In this document: in pieces, positions 1 to 64,000 of the stretch
Position numbering within the stretch: position 1 is the stretch's first letter
Layout: each line of letters begins with the position of its first letter
Assembly: GCF_004010195.1 (NCBI RefSeq)
Contig: NC_057756.1
Coordinates: 2,668,776 to 2,732,775 of the forward strand
DNA: 64,000 bases
Direction: 5' to 3'
DNA from: Chiloscyllium plagiosum
Taxonomy: Eukaryota
Made by a program: the position numbers and the translations under genes
Notes under the pieces: model-generated
Databases searched by the model: none
What the model was told of the DNA's origin: nothing
Seen by the model: only the letters and a program-made list of their open reading frames with translations

Positions 1-489
1 GGATAGTCAAGACTATTATCTAAGTGTGGCATGGTATCTTGATGGGAGGTGTCGATGGGCCAAAAAGTTGTCAAAGATATTTAATTTAGATAAACTCGTT
101 GAGATGCATTTTTAAGTCAACTCAAATCATAGTTAATGGAAAGCTCTGAAGAGTGTTCTGGGGACTCAGGCACATATTTCCTTAAAAGAGGTACCACAGT
201 TTGGCGATGAGCCATTTGGCATTCCTGCCTTTATTCATCCAAGCATCATGTATAGGTTTTGGAGAGACATTTGCGCGCTCACATGTGGAATAGTGCAGAT
301 AGCCCTGTTGTAGAAAGAATTTTATTCGAACTGAAAGTGTGCAGAATATAAAACAATGTTTCTCCCGGTACTACAGGGCATGAGTGTTTGGTGAGGTTGG
401 ATTGGCTGTGATTTGTTCCCTGGAAAGTTAAGGGTTGCAATTCTACATGTTTATAAATCCAAGAGGAAAACAGATACGGTGAATAACAA

Positions 490-1010
490 CGAGGTACAAA
501 ACATGCGTCCAGACCTCCCCGCTCACTTCCATCCAATGCCCAAATGGATACTTCCACATGCCGTAGAGATTTTCCTGCACTGCCACTAGCTTCATGTTCG
601 GTGTCCATTACAGTTCTTGGGTCTCCTCTACATGGGTAGACAGAATGCTTACTTGCAGAGCATTTCAAAGAACATCTCTGAGATAAAAAAGCCACCACAT
701 TGTTGCCAATGTCTGTCATTCCTCTTCAAACTCAGTTAAAGAAATGCAAGTCCTGGGCCCCCTCCACTGCCTAACTCTAGACACGTGACGCCTAGAGGAA
801 GAACTCCTCATTTTCTGCCTTGGGACTCTTCAAACACACGGAATCAATATTGATTTCATCAGTTTCCTCATTTCCGCTCTTACCGTCTTATCCTGGATTC
901 AATATTCCAACTTGGCATTTCCGAATTGATCCTGCATTCTCTCATGCGATCATCAACTGTTGGATTTGGAACGGCATTTGCGAGGCCTGTTTTTGGAGTA
1001 CTGAATGTAG
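490..1010 (+). mobile_element. Penelope-like element 3' fragment (GIY-YIG end) inserted in an old CR1 fragment
   Basis: Similar to 40330-40780 (HF(K/R)EHL and LEEE...LG-like remnants). Confidence 0.7.
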
Positions 1011-1570
1011 CCCTGCTGTAGGGAGGGCATTGTGACATTCCCAAATGTGCAAAAATATAAATGCATGGTTTCTTCTTGGACTACAGGAAGTCTTATAATG
1101 AGAGGTTGGTTTAGATGAGATTTGTTCCCAGGAAGGTACAAGGTTGAGGGGTGACATTATACGTGTGTATTAATTTCAGAATTTAATAGTGAAGATAAAT
1201 GAACAAGGCTCTTTCCCTCTACAGAGGAGTTCAAAATACGGGGAAACGTTTGAAATTGCAGACGGTGGTGAGCAAATGACAATAACTGTTGCATGAAGTG
1301 ATAGATGCCGGCAGAATTATATTATGTTAAACACAATTGGTCAAGTACACAAAGAGATGAGGGTTAAGGGGATTTTGGCCAACCACAGGTGATGGGAGAG
1401 ACTTACTTTCAGATACCTGATATCAGGTGGACAATTCGGATTGAAGATTATGATCCATTCTGTATTTCTCCAGGATCCTATGAACTTATCATTAAAAAAG
1501 GATGTTGATAATTGATTTTGCTTCCAGTTTAACATATGATTTTATTTAGTGTTCGATTTCACTGTTGCAG

Positions 1571-1591
1571 AACTTGAAAACGAACGAATTA
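1571..1591 (+). CDS. 21-nt micro-exon A1, heptad xLENERI
   Basis: ttcactgttgcag|AACTTGAAAACGAACGAATTA|gtaagt; canonical splice sites, phase 1-1; homologous exons at 24929, 31406, 51603, 61819. Confidence 0.8.
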
Positions 1592-3019
1592 GTAAGTCTT
1601 TCTCTCATCACATAACTTAAACTTAATTTGTATCCTTTTTCGTCACAGGGATATGAGATTTCAATACTGTGAATTTTATTACGTTCCATATGTGTTGAAA
1701 ATATATTTGTGTGAAAAAGGTGATTTAGACAGTCGGTGAATCACGGATTTAGTTCACCAAATTGAATTATAATCAAAGTTAACACCTTCTTGCGAACTGT
1801 ATACGACAAATAACAGGAACTGTTGCATAGAAAGACTTTTTATTGCTAAACTGAAGTGGGAGATTTTATATCAGAGAAACGGCAATTATACAAATCCCTT
1901 GCGGTTTTCTATCGAAATGAACATAAATTAAATGAGGAATATACATCTAGCCTTTGGGGATAAACGAAATTTAAATATGAAAAAGAAGGAATGACAATTG
2001 ACAAAAGAAAGCAACCAATCTATTTCCAAAAAATTCTGTAGAAGAGCAATAAGATTGTGACATAACAGAAATGGTGAATATTACACATTGATTCGGATGA
2101 AAAATTATGGACTGATGGAAACGTGAGGCAAAAAGAACAGAAAATTCACATCAACATTGATAAATGAACCAAGACGTCTAATGTTGGAAAAAAACAGACT
2201 ACAAATCAACACCAACGACGAGGAGAACAGTGGGTAGATCTGCATAACTTCATGATGGTTTAGGTTTGTGAGATCTTGTCGTAAATGTGAATGTCAGGGC
2301 CGAGTGTCTTTTCACAATGTGCTTCCAAGTTTCTGCCGTGAATTATAAGCAAATATGGTTATTTAATGAGTAATTTTAATCCACTGGGTGATATTTCAGA
2401 AATCTGTCCATTTCAGTTAGTGACAATGAGGAATTTCATGAATCAAATGAACCAAACATGCATGAATATATTTGGAGTCTCAACTTTCATCATTCAGTGC
2501 AAAATGTATGTCAAAGAATGTCGACACAAACAAACATTCAGCGAATAAGGTGAGCACAACACTTGAATGTGGTTCGTGTACGCGGATTTGAAACATCCAA
2601 AACAAATCAAAACCAATTGACAAAAAAAATATATAACATCAGCTAATACACGGAATATTAGGCTACAAGATGGTCGTAAAAGGGCAATAGTCAAGTAGAT
2701 TATTTAAGGTCCTGGAAGAAACATTGGCCAAATTAATTTTGCTGAAAGAAATTAGGAATTATACACGTTCTGTTGCCAAACCTGGATGAATTCAGATAAA
2801 TGGAAATACAGCTTTAAAATAATCTATCACTTCCCATCTGCTCATCAACATGTGGCTACTTATTGTGGTGAAGTTATTCCAGTGGATAGCAAATCTGTTA
2901 ACTGGTATATTGTGAAAGTGATCATTTGCCCAGTACGCTGAAATACCGATATTCATGTTTAAACATGGGACAGTAAGTTATTCTTGCTGTCGTATCACAA
3001 TAGTCTGACCACAGCACAG

Positions 3020-3222
3020 GTGCTGCTCTCTTATTCAAAAGAAACGACTGGGGAGAGGGAGGACCGTGTGATTTAACCTGAGTGCTATTGGACCTCAAGC
3101 GAGGGAAGAGTTGAAGAATGCGTGTCCGACATGGTAACCACTAAGCAGTAATGGGAATTGAACCCATGCTGTTGGTATCTTACTGTAAATGAATGATCCA
3201 GTCAACTGGGATAAACCGGTTC
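3020..3222 (-). mobile_element. tRNA-derived SINE, degenerate
   Basis: GGGAATTGAACCC near 3153 is the reverse complement of a Pol III B-box GGTTCAATTCC; about 200 bp. Confidence 0.5.
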
Positions 3223-3554
3223 TCCACTGCCATATAACGGCTTCTGATCTAAAGAAATAGCATAAAGACACTGCTCAGCACCATTCACTGACTGGCTATA
3301 TTCTGAGTACTGACACACGGTGTACATGCTATTACCTACTGTCTTATTGGGTTACAGCTGCATGTTACGGTCAAAATAAGCTGTACTTGAGCGGTGCTCA
3401 GGCATGGATTATGTATGGTTACTCAGGAATGCAATAGCAGGAGACATCTAAAAACATCAGATGACAGCGGTCCAATGTGCACATTGGAATGTATGGAGGG
3501 TAGAAGATTGTTTCCTTGCGTGAAATTCTGGAAAGTAAACAGACTTGGTAGAAG

Positions 3555-4095
3555 ATCGAAGGTGATAGTGTAGGGTTTACTGACAGACTGGAGGCCTGTC
3601 CCAGTGGTGTGCCACAACAATCGGTGCTGGGCTATCGCTTTTCATTTTTCATTAAAAATTGATTTGGTTGGGACCATTGATGGAATAGTTAATAGGTTTA
3701 CATAGGACAGCAACTTTGTATATGTAGTGGACAGCGAAGGAGGTTCCCTGAGATTCTGATGCGATCTTGATCAGATGGGTGAATGAGCTGAGGTGTCGCA
3801 GATGGAGTTTAACTTAAAGAAATGTGAGGTACCATATTTTGGAAAGGCAACTTAGAGCTGATCATAACCATTTAATGGTAAGGGCCTGGGGAGCGTTGTT
3901 CATCAAAGAGACCTTGGAGTGTAGCTTCACTGTTCCATGAAAGTGAAGCCGTAGGTAGATGGGATAGTTTTTGATATGCTGTCCTTTATTGATCAAAGCA
4001 CCGAGTAGAGGAGTTCAGAGATCATGTATGGAAAATTGGTAAGGTTTTTTAGGAATATTGTGTGCAATTCGGTTCTCCCTACGGTCGGATAGCTA
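3555..4095 (+). mobile_element. CR1 LINE RT fragment
   Basis: gactggaggcctg...ggtgtgccacaa...tcggtgctggg (W-V-SGVPQGSVLG remnant); homologous to 17630-18200. Confidence 0.85.
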
Positions 4096-4099
4096 AAAC

Positions 4100-7000
4100 A
4101 TTGAACATTGAACTTAAAACTTTGCGACTAAGTGTAGGGCATTCGGCCCTCAATGTTGCGCCGAACTGTGAAATTAATCTGATGCCCATCTCGCCTACAA
4201 CATTCCATTATTATCCATATGTATGCCAAATGCTGGATTAAACGTCCTTAACGTTGGCGAGTCTACTAATGGTGCCACAGCCCATTCCAAACCCCTACTA
4301 CTCTTTGAGGAAATAATCTACCCCAATGCCTACGCTAAATCTATCACACAGCAATTTAAAGCTATGTCCCCTCGGATTAGCCTTCGCACCTGAGGAAAAA
4401 TGCTCTCACTGCCCACACTAAGCCAACTCACAAACCATCTTTTCTACAACGAAAACAACCTCAGTTCCACCAGCTTTTCCTCATAATATCGTCCTTCCAT
4501 ATCAGGCAACATCCTCGCATAAGCCTTTCAAAGCTTCCACTTTCTTCCTGTAATGCGGTGGCCAGAACTGCACGCAATACTCAAGTGTGGGCTTTCCGGT
4601 GTCTTGTTAAGCTGAAGTGTGTCCTTGTGTCTCCGAAACTCAAGCCCTGAACCAATAAAGGCTAACACACGATATGGCTTCGAAACAAACCTCTCAACCT
4701 GGGTGGCAGCATTCAGGGATTTATACACCTGGACACGGAGTTCTCTCTGTTCACCGACACTGCCAGGATATTTACCATTAGCCCAGTACTCTGAAATCCT
4801 GTTACTTCTTCCAAAGTGAACGATCTCACACTTTTCCGCATTAATCTCTATTTGCACATCTCAGCACAGCCCTGCATCTTATTTATGTCCCTCTGTAATC
4901 CACAAAATTCCTTCGGCACTATCCACAAATCTGCCTGTGTTAGTGTCATCTACAAATTTACTAACCCGTTTTCCTATGCCCACCTCCAAATTATTCATAA
5001 AAACAACATGCAGCAGTGGTCCCAAAACAGATCTTTGCCCCACCCCTCTTGTAACTGAGCTCAATGATGAACGTTTTGCATAAACCACCACGCTTTGCCT
5101 TTTTTCAGTTAACCAATTTCTCATCCAGGCGGCTAAATCACCTTCAGTCCTGAAACTACGTGTTTTGTACAATAGCCTACCATTTATAACATTATCAAGC
5201 GTGTACTAAAGTTCAGATACACCACGTCAACCGTTTTAACTTCATCTACCTGTTTTGTCACCTTCTCGAAGAACTCCATAATGTTAATAAGACATGAAGA
5301 TCCCTTCAACAAACAGTGTTCACTATCCCTAATCAGATTATTCATTTCCAAATGATTATAAATCCTATCTTTTATAATCCTCTCGAACACCCTACCAAAA
5401 CTGAAGTAAGGCTCACTTGCCTATTATTTCCAGATTTGTCACGGCTCCCCTTCTAAAACAAGGGAACAACATTTGGAAGACTCCAGTCTTCAGCCACTAC
5501 TCCTGTCGGCAATGATGATATAAAGGTCGAAGCCAAAGGCTCTGCAATCTCCTCGCTAACTTCCCTGAGTTTCCGAGGATAAATCCCAAACGGCCTTATC
5601 TTTTTTCAGAACTTCTAAAATTACTAAAAACTCCTATTTGTCAAACGCAATCCAATCCAGTCTTGTAGCCTCCACTTCAGTATTCTCATTAACGTTGCCC
5701 TTTTCCTATGTGAATACTTATGAAACGTTTTCATAAAGTGCTTCCTCTATGTCCTCAGAGTCCAAACACAACTTTCCACTACTATCTTTGATTTATGTCA
5801 AGCTTACGCTAGTCATTCTTTTATTCCATATGTACCTATGGAAAGCCTTTTGGTTTTACTTGATCCTATCTACTAAGAATTTCTCATAGCCCCTCCTAGC
5901 TCTTCTTTGCCCTCCCTTTAGAGCTTTTCTGGCTAACTGAAACGTCTCAAGCTCCACAAATTGAACCATTACGCCTTATCCTCATATAAGCTTTCGTCTT
6001 TCTTTTTATAAAAGCTTCAACTTCTTTAGTAAACCGTGGTTCCCTCGCTCAACAATTAACTCCATGTCTAATAGGTATATACTTCTCAAGGACCCGCAGT
6101 AGCTGTTCCTTCAATGAGCTCCACATTTCAATAGTGTCCATCCCCTGCAGTTTCCAACCCCATACTACGCATCCTAAATCTTGCATAATAGCATCATGAT
6201 TGCCTTTATCTGCGGTATATACCTATCCCTGTCCATTAATATTGTAAACATAACCGAATTATGGTCGCTATTGCCAAATTGCTCACCCATGTGCTAATCT
6301 AAAAACTGGCCAGGTTCATTCCTCGGTACCAAATCCAATACCTAATCAGAACCTTGTTGGTCTGTCTACGTTCTGTATCAGAAAACCCACCTGCACACAT
6401 TGAACAAAAACCGACCCATCAAAACTACTTGAACAATAGTATCCCTAGTCAATATTGGGGAAGTTAGAGACCCCCATAACAACTACTCTGTTACTTTTAC
6501 TCTTGTTTGCTGTACTTTTCCCGACATTCCTGGAATAATATGGAGACCTATGGAAAAAAAAACTCCGAACAGTGTCACCTTTCCTTTCCTGTTTCTAACG
6601 ACAGCCAAAGATACCTCTGTGGGTAAGTCCTCAGTGGGTAAGTTATCTCAGCTGTTGTAAAATACCCTTATTAACAATGCCACACCCCGCCACTTTTACA
6701 CCTTATCTGTTCTTGCTGAACTATCTGAACCCAGGAATGTGCAACAACCGTTCCTCTCCCTTCTGGAGCCATATCTCTGAAATGGCCACAACGTTGAAAT
6801 CCCAGATATCAACCCATGCTGCAAGATCACCGACCATATACCGGATGCTCGTGGCATTGAAGTACAAACATTTCAAACCAACATAATGATTGCCAGTACC
6901 CTTGCATGACCTTGTACACCTATTCCTGACCTCACCACTCTGAGCCTCCTGTACACTGGAACTATAATTCAGGTTACAATTTCCCTGCTGCACGAGTTTA

Positions 7001-8700
7001 ACAACCACCCACCATGCCCGAAATAGCATTAGCAAATTCGCCCCCCACCGATACTGGTACCCCTTTGCTTCAGGTGAAGACTATTCTGTGTGGAGAGGTA
7101 CAACATTCTTCAGAAAGAGCTCCAATTATCCAATAAACCAAAACACTTTTTTCTACATCATCCCTGCCACCAGGTGCTCAGCTCCACTCTCTCTCTCTTC
7201 CTCGCATCACTAACACGTGGCATGGGCAACTAAACAGAAATACAAACTCTGCTAGTTCCAGCTCAATGACTCCACCCCAGCTCCCTGAATTCTTGCCTCA
7301 GATCCACACTTTATTTCCTACATCTGTCGTTGGTGCCCATGTGGACCACGAGTTGGGGCTGCTCTCCCTTCCCTTCAATGATGCCGAATGTGCATTCAAA
7401 GACACCACGAACCCTGGCTCCTGACATAAAACAAATCAAACGTCAGTCTCTCTCGGTCCCATAGAATGTCCTATCTGTCCCCTGAACAATGAAAGTTCTG
7501 CTCGTCTTACCCTTCTTCTCGGAGCAACATCGACAGACTCTGCGTCAGAGACATGGGTCCCATTGCTTATCTGGGTAAGTCATTCCCAAACCTCCGCCCA
7601 ACAAGTCCAAAAGGGTATACTTGTTCTTGAGGTGGAACCACCACAGTACATCCCTGCAGTGCCTGCCTGTTCCCTTTCCTGTCGCTGGAGGAAACCATCT
7701 ACCTTCTTCACGTGGCTATGGAAAAAAATAACTCTGTTATGGACAAGGCCAGACCACTCAAAACGTTCTTAAGCAGGCAGCTGTAAATCTAAGTTTGCAA
7801 TTTTTTTCAATAAGGGTGCATTGAAAATTAGCTGGAGTAAGATAGCTAGGTTGACTACTAGATTTCAAAAGAGACAAAAGTTTTTTTCACAAAATTACAC
7901 AATGCGATTCAACGAATAGAATAATGAACTCCTACAGAACTCAACCTATCCAGCTGGACATAACTATGGTTTTCAGAGTACACAAAACGGTCCCAATAAC
8001 CAAACTCCATTTTAAAGATAGTATAAATGGGACACATGCGGTCAGATTGAAGTTGAAGAGCAGAAAAGAAAGAGAGTTTTCATACAGCTCCTTCTTGAAT
8101 TTCACAGTTCAGGATTGAACTAAAATGCTCAGCTCAGCAAGCTAACGAAGTTGACTCCCATTTCGTTCCACAGGTCAATTCTAAAGCACGACCACTTTGG
8201 TCTGAAGACTCATCTGTTTACATATTAACAAAACACATCTAAAAAACCCTTTCATCTGTGTACCAAAGGAGACTAATCGGTATCCGGACCGGTTTATTGT
8301 CCCTCAGTGGAACAAAAATAGGCTTAGAGAATCCATGAGCCAAGGAACAGATTTTAGAAAAAAAGAAGGGACGAGCTTAGTGACACTGTAACTTATCTCA
8401 GTAACCACCTCGGCCTTCTGAATGATCCAAAGTTCATCAAGCTCCAGCTCTAGTACCCTAACACGGTTCTCGAGAGGCTAGAGTTGGATGAACTTCCTAC
8501 AAAGAAGTCAGCAGGGATACTAGAGGAGACACTTAACTCCCACATACTCCAGGAGTAACATTCAACTGCTCAAACCTCTATTTCCGCCATTCTAGCTTAC
8601 AAAATAGAGTACCAATAAAAATGAACATGAAAGAAAACAGTTGCCACCCTATCAACCAGCGCACTGTTTTTTTTGTGCTTAGAGGACGTCTCCGACTGTG
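4100..8700 (-). mobile_element. Near-full-length decayed CR1 LINE (ORF1 esterase + ORF2 endonuclease/RT)
   Basis: Minus-strand ORF pieces LKCLYFNATSIR..VVAISEIWL (APE endonuclease start), FERIIKDRIYNHLE..VDVVYLNFS, GVGQRSVLGPLL..KFVDDT, KCEIVHFGRSN (RT); VVHMGTND near 7340 (SGNH-type ORF1); microsatellite tail near 4100. Confidence 0.92.
7735..8385 (-). mobile_element. About 650-bp solo-LTR-like insertion interrupting CR1 ORF1
   Basis: TGTTA...TGACA termini; CR1 sequence resumes on both sides; related sequences at 32912-33525 and 59261-60195. Confidence 0.55.
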
Positions 8701-8764
8701 TCCAGGAACTGAAGAAATTTAAACCGTATATTCACTGGAGACCTCGTGACGTCTCCGACTTCCT

Positions 8765-9110
8765 CCAGAACCGCAATGTTGTGAAATTTGTAAAGTGTCA
8801 GAAAAGATTTACAAGGGTGTTGCCAGGGATGGAATCATACAGTTTCATGTGGGAGGAGAAAAATAAAGAAAGTTAAAGAGCAACTTTTTCAGACAGCGTT
8901 TTTTACGTGTATGGAATGAGCAGCAGACGAATTGATGGAGGATGTTACACGTACAAAATAAAAACGGCATTTGGGTGGATATCTGATGGGAAGATCTCTA
9001 AGGATATGTGCCGAGTGTGGACAAAATGAACTAAATTAGTTTCGGATATCTGATCAGCGTGGACGTATGTTGAGCAAAACTTCTGTTTCCGTGCTGTACA
9101 TAACAATATC
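8765..9110 (+). mobile_element. CR1 LINE 3' fragment
   Basis: VVKFVKCQKRFTRVLPGME plus CR1 3' UTR ending ctgtttccgtgctgtac. Confidence 0.8.
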
Positions 9111-10040
9111 GTTATGACCTGCACGCCCTCTTGATAATTAACACCATCTAAACTCATGAAAAGAAATTATTATTTTATTATCCATCCGAAGACCTTCATG
9201 TCATTCATTCATCTATCAAGTAGTTTATTTTTGAACGTAAACTCATCCAGGTTTCTGTAATACATGTTACAAAGTGACTGCATATAAATGTAAATAATCA
9301 CTTGAATCCACATGCAGCCATCCTATTGTTTAATTCGCCTCTGCATTCCCTCGCTTGTTAAGGGAATCCTAGACTTCAGTCTTGTTTTTCCAACAATCCT
9401 TCCAGTAATGCGACAATGAGTTTGACATCCAAAAGTTCTCCCATTACATCAAACTGTTAACGAATACTTTTTAAACAAGGAACAATCAAGAAAATATGTT
9501 TTCTCCAAGAACTCGAGACAATCACAACCATCACAAAAACACCATCATATTTACCTCGTCACCTGCCTTGAAATTCTACATATCACTTATTTGGAACGAT
9601 ATCCAAAACAGCTGGAACATATACACAGAACAGCGGGCTTGATGAACAGTGTGACACTGGGTGTTTGAGCATTCCAAGTAGGCATTTATCACATAAATAC
9701 CATATATTGCTAAATGTTCTAAGCAGATTACAATATGAGTTTTGTTCATTTAATATTTGTGTTGTTATTGCATTTCTGCAGGCACCTATCATTTATAATT
9801 GTTTTGATCCACCGAGAAATCATATTCTGATATATATTTGATTCTGATTTGTATGCGAGCGTTGCTGCCGTTGTGAAAGATTGTGAAATTAAAGCCAGCA
9901 TTCAGATATTGTGGAAAACCTGTTTCGAAATGTTGTCAAAAGAGTTGTACTATAATTCTAACTGCTGTAACTGTGCATGGCTAATTGGGAATGCAACAAT
10001 GCCTTCTTACTTAATTGAACATTTCTGTTGCGTCTTACAG

Positions 10041-10061
10041 AGTTCAGAAAATATCAAGAAG
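10041..10061 (+). CDS. 21-nt micro-exon B1, heptad (K/E)FRKYQE
   Basis: ttgcgtcttacag|AGTTCAGAAAATATCAAGAAG|gtgaga; homologues at 17180, 41322, 55255. Confidence 0.8.
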
Positions 10062-10309
10062 GTGAGAAATCTAAAACGCTGCAGACAATCTGACAAAAGA
10101 TTGCGATGAAACTGTGACTTTTTTATGTTGAAGGCGAATGGAACTGGACTAATGTGAAATGAACATCTGCTCTAATCTAAAGAAACACAATGGTGAAAAT
10201 AATCCAAGTTATTTTTATCTGCAGATATTTCAACTCATGATACAACATGAATATATTCTGAGAATCTGTGTAACTCTTAAAAATGTGGTCGGGCATTTAC
10301 TGCTAGCAT

Positions 10310-12330
10310 TTTTTAAAATTTGCAATATTGTACTTTTTCTCACAAATACATACAAAAAATTGCATTCATGCCCTCAGTTGAAACAGTTGGTAATATCCAA
10401 GTCATGTTATTGACCTATTAAGGTGAATACTCTTTTGGACCAGGCCACACCCCTTTCAAACATCTGGAAAGCTAATCAAGTACGAATGTTTCTAGTTGTT
10501 TTAAGCAGGTGTAACTTGGGTATGTAAGGAGTGAAACGGCTAGTCAAACCATTCAATTGTAAACAAAACAGAAGTTACTTACAAATCACAGAAAGAAAAT
10601 TTGTCTAACGAAAACAGAACTTACAAAAACAATTACTTGAAACCTTGGTAGATGCAATAAACCGTAATTTAACAAAATTCCTTTCAGATTTCCTGTATAA
10701 TCCCATAAACAGACCAGTGGGCAAAAAGGTAAATTCAAGCACAGCTTTCTTACGAGAGAGAGATTGCAGAGAGAATAGTCCATTGATCACTAGCTGAAAC
10801 ATGGAACCTCTTTTTTTTTAAATAGCAGCTTCTCGGTGTTCCCAGCAAAACCTAAAGGTAACTGGAAAAATCCCTGAATTGGGACAACTGGTCACTCTCC
10901 ATCAATTATAGAAATTCTGGTTAAAAAAACCTATGTATTCCCCTTCCACTGATTCTTGCCTGGAGCAAAATCTCTCAGCAAAAATCAAAGTGGTATAATT
11001 TCTGACACATGATAATTTTCGTCGTTGACGATTCCCTTTGGAAGAAAATAGTACGGAAGACATAACCTTGTAAAAGCAACAGCACCATCAAAATAAAGTA
11101 ACTCTCATCTAAAACAATAGACGGTATCTGTTTTGCCTCAAATGAAAACTGTAATAATTAATCAACGTACTCACAATGCCTAAAAAGAACATTTTAATTT
11201 AGAAATTTGTTCATCCACTAAACCCATCTATTTCCTGACAACAAAGGAAAAGCCACAATGCCTCTTCCTCTATCTTCCATGTTCTCAGCTGTTTAATCAA
11301 AATAAAACATGTCAAGAACTAAAAGGCGAGGTCACGTCCCGTGGGTAAGGTAGTCTAGAATGAGGAGGAGTAGGATTACTGTGTCAGGAGAAAGATTAAA
11401 GAGACGTAAAGAGCAACGTTTCACGCAAAGGCTGTAAATTAGAAAGCATTTTGCAATATTCTACTTTATCACAAATATGCACAAAACTTTGCATTCATAC
11501 ACTCAATCAAAACGCTTAGTAGTGTCCAGGTCGTGTACATTAATCTCATAAGATGAACACTGTTATATACCAGTCCGAGCCTCTTCCAAACATAACAAAA
11601 TTTATTCCTGAACCTCACCTTTCTAGTTGTTCTTTGCAGGGAAAATTTCGATGTTCAAGGAGTGATTTCGCTTGTCAAACCATTCATTTTTAAACAATAC
11701 AAAAGCTGTTCAAATAAAACAGAATTTACAAAACAACTATTTGAATACTCGATGGATACGATATCACTGGCAATTTAACAAAATGCTATTCCGATTTCCT
11801 GCAAGTTCCCATGAACAAACCAGTTGGAAAAAAGTTAAATTCTAACACAGCTTTGTTTTTGTTCAGTCGGGAGATTGGAGAGACAATGATCCAGTGGTCA
11901 CTAGCTCAAACATGGAAACTCATTTTTTTAACAGGCATCTTCTCAGGGTCCCTATGAAACTCTAAAAGAAGCTCGAAAAATCCTTGAACTGGGAGAAGGA
12001 CTCGCTTCCCGTCCATTGTAGAAATGCTTGTAAGAAGAAACTTATCTGCCCCCTTGCCTGATTCTTGTCTGGAGCAGTATCTATTACACCCAATCAAAGT
12101 GGCATGAATTCAGACTCATCATAACTTCTGCCTTTACTATCCCTTTTGGAAAACAATAGGGAAAATGTAGCCTTGTTAAAGTAGCAGCATTGCGACAATA
12201 CGTTAATTCCTGTCTTTAAAAAATCTAACAACGACATTTGTGTTGCCTCAAATGAAAACCGAAATTAAGACATCAGTGAATTCACGATGCTGAAAATGAT
12301 TTAACATTAGAAATTTGTAAATGCACGAAA
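10310..12330 (+). repeat. Local tandem duplication of about 1.1 kb of intron
   Basis: 10310-11330 aligns by eye with 11450-12330 (tttgcaatatt...tcacaaata; gtcaaaccattca; gcctcaaatgaaaac); single copies near 18720 and 41590. Confidence 0.8.
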
Positions 12331-12342
12331 GCATTTATGTGC

Positions 12343-12641
12343 CGCACAGTGGCACTGCTGCTTCACAGCGCCACAATCCGGGTTCAATTCACGCCTCAAG
12401 GGACTGACTGTGTGGAGCTTGCACATTCTCACCGTGTCTGCGTGGGTTTCCTCCGGGTGCACCGGTTTTCTCACACACACCAAAAAATGTGCAGGTTAGG
12501 TGAATTGGCCGTGCTAAATTGTCCGTAGTGTTAGGTGAAAGAGTAAGTATAGGGTAATGGGTCTGGGTGGGTTGCGCTTCGGCGGATCGGTGTGGACTTG
12601 TTGGCCGGGCCTGTTTCCACACTGTAAGTAATCTAATCTAA
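12343..12641 (+). mobile_element. HE1-like tRNA-derived V-SINE
   Basis: B-box gggttcaatt, V-domain ctgtgtggagcttgcacattctc..gtgtctgcgtgggtttcctccggg, CR1-like tail taatctaatcta. Confidence 0.88.
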
Positions 12642-12967
12642 AAATCCATCCATTTACTGACAGTCAAGGAAAATGCACCCTGCCTTGTCTTCTCCATTCC
12701 CTGTTTTCAGATATGTTAGTTTAAAAATATTCTCACGAATTAAAACCCATTGCCTCTTCCCGTGGGTAAGGTACTCCAGAACTAGACATCGGTTTAGCGT
12801 GATTGGACTGAGCTACGTGTATGGACTGAGCTGCCAGAGGAAATCTGAAGTCTATTATATGACTTAAATGGCATCTGAATGGACATTTGAATGGCGAGCG
12901 TTCAGAGAGATATGGGCCACGTGCTGGTGTATATAAACGATTAATGGTTTACTAATTTGTCCGCCAG

Positions 12968-12988
12968 ATACGAAGAGGTGCAATAATG
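12968..12988 (+). CDS. 21-nt micro-exon C1, DTKRCNN; weak donor, possibly skipped
   Basis: tttactaatttgtccgccag|ATACGAAGAGGTGCAATAATG|gtgaca; +5 G of the donor lost and core Leu replaced by Thr. Confidence 0.4.
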
Positions 12989-13694
12989 GTGACACTCCTT
13001 AACAAAAAAACAAATTCTTAACTGAGCGGATGAGAGGAGATGGACTGGTTATAATTGAGCTTTTGGTTATGCTCAAATGGGATAAGACATTCATAAATTT
13101 ATCTGCTGCAAAGTTTATTAGTAGCACAAAGTTTACACTGTGGTGATGAGACGAAATAAATAATAAACATATTTTATAACGTGATAGATTGATAGATTGG
13201 AACCTAAATTCCAGATTTTCTAGTGTGAGTAAATTCGACACTAAAATGTATCAGGGACTGCACCTCCACACGTAATAACTTTCATGTTACATTAAAACCA
13301 AGCTCGTCAATTTTATAATGAATGGAATTACCTCGATAATTCACTAAAACTGTGCCAAAGTCAATTTGGCTTGCAAATTCATTCTTTGAACAGATGATAT
13401 TATAAATGCCACACTCAACACTCAACACTCCATTGCACGGGAAATGCCCACCTCAATTTCGCCTGCATCCTGATCGTCACCAATTAACAAGCTCTTCTCA
13501 TTAGCCAACAAAATGCTAGCGCGAGCTTTGTGAGTTGACACTTGACAATTTATGAAACAGAAAAAATCCTTTTGCTCACCACGCATTCAATCGAATGTAA
13601 ATGATTCTGGATATATTATGTTTAGATCTTCTGCTCCCATTTCTTCCTTATTCTCTTCGACCACCGAGACAATTATTTGACTTTTTACTCTTCT

Positions 13695-14095
13695 GTAAAA
13701 TTAGTCCATGTCAACCAGATTTCTCAAATTAGACCAGTCCATTTGTCTGCAGATGACATGCATCCCTCCAAATCTTTTATGTTGATGTCCTTGACATAAA
13801 ATCATTCAAATGCCGCAACTTTATCTGCATCCATTACTTTGTCTCCCTCTGCAATTAAGCAGTTGATATTCAAGTGTCTTTTAATTATTTCTTCGGTCAA
13901 CTTTAAACATTTTCCTGTAGTTGTGAACTCATCTACCCTTGGGAAAACACCTTGTTTATTTACCTTATCTATTTGCCTCTTGGACTCATAACTGTGTAAA
14001 AGGTCACTGAACAATATTCTACCTTTCAGGGAACAAATCGCAGTCAATCCCACCTCTCCTCATAGCTCACGCTCTATGAAACTTGATTAAGTGTA
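13695..14095 (-). mobile_element. CR1 LINE 3' fragment, inverted
   Basis: Reverse complement matches the CR1 3' end at about 24400-24800. Confidence 0.75.
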
Positions 14096-14724
14096 TAGAA
14101 TAACATTACCATTGTAACATAATCTTCCTGTCTTCCTTTTCTCTCAGAGGTAAGGCCACTCGTCGTGGCCAAGTTATTCCAGAGGAAATTCTGTTGATCT
14201 TAATTCAGCCTTTCATTTCGATGATTATCCAATTAATGGCATCGTTTCTGCAGAACTATTTCCACTTCCCATTCTGGATTACTCTGGTTTTTTTTGCTGC
14301 AATGTGGCTACAACGTCATTGTTTATAGGAACAGATTTCCCACATTCAGTCCGGTCTGCCCAGAAACGATCCAAACAGCCATGGGAGCAAAAGTGGAGAA
14401 AATGACATGCAGTTTGCAAACAAAGGAAATGCATGGGAAGTTTCCACAGGCAGGCAGTTTATATCATGACTATCTTCAAGTATACCTGAATACTTATAGT
14501 TGACTGGCCAATCAAATATTGGATGTTCGGTCGAACTTGAGATTTGTTATAATATCATGAAGCGTTACCTGGGTAGTTTATGCCATTGTCAATTCTGGAA
14601 TAAATAAGTAAAGGAATTAATCTACGAACATTTGGACACGAGATATCTCCTGATGTAAACTTGCTGCAGAATGATGTAAGCCTACAAACACATTTTTGTT
14701 GAAATATGCACGACACAGCACCTT

Positions 14725-14905
14725 GTACACTCTGGAAATTGTCGAGAACGTTGGCACTGAAAAGTTACAGCAAGTTAGGCAGCATGCAAGGAAGAGGAGA
14801 GTCGACCTTTTGGGCAAAAGCTCTTCACCTGGAGTCGAAAACTCATCTCCCCTGTTTTTTCGATGCTGCCTGATCTTCTGTGCCTTTTCACCACACTTTA
14901 CAACT
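14725..14905. mobile_element. Degenerate inverted pair of Penelope terminal repeats
   Basis: aggcagcat...gtcgaccttttgggcaaaagctcttca followed by gatgctgcctga; same family as 59567-59909. Confidence 0.65.
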
Positions 14906-15224
14906 CCGTTATACCCAAACTGCATTCCTTAAATTCTCCTACTCTGCAAAATGTCCGATTTATTGACCAGAGTGAACATTTGTTGCGCATGCTAAAATAC
15001 CTATATTTATGTTCAAGTATGAGATGTTAATTTGGATAACACTTGTACATCACGCTTACATAATTGAGGACAAAAGATTTCCCCAAACATAGGTTATGCA
15101 TGCTCTCCAGGGACACAGGAGACACATAAGAACGTCAGATTATAGCACTCCCATTTGAAAAATCGAATGGTTGGATATCAGAATATTTTTGCCTCATGTG
15201 AATTTCTCTAAAGTGAACAGGTAT

Positions 15225-16260
15225 GGCAGAGGACAGAGCGTGGTGGTATTGACATGACGCTCACACTGGAGACCTCCTCCAGTGCAGTACCACAATGATC
15301 GTTGCTGGATTCATTGCTTTACATCCGTTACTTAAATGATTTGGTTGTGAACATAGGAGGTACAAAACAATTACGGATGACACCAAATTGGAGCTGTACC
15401 GGACAGCATAGAAGGTTGCCACAGAGTACAACGGCATGCTGATTAAATGGAGCAATGAGCTAAGGATTGGTAGTTGGAATGTAATTTGAAAAATGTCGCA
15501 TCATTACATTTGTAGAGGCAAATCAGAACAGACCTTATACACCTAATTGTGAAGTCCAGGGGGTGTTGCTGAACAAACAGATCTTGCCCAGATGGTTCAT
15601 AGTTCCTTGATAGCGGCGTTCAGGTAAATAGGATAGTGAGAAGGCTTTTAGTGTGCTTTCCAATGTTTTTAAGAGCATAGAATACATGAGTTGGGAGATA
15701 GTGATGAGATGGTGGACGACATTGTTTCGTCGACGTTTCGATCGTTTGTGTAATTCGGGTCTCTATCCTATCCGAAATGTGTTGAGAAACTTGAAAGGCA
15801 TCACAAAAATTGATAATGCTTTTGCCACGTTCCAGCATTTGAGCCAAAGCAGAGGCAGAACAGGCTGGGGCTGTTTTCCCTGGAGTGGTGACAAAGCAGA
15901 AATTGATAAAATCATGAGGGGCTTGGATGTGTTAAATAGACAAGATATTTTCCCTGGGATGCCGGAGTCCAGAACTAGATAGTATAGGTTTAGGGTCAGA
16001 GCAGGGAAAAAAATAGCAGTGACATAATCATCATTTCTTTCAGTCACTTCTTCTTGCACGTGTGGAATGAGATACCACATGAAGCGGTGGAGGCTGGTAC
16101 ACTTGCAACATTTAAAAGGAAAGTTGGATGGGTATAGTACTGGGCGGTGTACGATGTGAAAGGTGTTGGCAAATGAGACTAAGTTAGGCTATCTGGTCAG
16201 TAATGACATATTTGTCCAAAGAGTCTGATTCTGTGCTGTATATATTCATCACTCTGTGAC
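15225..16260 (+). mobile_element. Old CR1 LINE 3' fragment
   Basis: ggatgacaccaaattgg (ADDTK), caggtaaataggatagtga, CR1 3' UTR; orthologous to 34520-35545. Confidence 0.8.
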
Positions 16261-17179
16261 CTACACTCTCACGTGATAACTGCCAATACCCAAACGCATG
16301 GGCATACATTATTGTCTGATTAGGCTTCCGAGAAAGTGCATCTCATCGACTTATTCATCAGCTCGTTACTTTGTGAACTTGAACTCATTCAGGGTTCCAC
16401 AACACATTTAGGAAAATAGCCTGAACATGATTTAAATTGGTAGTTAAGTATGATACCCAGCCTTCCCATTTATTCAGCCATCTCTGTAATGCCGGATGTG
16501 TTAAGGGAATCCTAGACATCAGTCTTGTTTGATCAACAATACGTTCAAGTTATCCTGTTATGAGCCCGACACAAATAAGATCTCCGATCACATCAAAATG
16601 AAATTTGATACTCTTGAATCACAACTAAAAAGAAAATATTTTGTCACCAAGAACGCAATAAAAATCATTCACCATGTGCATTAAAAACAAACTATAATGT
16701 TTCGACCGTCAATCACATTAAAGTATTTTTAAAATCTTACATATTTGGGACAATACCCAAACAACTCTAGCACATTCAGACTAAACATCAGGCTTGATGA
16801 ATAGTTTATGACGTGGCGTTCGAGCACTCGAAACACATATTTGTCCCACAAATCCCGTAGGCTATTATGCCTTCTCAGCAGCTATGAATATGGAATACGT
16901 TATTTTAGAGTTTGTGCAGTGATTGCAATGTGTAGAGAAACATCATTCGTATTCTTTAGATCCGTTGGTTGATCACAAACTGATACAGAGTGATTAATAT
17001 GCTGGCGTTGTGTTAGATCATCAAATGAATGTCTGCATTCAGATACTGTGAAAGAATACTTTCAGAACGTTGGCAAAGTGAATTGTTTTAAAACTGCACT
17101 GGAATGATTGTGCATGGAGAAAAGGAAAAAGAAAAAAATGCCTCCTTTCATATTGGTGTTATTCTGTTGCATTTTACAG

Positions 17180-17197
17180 AGTTCAGAAAATATCAAG
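17180..17197 (+). pseudogene. 18-nt B-type micro-exon B2, EFRKYQ; 3-nt deletion and weak donor
   Basis: attttacag|AGTTCAGAAAATATCAAG|gttata; identical to B1 except for one missing AAG; donor far from consensus. Confidence 0.55.
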
Positions 17198-17299
17198 GTT
17201 ATAACTCTAAACTACTGCAGGCACTCTGACACTGAAATTCGATCAACACTGAAAGTTTTTGTCTTCTGAAGGGTGATGGAACTTGACTAATATAATATG

Positions 17300-18561
17300 A
17301 AAATCGTTAGAAGAGTACAAAAAAGTAGGAGTATACTTCAGAGGGAAATCAGGAGGGCAAAACGGGGATATGAGCGAGCTTTGGCAAATAGAATTAAGGA
17401 AAATCCAAAGGGTTTTTACAAAGATATATTTGTAAAAAGGGGAAACTAGGAAGAGAAAAGGGCCTCTCAAAGAGCAGCAAGGCGGCCTTTCAGGCATTCG
17501 CCAAGGTTCTCCATGGGAGACTGGTTAACAAGATTCGATCTCATGGAATAGGGGGGATAACTATCCATTTAGATACAGACCTGGCTCAAACGTAGAAGAC
17601 AGAGTGTGGTAGTAGAGGATTGTTTTTCAGACTGGAGGCCTGAGACAAATGGAGTGCCATAAGAATCGGTGCTGGGCCCTCTACTTTTTTGTCATTTACA
17701 AAAATGATTTGGATGCGAGCATAAGAGATACAGTTAGTAAGTTTGCAGATAACACCAAAATTGGAGGTGTAGTGGACAGCGAAGAGGGTTACTCTTAGAT
17801 TACAATAGGATTTTGATCAGATAGGCCAATGGACTGAGAAGTGGCAGATGGAGTTAAATTCAGATAACTGCGAGGTGCTGCATTTTGGGAAAGCAAATCT
17901 TAGCAGAAATTATACGCTTAATGGTAAGGTCCTCGGGAGTGTTGCTGAACAAAGAGACCTTGGAGTGCAGGTTCCCTAGGGAGTGTTGCTGAACATAGAT
18001 ACCTTGGAGTGCAGGTTCATAGCACCTTGAAAGTGGAGTCGCAGGTCGATAGGATAGTGAAGAAGGCGTTTGGTATGTTTTCCTTTATTGGTCAGATTAT
18101 TGAGTACAGGTGTTGAGGTCATGTTGTGGCTGCAGAGCACAGTGGTTAGGCCACTGTTGGAATACTGCGTGCAATTCTGGTCTCCTTCCTATCGGAAAGA
18201 TGTTGTAAAACTTGAAAGGGTTCAGAAAAGATTTACAAGGATGTTTCCAGGGTTGGAGGATCTGAGCTATAGGGAGAGGGTGAACAGGCTGGGGCTGTTT
18301 TCCCTGGAGCGTCAGAGACTGAGGGGGTGACTTTTTAGAAGCTTACAAAATTATGAGCGACATGATAGGATAAATTGAGAAGGATTTATTTTCCTCTGGT
18401 TTTGGGGAGTCCAGAACTAGAGGGCATAGGAGCCGGGTGGAAGGATATGGGCCGGCTGGTGGCAGGTGGGACTAGATTGGGTTGGGATATCTGGTCGGCA
18501 TGGACGCGTTGGACCAAAGGATCTGTTTCCATGCTGTACATCTCTATGATTCTATGATTCT
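17300..18561 (+). mobile_element. Relatively young 5'-truncated CR1 LINE with internal deletions and a 44-bp duplication
   Basis: VRPLLEYCVQFWSPSYRKDVVKLERVQKRFTRMFPGLEDLSYRERVNRLGLFSLERQRLRG; tail ctatgattctatgattcta; direct repeat 17931-17973/17974-18017. Confidence 0.92.
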
Positions 18562-19769
18562 AAGTTGTCATTTAATCTAAAGAAACGATATGGTAAAATA
18601 ATCTCAGCTGTTCTCTTCTACTTATCTTTAAACTCGTGATATAACAGGAAAGAGGTATTGAGTATTTTCCTGACTTCTAATAACATGTCTGTCCATTAAT
18701 TTCCAGTACATTGAAAACCAAAGCAATACTGCACGCCATCAAAAATATGCACAATACTTTGCAATTATACACTCAATTGAAATACGTGTCCATATCCAGG
18801 ATGTATAGGCTGATCTCTTACTGAGAAGAATGTTTTGGACCAGATCAGGCACCTTCAATGCACTTAAAAAACTATTCAAGGCCTATTATTTCTTCAAGTT
18901 TTAAGCAGCTTAAAGTTGGCTATTTCAGGAGTGATGCAGCTGTTCGACTCACTCATTTTCAAGCAAGATGCCATTTGTTTGCAGACTGCTGAATAAAAAA
19001 AGAAACAAGAAAGTGAAAACTTAATTTAAAATAACAACTATTTGAAAGCTCGACGAACTCAATATCAGCACAACTTAGAAAGAGCTGGTCTGAGTTCCTA
19101 ACATCCGATAATGATGCCCCTTAGCAAAATTTTACAATGAAGCACAGATTGGAGGAGGAGAGATTTCAGAATGGATCTTCCAGTGATCACTAGCTGAATC
19201 AGAGAACCTCTTTTCTGGCAGCAGGTTTTTGGGGTTCCCAGCAAATAAAATGAGAAACTGGAGAAATTTCTGAACTGGGTGAACTGGCCAATACTTCCTC
19301 ATTGTGCAAAAGATTGCCAGAAATCAACGCTATGAGCCAGTTTTCTTGGTTGTTGGCTGTCGTAGTATCTGCAACCACAATCAAAGTAGTCTATTTTCAG
19401 ACAAATGCGAATCTCTGCCTTTTACAACCGTTTTTAGAAAGAAAAGTACTACAGAAAATATAACCTTGTTAAAGGAGCAGCTTCATCACAGTACAAAGTG
19501 AATTTAAATCTACACTAATTCCCATTTTTAAACACATTAAACGAAATCTTGTCTGATTCAATTGAACGGTGAAATAAATACAACTGCCTATTCATGATGC
19601 CCAAAACCATTTTACATTCGAAATCGCTTCATCCACTAAAGACAGCTGTTACTAATTACCAAGGAAACAGCATGTCACTCAGAAATGAAGAGCTACTGGT
19701 TTTCGATCTCTGCTTTCAATATAATCAGTTATTCAGGTTGACAAATAACTCAAGAGGTAATAACCAAGG

Positions 19770-20090
19770 TCGTTTCCCTGGGTAGTGCAGTTCAGCAATG
19801 GAGAGCTTAGACTCAGGGGAATGGGGAGAGACTTACACCGGCCCTAAGGGGAAACGTTTTCACGCATTGTATTGCGTATATTGAATGATTTGCCAGAGGA
19901 AATGCCGAAGGTTGGTGCAATTAAAACATATAAAATTTATTTGGATGGGTGAATGAATAGGATAATTTTAGAAGGATATGGGTGAGGTGTTGGCAAATGG
20001 TTGTAGATTAGTTTTCGGATTTCTGATTGGCATGGTCGGGTTTGACTAAAGGACGTTTTTCCGTGCTGTACATCTCTAAGATTCTAAGAG
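19770..20090 (+). mobile_element. CR1 LINE 3' end
   Basis: CR1 3' UTR ending ccgtgctgtacatctctaagattcta; orthologous copy at 43080-43390. Confidence 0.75.
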
Positions 20091-20519
20091 ACTTATCATC
20101 TGTTAGATTCTATCCCTGTGCCGAATTGTGATTTAGCTTCTTCCTCGTTACAATAGCTAGTCATCTCCAGAAACGTCTGACAAACTATACTTTACCAGTT
20201 TGCAAACATTTTTACAGGCTATTTAAAGACAATTTTCATTCTCAGTAATCTCACAGGCAATCATCAATGACAGTTGGTGCTGTGTAAACTGCACTCCGTC
20301 TGAATTAAACATTCACCCTTCATTACATATTCATACTCAATACTCTTCATGCAATGCTGTCCTTCATGAAAATGTCACATATAAGATAAAGAATTCGCAA
20401 GCAAGTGCATACGCGATTGGAGAAATCTATTGCACGTTTGATGTCCTCCCAAAATTTGCAGTATGAATAGTCCACCATAACAAACTGACAAATGGACAAT
20501 AATGGGAAACCGCCATTTT

Positions 20520-21370
20520 GCTTTCCCAATCTCTTCTATACAGGTGATGAATTTAGTGTTAGCATCACTACATCCGCTTTAGCAGCAAAATCTTTTTGAT
20601 GAATTTACAGAGGATGTTTTGTCTCATTCAAATCAGAATGATTTAGCTAAATCTCAGTGCATCAGGCACGTTGTGTGCTATATGCCTATGCTAGATCAAT
20701 GTGTATCAGCATGATATGTGTTTGTATGGAGGCTGCAGTGGAAATCTACTCACAAAGTTAAGACCAAGATGTCAGAAATTAAAAGAAAGAGATGCATTCA
20801 GTAACGAGTAAGCGAATTTTTTTTTTTCAGAACAAAACGATAAAATACAACGTATCAGGAAATTCAGACCAATAGATTATAGGAAAATCAAATCATTACA
20901 GAATCAACTCTCACCAAACTTTTATCGGAATTTATCTTCCAATAATGTGACGTGATGAACGAAGGCTTGTATCTATTCATTAACGTGGAATTGTTATCGT
21001 CACAACATCTGATCTGGCAGCAATATAACTTTGATAAATTTACTGAAGAGGCTTGGTTTCTATCAAGTCAGATTGACATGCTTAAGTGTCAGTGGGTCAC
21101 GCATGTTCCGCGTTATATGCCTATTTTCTATCAATGTCAACCAGCTTGATATCTGTTGGTATGGAAGCTCCAGCAGAACTCTACTCATAATGTTACCAGC
21201 AAGACATGAGAAATTGGAAGAAAGCGAGACTTTCTGTAACGAGTAAGTGAAATACTTTGCAGAACAAAACGATAAAACAATAGATATCAGGAAATTCTGA
21301 TCAATAAATTATGGGAAAATCAAATAATAATGGAATCAACGATTAACACAATTTTCTTAGAATTTACGTG
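20520..21370 (+). repeat. Local tandem duplication, period about 435 bp
   Basis: gtaacgagtaag..cagaacaaaacgataaaa..tatcaggaaattc occurs near 20800 and 21236. Confidence 0.8.
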
Positions 21371-21471
21371 GAATTGAATCTTCTAAATATCTATCAGTAA
21401 TGACTACTGCTTCCAATTCATTATCCTTTGGTGAAGCAGAAAAATACAAAATGCTTCTTTACCCCTTGCAG

Positions 21472-21492
21472 AACATGCAGATAAAGAAGCCG
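21472..21492 (+). CDS. 21-nt micro-exon D2, EHADKEA
   Basis: tttaccccttgcag|AACATGCAGATAAAGAAGCCG|gtgagt; degenerate homologues at 28403, 46255, 56560. Confidence 0.75.
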
Positions 21493-21936
21493 GTGAGTTT
21501 ATGTGTGGAATCTCGTTTTGTCTGTTATAGTAGTGCCCATAATAAACCAACATTTTTAAATTATATATTTCTGTTTGAAGTTAGAATGAAACAAATTTAA
21601 ACTGCATGAATGCTTTTCATCTCTGGCAGTTCATAAAAGCAAGTGACTCTGGAACTGTGAACAGAGCCAAAAAGAGATTTGGTCAAGTGTCGGAGTTGGA
21701 ATATAATACACTGAAATAATGCAGTTGTGAGAGCAATAGTGCTAAAATGCATTCCTGCTCAATTGTGCAATTTGCTTACACGAATTATATTTGTTGGCAA
21801 TATGGGCCTTGGGACACAATTCTCAGCCAACATAACTTTACGGCATTGATCTGAATACTGATGATTGACTGAAAACGGAGAGAATTCCTTTCGGATGTAT
21901 ACACAATGATCAATGTTTTATTAATTTGTCCTACAG

Positions 21937-21957
21937 ATCTGAAGAAGTGCAAGGATG
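21937..21957 (+). CDS. 21-nt micro-exon C2, DLKKCKD
   Basis: ttaatttgtcctacag|ATCTGAAGAAGTGCAAGGATG|gtgaga. Confidence 0.8.
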
Positions 21958-22780
21958 GTGAGAATCATTAACAAATAATGGACCATTTGCGAAGCAAAGA
22001 AGAGTACATTGATTGGTCATTAAAATCAATTTCTGCTTTGCTCAAATGACACATGAAATCTACAACATTACATATGACAAAGTTTATTGATAGCTCAATG
22101 TTGGCACTGCTTTGTTAGACGAATTTGATAATGAACTTAACTTATAACGTGACAAACTGATACCTTAATTCGAGATTTCTCAAGTGTGAGTGAATTTCAA
22201 ATCAGGATATAACAGGGAAAACATTTATTAAACGAATAGCAGATTGCCTCCGAAGCAATTTTCAGGCCATGTTAAAACCATGCTAGTAAATTTGATTGCA
22301 TATGGAATTACCTGAGTAATTCCCGAAAACTATGCACAAGTAAATCTGTTGTGCAAATGCATCCTCAGGGCAGTGGACTGACAGAAATTAGTCTTACTAA
22401 TGCAAACTTCCTAAAGTATTGAAGAAATGTAAAAATCATTGAATTCCAACAACGAAAGTCACATCAATCATTCTGAAAGACTTCGTGCAGCTGACATCAT
22501 AAATGCCACATTAAAAACTACCTGGAGGGTACAACACACAAAAAGTGAACCCGATTGTGCATCAACACCCATCTCAATTTTGTGTTCTCCCTAAGACTTA
22601 CCTATTAATACCCTCTTTATAGGCGAACTACAAATTGACTGGAACTATCAGGACAGCTGTACCACGAGTTTGTGCGCACAGGAAGGGATTCATGTGGCAC
22701 GACATCCTGCCAGACAGATTCAGCTGATATATTATTTTCTTTATTTCCAAATAGAACCGTTAGCTTACTCAAACTGTACA

Positions 22781-22922
22781 GGCGAAAGTGAGAAGTGTGG
22801 ATGCTGGAGGTTAGAGTCAAGATTAGTTTCGTGCTGAACTCCTGATGAAGGGCTCCTACCCTCCAGTTCCTCAGATGCTGCCTGACCTGCTGTGCATTTC
22901 CAGAACCACTCTAATCTTTATT
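22781..22922. mobile_element. Short inverted Penelope terminal-repeat insertion
   Basis: gaaagtgag...gatgctggag then cctgatgaagggc...gatgctgcctgacctgctgtgc. Confidence 0.65.
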
Positions 22923-23809
22923 CTAACTGTGCACCCGAACATAGACTCACCCAACAACCTGATACCAGTTGCTTAGTGTTTCTAACCTAACCCACTAATG
23001 ACACAGCCAAATCTTGTTTCTTACCACCCATCCAATCTGACATAAACGATTATGGATACATTCTGTTTCGACCTTCTGCGCCAATTTATACCTCATTATT
23101 TTCGAGCAATGAGCCAACTACTGGCCTTCCTGCAAACAATTAAATTACCAGCATATTCAGCAACTGAACTAATTTCCTTTCTGCAACACTTATCCCTTAC
23201 ATAGCACACTACTAAACTACTTCGCACTCATCTGGAAACCAATAATTGCATCCACGAACAGACTTATTAAGGCAACTAACTCGGTGTGACATTATCCATT
23301 GCTCTTCCAATATACCTCGACACAGAACTGCATCCGGAACAGTCTTGCAATCCATTCAAACATCATAGGTAGAGAACTGTTCCTTACCACAAAATCTTGT
23401 CGCTCGGTTTCTGTAACATTTACTGTTTAAGATTTAAAACTCAGTTTTACCTTCATTGAATCAACATAAGAAGGAGTGCTTTTACTTTTCGGCCATTCTT
23501 TCTGATATTGCCAGAAAATTTGTAGAGTCTTCCAATTGGGATGCAATCTGAACTGAACGAGAACGCAATCATATCTGGAATAAACCATGAAACCATCTAA
23601 CCAGTGCGAGAAATCCCATTTTGGACGCCATTCAGAGAATATTGATTTTTTTTTTAACAATACATGATGTGCCAAATTTTGTCCATGTGGGACTTAATGA
23701 AATGTGGAACGGTGTGTTACGGATTTTTTGACATTGTTTTAAATGAGATGCAAATCTAGTTAAGAAAGATAAACACAAAGCAACCAATAGACTGAGCATT
23801 AAATAAAAT

Positions 23810-24830
23810 TGATGGTATAGTGGACAGTGAAGACGTTTTTCTGAGAGTGCCAAAATATCTTTATGAGATGTGCCAATAGATAGAAGACAGGTCGATGCTG
23901 TTTAATTCGCATACATTCACGGAGTTGCATTCTTGTAAGGCAATCACATCAGTAATTACATTGTTAATGGAAAACCCTGGAGAATGTAGTTGAGTCGTGA
24001 GGTCGTGGAATTCAGGCATTTAGTTCCTTATAAGTGGAACCACAGTTTGACAGGGTAGGGATGCATGCGTTAGGCCATCCTGCATTCGTTGATCAAAGCA
24101 TCAAAATCAGATGTTTGGAAGACATTCGCGAGGCTATATCTTGAGTACTGCAAGCAGTACTGCAGTCGGAAGGATGTTATTACAATGGAAAATGAACAGC
24201 GAAACGTTAAGTACATTTAAGTCGTCTTTGGTCAAGCATTTGGATGTACATGGAGTAGTGTAGGTTAGATAGGCTTCAGATTCGCATGACAGATCGGCGC
24301 AACATCGAGGGCCGAATGGCCTGTACTGCACTCCATTGTTCTATGTTCTATGTTCCATGTTCTATAAAAATACATGGTTTCTACGGATGCTACAGGTTTG
24401 ACTTAAGAGGAGAGGTTGGACTGGCTGTGATTTGTTCCCTGTAAGGTCAAAAATTGAGAGGGTAACCTACACAGGGTTATAAATCCAAAGTGGAAGCAAT
24501 AAAGTAAATACAAAACGTATTTCCCCGAGTGCAGAGGACTCCACAACTCTCAACAAACCTTTGAAGTTGACAGAGAAAATATTTAGAAGACATCTGAGGA
24601 TCAAGATTTAACTGCAAAGGGTGCTGTGTAAATGGTATTAACTGCTACATAAAGTGATAGATGTAGACAGAGCTACAGCAGTTAAAAGACATTTTATCAA
24701 GAACATGAATCTTAAAAATTGAGATGGAATTTGACCAAACTCAGGGTAGAGGAGACAGGTTTAATTTGTAAAACCTGGTTGCATTGGACCAATTGCACTG
24801 AAGGGTATGTTTCCTTTCGGTGTGTATCCA
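23810..24830 (+). mobile_element. Old CR1 fragment upstream of exon A2 with a nested CR1 3' end (about 24210-24365)
   Basis: gtggacagtgaag..., cttgagtactg; nested tail ctatgttctatgttc. Confidence 0.75.
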
Positions 24831-24928
24831 GAACCCGAGAACCTTCTAATGATTAATATGATGCAGTAATTGAATTTGTTCCCATTTCGACATATGATTT
24901 CACTTACTGTTCCATTTCACGTTTGCAG

Positions 24929-24949
24929 ATCTAGAAAATGAAAGAATTG
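24929..24949 (+). CDS. 21-nt micro-exon A2, DLENERI
   Basis: tttcacgtttgcag|ATCTAGAAAATGAAAGAATTG|gtgagt. Confidence 0.82.
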
Positions 24950-26784
24950 GTGAGTTTTTTTTTTAGTCATCAGAAAAAACCTTGCAGAGTCCTTATTCGC
25001 TGCAATGTTGTGATTAGTCACTGCCACAGAATTTTAATATACTCTGCGTGTGTTGATAATACTTAATAAATGGTCACGTTACGAATGGGATTAAGAGAAT
25101 AGGTGAATCACGTACTTTATTTGATGTGTTGAATTATCAGTAATGTTATCAACGCTTTAAAAACATTGTGTAACAACTAACTGTACCTGTTATATACATC
25201 AGTGTGTTTGTAGACTGAAGTGAAACATTTTGTTTCAGTGAAAAACCAGTTGTAAAATTCACTTGAACATCTTTTCGATATGAACATAAATTGAAAGAAG
25301 AACAAACACCTCACCGTAGGGGAGGAACAAAAAAAAATACTGTGAAGAACAATTGACAGGTGGAAGTGAGGATGAAAACTGCAAAACTATTAATGCAAAA
25401 TTCTGAAGAAGTGCAAAAGACTGTGATTGACCAGAAGTGGTTAATATGAAACATTTCTTTGGATGGAAAATGGAGAGGTGAGGGAAACGTGAGACATACA
25501 GAAAAAAAACGTGGGCGCTGTCTGTCATGATATCTATCGAAATCGCTCATCTGAAAAAGGAACAAGATATTTAACTGCAGCAAAATTAGAATGTCAATTG
25601 ATATCGATTACAGGGACAACAGAATGGAGATACATATGACGTGATGATAACTTAACTACGTGGTGGACGTTAGTAGAAGTAGAAGTAAGGGCCAAATTTA
25701 TTTTGAAAAAAAACGTTTTTAAGTTTCTTTTTTGAAAGTGATACTTATGTGCTCTACTTTATGGTACATTCAAATTCACTGTGTAGAATTTCAGAAGCCT
25801 GTACATTTTGGATAAATAACAATGATAATATTCAGGAACCCAACGACGTAATACACAAATACATTTGGAAACTCAAGTTTCAACATTAAGTGCAAAAAAC
25901 GGCTCAGAGAATGTCAACACAAACAAATATTTAGCGAAGAAAATGAGCATAATTCTGAAAGGTGATGCGAGTAAATGGGTATTCGAAACATACTAAACAA
26001 GCAAACCCATTGGTGAAAAATTGTCAAGTGACAATGGCTAATGTGACAAAAATGAAATTTTCAACTGTTATTTAAGGTCGTGGGGGGAAAGAAATCCAAA
26101 TTAATTGTACTGGACGAAATTAGCATTTATACATATTCTGTGGCAATTCTTGATTAGTTCAGAAGAATGGCATTAATACTGTAAAACAAGTTCCTGCTCT
26201 CCTCCTCTCACCAAGTAAAGGGCTACATATATTGGCGAAGGTATTCCAGTGAAAAGCCTAACTATTAATAATCTTCGGATTTCAACATTAATTTCTAGTT
26301 TTACATTTGCAACTGTATATTTGCTGTGGTGTTTTTTCGAGTCCCCACGCGGTATCAAGTGTTCATTTTTCTCCAAAGGTGGCTTCAAAATGATATTTGA
26401 CAGGAACAGGTTGCTTGCATTCAATCTGTTCTGCCGAGAAGCAATTCAAAGAGCCATGGAGTGAAAGCAATGAAAATGCTTTCACATTGACATGCAGATT
26501 ACAAAGAAATGAAAGCTTACAGCGACAGAATTTTTTTGCAGTATACGTAAAGTTCGTTGCCCATTCAAATTTTCGACTTCAGGCTGATAACACTATGAAA
26601 TGTTACCCGTGTAATTTGTGGCACTGCTAATTGTGTAACAACATGGAAACATATTTATCTGTGAACATTTTGAGAACAGGTATTTTCTGTTTGAAGATAG
26701 CTGTGAAACGATGAATACTGATACATGTGCTTTGGTTGATAGAAATGCTGAAATATTCAATTACATTAAACGCAGCACCTTGGA

Positions 26785-26992
26785 CTCTCTGGAAAATGGG
26801 TGGCAATGTTTGGCTGGAAACGCTCTCATGCTCCGTGGAGCATTAGAGTCGAAATTTTAGATATATGCTCTTCATCAGGAGCTGAAACGTCGATTCTCCT
26901 GCAACTTGGATGCTGCCTGATAATCTGTCATCCAACACCACACTTCTGGGCTCTGGTATACGGCATCTGCATTCTTCACTTTCTCCTACTCT
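26785..26992. mobile_element. Degenerate inverted Penelope terminal repeats
   Basis: ctcttcatcagg abutting ctgaaacgtcgattctcctg...gatgctgcctga...catctgcattcttcactttctcct. Confidence 0.65.
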
Positions 26993-27923
26993 GTAGAAAA
27001 TGTTAGAATTACTGTCGAAGAAAAATATTTGGAGGTTATGCTGAAATGCCAATATTTACGTTCAAACAAAAAACGATAAATAAGTTTCATTATCATATTC
27101 TCTTGAACAGAGGAAGAAGAAGGCTTATGTTAGGGTGAAACGAAAAACTCAGGTCGCTTGACAGTTACAAGTTAGTCAGGGAAGACATGACGAGAAAATT
27201 AAGAAGACCCAGGTGGGGATTTTGGCAGAGAGAATCAAGGAAAGCCCTGAAGTTAATAGTTATTTCAGGAACAGAGGAATGACTTAAAAAATTCGTAGAA
27301 ACTGGAGCTCTTCTCAATTAACAATTCATCTGTGATTACTTCTTCATAATCAAAAATATGTCACACTGTCCTTCAGGAACGTGTCACGATGCATAGGATG
27401 AGCAAGTCTCACACACGCTCCTACACGTTTGTTGTAATACATTGAAATCTTTGAAATCTTGGTAGTGTCGATATTACATCATAGTAACAGACAACGGCCA
27501 ATTATTCGGAAGCTGTCCATTTTCCATTTTCATTCTGTTCTCCTCACATGGTGAATTAACTGTTATCTTCAAGCCATCTTATCTGGAAGCAACAATTTTT
27601 TGTAAGTGAATCCATAAAAGAACGGTTGTCTCATTCAAGTCAGACGGATTTAGCTCAATTTCAGTGAGTCATGCCGTATTTGGCCTCATATGGTTATTCT
27701 GTGTAAATGACTGTCAGCATGACATGTGTAGGTATGGAGGTTCCAGCGAAAATCCAGTGACAATATTTTAGCCGAGATTTTAGAAACGGATAAGCAAAAT
27801 GATACGATCTGTAATGAGTTAGGCGAATACATTTCAAAACAAAAACAATAAAACAATAGATATAAGAAAATTCCCGTCTATAGAATATGGGAAAATTAAA
27901 TAACAGAGAATCTACCTTTTGTT

Positions 27924-28225
27924 TTAGATTACTTACAGTGTGGAAACAAGCCCTTCGGCCCAACAAGTCCACATCGACCCGCCAAAGCGCAAACCACCCA
28001 TGCCCCTACATTCACCTCTTCACCTAACACTACGGGCAATTTAGCATGGCCAATTCACCTGACCTGCACATCTTTGGACTGTGGGAGGAAACCGGAGCAC
28101 CCGGACGAAACCCACTCAGACACGGCGAGAATGTGCAAACTCCACACAGTTCGTCGCCTGAGTCAGGAATTGAGCCCGGGTCTCTGGCGGTGGAAGCCAA
28201 CAGCGCTAACCACTGTGCCACTGTG
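27924..28225 (-). mobile_element. HE1-like V-SINE
   Basis: Reverse-complement match to 12343-12641. Confidence 0.88.
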
Positions 28226-28402
28226 AGAATATAAAAAACAAATTTATGTTGCAGTCGAAATAAGTGGAGAAAGAAGGCAAGCATCAAATCATTAACATGG
28301 AACTGAATTTTCCAAGTTTCCTTCAGCAATGACAACAGCATCCAGTTGATAACTATTTGACATAGCAGCAAATTAATCAGAATCCATTTGCTCCATTTGC
28401 AG

Positions 28403-28423
28403 ATAATGCAGCCAAATAAGATG
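28403..28423 (+). pseudogene. Dead D-type micro-exon D3
   Basis: tttgcag|ATAATGCAGCCAAATAAGATG|atgggc; in-frame TAA and GT donor lost. Confidence 0.65.
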
Positions 28424-28840
28424 ATGGGCTTACGTTAGTAATTAGGTTTTACTGTGATACGAACGCTCGCAATAAACCGACAGAAATTGGATGTTTGTAT
28501 GTACAATCAAAGGAATAAAAATTCAATACATGTTTTCTATCTCTGCACAACTCTGGAGCTGTGTAGATAGCAAGAGATATATTTCGTCATGGATCAGAGT
28601 TGGAAAATGAGAGACTGACGTAAAGTAGATGTGATTGAAATAGTACTAGCTTGATTTCTTCTTCTGTTGTGTAATTTACAGACTTGAATTCTATTTTTCG
28701 GGAATATGGGGATCGTGGCATAATTCTCAACAAAGATTACTTTGCAGCATTAGTGTGAATTGTAATGGTTGAATGAATATGCAGATATTTGGTGCTTAAA
28801 ACATATACAAATATTAATGTTTTACTAATTTGTCAAGCAG

Positions 28841-28863
28841 ATATGAAGAAAAGTACAAGGAAG
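28841..28863 (+). pseudogene. Dead C-type micro-exon C3
   Basis: tttactaatttgtcaagcag|ATATGAAGAAAAGTACAAGGAAG|ttgaga; 23 nt (2-nt insertion) and donor GT>TT. Confidence 0.65.
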
Positions 28864-30549
28864 TTGAGACACTTTAACGAAAAGATCTTTTGGGCAACTG
28901 ATGAGCGTATGCGAATGGCCATTAGAATTATTTGGGCTATCAAATGACAGAAGATATGCAGACATTTGTTTTTGACAACGTTTAATGAAAGCACGAAGTT
29001 GGCAGTGTTGTTATCCGACAATTTGGGATTATTTTATGCCATGGTAGATCTAATCATATATTCCAGATTTTTCTCATCTGAGAAATTGGAAATCAGAACA
29101 TAACAGGAAATGTATTTGCTAAAGTAACAGCATATTGCACTGTTCGTAATTTTCAGGTCATTTTAAAACCATACTGGTCAATTTGATAACATATAGTTTA
29201 ACCTAGTGCCAAAGTACATGTATTCTGCAAATGTATCCTCAGGTAAGGTGATAGGAGAGAATTGTCGAGTAATGTGAATTTAGTAAAACACTGAATAAAT
29301 GTAAAAATCATTGCATTCCAATAAAGAAAATCTCATCATGTCTTGTCAAAAGGATTGCACAGCTGACATCCAAAATGCCACTCTCAAAATTACCTGAAGC
29401 ATACAACACAGAAATGGTGAACAGTATTGCACAGCAAGGCAGATCAAAATTTTGTCTTCTCCCTGATAGTCACTTACGAGCAAACTCTGCATTTCCGAAG
29501 TACAATATGACTGAAACAAACAGGATAGATATACTACTTTGCTGTGTGTAGAAGAAGAATTTCATGGTGTACAAGATACTGTCACACTTTCACCAAATGT
29601 ATCATACTCTTTATTTCCAAATTGACCTTTTAGCGTCTCACTGTGCACCCTCATGGCATTAGCAATATACAGACACAGCCAAAAATCTGCTAACAGATGT
29701 TGTGTGCTGTTGCATTTGACCATTAATGAACTGGCCAAATCCTGTTACTCACCACCAAATCAAACGAGCACAAATGATTTTGTACACATTTTATTTAGAA
29801 CTTCTGCTCATATTTCGATTTATTATCTTTGCACACTGAAACAATCATTTGACTTCTAACACGCATTACATTAACCACCGTATGCAGTAACTATACAAAT
29901 TTCTCAAATGCAACACTTATCTCACACACAACGCACAACCACTGTAGTTGTGAGTCATCTGGCAACAAATGCTCGCATCTACCTCGAGACAGTTCAAGTC
30001 AAATATCTCATTACATAATCTTTCGTGCTTTTTCTTCCAAACCAGAGAGACAGAAAGCTACATTCCAACGTGTCATACCAATCATTCAATCCTCATCTTT
30101 GGAGAGCCATTCCTCAACACTTAGTTTTCAAAACTCCCATCTGTCAGTTTCTGGTAAGGTGACTTTCTAAATTTTTAGACATATTTTACCTTCATAGAAA
30201 ACTGAAGGAAGTATCCTCAGAATGCGTGTTCCGACTTGTTGATTGTTCTTTCCGGTGCTTCCATAATATTTCTGGAGCCTTGCATTTGGGATATGATCTG
30301 AATTGAAAGGCTAAAGAAATTATGTTTGGACTGAGCCTAAGGAAGCACGTGCTCTACTATATGTAACAAAATCCATTTTATACGTTAATCAGAAAATACT
30401 ATTTTTTTAAATTCATGGTGTGGAACTTTTTTAGGAAGTGCACAACAAAGTGCTGCACTTTTCCTCTGTACATTGCTTTAACTGAGGTGCAAATATGATT
30501 GAACAAGATAAACGAAGAACCAGCTAATACTTTTTATATCACGTAAAAT

Positions 30550-31325
30550 TCGTGGTATAGTAGACAGTGAACATGGTTATCATGGCTTTGGAAGATATCC
30601 ACGGGAACTTGTTGATTGGGGCCAAGGAGCAGTCTATATTATTTTTTAGAGTTCACGGGGTTTGGTACAGGTACATAGGTCCGTGAGGTGACACCACTTT
30701 TTGTCAGCGTGGGGAAGAAGGCAAATGGCACTTTATTGGTCCGTGCATCAAAATATGGAATCTAGGAAGACATTGGCGAGGCCCTATTTGGAGTACTGCA
30801 CAGAGCCCTGATGTGGTAAGGATATTAATACAATGGACAGTGTTCTTAAACAGAAAACAAAAATATTTTCGACGTTGACAAAAGGGCTTAAGTTATGAGG
30901 AAATGTTGTTTTGGTTGGGATTTGTTGCGAGTTAGGTGGAATTTTGGGTGGTGAAATTATACACTTTTCGGAACCCAAGAAGGGAATAGCCAAGGTAAAT
31001 AACTAAGAAGTTTTCCCGAGGCAGAAAGGTTCATAACTGCAGAGAAACGTTTGAATTTGACAGGGAATTACGTAAAAGTCTCCTGAAGAACAAAGTATAA
31101 ATGCAGAGGATGTATCGTAAGAGACATTAACTGCTACATAAAGTGATAGATGCAGGTGAGATTTACAGCATGTAAGTACATTTCGACAAATACATGAATG
31201 GGAAAGACTTAGATTCGTTTGTCCAAACGCAAGTAACTGTGACAGGTTTAATTTGTGAAAAGTGTTTGGATTAGACCAATTTATCTGAGGTGTATGTTTC
31301 TTTCCTGTGCGTTTTCAGGACCCTA
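30550..31325 (+). mobile_element. Old CR1 fragment upstream of exon A3
   Basis: Homologous to 23810-24830. Confidence 0.7.
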
Positions 31326-31405
31326 TGTCCTTGGTCCATGAACTTGGTATTTTTTTCTTCATTTCAGCAAGCAATTTTCTTCAATGTTCAATTTCACGTT
31401 TTGAG

Positions 31406-31426
31406 ATCTTACAAACGAAACGATTT
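31406..31426 (+). pseudogene. Degenerate A-type micro-exon A3, DLTNETI
   Basis: tttcacgttttgag|ATCTTACAAACGAAACGATTT|gtgttt; GAG acceptor and weak donor. Confidence 0.55.
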
Positions 31427-32911
31427 GTGTTTTTTTTTTGTAATTTGATTCCTTAAATTACCTTGCAGTATCGTCATTTACCACAATGCTGTGATAAGGC
31501 AATGCCATCAAATTTTAATATACTGCACATGTGTTGGAAGTACTTATAACATAATACATAATCACGTTAATAACTAAATTAAGATAACAGGTAAATGGCG
31601 TATTGTATTCTACCTGGCGAATTATCACTAAAGTTATCAACAGATTGAAAAAGGCACACAATGAATAACGGGAAGTGTTATGTACATAACTTTTTTTCTG
31701 TTGAACTGAAATGAGACGTATCGTATCAAATAAAAGACCATTTATATAAATCACTAGCGTTTCTTCGAAATGAACGTAAATTGAATGACGGATGTACACT
31801 TTACCCTCGGGAATGAATGACAATTTAATGTGGTGAAGACCTAACGACTATTACAAATGTAGAGTAATACAACAAATCTATTACCATTAAATTCTGAAGA
31901 ACAGCAGGAGTTTGTGATTGAGCACAAGTGATGCATTTACATATTTCCTTGGATTTAAAAATGGAGAGTTGAGAGAAATATATGGGATATCCAAAACATA
32001 GAAAACACAGTGACGCGAGCTGTCATGAAACCTGTCAAAACTTTTAACAGTAAAGGACCATGATGTCGAACTTTTGCAAAAGCAGAATATAACTCAACAT
32101 TGATTACAAGGGGAATAACAAGCAGATCCACATAACGTGAAAAGCAGTTATGTTTCTGGGATCTATTACTATAAGTTAAAGTGAGTCCCGAAATTATTTT
32201 TCAAAGATGCTTTCAAGTTTCTTCTTGAATGTGAAAAAGGAAGCAGTACTGAATAGATAGTTATAATCTATCAGGTTCTATTTCAAAAATCTGTACATTT
32301 AACTTAACATTGACAATATTCATGAATGTAATGAGAGAATGCATGACGATTTTACAGCCACAAGTTTCAACATTCAGTCCAAAAATAGCTCACAGAACAA
32401 TAATACAGACAAACATTCAGCGAAGTAGATCAGCAAAACAATTGAATGTGTTTGGGTTTTTTGGGTTATCAGTCATCCAAAATAATTCAATAGCAATTAA
32501 CAAGGAAATGTATAGTGACATCAGCCATGCAAGAAATATTTGAAAGCACGTTTATGGCAAAAAGGCAATTGCCAAGTACATTATTTAACATCAATTTAAG
32601 TTTTCCTTGATGAAATTAGGATTTAAATACGTTCTGATGATGGAATTCGTATAATTCAGAGAAATTGCATTATCGCTGAAAAATCATCTCCATGCACTCC
32701 TACCCTCACCAAGGTGAGGCTGCATATATTTAGTCCAGTGAGAACGGAAAACAGCCCGTTAATTATTTTGTATTTCATTTTCAATTTCTGCGTTTAAACA
32801 TTTAATGGCTTATGTTCTGCGATATGTTTTCATTCCCCACCTTTGAACACTTTGTTCTTTATCCTCCAAAGTTGGCTTCAAAGCGCTGGTCTACAGGAAG
32901 AGCGTGTCCAC

Positions 32912-33525
32912 TGTCACAAAGCTGATTCTTTTTTTCTCTGAAAACTGTCCCTTTTCTCAAGCGTGTCCATGACATTTTCCCAAACATCGTGAAACACTCC
33001 AGGCTCCAAAACGGCAATGTTTTGCATAAAGATTAAAAAAGGGTCCTGAGAGGCCTTTTTGTTTAGACGTATACAGATGAGAATTTACGCCAAGGTTTTT
33101 ATGTTTCGAAGTGATCTCTGTAATGAATGGGGGTGGCCTGTCCTGGAACCTGAAGTTAAGCTGAGCAGTTCAGTCCAGAACGAGTTAGGGAGTTCAGCAG
33201 TGATCTGTGTAGAAACAAGCTGCTACAGTCTCTCTCCTTCTGCCCGTCTAACTTCAAACTGCAAGTCTTTGCTTCATACTTACTGTGTTCATGGGTGTAA
33301 GATGTTGGGACTGTTGCATTTATTCAAAACAGCCAAATTAATTCTAGTTGGGGTGGGCTGAGTTCTGTAGGGGTTTTTTGTTTTTGTTTTGTTCTTTGTG
33401 TTTCTTTGTGTAATTTTGCGATTTCTTTTGTCTGTTTTAAAACCTTGTCATAACCGAGCTAAATTACTCAGGGTAATTTTCTCTGTACACGTAACAAATC
33501 AAATTGCAAAGTTATGGTCTGGGGA
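32912..33525 (+). mobile_element. Truncated solo-LTR-like element
   Basis: Starts TGTCAC; shares blocks (gctgagca..gttca.tcc.gaac; ttgcaaa.tta) with the reverse complement of 7735-8385. Confidence 0.5.
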
Positions 33526-34519
33526 GCCAAAGGAGACATGGGGGCAAACGTGACGACAATGTTTTGACAAGAACATGAAGACCAAAAAGAAATGAAGTGT
33601 TTTGAAGCTAACATACGTAGTTGGTTTGTATCGTAATTATCTTGATTTATTTATGAATACTTCAAAACTTTGCAAGTAAACGTTCGATTTTAGGCTGAAT
33701 TCGAAGTGCAGAATGCAATGAAGTGTTCTCCAGTAATTTATGCCATTGGTAATTCTGGAACAAACATGGAAAAATATTCATCACTGTGCATTTGGAGAAC
33801 GGATATTACCCAATCGAAGTTTGCTGTGAGCTGATGAATTCTGACACACCCGTTCCGGATGCCAGGAGAGTTGAAACATTGAATTGTGCAATACATGGCA
33901 CCTTTGACACTCCAAAAGAGAGATTCTTGGCAAAACCACAGGAGGTGAGGAAGCATCCGAAGAACATCAGAATCCACATTTAAGTCATAAACCCTTCATT
34001 AGGAGTCTAAGTTTCACCTCTACTGATCTTCGAATGCTTCAAGACCTGCAGTATTTTGCCAGTGCCATACGTTATTTTTCTGCTATTCAACATCTGCAGT
34101 CATTTTGTTGTCTGTAAAATGCCCAATTTAATGTGGAATGTGAATATTTGGCGACTATGCGGAAATAACTATATTAATGCACATGCATGAGAAGTGAAGT
34201 AATTTTAACTGTCATATAATGGCTAATGGGCTAAAGAGTTAGTGTCTCGACTCCACAGTGCACCATGCAATCAGAGATTGACAACAGTCTAGTACTGACA
34301 AAGAAGTACACATGATATCACCTAATGTCTCATTGCATAACACCTGCACTTTAGGCTCAAAATAAGATGTACAAAGTAATATCCCCAGACGTGGATATGC
34401 ATAGTATCCAGGAATGAAACAATAATAGACAAAAGAAAACATCAAACTTTAGCAGTGTCCAATGAACATTGGACTGACTTACAGTTTACTCATGTGAAGA
34501 TCTTAAAAGTGAACAGACC

Positions 34520-35545
34520 TGGTCGAAGACAGATGGTGGTGATGGACGGTTGCTACTCAGACCATGGCATGTGATCAATGGTGTGCTGCAAGAATCGAAG
34601 TCGGCTCCAATGTATTTCATTATTTATTTAATGAATTTGGATTTGAACATAGATAATTGAGTTTGTAACTTTATAGATAACAACAAAATCCGAGACGTAG
34701 TGGTCAGTGAAGAAGACTTGGAGTGTTGATCAGGTGGGCCAGTGGGCAGAGGAGTGAGAATTTGGGGAAATGTGCGGTGCGATATATTGGTAAGGCAAAT
34801 TAAAGTTGGACTTGCACAAATAATGTAAGGTTTGGGGCGTGTTGCTGAACATAGAAACCTTAAAGTGCAGTTTCATAGCTCGTTGAAACTGGAGTTCCAG
34901 GTAGATAAGATAATGAAGAAGGCGTTTGGTATGCTTTCTATTATTTGTCAGAACATTGGGTATAGGATTTGCAAGATCATCTTGTGGTTTTAGAGGACTT
35001 TGGTTCGTCAACGTTTTGAATATTGCATGTAATTCGTGTCTCAATACTATCAGAAGTTTGTTGTGAAACGTGAAAGAGTTCGGAAACGATTTACGAGAAT
35101 ATTGCCAGTGTTCGAGAATTTGAGTTATTGGAGAGGGTGAATAGGCGGGGATGTTATCCTTGAATCATTGTATGCTGTGGTGTGACATTACAAAGTTAAC
35201 AAAACCTTGAGGCGCTTGGTTGGGAGAAATAGATAACGTGTTTTCCCTGAGTTGGCAGAATTCAGAATGAGAGGCATAGAATGTGTGGAGAAAAAAATAA
35301 ATGTAACAATGGGCAAAGTTTTCATGCAGGGGCTGTTGCATATCGGACATGAGCTGCCAAACCAAGATGTGAAGGCTGGTAAACTTAAAATATTTCAACG
35401 AGAAATGGGTATGTGTGTGATTGGGAAGCGTCTGGATGGATACGTGCTAACTGCCTGCAAATGGGAATACATTAGTTTAGGTACCTGGTCGGCATGAACT
35501 TATTGGACTAATACTTATGTTTCTGTTCTGTATATTTCGTGGATT
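34520..35545 (+). mobile_element. Old CR1 LINE 3' fragment
   Basis: RT C-terminal remnants and CR1 3' UTR. Confidence 0.78.
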
Positions 35546-36137
35546 GTGTGACGCTGTGGCCGGCACACTCACCCAATCACTATCATCACCCAAATTCACA
35601 AAAAAAGACGACGTTGTCTCATTTGGCACGCGAAGACCAGCATCTCAAACATTTCAACATCAATTCGTTTCTTTGTGAATTTCTAATCATCCATGTTTCT
35701 ATAATACTTGTTGAAAATTGACTGCGCACAAATGTAAACTGAGAATTAAATCTAACTGTCAAGCTTCAACTTATTCATTCACACTGTAATCGACTGTGTT
35801 AAGGGAATCCTATCCGTCCGCCTTGTTTTGAAAACAATACTTTCCAGATACCCTGCTATGAGCCCGACGTCCATAAATTCTCTATTGCATCAAACTATTA
35901 ACTAATACATTTCAGCACCAACTTACAATAAAATATGTTTCACCAAGAGCTCGATATAAATAATTCGTCATGCGCATTGCAAACAAACCATCAGCTTTTC
36001 CCCAATGAGCTCCAATGAACCCCTAAATCTTACCAAATTAGAGAGATATTCGAATAGGTCTGGCACATGCACTCTTAATATAGGCTTGATGAACAAATTA
36101 GCACTGGATTTGTACACAAATCCCAAATACTACTCCG

Positions 36138-38090
36138 GAATGTGGTGCTGGAAAAGGTAGGTAAGTCAGCATCCAAGGAGCAGGAGAATCAACGTTTCAG
36201 GAATAAGCCCTTCATCAAAAATGAGGCTTGTGGGGAGCGGGAAGGCAGATACATGGGAGAGGGCGAGTATGGAGGAGAAGGTAGCTGACAAAGCATTAGA
36301 TAGATTAAGGTGAGTGTGAAGGTGATAGGCTGGGGAAGAGGGTGGAGAGAGGATAGCTGCGAAGTTGGTGACTTGGTTCTGGGATAATGTTGGGGAGGTA
36401 AAAGGAAGAAACTATGAATATCCACATTGATCCCATATGGTTGCAGTGTCCCAAGACAGAATATGAGGCATTCTTCCTCTAATCGAGATTGGGTAGGTTT
36501 TAGCGCTGAAGTAGGTCCAGAACCTGCATGTACCTGGTGGAGTTGGAGGGGGAGCTGAAGTGTTCAAGCACAGTACAGTGGGGTTGGTTGGTGCAGTTGA
36601 CCCGAAGATTTTCTCTGAAATGATCCACAAGCTGGCGTCCTGTCTCCCCGATGCCCAGAAGACAACATTAGGTTCAACGGGTCCATTAGGGAACATAACT
36701 GGAGGTTTAAGTAGATTTTTGTCATTTGTGGTAGGATCCTTTGGATCCTTGGATGGAGGTGAGGGGAGTGGGGGTGTGTGCGGCTTTTGCACTTCCTGTG
36801 GTGGCTGGGGAAGGTGTCGCGAGTGCGGGTGTGGGTTAGTGGGAGGTGTGGACATGGAGAGAGAGTTGCAGAGGGAATGATATCTCTAGAACACTGATAG
36901 GTGGTGAGGGAAATATGTCTCTGATGGTGGGGTACATTTTTATGTGGTGAAAGTGGCGGAGGATGATGCAACGTAAGTGTAGGTCGGTGGGGTGAAATGT
37001 GAGTACCGAGGGTTCTGTGTTTGCTGCTTTGGGAGGGGTGATGTTCAAGGATGGTGGTGCAGCAGGTGGAGAAGATGTGCTGGATTGCATCCACCACCAC
37101 GTGGGAAGTCAATTTCCGATTTTGGAAGTAGAACGCCATCTCGGACTTTCTAATATTGAATTGGTTATAGACACGACAGACGGAGAGGAATTGTGAAGAA
37201 GGAATCGTGATTTTCACTAGGTCGGCTGGGAGGAGGTGTAGTCACTGTATCTGCGGTAGTCGATGGGCTTGTAGTGGATATTCATATTTGTCGCCAGAGA
37301 TGGAGATGGAGAGTTCCCGTAAGGGGGGGGGGGAGTTGTCCGAGATGGTGCAGGTGAATTTGAGTTCGGTGTGAAACGTTTTGTGAAGGAGATGAACTGT
37401 TCAACTTCCTCGTGCGAGGACGAGGTAGCGCCAATACAGTCATGAATGTATCAGAGGAACAGGTGGGGATGATGCGGCATAAGTTTGGAAGATGGACTGT
37501 TGAACGCATCCGACAAAGAGACAGGAATAGCCATGCTCAATATGGGTGGCCATGCTTACCCTTTGGTTTGATGGAAGAGAGAGGATTGGAAGGAGAAGTT
37601 GTTAAGGGTGAGGACTAGTTCAGCTAGGCGGAGGAATGAGTGGGAGGAAGGGTACTGCACAGGACGGTGTGATAGGCAGAAATGCTGGTTTTAGAGACGT
37701 TTGTCGTGGCAGATGGATGTGTACAGGGACTGGATGTCCATGGTGAGGACATCGATTTGTGGGCCGAGGAAACGAAAATCTTGGAGGAGGTGAAGTGGAT
37801 TGGTGTTCTGCCGAATATAGGAAGGGGGTTCCTGAACTAAAAGGAACAGGACGGTGTCAAGTTACGCACAGATGACTTCAGTGTGACAGGAGCAGGCTGA
37901 GATGATGGGTCAACCGGGGACGTCAGGTTTGTGAATTATTTTAAGAGGTAGAAACGGGCAGTGCAGTGTTTATGGACAATGATTTTAGAGGTTTTGGATT
38001 GAAGGTACCCAGAGGTGTGAGATTGAGGATGGTCTGAAAGATTATGGTTTGGTGATGTGACTTGAGGTCATGGTCGAGGGGAAGGAGGAA
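36138..38090 (-). mobile_element. Penelope-like element, 5'-truncated (RT, GIY-YIG and terminal repeat)
   Basis: Reverse-complement similarity to 38860-41055; terminal repeat with mutated hammerhead near 36188-36225. Confidence 0.85.
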
Positions 38091-38109
38091 GATTCACCAC
38101 CAGATTCAC

Positions 38110-41055
38110 GACTCCTGGCACAGTCACAATACCTGCTCTGCACAACAATTCCACCGGCGCAGTTGTTGCCATCACAGCCATTTTCACGCTTAAAAACATC
38201 ACTGTCCTGGATGCGAATGACTCCATCACTGCCGTCACACGTGATGTCTTTTTCACCAGCATTGTACAACGCTGGAAGTCTAACGTCACTTCTGTTAATG
38301 TCAATACTCCTTACCCTAAAATCACACCCACTCACGTGAATGTCTCCACCACACACTTAGTTCCAGCCACACTCGAGGTCCGAGTTACCATCCCTTCCGT
38401 ATGTTTACTCTTTCCCCAGACCACCCCCTCACTGAGGACGAACGTTTCGGTCTCAGCAAAGTCCTCGCCTTCATCCCACCATGATCTCAGATAGAGGAGT
38501 TCAACAGGAGTCTTGATCTTCAAAATTTGTTCCACGATCTACACCTCCGGGCCCAATTTTTCAATCGGACTATCCCCCACTCACCAAGGACCTCTTCTCT
38601 CGTCTCCAACACACCCAATCCACCTGGGCACCCTGTGTTGGCCTGTTACCCGCCATTGATCTCGTCACTTCTAACTGCCACCGTGACATCGACCGCCTTA
38701 ACCTGTCAACTTTTCTCGCTCACTCCAAACTCCCGCCCTCACAACGCGCTGCTCTCCACTCCATCCACTCCAACCCCAAATTCACCATCAAATCTACAGA
38801 CTCGCAGTTTGGCGCAATGACATATACAGCATTGAAGCCAGATGCTCGCTCGCACATACCTCTTTCTAACAACTTCACGACCATGACCTCGCCTCTCATC
38901 GCCAAACCATCATCTCTCAGAACACCCACAATCTCAACGCCTCTGGGTGCTCCCATTCGCAGGATCCAACCTCACAGTGTGTGAACGCTGCTCCGCCTGT
39001 TTCTACTTCCTATCAAGAATTTACAAACCTTACTTCCCCGATCCACTCATTTCAGCCTGCTCCTTTCACACTGAACTCACCGCTGTATACCTTGACATCA
39101 TTCTGTCCCCCTACATCAAGTACCTCCCTACTATGTTCAGGACACCACCCATGCACTTCACCACCTCCAAGATTTTCATTTCATCGGCCAGCAACACCTC
39201 ATCTTGACCATGGAGATTCATACCCGGTACACATTCATTCGCTGAAACGAAGGACTCCAAACCCTCAATTTCTTCGTCTCACGTAGTGCTGAACAGTACC
39301 TCCCACTGAAACTCATATTCACCTGGCTAAACTGGTCATCACGCTTAACAAATTCTCCTTCCAATTCTCTCACTTCCTTCAAACCAATGAGATAGCCATA
39401 GTCACCCACATGGGGTCCGGCTATTCCTGCCTCTTTGTCGGGATCGCAGAACAGTCTATCTTCCACACTAATAGCACATCATCCCCACCTGTTCCCCTGC
39501 TAATTTTATTACTGTATTAGTGCTACCTTGTGCTCCCACGAGGAAGTTGAACAGTTCCTCTACTTCACCAATACCTTTCACCCGATCTCAATTTCACCTG
39601 AACCAATTCGGAAACCTACCTCCCCTTCCTGGACATCTCCATCTGTGGCGACCGACAGACCACGGACATTATTCCAAACCGGGTAAAAACAATGATTGCA
39701 GGTGCTAGAAACCAGATTCTGGATTAGTGGTGCTGGAAGAGCACAGCAGTTCAGGTAGCATCCGAGAAGCAGTAAAATCGACGTTTCGGGCAAAAGCCCG
39801 TCATTAGGAATAAAGGCAGAGGCGGACATTACTTCAAACCTACCTAGTCCCACAGCTACCTAGACAACACCGCGTCCTACCCTACCTCCTTTTTAAAAAT
39901 GCCATCGTTATTCCCAATTCCTCTGGCTCCTCTGCATCTGTTCCCAGGATGATGAATTCCAGCTTACAAAATCCCAAATGTTGTTCTTCCAAGATCACAA
40001 TTTCCCTTCCACCTGGTCGAAGATGCCCTCCAGCACACCTCCTCCATTTCCCGCACAACCATACAAGAAACACACAGCAACAATTGCAGCAAGGACAGCA
40101 CTCCTCAGCCCTCATTTTCCAACCGACACCCTCTGCATACATCTCATCACCTGCTGTCTCTTCGACCACCTCCAGGCGGACCCCCCCACCCCAGCGGAGA
40201 CATAATTCACTCCCCACCCCTATCAGTGTTCTGGAGAAAACATTCCCTCTACGACTGCCTAGTCATGTTCACGCCCCACAGCAGCTAACACCACTCTCCC
40301 AGCACCTTCCTCAACCAAAGCAGAAAGTGCAAAACCTACGCCCACACAGCCCCCCCTCATTTTCGTCCAAGAGCCCAATGGATCGTTCCACATCCAACGC
40401 AAATATCTCTCTACTTCGAACAATTTCATCTGCTCTCTCCGTTGCACACGACGTGGTCTGCTCTACATTGATGATTTCGGATTCCTTCTTGTGGATCATT
40501 TCAGAGAACATGTCTGGAACACCCGCACCAACCAACTCCACCATCACGTAGCTGAATACTTAAACTCTCACTTCCACTCCACCAAGGGCATGCAGATACT
40601 GGACCTCCTCCATCACCATACCCTAGCCACCCGAAGCTTGGAAGAAAAATGCAACAAATTCCACCTTGGGAACCTGCGAACACAAGGGATCAATGTGGAT
40701 GTCAACAGTTTTCACATTTCCCCTCGCTCCCACTTTATCCCAGTCCCAAACCACCAATTAGGCAACGGCCTCCTGACCAGTCCATCCCTTTTCCCAGCTA
40801 TCCGCTCCACCCACATATCCGACCTATCAAGTTCTCCCTCACCTTGATCTACCGATTGCTTTTTGCTTTCTCAACTACCTTCCTTCCGAAATCGAAGCCC
40901 TCCCATTTACCTCTCTGCTCTGTGGCCCACAAGCCTAATTTCTGATGAAGCATTTCTGCCCAAAAGGTCGATTCTCCTGTTCCTCGAATGCTACTTGACA
41001 GGATGTGCTTTTCCAAGTCTAATCTCCAGCTTCTGCAGACGTCACTTTCTCCTCA
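38110..41055 (+). mobile_element. Penelope-like element, near full length, decayed
   Basis: PLTEDER..LSKVLAFIP (LSKGL.F.P motif) near 38425-38480; SFQFSHFLQTNEIAIVTHMGSGYSCLFVG (RT motif B) near 39355-39445; PFLDIS near 39625; CTRRGLLYI..HFREHV (GIY-YIG) near 40440-40520; 3' terminal repeat 40935-41055. Confidence 0.88.
39681..39822 (-). mobile_element. Solo Penelope terminal repeat nested in the Penelope ORF
   Basis: Flanked by an 18-bp duplication cggacattattccaaacc (39663-39680) / cggacattacttcaaacc (39823-39840). Confidence 0.8.
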
Positions 41056-41321
41056 GCAGCTATCACTATAAATTTGTTTCATTTAATCTGTGCTTGCATT
41101 GTGTAGGCACTTGCCATTCTTCCTGTTTTGGCTTCATTGAATGGTCATGAACTGATATGGAATTATTTATCTGCCAGTGTTGTGTTAGATTGAGCCTTCG
41201 GATATAGTGGAATTCTGGTTTCAGAACATTGGCAAAAGAATTGTACTAAAATTCTTCCAACTTTCACGAAAAATAGCGAATGCCTTCTTCCGTGTTTCAG
41301 CTTTTCTATTGTGCCTTACAG

Positions 41322-41341
41322 CGCCAGAAAATATCAAGAAA
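41322..41341 (+). pseudogene. Dead B-type micro-exon B4
   Basis: gtgccttacag|CGCCAGAAAATATCAAGAAA|gagaca; 20 nt and no GT donor. Confidence 0.65.
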
Positions 41342-41941
41342 GAGACAACACCAAAACACTGCAGATCCTCTGCCAAAAAAATGACACCTTTTATATGTAT
41401 TCAAGGTTGATGGAGCTGAACTAATAAAATATGAACGAGTGCTTTACTCAGAAGAAAGGAAATTATTAAACTAATCCCAATGCTCTACAGATATTTAAAC
41501 TGGAGACATGGCATGAAAGAATTTATTGGGAATTTGTCTGCCCATTATAAACATGCCTAACATTAACTATCAACATTTCAAAAACTGGTTCAATTTTGTA
41601 CATTATCACAATACGCAGAACATTGGCATTTATGCAGTCAGTCGTAACACTTGGCAGTATTCATGACATGTACGTTGATCTCTTACTGCAACCAGTGAAA
41701 TGGACCAGTCCGTTCTTTCAAGACATTTCAAGAAGCTGCCCAGGATGTAACATTTCTACTTTTCTTAAGCAGACATAAATTGCATACTTCAGGAGTGATG
41801 CAGCTGGTCAGAGAACTCGGTTTTAAACAAGCAGAAGTTATTTACAGACTAGTGCATGAATGACAAGCAAGGTAACCAGATGATAAAATAACAATTATAT
41901 GAAATCTCAGCAGATGCAATGCCTCCCACAATTCAACAAAG

Positions 41942-42390
41942 TTGAGAGTATGTTCCTGGAAAAACACAGCAGGTCAGGCAGCATCCACGGAGGAGGAAAA
42001 TTATCGTTTCAGGCCGGGGCCCTTCATCAGGAATGAGACTATCAGACGATTCATGAGGTGGGTGCTGAGGAAGGAAATGTGGCTGTGGTAGCCAGTGTGC
42101 TTGAGAACGTGGCTGAAGAATTTCAGAGCAGAGTAGAGGACTTGGGGAGTAGAGTAAGAGAGAGACTCATTGAGATTTTTCCAGAGAGAGGAGGAGAAGT
42201 TTTTCATGGTAGGCGTCCTTGGAAGAGGCTTTGCAGTAAGGTTGAAATCAGCTAGGAGTCAGCGGGCCTGTAGGTGTTGGAGACCAGAGTTAAGAGTGTG
42301 AATGTGGAAAAGCACAGCAGGGCAGGCAGATTTCACGGAGCAGGAAAATCAATGTTTCGGGCCGATGCCCTTCACCAGGAATGAGGCTGG
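41942..42390 (-). mobile_element. Penelope fragment with two tandem terminal repeats
   Basis: ggaaaa.cacagcagg.caggcag...gtttc.ggcc....gcccttca.caggaatgag occurs twice. Confidence 0.75.
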
Positions 42391-43464
42391 AAAATCAACG
42401 TGCAACATTCGAAAGCACACCTGTTTGAAAAAGGTAAATTTTAAAAAAAAGGTTCTTAGAGGAGAGAACGACGGCAGACAACATCACACCTAGGATCAGT
42501 GACTAAAACATAAACCTTCTTTTTTAACTAGCAGCTTCTTGTGGCGGTCAGCAAAAGGAAACCAACCTAGAAAAAACACTGAGTTGGGAGATATGGTATC
42601 TCCCCCGACATGGAAAAATTATTTGTAAAAATAAAAAAAACTGTAATTAGTTTTGCCTGATGTTTGCCTGGGTAGTAACTTTTACCGATAATCAGCGTAT
42701 CCTAACATCAGAAAAATCGGAACACCTACCTTTTACAACTCATTTTTTGAGAATAGTATAGAAACGATAACCTTCTTAAAGGTGCAGCATCGTGACAATA
42801 AGCAGCAGAATTAAAAGTTACGGTAATTCTCGTCAATAAACACAATCAATGACAAATTTATTGACTCATATGAATACTGACATTAATACGTTTGGGGATT
42901 CACGATGCATACAAAACATTTCTACATTCAAAATTTACCATCCAGTAAATCCATCCATTTCTTGGCAAGCGAAAACACAAGAGATCCCTCGGACATGCAA
43001 AGGCACGCAATCTCGTCCTCTACCTTACTCGAATTCAGCTTTTCAAGTAAGCAAACAACGCAAGTGGTAATGACCAAGATCTTTTGCCTGGAGTAGGGTA
43101 GTCTTGAACCAGAGGGCAAAGGACTAACGTGATATGGAAAGATTTAAATGGGACCGAAGGGGCACCGTTTTCACGCAGTTTGTTGCATGTGTGGAATGAG
43201 CTGCTAGAGAAAGTGGTGAAGTAACAATTATAAGTTTTAAAAGGAATGTGAATGGGTATGTGAATAGGAAGCATTGAATTGATATGGGCCAAATTGCGGC
43301 AAAAGAGACCCGATTAGTTTAGGATTTCTGATTCACGTATACAATGTGGATGCAATTATCTGTTTCCATGCTGTACATCTGCATGTTTCTCGGACACTTA
43401 TTACCTGTTAGCTTTTATCCGTACACCACCATTTGAATAATCTCTTTCCTCATTATCAAAACGA

Positions 43465-44990
43465 CTCTTAGAGTCATAGAGTCACAGAGAAGTACAGCAC
43501 AGAAACACACCCATCGGTCCAACTCATTCTTGTCGACCACATATCCCAACCTAACTTTGTCCCATTTGCCAGCACTTGGCCCATATCCATCTAAACTCTT
43601 CCTATTCATATACCCATGCAGATGCCTTTATAAATGTTGCAATTTTACAAGCCTCCACACCATGTTCTGACAACTCAAACCATACACGCGGCATCTGCTG
43701 CGTGAGGATGTTGCCCCTTCGGTCCTTTGTATATTTACCTCTCACCATAAACCTATGCCCTCTATTTCTGGACTCTCCCACCCCAGGAAACACATATTGA
43801 CTATTTACACTATTCGTGTCCCTCATGAATGTAGAAACCTCGACGAGGGCATCCCTTCGACTCAGATTCTTGCCGAAAACAACCCAGACTATCAGCCTCT
43901 CTCCACGGGTCATTTCGTCCAACCTTGGCAACATCCTTGTAAATGGTTGTGAACTTTGTTTTAAAAAAAACAACATTTTTCGAATTGGACATGGACCAGA
44001 TTTGCCAGCAATATTGCAAAGGTGGCCTAACTAACTTCTTGTACAGCCGCAAGATGATCTCTCAGATCCTATACTCAGTGCCCTGACAAATAAAGGAACG
44101 TATCCCAAAAGCCTTTTCACTATCCTATCAACCAGCGTCTCCACTTTCAAGGAGTTATGCATCTGCACTCCAAGGTCACTTTCTTCAGCAACATTTCCAC
44201 AAAACTTGTCATTAAGTGTATAAGTTCTGCTCTGATTTTCTTTTTCAAAATGCAGCATTTTGCATTTATTTAAATTAATCTCCATCTGCCACAACTCACC
44301 CATTTCGGGCAACATGGTGTCTCAATGGTTGGCACTGCTGCCTCACACTGCCAGGGACCCAGGTTTGATTATTGCCTCAGGCGGGTGTCTCTGTGGAGTT
44401 TGCACATCCTCCCCGTGTCTGTGTGGATTTTCTTAGGTTTGCTCTCACAATCCAAAGATGTGCAGGTCAGGTGAATTGATCATGCTAAATTGCTTTGTGT
44501 GTGTTAGTCAGGAGTAAATATTCGGTAAGGGAATAAGTCTGAGTGATAAGTCTTCATAGGCTTGGTGTGGGCTTGTTGTGTCAAATCGCCTGTTTCCATA
44601 CTGTTTTGTATCTAACCTGATCAAAATCCGATTGTAATCTGAGGTAACCCTCTTTGCTGTCCATTACACCTCCAATTTTGGTATCATCTGCAAACTTACT
44701 AATTATCCCTCCTATGTTCATATCCAAATCATTTATACAAATGACAAAAATAGTGGACCTAATACCAAATATTGTGACACTCCATTGGTCACAGGCCTAC
44801 AGTCTGAAAAACAGACATCAATCATATCTACCTCTGTCTTCTACCTTCGAGCCAGCTCTGTACCTTAATATCTAATTCTCCCTGCATTCCATAAGATCTA
44901 ATCTTGCTCACCAATCTCAGATGGGGAACCTTGTCGAACGTCTTTCCGAATTTCATATAGATCACGTCCACCGCTCCTGCCCTCATCAAT
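43465..44990 (-). mobile_element. CR1 LINE 3' 1.2 kb interrupted by a SINE
   Basis: Minus-strand RLYKKLVRPPLQYCWQIWS and WQMEINLNKCKMLHF; tail agagtcatagagtca. Confidence 0.88.
44307..44616 (+). mobile_element. HE1-like V-SINE inserted in CR1
   Basis: ggcaacatggtgtctcaatggttggcactgctgcctcac (A-box region), V-domain ctgtggagtttgcacatcctccccgtgtctg. Confidence 0.88.
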
Positions 44991-45308
44991 CCATTTTGTT
45001 CCTTTTACATGTTCGAAAAGATTTGCAATCCTCGGATTTAGCCATTGGTGAACGATTTTTTAGGCTATATTGAGATGACGTACATTCTCCGTGATCTCAC
45101 AGACAAGCATCCATGATAGTAAGTGCTGTGTAAACTGTTGTTTTTCTCCATTAACAATTCACTCGCAGTACATCTTCGTAATCAATAACATACAACGCTG
45201 TCTTGCAATCACGAGTCACCATAATTGGGATGAAAAACTACCAGGGAATTCCGATACATTTATTCAAATACATTGCATATTTGACATCCTACGATACTTG
45301 ACAGCATA

Positions 45309-45633
45309 CTATTATAGGACAAACCAAACAGAGAATAGCCAGGCAATTCCTAGAGGCATGCCACTCATCCACAGATTCAATCAATAAGCACATCGATCTG
45401 GACCCAATATACCAATCACTGCAACGAACAGCTGGAACTGACAACCGGAAGCGGCAGATTCAAACCACTACAAATGCCGGAGGAAAGATCACAGAAGCGC
45501 TTCACAGGAGGCCCCCAAGCCCTGAGGATGTCACCTAGACAGGGGACAAAACGTTTGCAAAACAAATTCCCAGCTCGGCGAACAGAACCACAACAACGAG
45601 CACCCGAGCTACAAATCTTCTCACAAATTTTGA
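45309..45633 (+). mobile_element. Penelope-like element (second family) 3' end with 13-bp target-site duplication
   Basis: IIGQTKQRIARQFLEACHSSTDSINKHIDLDPIY (GIY-YIG C-terminus-like); TSD ACTTGACAG(C/T)ATA at 45296-45308 and 45634-45646. Confidence 0.8.
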
Positions 45634-46254
45634 ACTTGACAGTATAGATACTCTATCATAATAAAGAAACAGCTGCACAATATTGCAAATCGCCAATTTT
45701 CGATTTCGAATCTAGTATCATGCAGTGATGAATAAAATATTATCATCACAGCATCCTATCTGGCAGGAACACCTTTTTCATGAAATTACCAAAGATTTTT
45801 TTTGTCTCATTCAAGCCAAATTGATGTACGTAAATGTCAACGAGTCATGTTGTATGGGGCTTCATAGGCCTGTTCTATCTCAATGCCCATCAGCATGATA
45901 TATTTTGGTATGGATGCACCAGCTGAAATTAAGCCTCCAAATTCTGACTGATACTTAATTAGGTGAAAGGAAAAGTTGCTTTCTACGACAAGGAAGCAGA
46001 ATGCATTTCGATCAAAACGATAAAACGGTAGATATAAAGACATTCTGGTCAATACAATATGGGAAAATAAAGACGATATCAATTTTTTTGTGAGAATGTA
46101 TGTTGTGATAAAGTGATGTAGAGAAAGATGACGTGCATGAATTCATTAATATGGAACTAAGTTTTCCAAATCTCTTTCAATAATGTGCATTGCGTCCAAT
46201 TTCTGATATTCTGACACAGCAGAATTTTTTTGAACTATACTTTTCCCCCTTCAG

Positions 46255-46275
46255 GTTATGCAGCGAAAGAAGCTA
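46255..46275 (+). pseudogene. Dead D-type micro-exon D4, GYAAKEA
   Basis: ttttcccccttcag|GTTATGCAGCGAAAGAAGCTA|atttca; donor lost. Confidence 0.6.
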
Positions 46276-46668
46276 ATTTCATTTATTTTTAGTGCAAAAA
46301 CTAGAATTTGCTGTGATGCAATGCTCATAATAATCCAACACAATTTCTTCTGTTTGAATTTAAATAGAAAAGTATTTAACTTGAAAACATCTTTCAGTCT
46401 CTGTGCAGTTGACAAAAGCAAGTGATTCTGGAGCTGTGTACATGATCAGGAATTGGAGTTGGATTATAAGAGAATGTAACAATTTATATGTAACTGACAT
46501 AATGATAAATTGAATTCCTGATCTGTCGTGCAATTTGCACATTTGAATACTAGATTTCGGCAATATGGGCAGTTTGCTAATATATCTCAGCCAAGCATTG
46601 CTGTCAATAAACATGTCAGAGATCCTTTAAAAATACAACGATTAATGCTTTAATAATTCGTTGTACAG

Positions 46669-46689
46669 ATATGAAGAAGTGCAAAGAAG
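46669..46689 (+). CDS. 21-nt micro-exon C4, DMKKCKE
   Basis: taattcgttgtacag|ATATGAAGAAGTGCAAAGAAG|gtgaga. Confidence 0.78.
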
Positions 46690-47002
46690 GTGAGACTTAA
46701 GAACAAAAAGAAATCTTTGGTGAGCGGACGAAAATAAATGTACTTGTCATTAAAATGATTTAAAAAATCACATAATATTCATTAATTATGTCCGACAAAG
46801 ATTATTGGTTGCACAAAGTTAGGACTCTGTTGATTAGACTAATTGAGTAGTAAATATATTTTATAATGTGCCATACTGAAACTATCATTCCATACTTTCT
46901 CGTGTGAGTAAATGTGAAATCAGAATATAAGATGGAATGCATTCGGTAAACTACCAGTGAACTGCCCAAGGAATAATTTTCACATACTATTAAAACCAGG
47001 AT

Positions 47003-47131
47003 TCGGAGATGCCGGTGTTGGACTGGGGTGTATAAAGTTAAAAATCACACAACACCAGGGTATGGTCCAACTTGTTTAATTGGAAGCACACTCGCTTTCG
47101 GAGCGATGCTCCTTCATCAGGTGATTGTCAC
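47003..47131 (-). mobile_element. 129-bp Penelope-type terminal repeat (third family) with perfect 16-bp TSD
   Basis: CTATTAAAACCAGGAT at 46987-47002 and 47132-47147; hammerhead-like motif inside. Confidence 0.8.
47089..47123 (-). ncRNA. Minimal hammerhead ribozyme-like motif, cleavage triplet apparently mutated
   Basis: Minus strand: CAC CTGATGA A GGAGC ATC GCTCC GAAA GCGA GTG; stems CAC/GTG and GGAGC/GCTCC. Confidence 0.6.
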
Positions 47132-48499
47132 CTATTAAAACCAGGATAGTCAATTTGATAACACAGGGAATATGTGTTATCAAATCTTTGTAATATGCAA
47201 ATGTATGCAGAAGTCAATCTATTCTGCAAATCTATCCGCACGCAGTTAATTTGATAGTTAGAAAAAAAGTTGTGCAATATGAATTTACAGAAATATTTAA
47301 GAAGTGCTAAAAATGAATAGCAATAACAAAAATCACATGAAAAATTCTCAAACACTTCGGACGGCTAACATCATGAATTCCACACTCAACACTACCTGTT
47401 GAATACAACGGACAAATGGCAAACCCCATCCCACAGCAGCACACATTCCAATGTCTCCTTGTCTCTGATAATCGTCTATTAACAACCTCTTGAAATCCAA
47501 ACTGAAGCAATCACAATAGGTAACCGAGTTGCTTGTGGACACAAGAAGGATTTCATGGGTCACCACATAATGTCACAAGCTCATCAGATAAATTATTCTC
47601 TTTGTTTCCAAATTGACTCGCGAGCAAATTCTAATGGTAATCTCGTCTGCAATAAAAACAATATAGAGACTCATCCAAATACGTGCCTCCAGATGCTGAG
47701 TATTTTTACATTTGACCATTTATGAAACAGCCAAGTCCTGTTACTCACCACTCAATCCACTAGGCATAAGTGATTCTACGTGCATTTTGTTTCAATGCTC
47801 TGCTTCCATTTTTGCTTTATCATCTTCGAACACTGAGCCAAATATTTGACTATCTAAACGAAAACCATTAACCACTGTATCGAGCAACAATACTAATTCC
47901 TCGTTTGCACAACTTATTCCCGACTCAGCACACTATCAGTCTACTTCTCACCCATCCAGCAAAAAATGCTCGCATCACACCAATTAAGCCAACTGTCTGG
48001 TTTCAACGTCATCCATTCTTCTTACAACTTACGTCGGCAAAGAACTGCATTCTGACGAGGCATACCAAAGGCTTACGCCTTCCTAAAGAACAGTTCATCA
48101 CCACTTCGTTTCGAAATGTCTGATCTCTGAGTATCTGTTAGGTTGACGTTTTTTTTAAAAAAATATTAAAATTTGTTTTACCTTCACCCAAAACGGATGG
48201 AAGTAGTATCAAAAAAGCGTAATTGATAATTCAGCCATTCTTTCTGATACTGTCAGCAAATGTTTGGAGCTTTGCAAATGCGTGGTGATCTGAAATAAAA
48301 GGCAAATGAATGATATTTGGAATGAATCCCCTGAGTAATCATGTACTCTAATTTCTGTGGTAAATCCCATTCTGGACGCTATTCAGAGAATCTTGTTTGT
48401 TATGTTTTAAAAATATAAGTCGTGTGACAAATATTTTAGTTGCAACTGCAGTTAAGAAAGATCAATAGACCACCATATTAATTTTTATGTTACCTAAAA

Positions 48500-49097
48500 T
48501 ACGTGGTATAGTGGACAGTGAAGAGAGTTATCTTAGAGTTCTACATGATCTGGCTAAGCAGGGCTAACGTGCCAATTATTAGATGTTCAATGTAGATATA
48601 GTCCAGGAGTTCTGTTTTTGGAAGACGAATTGTTTCGGGAATTATCCAGTTAATTGTAGGCCACGGAGAGTCTTGGTGAGATAAGAGGTCGATGGATTCT
48701 TTGAAAGTGGCTACATAGTTTGACAAGATGGTGAAGAAGAGATTTGGCCTTCCTGGTTTCATTGATCAAGTATTAAATATAAGATTCGGGAAGACATTGG
48801 CGGAGCCATACTTGGAGCACTGCATACTGTCCTGCTGTAGGAACGAAGTTATTAAAATGGAAAGTATGCAGAAAAATAAATCTAATGTTTATAAGACGTC
48901 TACAGTGCATAAGTTATGAGCAAAGGTATGATTGGGTAGGATGTATTCTCTAGAAGGTGGAAGGTTGAGTGGTGACTACATACACAGTTACAAATCCAAG
49001 ATGGAATAGATAAGGTAACTAATAAAGGTGTTTTCACCAGCGTGCAGTAGCGCTGAACAAAAACAAAAACATTTAAGTTGAGAGGGAAAAGTGGAGA
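48500..49097 (+). mobile_element. Old CR1 fragment, first of two local copies (second at 50660-51520)
   Basis: gtggtatagtggacagtgaag...cttggagcactgca. Confidence 0.7.
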
Positions 49098-49432
49098 TTG
49101 GAGCGTGTCAACCACCTGGGAGTCGTCATCCACAACAAGCTTTCTAGGACTCTTCATGTAGGAGTACTGGATACGAACGCTCCACAATGTCTGTTCTTCC
49201 TCAGGCAGCTGAGGAAATTTAGGATGATGACTAATGCCCTTGTCAGCTTTCATAGCTATCGAGAGCATTCTGTCTGGATGTATCAATACCTGGTATGGCA
49301 ACTGTAACAGTCAAGATCGGACACAGTTACAGAGAGTGATTAACTCAGCCCGGATAATCACAAAGGTCAGCCTCCTATCTATAGAATCCATCTACCAGGC
49401 CCGCTGTCAAGGAAAGGACGCCAGCATTCTCT
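49098..49432 (+). mobile_element. Rex1/Babar-type LINE RT C-terminal fragment
   Basis: HLGVVIHNKLS...CLFFLRQLRKF then, after a frameshift, IESILSGCINTWYGNCNSQDRTQLQRVINSARIIT. Confidence 0.8.
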
Positions 49433-50659
49433 TAGTTATTGCTCTATCATGTTGTTCCGAAATGCATTCCCTACAAATGACCGAATACAACTTTTTTATT
49501 TAAAGTTTCTTATGTCTCAGCTGGAAGTTCGTAACGTGATTTTTGCTAGGGCATTCATAACGCTGAGAAAAATCGTCGGAGAATCGACTTATAACACTCA
49601 CCAAAACCGAGTCAAAAACATTTATGTCAATGAGTCTGGCTTGGCTGCCAGCACAAGAAGAATTTTGTGAAGCACCAGAGACAGATGCAGACGAAAAATC
49701 ATATTACTCAGGTTCTTTCTACACTAACACCTCAGCAACTACTCACTTAACACACTTATCAAAACGGTTAAAGAGAGGCTCACCCACCCTCTTACAAAAA
49801 AAGGTGTTCAGTGGTCTTTCGCTTTAGTGTTTATGAAATTGGCAATCCGGATGTTCACTACACCAACAATCTGACGTAAATACATGTAGGTATATTTTGT
49901 TTACATCTACCACAGCCACTTCCAGTTTATCATCTTCAAACACTGAGCACATCATTTCATTTCCAACGCCGATGCACTACCCACAGTACACAGCATCTAT
50001 ACTGATTTTTCTCCTGCAACACCTAACTCTTACACAGCACACTGCTCAGTCCTCACTCATCAGCAAACAATGCTTGCGCCTACCACCCGACGGATTAAGA
50101 CAGCTATCTCGTTTTTATATCAACTTTACTTCTGCCCATCCGCCTCGGCATTATGGAGAAATCCCGCTCGCCATGCCAACCATACAGCCATCATAGGTGT
50201 GGAACCGTTCCTTAACCAGTTAGTTTACATCCGCGTCTCTCAGTTTCTTTAACGATGATTTTAAAAGAAAAAGAAATCTGTTTTACGTTCATGCACAATA
50301 TAGCAAAGAACAATTGAAAAGCATATGTTGGTTGTTTGAACATTCTATCTCATCATGAATGCAAATGTGTTCCATTTGGGATGCGATCTGATTTGGACGA
50401 GCAAGCAATGACACTACAAATGAATCCAAGGCAGCATGTACTATACTCTTGATATGACTTCTAATTTTGAACGCTATCCAGAGAATTTTACTTTAAAAAT
50501 ATATATGTATTGTGTCAATGTTTATCCATGCAGGAAATAATGAAATCAGTTTCAGTAGGTTAGCAATTTCAATATATCATTTAAGTTGCAGTGCAAGGGG
50601 AGTTAAGAAATAATTAACACACCAAATGATTCATTTTCTATTAAATGAAATTGATGTAA

Positions 50660-51520
50660 TCGTAGGCAGTGAAGAAACTAATCCCAGAGTATAAAGGGAT
50701 CTTAATGTGTGCTGCCAATGGGCTGACATTTGTGGATAAGATTCAATTTAAGTAAATTCAAAGAGTTGCATGTCTGTAAGAAAAACCATGTCATGACATA
50801 CGCAGTGAATGATACGTCCTGAGGAGTGTTCAACAGAGAAGATTGATGTACACAGTTTTTTGAAAGTGGCGTCAAAGATTGAGGGTGAAGAAAGCATGTG
50901 GGACACTTGCCTTCATTGTTTAGTGCATTTTGTAAAGCGTTTGGCAAGACATTGGCGGGGCCATATTTGGAACAGTGCGTCTAACCCTGCTGTGTCATTA
51001 CATTGGCAAGTGTGCATTAAAAGAAAAATTGCAAGAGTGCGACTGGTACTGGAATATTATTGATACTGGCGTGTTAGAGTTATGATGAGATGTTGAATCG
51101 GCTAGTATTTGTTCCCTGGAAAGTAAAACTTTGAGGGGTGAGAATCTGCATGGTTGTAAATTCATGAGTTAAATAGATACGTTAAGTAGCCATAATCATT
51201 TCCATAGGTTAGAGGGGATAAATACGAGAAGCCAAGGGTTCAAATTGAGAGAGGAAACGTTGAAAAAAAAAACATAAATGGCAGGATTCTCACACAGCAT
51301 GCTTATTTTACTGAGGATGAAATGTTATCGAAAGTAACAGAGGCTGGTAGAAAATAATATTTAAAATAAGTTATGGCAACTGTATGAATAAGAAATCTTT
51401 AGAGGGAGAGCAGTCAAACGCAGGAAAATTGGATTAGTTTAGTTTGATAAAGTTTGTTGGCATGGACAAGCTAAACCAACGTATATTTTTTATTTGCTGC
51501 ATGTCTCCAGAATTCTACGA
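50660..51520 (+). mobile_element. Old CR1 fragment upstream of exon A4
   Basis: Homologous to 23810-24830. Confidence 0.7.
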
Positions 51521-51602
51521 TTCTATATTGATCAATAAGAACTCAGCAATTGAACTTGTTTCGATGTATCATTTTATTCACTGTCCAATTTCACGGTTAC
51601 AG

Positions 51603-51623
51603 ATCTCACAAACAAAAAAATTG
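51603..51623 (+). CDS. 21-nt micro-exon A4, DLTNKKI
   Basis: tttcacggttacag|ATCTCACAAACAAAAAAATTG|gtgagg. Confidence 0.72.
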
Positions 51624-53480
51624 GTGAGGCCATTTATAATTCGACTCCTGAGACTACGTTGCAATGACCTTACTAGCCACAATGATACTGACAAGGCAAT
51701 GCCACGGAATTGTATGATGCTGTGCATGCATTGAAAATACCTGTGATACGGCATAACCTGACTTTAAATGTGGGATGAAGGAAAGAGCACAATCTCGGAT
51801 TTTGTTTTAAAATGTGAAATATAACCAATGTTATAAACATTTTCAAAAAAATACCTATACCATGTATAACTGGAATGGGATACAAATCAAATTCTTGGTA
51901 AACTGAACGGACAAAATTTTGTTTCAGAGTAGAAATGTTATTGAATTGCCTTTTCTTTGTTCCATATGTGGATTAATTGAATGGATCATGTACATCTAGC
52001 TGTAGAAGAAGAACAACAATTTTAATGTGAAGAAGAAGGGTCAAAAATGTAAAAGTGAAGGGGAAAACAACAAATCTATGATGCTAAACTTTCAAGAACG
52101 GTGGAAGATTGGGATTAAGCAGAAAATGTGAATAACAGAAAAAATGGATAAGTGAAGGAAACGTGAGACAAACAGGATATAAAAGAAAATAACATGGACG
52201 TTAGCTGACACGAAAAATACCAAAAGTGGTGAAAACAAAACTACCAAAATGGCTACACTGTTGCAAATGTTTGAATAAAAATCAACATCAGTTACTGGGG
52301 GGACAGTGATGAGATCCAAAGAAACTGAATATAATTTTCGCTTGTAGGATCTGTGAGTAGAAACAAAAGAAATGCTCGAATTCATTTTCCATAAAGTTCT
52401 GTCAATTTTGTTCTTCGAATTTTGAACATGTACGCACTATTGTTCAAATAGGTCTAACCTATCAGGTAACTTTTCAGAAATCTGTATATTAACTTTAACA
52501 ACGATGACAAAATTCATGAATCCAATAATATGAAGGAAATAAATTAATAGTTTTGGAGGCATAAGTTTCAACTGTGAGTACAAAAAGCTACTCAGAGAAT
52601 GTCAACACAAAAAGAACATGCAGAAAAGCTGCTGAACACGAAAGATAAATGTACTTGCAACTTGTAGGTTTTCAAAACTCGAAAGTATGTCAATCCTAAT
52701 TTACAAGAAAATGAAAAGTGATAACACCTAATGCAGGAAATATTAAGTAACAAGGCTGTCAAAAAGGCCATATTAATTAGTTCTTAAAGATCGTGGGATA
52801 AAGAGGCTAAATGATCTTGAGGTGAACTAAATTAAGACTTACAAACACGTCCTGCTTGTTAAAGCTGGAATGCATCTGAACATGAACTAGATGCTGTAAA
52901 ATACCCTCTCTGCGCTCCACCCCTCACTGAGGTGAAGCTACTTTCTCTGGGACGTTATTCCTATTACGTTGGCCATGGATTTGGTTGCATTTGACATTTA
53001 ATTTCTGCTTTGATTCTGCTATTGGCATATATGCCGAGCTGTTATTTTCACTTACTATCCACATCACCTTATATACATTGTTGGGAAGGTGGCTTGAAAG
53101 TAACTGTTGACAAAAACACGGCCACCATGTTCCATTTTTCCCATGCAGAAACGATCCAAACATCCTTCGAAAGTGATGACAACATTTTGACAATCACATG
53201 TACAATGCAAACACAGGTAGTGCATGGAAAGCTATTGCCAGCAATTAGTTTATATAGTAATTTTCTTGACAAAGTTGTGAATACGTCAGGTTGGTTGGCC
53301 AATCAAATCTTTGATATTAGGTTGAATTTCAGAATTTTCATACAGTGTAAAATATTAGCGATCTAATTATTGTCATTGGTAACTCTTGGACAAAGATAGG
53401 AATTTTCAAAGTTTGTGCGAAGATTTGTAGCTCGGGTGATCGTTGTTGTGGTTCTGTTCGCCGAGCTGGAAGTTTTTTTT

Positions 53481-53520
53481 GCAAACGTTTCGTCCCCTGG
53501 CTGGGCGACATCATCAGTGC
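53481..53520 (-). ncRNA. Minimal type I hammerhead ribozyme motif
   Basis: Minus strand: GCA CTGATGA T GTCGCCC AGCC AGGGGAC GAAAC GTT TGC. Confidence 0.7.
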
Positions 53521-53590
53521 TTGGGAGCCGCCTGCCAAGCGCTTCTTTGATGTTTCCTCCGGTGTTTATAGCGAGCTGGAAGTTTTTGTT

Positions 53591-53630
53591 GCAAACGTTT
53601 CGTCCGCTGGCTAGGCGACATCATCAGTGC
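53591..53630 (-). ncRNA. Minimal type I hammerhead ribozyme motif
   Basis: Minus strand: GCA CTGATGA T GTCGCCT AGCC AGCGGAC GAAAC GTT TGC. Confidence 0.68.
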
Positions 53631-53744
53631 TTGGGAGCCTCCTGCGAAGCGCTTCTTTGATGTTTCCTCCGGTGTTTATAGTGGTCCAGACAACTATAAA
53701 CACCGGAGGAAACATCAAAGAAGCGCTTCGCAGGAGGCCCCCAA

Positions 53745-53784
53745 GCACTGATGATGTGGCCTAGCCAGGGGACGAAACGTTTGC
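53745..53784 (+). ncRNA. Minimal type I hammerhead ribozyme motif
   Basis: GCA CTGATGA T GTGGCCT AGCC AGGGGAC GAAAC GTT TGC; stem II weakened. Confidence 0.62.
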
Positions 53785-55254
53785 AACAAAAACTTCCAGC
53801 TCGACGAACAGAACCACAACAAAGATAGGTATTATTTACATGCGAACATTTGGAGACCAGATATTTCCCCATAGACGCTTGTAGTGACACAGACTTTTTC
53901 ATTGCATGAGTTGTGCACAACACAGCATTTTGACAGTCTCTGGAAAAATGTCCCCTTTTTGTGGAAGGTAAAAATTTCTGAAGCAAGCTGAATAACTTAT
54001 ATTCATGTTCAGGCTTGAGACGTTACACAAGTGTAACAGTAATATAACGGCTCACAAACGAAAGAAATGCCCTTTGAAGTCCAGGCTGCACTAAATAATC
54101 AAAGATTGATGACTTTCTAAGTGTCGACACAAGAGACAACTGATATAACCTGACCTCTCACTCGACGGAATCTGCTACTTACGCCCAAAATAAATGCTAC
54201 CAAACGAGTTGCACAGACATGATTTATGTGCAAACTCCAGATATGCAATTTCAGGATACATGTGAAAGCGTCAGATGATAATACTGTGTTACGAACTCAC
54301 AACTCATTGGATGCTTGAATAAACATTCCTCAAATGAATATCTTAAAAATGAACAGCCCTACACCTCTCCCAGGTAACTATCACAACCCACCTTACAAAA
54401 TAGGCGTCATCCTCTCTCTTGGAAACCAGGGACCTGCATTTCATCAATTAATTTATTTTTAAACATTCATCCATTCCAAAACGTTTCTATAGCATATGTT
54501 CAAAAGTAACTGCGCAAAAATGTAAACTGACATTGAAATCTGCCCGTCAGCCTTGCCATTTGTTCTGTTGCCATTGTAATCACGAGTATGTTATTTGAAT
54601 CCTCGACATCAGCCTTGTTTTCCCAACAATAAAAGTTCCCTTACCCGATCATGAATCGTACATGCAATCCTTCTCCCATCACACCGCACCATTAACAAAA
54701 ACCTTTGAATACCAACAGTTAATGGAATCTTTCTTCCACAAGAGCACAATACACGGCATTCATCCAATGAGGGTCACCCCATCTCCTACACTGAACACTT
54801 AAATCTTACTTAATTGGTACAATATCTGAATTCTGCCTGCATGTGCACATGGAACACTTGGCAAGATAAATCGTTCAAACAATTGGTGTTTGAAGACTCT
54901 TAACCCACATTTATCAAACAACAACTGAATACTGTTAACCATACGCAGCAACGATCAATATGACAGGGAGTTTGATTAAACAATGTGCATTGATTGCATT
55001 ATGCAGGAAATTGTCATTGATCCTTCTGTTAATTCATTAGATCATCATAATCTGATACAGACGTTTTTCTTGTTTGCTAGGATTGTGTTAGATCACGAAA
55101 TGAAAGACAGCATCCAAATATTGCGAGATTATGTTTCCAGAAAGTTAGCAAAAGTTGTGAAGTATAATCCATATTGCTTTTACGGTGCAGGATTAATTCG
55201 AAATCTAACAATGATTCTTTACATATTTGCATTTTTATCTGTTGTGTCTTACAG

Positions 55255-55275
55255 ACTTCAGAAAATGTCCAAAAG
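55255..55275 (+). CDS. 21-nt micro-exon B5, DFRKCPK
   Basis: gttgtgtcttacag|ACTTCAGAAAATGTCCAAAAG|gtgaga; canonical sites but encodes a proline. Confidence 0.65.
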
Positions 55276-56559
55276 GTGAGAACTCTGACACAATGTAACA
55301 ATGCAGTGGCAATGACAACTAAATGTGATTTATAGGGAAACGTTAAGTCTCTTCAAGAGTGATGGAAATGAACCAATAAAAATGGAGGTGTGCTGTCGTG
55401 TAAAGAAGCATAATGCTAAAAAAGAAGTCTTGTTTATCTTATCTCCGAATGTTAAACTCGTTATGTAACATCAAAGACATATTGAGGATCTGCCTGACTT
55501 CTAATAACGTGCCTGATCGTTAACTACAGTAAATTAAACAATGCTACAACATTGTCAGATATCACAAACACGCAGGAAACGTTGCATTTATGCAGTCATT
55601 TGAAACTCTTTGCAGTATCCCTCATAGGTATACTGGTCTCTTACTCCAAATATGTAGCAGAATTAAATTTTTTGCTAATTGTCTACTTCAAATACAATAA
55701 CTAACATTTGTCTTCCCTCAAATAAAGATCAAAATAAATAGATCATTTTAATCAGGCTGCTAAAAACCACTTTACATTTTAAATTTGTCCATCCACTAAT
55801 GCCACCCTCTAAAACATTAATCACAGAAGCAAGAGGGCCTCAGTCATGAAAAGCAACTCAGCCCTATCCTCCACTTGTTGTGCATCAACGGACAACGCAG
55901 TTTGCTCTGAGTTAATACTGCTATCTCAGAACACCAGTGCCCCGGGCACAGTTCTAGGTTTGCTCATTTCTCTGCGTGGAGCTTGCCTATTTGTTTCTAA
56001 CTGTATGACACCCTTTGAGTTACATTCATCCCCATGACAAAAATTACTCATATCCCGATGCATCTCATATTCTGTGCTCTTACCTGTTTTTAAAGCTTAT
56101 TTTAAGAGAAACTGCACTCATCTATTACACGAAGTGTTGTGAAAACTAAAGCACATCTCCATTAACACTTCATAGCTTTTAATGTTCATAATCTATGTCA
56201 TGCAACATTGTCTTTCTGGCACGTGCAATTCTAGTTGATGCATTAGTAAGTTAAAAAAAATGTTCTGGCAGGTGTAAGCAGAAAGCATTCAGGATTAAAA
56301 AAAATGATAAAACAATTGATGTCAGTAACTTTTGTTCAATAGAAAGTGAGAAAATTTAATGATGATAGAAATCAACAATAATTAAACAAACGTCTAAATA
56401 TATATTGCAATAAGGTGAAGAGGAGAAAGAAGTCGTCGATCAACTCAATAACATGAAATAAAAAAGTCTAAATTCTCTTCAATAATGAGAACTGCATCCA
56501 GTTCCCTGACTATTTGATAGAGCCGAACATTGTTCAAGATTCTGTTTTTCCCTTTGCAG

Positions 56560-56580
56560 ATTACGAAGCCAAAGAATATA
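56560..56580 (+). pseudogene. Dead D-type micro-exon D5, DYEAKEY
   Basis: tttttccctttgcag|ATTACGAAGCCAAAGAATATA|ggaact; donor GT>GG. Confidence 0.6.
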
Positions 56581-57014
56581 GGAACTTTATGTGCAGTGAC
56601 TAGATTTTGCAGTAACAGGATTGCTCACAAAAAAACACACAAAAGATTGTTTTGAACGTGTGTAGGGATTTATATATAATGTATGTTTTCTGTGTACATT
56701 CAGTTGTAGCAACTCCGTGATTCTAAAGCTGTACAGAAAGCCAGAGATGAATTTGATCATGGATTGAAGTTGGAATTTGAGAGAGTGATATAGTTTAAGT
56801 GTGAATCAAGTAGTGCTTAATTGCGTTGCTGTTCTGGTGTCCAATTTGCACATTTAAATTCTATTTGCCAATAATATGGGTATGTGTCATGATTAGCAGC
56901 CAACATAAGTTTTCATCGCTCTTGTCAATGATTATGGTTAACTGAAAAAAAAATCAAGGAATATTAAAAGAAAGAAATATACAACGCTAAATGTTTTACT
57001 AATTTATTCTACAG

Positions 57015-57035
57015 ATCTGAAGAAGTGTCAAGAAG
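57015..57035 (+). CDS. 21-nt micro-exon C5, DLKKCQE
   Basis: ttttactaatttattctacag|ATCTGAAGAAGTGTCAAGAAG|gtgaga. Confidence 0.8.
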
Positions 57036-57379
57036 GTGAGACTGGTTGACTCAAAACATGTATTTTTTTGAATGGACGCACGTATATGCAATTAACATCA
57101 AATGCATTCGGCCGAGACTAAATGACAGATCACATTCCTGAACGTGTTTCCACAAAAAAACAGTTATTGGTAACATAATATTTTACACTGAGATGGTTAG
57201 CCGAATTGGGGGAAAACATATATGCTATGCTGTACTAGACTGAATCATAAATTCCATGTTTCTTGTGTGAATAAATGTAAAATCAGAATTCCAGAGGGAA
57301 TGCATTTATAAATCTCATTGTGGCCAGCTCATTGACGGGGTAGTATGTTTCAGGTCGTAGTAAAATCATTCTAGTCAAT

Positions 57380-57698
57380 TCTGAAGCAGAGGACACAGGT
57401 TAAAAATAAGGGGTAGGCTATTTAGAACATAATTGAGCAGAAACGTCTTCACCCAGAGAGTGGTGTGTGTGTGTGGAATGCTCTGCCCCAGAAGGCTGTG
57501 GAGGCCAAGTCTCTGGATACTTTCAAGAAAGAGTTGGATATAACTCTTAATGATAAAAGAATCATGGGTTATCGGGATAAGGCAGGAACAGGATACAGAT
57601 TGAGGATGATCAGCCACGATAGTAAAGAATGGTGGTGCTGCCTCGAAGGGCTGAAAGGCCTACTCCTGCACCTATTGTCTATTGTTTATTGTTTATTG
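57380..57698 (+). mobile_element. CR1 LINE 3' end (different subfamily)
   Basis: RGHRLKIRGRLFRT..FTQRVV / VWNALPQKAVEAKSLDTFKKELD; tail ctattgtctattgtttattg. Confidence 0.85.
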
Positions 57699-58170
57699 AC
57701 GACATATCGAATTGCCAGGATAATTTCCCAAATTTACACCACAGTCCGTCTATTTTGGGAATTCAATCTCAGGTAATTTGATAGTTAGAAGAGTGTCGGA
57801 TAATGTACATTTTCGAAAGTGCTGAAGGAGTGTACAAATGATTGCATTCCACCAACAATTATCACATCAAACATTCTGATAACCTTCGTGTATCTCTCAT
57901 CACAGACACGACTCTCAAAAATGCATGTCAGGCACAATACACAGATAGCGAACCCTATCATCCGTATCACTCATCTCAATTACTCCTTCTCCTCGGTAGT
58001 CACCTAGAGAGGACCTCTTAAAATGCAAATGACAAGGTACGTGAAAAATTCAGACAAGGGAAAACACTTGCCATTGGGCATAAGAAGAATTTCGTCTTGC
58101 ATCAAATAAAGACATAGACTCCAAAATAAATTACTCTGTTCATTTCCATAGTAAGCTGTTAGCAAATTCT

Positions 58171-59034
58171 CATTGAGGAACTCAATTATCCAAATATCAA
58201 TTATCTGAATATCAGATTTCCCAAATGAGATCTTGAAATCCTGACAGATACATAACGTCAAAGAGCTGTTTCGACCCTGATCGTGTCTTTTATCTACAGC
58301 TACAATGAGTAAAAACAGACTCAGCTCACTGAAAAGTTGCCAAAAGCAGTCCTGGATAGTCCAGGCACTGCCTCCAAATAACTAACATCCTGCCCTCTAA
58401 CTCTCCATCCATTCATTCCTGTAGTTCTAGACAGGGGTGTACTGTAAACTCCGCCTTCCCCAAATAATTTCTCCAACATGGTCCCGTACAGGGCAAAGGT
58501 GGAAACTGTCAAAAAGTTGCAGACAAAAAGTTGTGTGTTTGCGTCCGTGTGTCCGTGAGCGCACACACGTGTTTGGAGACTTACTCGACAAACGCAGCAG
58601 CAGTCTTAATGTTGGTGTACAGTCTGGCTGCACCGGGGGATGAAGGGGTTGGGGTCAGACGGTTTGCAGGGGTGGAGTGGGTTTGGACGCTGGGTGGAGG
58701 TTCACTGGACGCGGGGTTGACGTGGACAGGGAAGCGGGAATAGACGGGGTTTGGGGTGGCTGGGGTTGGGGCGGGGCGAACAGGGTTTAGGGGAGGGGTG
58801 GGACCAGAGGGATTTGTGAGGCAGACGGGGAGCGGGTTTGGAGTGGGCGGGGGTGCAGACAGATTATTGGGGTACAGAGTTTAGGACAGGGGTGGGGGCT
58901 AGTGATTGGTATGCTGCTGCCTCATCTCCTGAACGGGGAGCAGACTTCACAGAAACCTCCGAGCCCCAGGGGAAATTGATTATTCTGAGGAAACAGTGCC
59001 CACCCATTTCGTTTGGATAATCGAGGTTCTTCTG
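58171..59034. mobile_element. Non-autonomous Tigger/pogo-like DNA transposon with internal G-rich tract
   Basis: Imperfect terminal inverted repeats gaggaactcaattatccaaa / tttggataatcgaggttcttctg; insert is absent from paralogous modules. Confidence 0.6.
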
Positions 59035-59661
59035 CACACTCTCATTGAATCAGTGATATGGAGAATAACCCAACGGCATACTAAGCACATGTTCACTGCT
59101 CTTATGCTTGCAGTTTATGAAAATGGTAAATCTGCGTATTCACCATCCCTTCAATCTGACGAAAATGATTTTAGGTACATTTTGTTTCGAAATTCCGCTC
59201 CCACTTCCAATTTGCCATTTACCATCTAACCAATTATTTAATTTCGCACGCCCAATTCATTGTAACAATTATGCTATTTCACCAAGATTTCTTTCTTCAT
59301 CATCTATTTCGAGAGAAGTTGTAAATGCAGAGGATCTGATGTGTCCAAAATTATCCATTAGGAAATCCTTTTTATTCTTTTTTTCGTAACAATGAAATGT
59401 GTGAGCCCCGATCTCCCAATTCACTTTGGTTTGGTTTGTTTTTAGCAAGCAGTCTCTTTGAAGCTAATGGTAAAAAAAAATTAGCTGGGTATCCAAAGTA
59501 ATAGTCTAATGCTGATCCTCTTGCTCTCTGAAGTTTCTCTTGTAAGACCCTACTTGTGTTATCTTCGAGGAGAAAGTGAGGTCTGCAGATGCTGGAGATC
59601 AAAGTTGAAACTTTATTGCTGGAACAGCGCAGCAGGTCAGGCAGCATCCAGGGAACAGGAG

Positions 59662-59697
59662 ATTCGACGTTTCGGGCACAGGCCCTTCTTCAGGAAT
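59662..59697 (-). ncRNA. Minimal type I hammerhead ribozyme motif
   Basis: Exact reverse complement of 59817-59852. Confidence 0.75.
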
Positions 59698-59816
59698 GAA
59701 GAAGGTTAGATGGTAAATGGCAAATTGGAAGTGGGAGCGGAATTTCGAAACAAAATGTACCTAAAATCATTTTCGTCAGATTGAAGGGATGGTGAATATG
59801 CAGATTTACCATTCTC

Positions 59817-59852
59817 ATTCCTGAAGAAGGGCCTGTGCCCGAAACGTCGAAT
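59817..59852 (+). ncRNA. Minimal type I hammerhead ribozyme motif
   Basis: ATTC CTGAAGA A GGGC CTGT GCCC GAAAC GTC GAAT: core CUGANGA and GAAA, stem II GGGC/GCCC, palindromic ACGT stem III, GUC cleavage triplet, stem I ATTC/GAAT. Confidence 0.75.
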
Positions 59853-60879
59853 CTCCTGTTCCCTGGATGCTGCCTGACCTGCTGCGCTGTTCCAGCAATA
59901 AAGTTTCAACCTACTTGTGATATGTTCTTCTCTGTGCCAAGAGGGTGTTCATGGAGATATTGCAATTGTTTCGAGCAAAATCATTTTGTAGTTATAGAAT
60001 TAAGTGCTATTTTTCGGGTCAGTTATCTCATTTTCTATTCTGTTCACTTTTGTTCATGTGCAGATGAATTCTGTTTTTTTGAAAGCAGACGGGTTTGACG
60101 AGCTGCTCCGCTCCTGCCCAATCCACTCGACTCCTACTAAAAACACCGAGAAGATTTAAGAATTGTTTTAAGGATGTCGGGCCTAGTCCATAACAACATT
60201 ACACTCAGTTTACAGAAACCCTAAAATAATTTCTCGTCTGCAATACCTAATCCTTACACAGCATACTGTACTCCTCACTCTTCTGGCAACCAATGCTCGC
60301 ACCTACAACCAGACTGACTAAGCCAACTACACCATTACAACATCACTCCTTCTTCCAATCTGGCTCAATATGAATAGAATAATCTGATTAGGAATACAAA
60401 CTATTCAAGCCCACATACGTGCAGAAAATATTTGTCACCCATTTAGTATACAAAAATGAATTTCTGATTTTCTGCCAAGAACAATTTTTAAAAATAAATT
60501 AATTAAGATCTGTTTAACGTTCGTTCAAAGCAGAAGGAAAAAATCGAGAAATGTGTTGACTATTTGGACACTCTTCGCAACCTGCCAGCAAAAGTCTGGA
60601 GCTTTCTGACTGGGAGGAGTTCTGAAATGGACGAGCAAGCCATGATATTTTGAATACCATGGGGAGGAATGTACTGTAATCTCTGAATGAATTCCCTTTT
60701 TGAATGTTGTTCAGACTTTTGTTGAATAATTAGTGGCGGTATGTTGGTCCATTGGGGACTTCATGAAGTGAGAGATATTGTGCCAATATATTCTGCATAA
60801 TATTTGAATTGAGACGTGAGTGGAGTTAAGAAACATAAACAGAAAACTAACTCAGCCGTTTTGTATTATTTAAAATTGA

Positions 60880-61725
60880 TGATTTGCTGACAATGAAGAA
60901 GGTAGTTGAAGTGAACAACGGGGTCTTGATGAGCGGAGCCAATGTGCAGAAGACTGGTAGATCCCATTTCATTTAGAACTATTCTGGGACTGCATTTGGT
61001 TAAGGCAACCAGGAGATGACTTACCCAGTTAATTGCCGGCCTTGGTGAGTGTTGTCAAACAGAGAGTTCGAGTATTCAGGTCACGGTTCCTTGTAAGTGT
61101 GTCATCAATGGACAGGGTGGTGAAGAAAAGGTTTGCCACTCTTGCCTTCATTGATCAGAGCATTCCATTTTGTATTTTGGTAGGTATTGGCGAGAACATA
61201 TTTGGAGTACTGCACACAGCCGTGCTTTTGACTAAAAAAATTAAATTGGATAGTGTGCGGAAGCATATATTCAAAGGCTTCTGATACGATTTGAGGATCT
61301 GAGATTTAAGGAGAGATTGAATTGATGAGGCTATATTACATTGGAAATGCAAGGTGACTGTTGGTAAGATGCAAGCATATAAATCCAACAATGGAGTAGA
61401 CGAGGTAATTGATCAAGTTTTCTTTTCCTCCCTTCGCGTGGACAACCTCGAAATTGGAGGGAAACGTTTTAATTTGAGAGGGAAGATATTTAAAATATAC
61501 CTGAGGGGCGACATTTTCATGAAGTGGGCATTGTGGAGATGACCTTAACTGATTTCGAAACTGATAGATGCAAATCGAGTTACAGCATTTGAAGACTTTT
61601 GGACGAGTACATGAATACGAAAGATTTAGGCCATACATTTTCAAATATGAGCAGTTTCGAATGAGAAGCCTGGTTGAGATGGAAGCGTTAGACTGCAGGA
61701 TATGTTTTCCTTGCTGTATGCCTCC
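60880..61725 (+). mobile_element. Old CR1 fragment upstream of exon A5
   Basis: VSSMDRVVKKRFATLAFIDQSI, tttggagtactgca, CR1 3' UTR. Confidence 0.72.
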
Positions 61726-61818
61726 CGGACTCGCCAGTGATTTATGTGATGTTGTTAATTGAATTTGTTTCCATTGCAACATGTGATTGCATTTAGTGTT
61801 CCATTGCATTTTTTTCAG

Positions 61819-61839
61819 ACCTTGCAAATGAAAAGACTG
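61819..61839 (+). CDS. 21-nt micro-exon A5, DLANEKT
   Basis: ttgcatttttttcag|ACCTTGCAAATGAAAAGACTG|gtgagt. Confidence 0.78.
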
Positions 61840-64000
61840 GTGAGTCTACTTACTTTCGAAATGCTGAGACTATCCTGTCGTGACCTTAATCGCCACAATG
61901 CTGCTGAGACGCCAATGACACAGAATTTTATTATAGTTTGCGTGTGTTGAAAATAGTTGCAATACACACGTACTTATTTCAAACCCAAGGATAAGACAAT
62001 ATTGCATGTCGTATTTTGTTGCGAAAGGAGAATAATCACTGATGTTATCATAGATTTGAGAAACAAGCATGACAAGTAACACTATTTGGGATACGTAAAA
62101 GTTTTTATGTAAACTGAAGTGAGGCATTTTGTTTCAAAGGAAAAAAAAAGTTACACAAACGCTTTGTCTTTGTTCTCCATGAAGACACCGAAATGAGGAA
62201 TGCACACCAAGCCACAGGGGACGAACAACTTTTTTTTTACCGTGAAGAAGAACAAATGACAATTTTAACGTGAATAGGAAAGCTACAAATTTATAGCTAT
62301 TAATTCTGTACAACGGCACATCATTGCAATTGAGCAGAAATACTGAACATTCGAAATTTGCATGAAAAGAAAAATGGAGAGTGGAGATAAACGTCAGACG
62401 TACAGAAAAGATTTTTAAATAATCGCATGTGCGTTAGTTGATATTTAAACTACCGAAACTGGTGAACAGAATGGAAAGAAAAATGGCTGCTTTGTTGCAA
62501 ATATACTGAGAATAAATCAACAATGATTACAGGGACCACAGTAAGGAGATACACGTAACATGACTATAATATGAGATTAAGAGATCTATTAGTAGAAATA
62601 AGTGTAAGGGTAAAATTTATTTTCCAAAGAAATGCTCTCTGGTTTGGTCTTTAAACTTTGAACATATAGACACTACTGTTCTGATCGTTCTAATCAAACA
62701 CTTGGCATTTCCAAAATCTCTATATTTGAGTTTATAATGAGGACAAAGTTCACGAACAAAATAGTTTAATGGAAATACATGAATTCCTTGCGAGTCGCAA
62801 AATTAAAAATGTAACTGTTTAAGTGGTGCAGAGAACGTCAATGGAAACAAACATTCAGCAAAGAAGATGAGCAATATACTTGAATGCCCTTGATACGTGT
62901 CAGGTTTCAAAAGTCAAAAACAAGTTAACCCCAACTGACGACAAAAGGTTAACTAACAACACCTGATGCAGAAAATATTAGGTAATAACGTTGTGACAAA
63001 AAAGGCAATTGTCAAGTGATTTAGAAAAGATCGTGGAAAAGAAATAGACCAAAAGATGCTTTATCAAACTAAATTAGGAGTTACATAACGGGTTCTGTTT
63101 GGTGAAACTCGAATAATTCAGACGAGTGGCGTTATCTCTTTAAAATTCTCTTCCTGAACTCCACCACTCACCAGGGTGGAGATTCTTGTTTTGGTGAATT
63201 TATTCCAGTGGAATACCTGGCCGTTCAATTGGTTGCTTTTTCACGTTTAGTTTGCGGTTTATATTCCTAATGGCATATGCACCTCAGTGTTATTTCCACT
63301 CACTATCCAGGACCACCTTATTTATTATGTTCCACAGTTTGCTTGAAAGTTGCTGTATGCAAATCCACATTCTTCATGTTCCATCTTTCGTACACAAACG
63401 ATCCAAAGAGACGTGGGAGCAAAACTGATGACAACATTTTGACAATAACATGCAGATTACAAACAAATGCAATGCATGGCCACCTATGACAGTCGGTTTC
63501 TATGATAATTGTCTTGACATGTTATGAATAATTCAAGGTGTATCGCCAAACAAACCTTCAGCACTGGTCTGACCTTTAGAAGTTGTATAATCTCAAGAGG
63601 TGTAACCATTGTAACATACGTTGTTGGGAAATATGGGGCAAAGATGGAAAATTATTAATCTAGTCGATATAGAATGCTACGTGATGGTGCAGTCTGACAG
63701 TTACAGTTACGCTTGTACTGCAACATTGATGATTGTGATAACTTGTGATGAAATGTTTGGTGCATTTAATACATTTGCCTTTTAATGAAGTTTGCGATCG
63801 CTGGACGATCAGAAAGAATGCAACAAACTTGATCTGTAATAAAAAAAATCAAGTCGCTCAGTCAACGAATACTTTGGAAGGCCTTCAGCAGTCCAAAATA
63901 ATAAATGTCAAGTTCGTCCTGCAAAGCTATTAAATGACGTCAGTGTTAGCATTCGTTTAATTTGTTGGTCTTCCTTGTTATGATAATGTTTGAACTTAGA

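Follow-up and report, generated by a model that had tools for sequence, protein, structure and literature searches.

A 430-kb array of 21-nt exons in the shark Chiloscyllium plagiosum and its predicted heptad-repeat product

Ten micro-exons and the array that contains them

The window, by which we mean the whole 64,000-nt stretch of Chiloscyllium plagiosum DNA that was analysed, carries ten 21-nt segments on its + strand, each preceded by a pyrimidine-rich tract and CAG and followed by GTGAG or GTAAG. The original prediction had named these ten exons with CAG acceptors and GTRAG donors, and every one was borne out at its position; translation in phase 1-1 returned the same ten heptads without a stop codon, with L, F or M at position 2 in 9 of 10, as had been claimed. 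Eight decayed copies of the array exons also lie within the window and had escaped that first reading. The pattern CAG+21+GTRAG occurs 11 times on the + strand of the window and twice on the - strand; the 11th + strand match (37298) lies inside a GC-rich repeat block and is not heptad-like. A comparison of the window with Rfam gave no match. The intact exons and the decayed copies are as follows (window positions; the letter classes are those of the four-class module described below):

1571..1591, + strand, intact 21-nt exon, class A (L-E-N-E-R-I type); CAG acceptor, GTAAGT donor, phase 1 open
10041..10061, + strand, intact 21-nt exon, class B (F-R-K-Y-Q-E type); CAG acceptor, GTGAGA donor
12968..12988, + strand, class C copy, borderline or decayed; 21 nt, donor GTGACA, hydrophobic position now Thr
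17180..17197, + strand, class B copy, decayed; 18 nt after a 3-nt deletion, donor GTTATA
21472..21492, + strand, intact 21-nt exon, class D (x-A-x-K-E-A type); CAG acceptor, GTGAGT donor
21937..21957, + strand, intact 21-nt exon, class C (L-K-K-C-K-D); CAG acceptor, GTGAGA donor
24929..24949, + strand, intact 21-nt exon, class A; CAG acceptor, GTGAGT donor
28403..28423, + strand, class D copy, dead; in-frame TAA, donor replaced by ATGGGC
28841..28863, + strand, class C copy, dead; 23 nt (2-nt insertion), donor TTGAGA
31406..31426, + strand, class A copy, decayed; GAG acceptor, weak donor GTGTTT
41322..41341, + strand, class B copy, dead; 20 nt (1-nt deletion), donor GAGACA
46255..46275, + strand, class D copy, dead; exon sequence intact, donor GT lost (AT)
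46669..46689, + strand, intact 21-nt exon, class C; CAG acceptor, GTGAGA donor
51603..51623, + strand, intact 21-nt exon, class A; CAG acceptor, GTGAGG donor
55255..55275, + strand, intact 21-nt exon, class B; CAG acceptor, GTGAGA donor
56560..56580, + strand, class D copy, dead; donor replaced by GGAACT
57015..57035, + strand, intact 21-nt exon, class C; CAG acceptor, GTGAGA donor
61819..61839, + strand, intact 21-nt exon, class A; CAG acceptor, GTGAGT donor

The ten window exons are real and are members of a much larger run, with at least 40 such exons over ∼430 kb; the array extends far past both window ends, a feature absent from the original prediction. Its length specificity was assessed by counting AG+N+GTRAG sites preceded by 20 bases of which 12 or more are pyrimidines, for N from 9 to 69 on both strands of the 344 kb around the window. 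At N=21, there were 41 sites on the + strand (36 open in phase 1) versus 7 on the - strand (4 open), while all other values of N gave 1 to 16 sites on either strand. When sites were required to be open in phase 1 and to have a GTRAG donor, the counts over 314 kb were 34 (+) and 4 (-).

In motif searches the array mapped to the + strand of a single contig (C47), where it spans ∼432 kb and begins no less than 367 kb upstream; the introns between its exons measure 0.4 to 39 kb. All six matches to a class B exon with its flanks fell at this locus and none elsewhere, and 12 of 14 matches to the C-type exon motif were on the + strand of C47. A longer motif had 24 of its 45 matches there, 22 of them within the array (2,301,247 to 2,725,783), while the other two, at 3.749 and 3.799 Mb, may belong to a second array; as a control, the backward pattern gave 17 forward and 14 reverse matches genome-wide. 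Splice signals were uniform across 33 exons, with C at -3 in 32/33, a GTGAG donor in 29/33 and 75% pyrimidines from -20 to -3, and the exons themselves were 69% purine compared with 51% for the strand.

Very long introns, and short units with strong splice sites, might also be expected of a chance pattern, of a dispersed repeat, or of non-coding splice decoys acting as recursive-splicing stepping stones in a giant intron. However, the excess is seen at 21 nt alone, on a single strand and at a single locus. Furthermore, a single frame is open in all intact copies, versus 20/31 and 22/31 for the others (openness being part of the definition of intact), and residues follow a strong pattern by heptad position; a decoy needs neither the pattern nor the open frame. 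We consider such an origin extremely improbable, and the window probably contains the 3′ part of a single, very long series of symmetric protein-coding exons of 21 nt.

A four-class module and the decay of exon copies

Searches with nhmmer recovered 50 homologous copies, all on the + strand, which fall into four classes with the recurring order A-B-D-C, equivalent to a module of 28 residues. The module appears to have been multiplied by tandem duplication. In the younger part of the run, the window included, a unit of ∼6.5 to 7 kb carrying the four exons in that order would have been duplicated in tandem again and again; introns would later have been enlarged by retroelement insertions, and single exon copies would have died, mostly through loss of the donor site. 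A 1.16-kb C-D tandem adjoins a sequence gap at -4949..-4450, and the copy number at that point is provisional.

Of the 50 copies, 31 are intact and 19 decayed, with donors lost in 12/50 and acceptors in 2/50. Match to the class consensus was 96.7% for the acceptor AG, 86.1% for the exon, 85.6% for the donor GT and 77 to 78.5% for the distal flanks. The full AG..GTRAG arrangement was kept in 25/44 young copies, versus 18.8% expected at the flank rate (binomial P 2e-8, a value to be read with the caveat that copies are not independent). Frame-breaking lesions were found in 0/31 splice-intact and 6/19 splice-broken copies (Fisher P=0.0017). Within the intact exons, codon changes from the class consensus comprised 19 synonymous and 50 non-synonymous substitutions, and mismatches numbered 26, 22 and 38 by codon position, a weak third-position excess; the amino-acid identity of the exons is barely constrained. 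Exon identity was 76% in decayed and 77% in intact copies, and thus exon-versus-flank conservation alone cannot separate live from dead exons.

The proportion of copies already decayed, a non-synonymous to synonymous ratio near neutral, and the equal exon identity of intact and decayed copies are all compatible with a decaying relic that is no longer expressed, in which the intact copies have merely not yet mutated. No RNA read has been seen either, in a comparison that carries no weight on expression: two poly(A) single-cell RNA runs of the same species label (X5 and X6) had 0 reads on L014:1-4500, the segment with the final exons of the array and a putative terminal one, with 2 to 6 in 100 of each run sampled and with reads made of 21-nt pieces unlikely to align. 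For the same segment, run X7 matched a 30-nt repeat piece and nothing else, and a DNA run (X1) gave even coverage. A further point against the array being used is that forty consecutive 21-nt exons, across introns of this length, present a hard task for exon definition. On the other hand, splice sites are retained three times as often as neutrality would predict, frame lesions are confined to copies that also lost a splice site, and exons that are old, diverged and separated by more than 300 kb still show the heptad pattern. We regard a dead array as improbable and the run as probably coding.

The predicted product

Conceptual splicing of 33 exons in phase 1 yields 230 aa without a stop. Across 32 heptads, an acidic residue (D or E) fills position 1 in 23 and a hydrophobic one (L, F, M, Y, I or V) fills position 2 in 31; at position 5, 11 heptads have Cys, 15 have Cys, Tyr, Trp or Ala, and 14 have a charged residue. 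Hydrophobicity power at a period of 3.5 was 106.8, compared with a maximum of 63.9 among 1000 shuffles. A hydrophobic stripe is therefore present, although its register differs from that of chicken BG and ‘d’ is only half filled.

The exons end in G in 30/33 cases and begin with A in 27/33, so that any junction mostly encodes Asp, Glu or Ala; since all exons are phase 1-1, with a final G and an initial A or C in almost every case, any pair could be joined in frame. Each join would supply an acidic first residue and a hydrophobic second residue (heptad ‘a’); the residues after these would be basic or polar, and position 5 (heptad ‘d’) would often be Cys or Tyr. Once spliced, the exons would encode 230 to 300 residues or more of helical rod, which probably pairs into a two-stranded coiled coil stabilised by g-e′ salt bridges. 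The rod could be lengthened or shortened one heptad at a time, through skipping of exons or as copies are gained and lost; the original prediction had proposed that symmetric exons tune length in this way, and the idea follows from the phase and the exon-end bases. What the sequence shows directly is the exon anatomy, the module structure, the strand and length specificity, the restriction to one locus and the pattern of decay; splicing, expression, dimer formation and the nature and place of the remaining protein are at most predictions. The most likely reading is that the array codes for a long rod of helical structure, as part of a giant gene neither end of which was found. Taken as a whole, a run of 21-nt exons in a giant gene, multiplied by tandem duplication and encoding a heptad rod of adjustable length, is probably the best explanation of the locus.

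Host gene and relation to BG and butyrophilin genes

The array had been assigned, in the original prediction, to an expanded BG/butyrophilin-like tail or to the coiled-coil stalk of another membrane protein. As regards the first, the likeness in exon design holds: according to PMC5938342 and PMC4046983, chicken BG tails are encoded by tandem 21-nt exons with a split first codon, many per gene (27 to 37 exons), and the array likewise consists of tandem one-heptad 21-nt exons with a split first codon. By the same two accounts, chicken BG tails and the array also share a charged-residue-rich product with a predicted coiled coil, groups of exons repeated by duplication, length variation via exon number and alternative splicing (predicted in the case of the array), and heptads without a B30.2 after them (none within 100 kb of the array). 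The array differs in its regular four-exon, 28-residue module, in its hydrophobic codons (2 and 5, versus the 4th and 7th in chicken BG), in the frequency of Cys, and in that the IgV and TM exons that are part of chicken BG were not found in the scanned DNA near it. Size and host differ as well, the array occupying ∼432 kb of a shark genome whereas chicken BG genes are generally known as compact. A chicken BG gene is approximately 100 times smaller than the gene to which the array would belong.

Three other systems invite comparison. Mammalian butyrophilins, ERMAP and MOG (PMC4046983) resemble the array in having small phase-symmetric juxtamembrane exons, located after the membrane span and ahead of the domain that follows. 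The mammalian genes, however, have few such exons, generally coding for about one heptad each, and then a B30.2 exon, while the array has at least 40. In schistosome micro-exon genes (MEGs), short symmetric exons supply nearly all of the coding region, and skipping therefore gives in-frame variants of the protein; MEGs share the short symmetric exons with the array, but belong to flatworms and encode small secreted proteins, with variable exon lengths, no heptad pattern and no homology to the array. Triadin, junctin and aspartyl beta-hydroxylase (ASPH) are very large genes in which many tiny exons code for a luminal Lys/Glu-rich region containing Cys, but these regions lack the strict 21-nt heptad design. 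This identity was rejected for the array, as matches to PF05279, the model of the family's N-terminal membrane region, were found on C4, C3, C20 and C5 only, and none on C47 (all 34 candidates scored).

In the search for a host gene, the + strand frames examined, which reach from 180 kb upstream to 100 kb downstream, gave no sign of an Ig, transmembrane or B30.2 exon. Stop-free + strand frames of at least 65 aa (296 + 54, exclusive of 11 that cross a locus boundary), from -180 to -82 kb and from +62 to +164 kb, had no match to V-set, Ig or SPRY, nor did 150 frames of 36 to 64 aa between +64.7 and +94 kb. The B30.2 (PRY-SPRY) exon expected downstream of a butyrophilin-type gene was absent from the + strand frames scanned to +164 kb; the nearest scored SPRY on C47 was at 4,577,660, 1.85 Mb away (150 of 293 candidates scored). 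Upstream, no V-set match was seen in the + strand frames of at least 65 aa from -180 to -82 kb, but the array itself continues to at least -367 kb; the start of the gene lies beyond the DNA covered, where an IgV/TM exon may be found. Genome-wide, no V-set lay near the array among 150 scored of 1319 candidates, and the same was true of the CD80-like C2-set Ig exon of butyrophilins (150 scored of 302). C47 is rich in C2-set_2 Ig exons, with 12 matches among those 150, all at 5.69 to 10.2 Mb, and a V exon at 10.206 Mb is, by the look of the translation, presumably a nectin/PVR-type V domain and not BTN-like. On C37, the 8 kb that precede the B30.2 exon of a candidate Ig-plus-B30.2 gene contain 904 bases read as N and otherwise showed no heptad exon of 21 nt.

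Over 344 kb, the analysis found no conventional host-gene exon. Open frames of at least 150 aa in this region all look like retroelement remnants or low-complexity sequence; a zf-MIZ match (L004:3599-3793) was read and judged to be chance, and a weak SPEF2_C match to be compositional. For the 48-aa read-through tail past the last C-like exon (L014:967-1110), comparison with longer proteins gave no homologue and Pfam gave no match.

The array may be the cytoplasmic tail of a BG/butyrophilin-family gene, with the signal peptide, IgV and TM exons upstream and the gene ending soon after the heptads, in the manner of chicken BG. Besides the shared exon design, phase 1 suits this placement, being the phase of Ig-superfamily exons; the lack of a C-terminal domain in the scanned frames to 100 kb downstream is as expected for a BG-type gene without B30.2, and in the literature searched 21-nt exon arrays were described for BG alone. 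Against it stand the V-set and C2-set_2 results given above, hydrophobic positions unlike those of chicken BG, the 100-fold difference in gene size, and the candidate C37 gene, with no heptad exon seen in the 8 kb before its B30.2. We hold this origin to be possible, though tentative.

It is doubtful, but conceivable, that the array instead encodes the stalk of another protein, whether membrane-bound, secreted or a cytoskeletal rod, for example an extracellular neck with interchain disulfides at d. Cys makes up 4.8% of product residues, unusually high for a cytoplasmic coil, with the concentration at position 5 already described; the absence of Ig exons from the scanned frames, and a 28-residue super-repeat of the kind known from rod proteins, also suit this reading. 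However, the frames scanned downstream of the array gave no match to a lectin, collagen or other domain, triadin/junctin/ASPH-type genes lie elsewhere, and no family besides BG/BTN has such an exon design in the literature searched.

We consider the array to be the known heptad-exon design in a new form, with BG/butyrophilin membership partly supported. A bolder version, which we think rather unlikely, is a stand-alone giant ‘ruler’ gene made nearly entirely of one-heptad micro-exons (at least 40 over 0.43 Mb), in which the length of a disulfide-capable coiled-coil rod would depend on combinatorial exon choice and on the continuing birth and death of exons; it would be independent of or ancestral to bird BG tails. 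Were this true, it would be the most extreme natural test of how the spliceosome defines consecutive 21-nt exons across tens of kilobases.

Long tails built from one-heptad exons have so far been described for bird BG genes. If the array is expressed, the shark case would either put this design near the base of jawed vertebrates or mean that it had two origins. Expression would also make the locus a display of exon birth and death, in which each of the four exon types is represented by live copies and by dead ones close at hand. Dozens of consecutive 21-nt exons with introns of up to 39 kb would exceed what exon-definition models, gene finders and aligners accommodate, and genes of such design have probably been missed or mis-annotated in large genomes.

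Micro-exon signal and its extent

A regular-expression scan of the window for CAG + 21 nt + GTRAG returned 11 matches on the + strand and 2 on the − strand. Ten of the 11 are the exons claimed in the original prediction, with exact coordinates and a pyrimidine-rich tract before each; the eleventh, at 37298, does not resemble a heptad exon and falls in a repeat block of high GC content. The count was then extended to 344 kb, made up of the window and 280 kb of contig around it (window coordinates −180,000 to +164,000): AG + N + GTRAG sites were tallied on both strands for each N between 9 and 69, provided that pyrimidines made up at least 12 of the 20 nt upstream. At N=21 there were 41 sites on the + strand (36 open in phase 1) versus 7 on the − strand (4 open), while every other N gave at most 16 sites on either strand. 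Since the excess is confined to N=21, the + strand and phase 1, the signal is specific to one length, strand and frame, and the micro-exon observation is confirmed.

Recognition of very short exons is aided by strong splice sites and purine-rich exonic enhancers. Among 33 exons read directly, C occupies −3 in 32 and the donor is GTGAG in 29; positions −20 to −3 are 75% pyrimidine, and the exons are 69% purine versus 51% for the strand.

Genome-wide searches of the 3.56-Gb assembly placed all six matches to a class B exon with flanks at the array locus. On the + strand of the array-bearing contig, C47, fell 12 of 14 matches to a C-type exon motif, 15 of 42 to a shorter motif (at most one mismatch; two more on unplaced contigs) and 24 of 45 to a longer motif, for which a backward control pattern gave 17 forward and 14 reverse matches genome-wide. 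Of those 24, 22 lie between 2,301,247 and 2,725,783. Motif matches plus the final exon, which lies at window +64,738, give an array span of ∼432 kb with at least 40 exons that look intact (33 were read directly, 7 come from motif matches alone). The two remaining matches, both to a C-type exon with 2 mismatches, lie ∼1 Mb downstream on the + strand (C47:3,748,899 and 3,798,987) and may represent a second sparse array or a paralogue.

Several repeats lie within the window. The block at 36000-44000, which holds the 37298 match, is GC-rich (0.49 and 0.43 versus ∼0.38 elsewhere), carries long Pro/Ser/Thr-rich open frames on both strands, and is presumably a nested retroelement insertion enlarging one intron. 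Five ∼100-nt copies of a SINE-like repeat, family D1 (60 to 80% identity), occur at 36125, 39714, 41937, 42285 and 59600, and a 110-nt tandem unit is present in two copies (95% identity) at 53462-53681.

Exon classes and the duplicated module

Profile searches with nhmmer, using exons plus flanks as profiles, resolved four exon classes, on the + strand throughout and in the recurrent order A-B-D-C.

Exon classes and additional copies (window coordinates)
Class A, + strand: L-E-N-E-R-I type
Class B, + strand: F-R-K-C/Y-Q-E type
Class D, + strand: Y/F-A-A-K-E-A type
Class C, + strand: L/M-K-K-C-K-E type
12968, 17180, 28403, 28841, 31406, 41322, 46255, 56560, + strand: eight decayed copies within the window, overlooked in the original prediction
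−173766, +64718, possibly +92203: three more good exons, off-class or at edges
+64965, + strand: C-like exon with a GTAGGT donor

Because intron flanks are conserved within classes, the duplicated entity is a genomic unit and not the exon alone. This unit measures ∼6.5 to 7 kb, in agreement with the repeat spacings, and carries a four-exon, 28-residue module. In total, 50 homologous copies were found (A 10, B 10, D 12, C 18), of which 31 are intact: they are 21 nt long, free of stops and bounded by an AG acceptor and a GTRAG donor. Intact exons are separated by introns of 401 to 39,326 nt (median 3,460 nt). The 19 decayed copies show lost donors, lost acceptors (two copies), lengths of 18, 20, 22, 23 or 25 nt and two in-frame stops. 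Exon death was asymmetric among copies from −82 kb to +62 kb, with donor GT lost in 12 of 50 versus acceptor AG in 2 of 50 (Fisher P=0.008). Five intact exons in the order C-D-C-D-C form a 1.16-kb tandem unit in the flanking locus L013 (−4056 to −1719), adjoining an assembly gap at −4949..−4450, where copy number is probably collapsed or polymorphic. An identical C-type exon is found on two unplaced contigs, C40851 and C100091.

Conceptual product and constraint

Spliced conceptually in genomic order, the 33 exons yield 230 residues with no stop. Heptad position 1, encoded by the split codon, is Asp/Glu in 23 of 32 cases and Ala in 5; exons end in G (30/33) and begin with A (27/33), so the junction residue is acidic or Ala for nearly every pairing. 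At position 2, 31 of 32 heptads carry L, F, M, Y, I or V; Lys, Arg, Asn or Ala predominate at positions 3 and 4, residues at position 5 include Cys (11/32), Lys (8/32) and Glu (4/32), and position 7 is Glu in 18 of 32. Hydrophobicity power at a 3.5-residue period was 106.8, whereas 1000 shuffles reached 63.9 at most, partly a consequence of the 7-residue repeat, and the 230 residues include just two Pro and one Gly. As judged from sequence, the product would fit a long helix in which position 2 corresponds to ‘a’ and position 5 to ‘d’, ‘g’ being acidic and ‘e’ basic. Such an arrangement would suit a parallel two-stranded coiled coil, with a ‘d’ stripe just half hydrophobic; given an extracellular rod, Cys at ‘d’ could form interchain disulfides.

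Match to the class consensus was 96.7% for the acceptor AG, 86.1% for the exon, 85.6% for the donor GT and 89% for donor +3 to +5; distal flanks matched at 77 to 78.5%. Of 44 copies in the array's younger part, 25 kept AG..GTRAG, versus 18.8% expected at the flank rate (binomial P = 2e-8, which is too small because copies share ancestry). Frame-breaking lesions occurred in 0 of 31 splice-intact versus 6 of 19 splice-broken copies (Fisher P = 0.0017), as predicted if some exons are live and others dead. Counting against strong coding constraint are the codon changes of intact exons relative to class consensus (19 synonymous, 50 non-synonymous), the mismatches at codon positions 1/2/3 (26, 22, 38) and the exon identity of 77% in intact pairs versus 76% in decayed pairs. 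The apparent targets of selection are splice sites, frame and the type of residue rather than its identity. A relic would be compatible with the codon changes and the exon identities, yet is improbable given the retained splice sites and the lesion split; we consider this probably a real coding micro-exon array.

Host-gene search and comparison with BG genes

No host gene was found in Pfam scans of + strand frames or genome-wide domain searches. The scans took in 296 + 54 stop-free frames of the + strand at least 65 aa long (−180 to −82 kb and +62 to +164 kb; 11 more that straddle a locus boundary excluded), together with 150 shorter ones of 36 to 64 aa (+64.7 to +94 kb; the 370 short frames past +94 kb excluded). 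They recovered only reverse-transcriptase, endonuclease, RNase H, integrase and GIY-YIG pieces and weak chance matches. Among scored genome-wide matches the nearest SPRY lies 1.85 Mb from the array, and none lay near it among 150 scored of 1319 V-set candidates or 150 scored of 302 for C2-set_2. Triadin/junctin-type genes, considered as hosts, map to other contigs. In the portion read of two poly(A) single-cell runs (just 2 to 6 in 100 of each), no reads fell on the 4.5 kb with the last exons.

Elsewhere on C47 (10.7 Mb) are 12 of the 145 CD80-like C2-set Ig matches found genome-wide (150 of 302 candidates scored), all at 5.69 to 10.2 Mb. A V exon at C47:10,206,275 has, to judge by eye from its translation, the look of a nectin/PVR-type V domain. 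A retroelement in the flanking locus L023 (927-3379; +154.9 to +157.4 kb) carries a GDSL-lipase/esterase-like frame followed by endonuclease and reverse-transcriptase frames; a decayed relative of its esterase part, judged by eye, explains a 288-aa open frame at +84.6 kb. The sole match to a possible RNA run, X7, is a 30-nt piece of a repeat other than D1 in the locus holding the last exons (L014:2972-3003).

A B30.2 exon, which the original prediction had proposed seeking downstream, is absent from the scanned + strand frames, and the array ends at ∼+65 kb without a recognisable domain. By analogy, this end would fit a protein terminating soon after the rod, like chicken BG. The 5' end of the array lies upstream of the sequence examined, so an upstream IgV/TM exon is possible.

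In chicken BG genes (PMC5938342, PMC4046983), signal, IgV and transmembrane exons precede 27 to 37 exons of 21 nt, the first codon of which is split, and a 3'UTR exon comes last; mammalian butyrophilins retain few heptads followed by a B30.2 domain. Relative to chicken BG, the shark array is alike in exon design (21-nt exons, split first codon) and unlike in its ∼432-kb scale, four-exon module, heptad register and Cys content. The proposed BG/BTN-like tail is partly supported, by its exon design; no Ig or B30.2 domains were found in the scans. Membership of the BG/BTN family specifically is doubtful, and a stalk of another protein is rather unlikely. Our literature search found 21-nt exon arrays described for BG only, and no paper on 21-nt heptad exons in cartilaginous fish. 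The array is a variant of an already known exon design, new in scale, module, register and Cys content.
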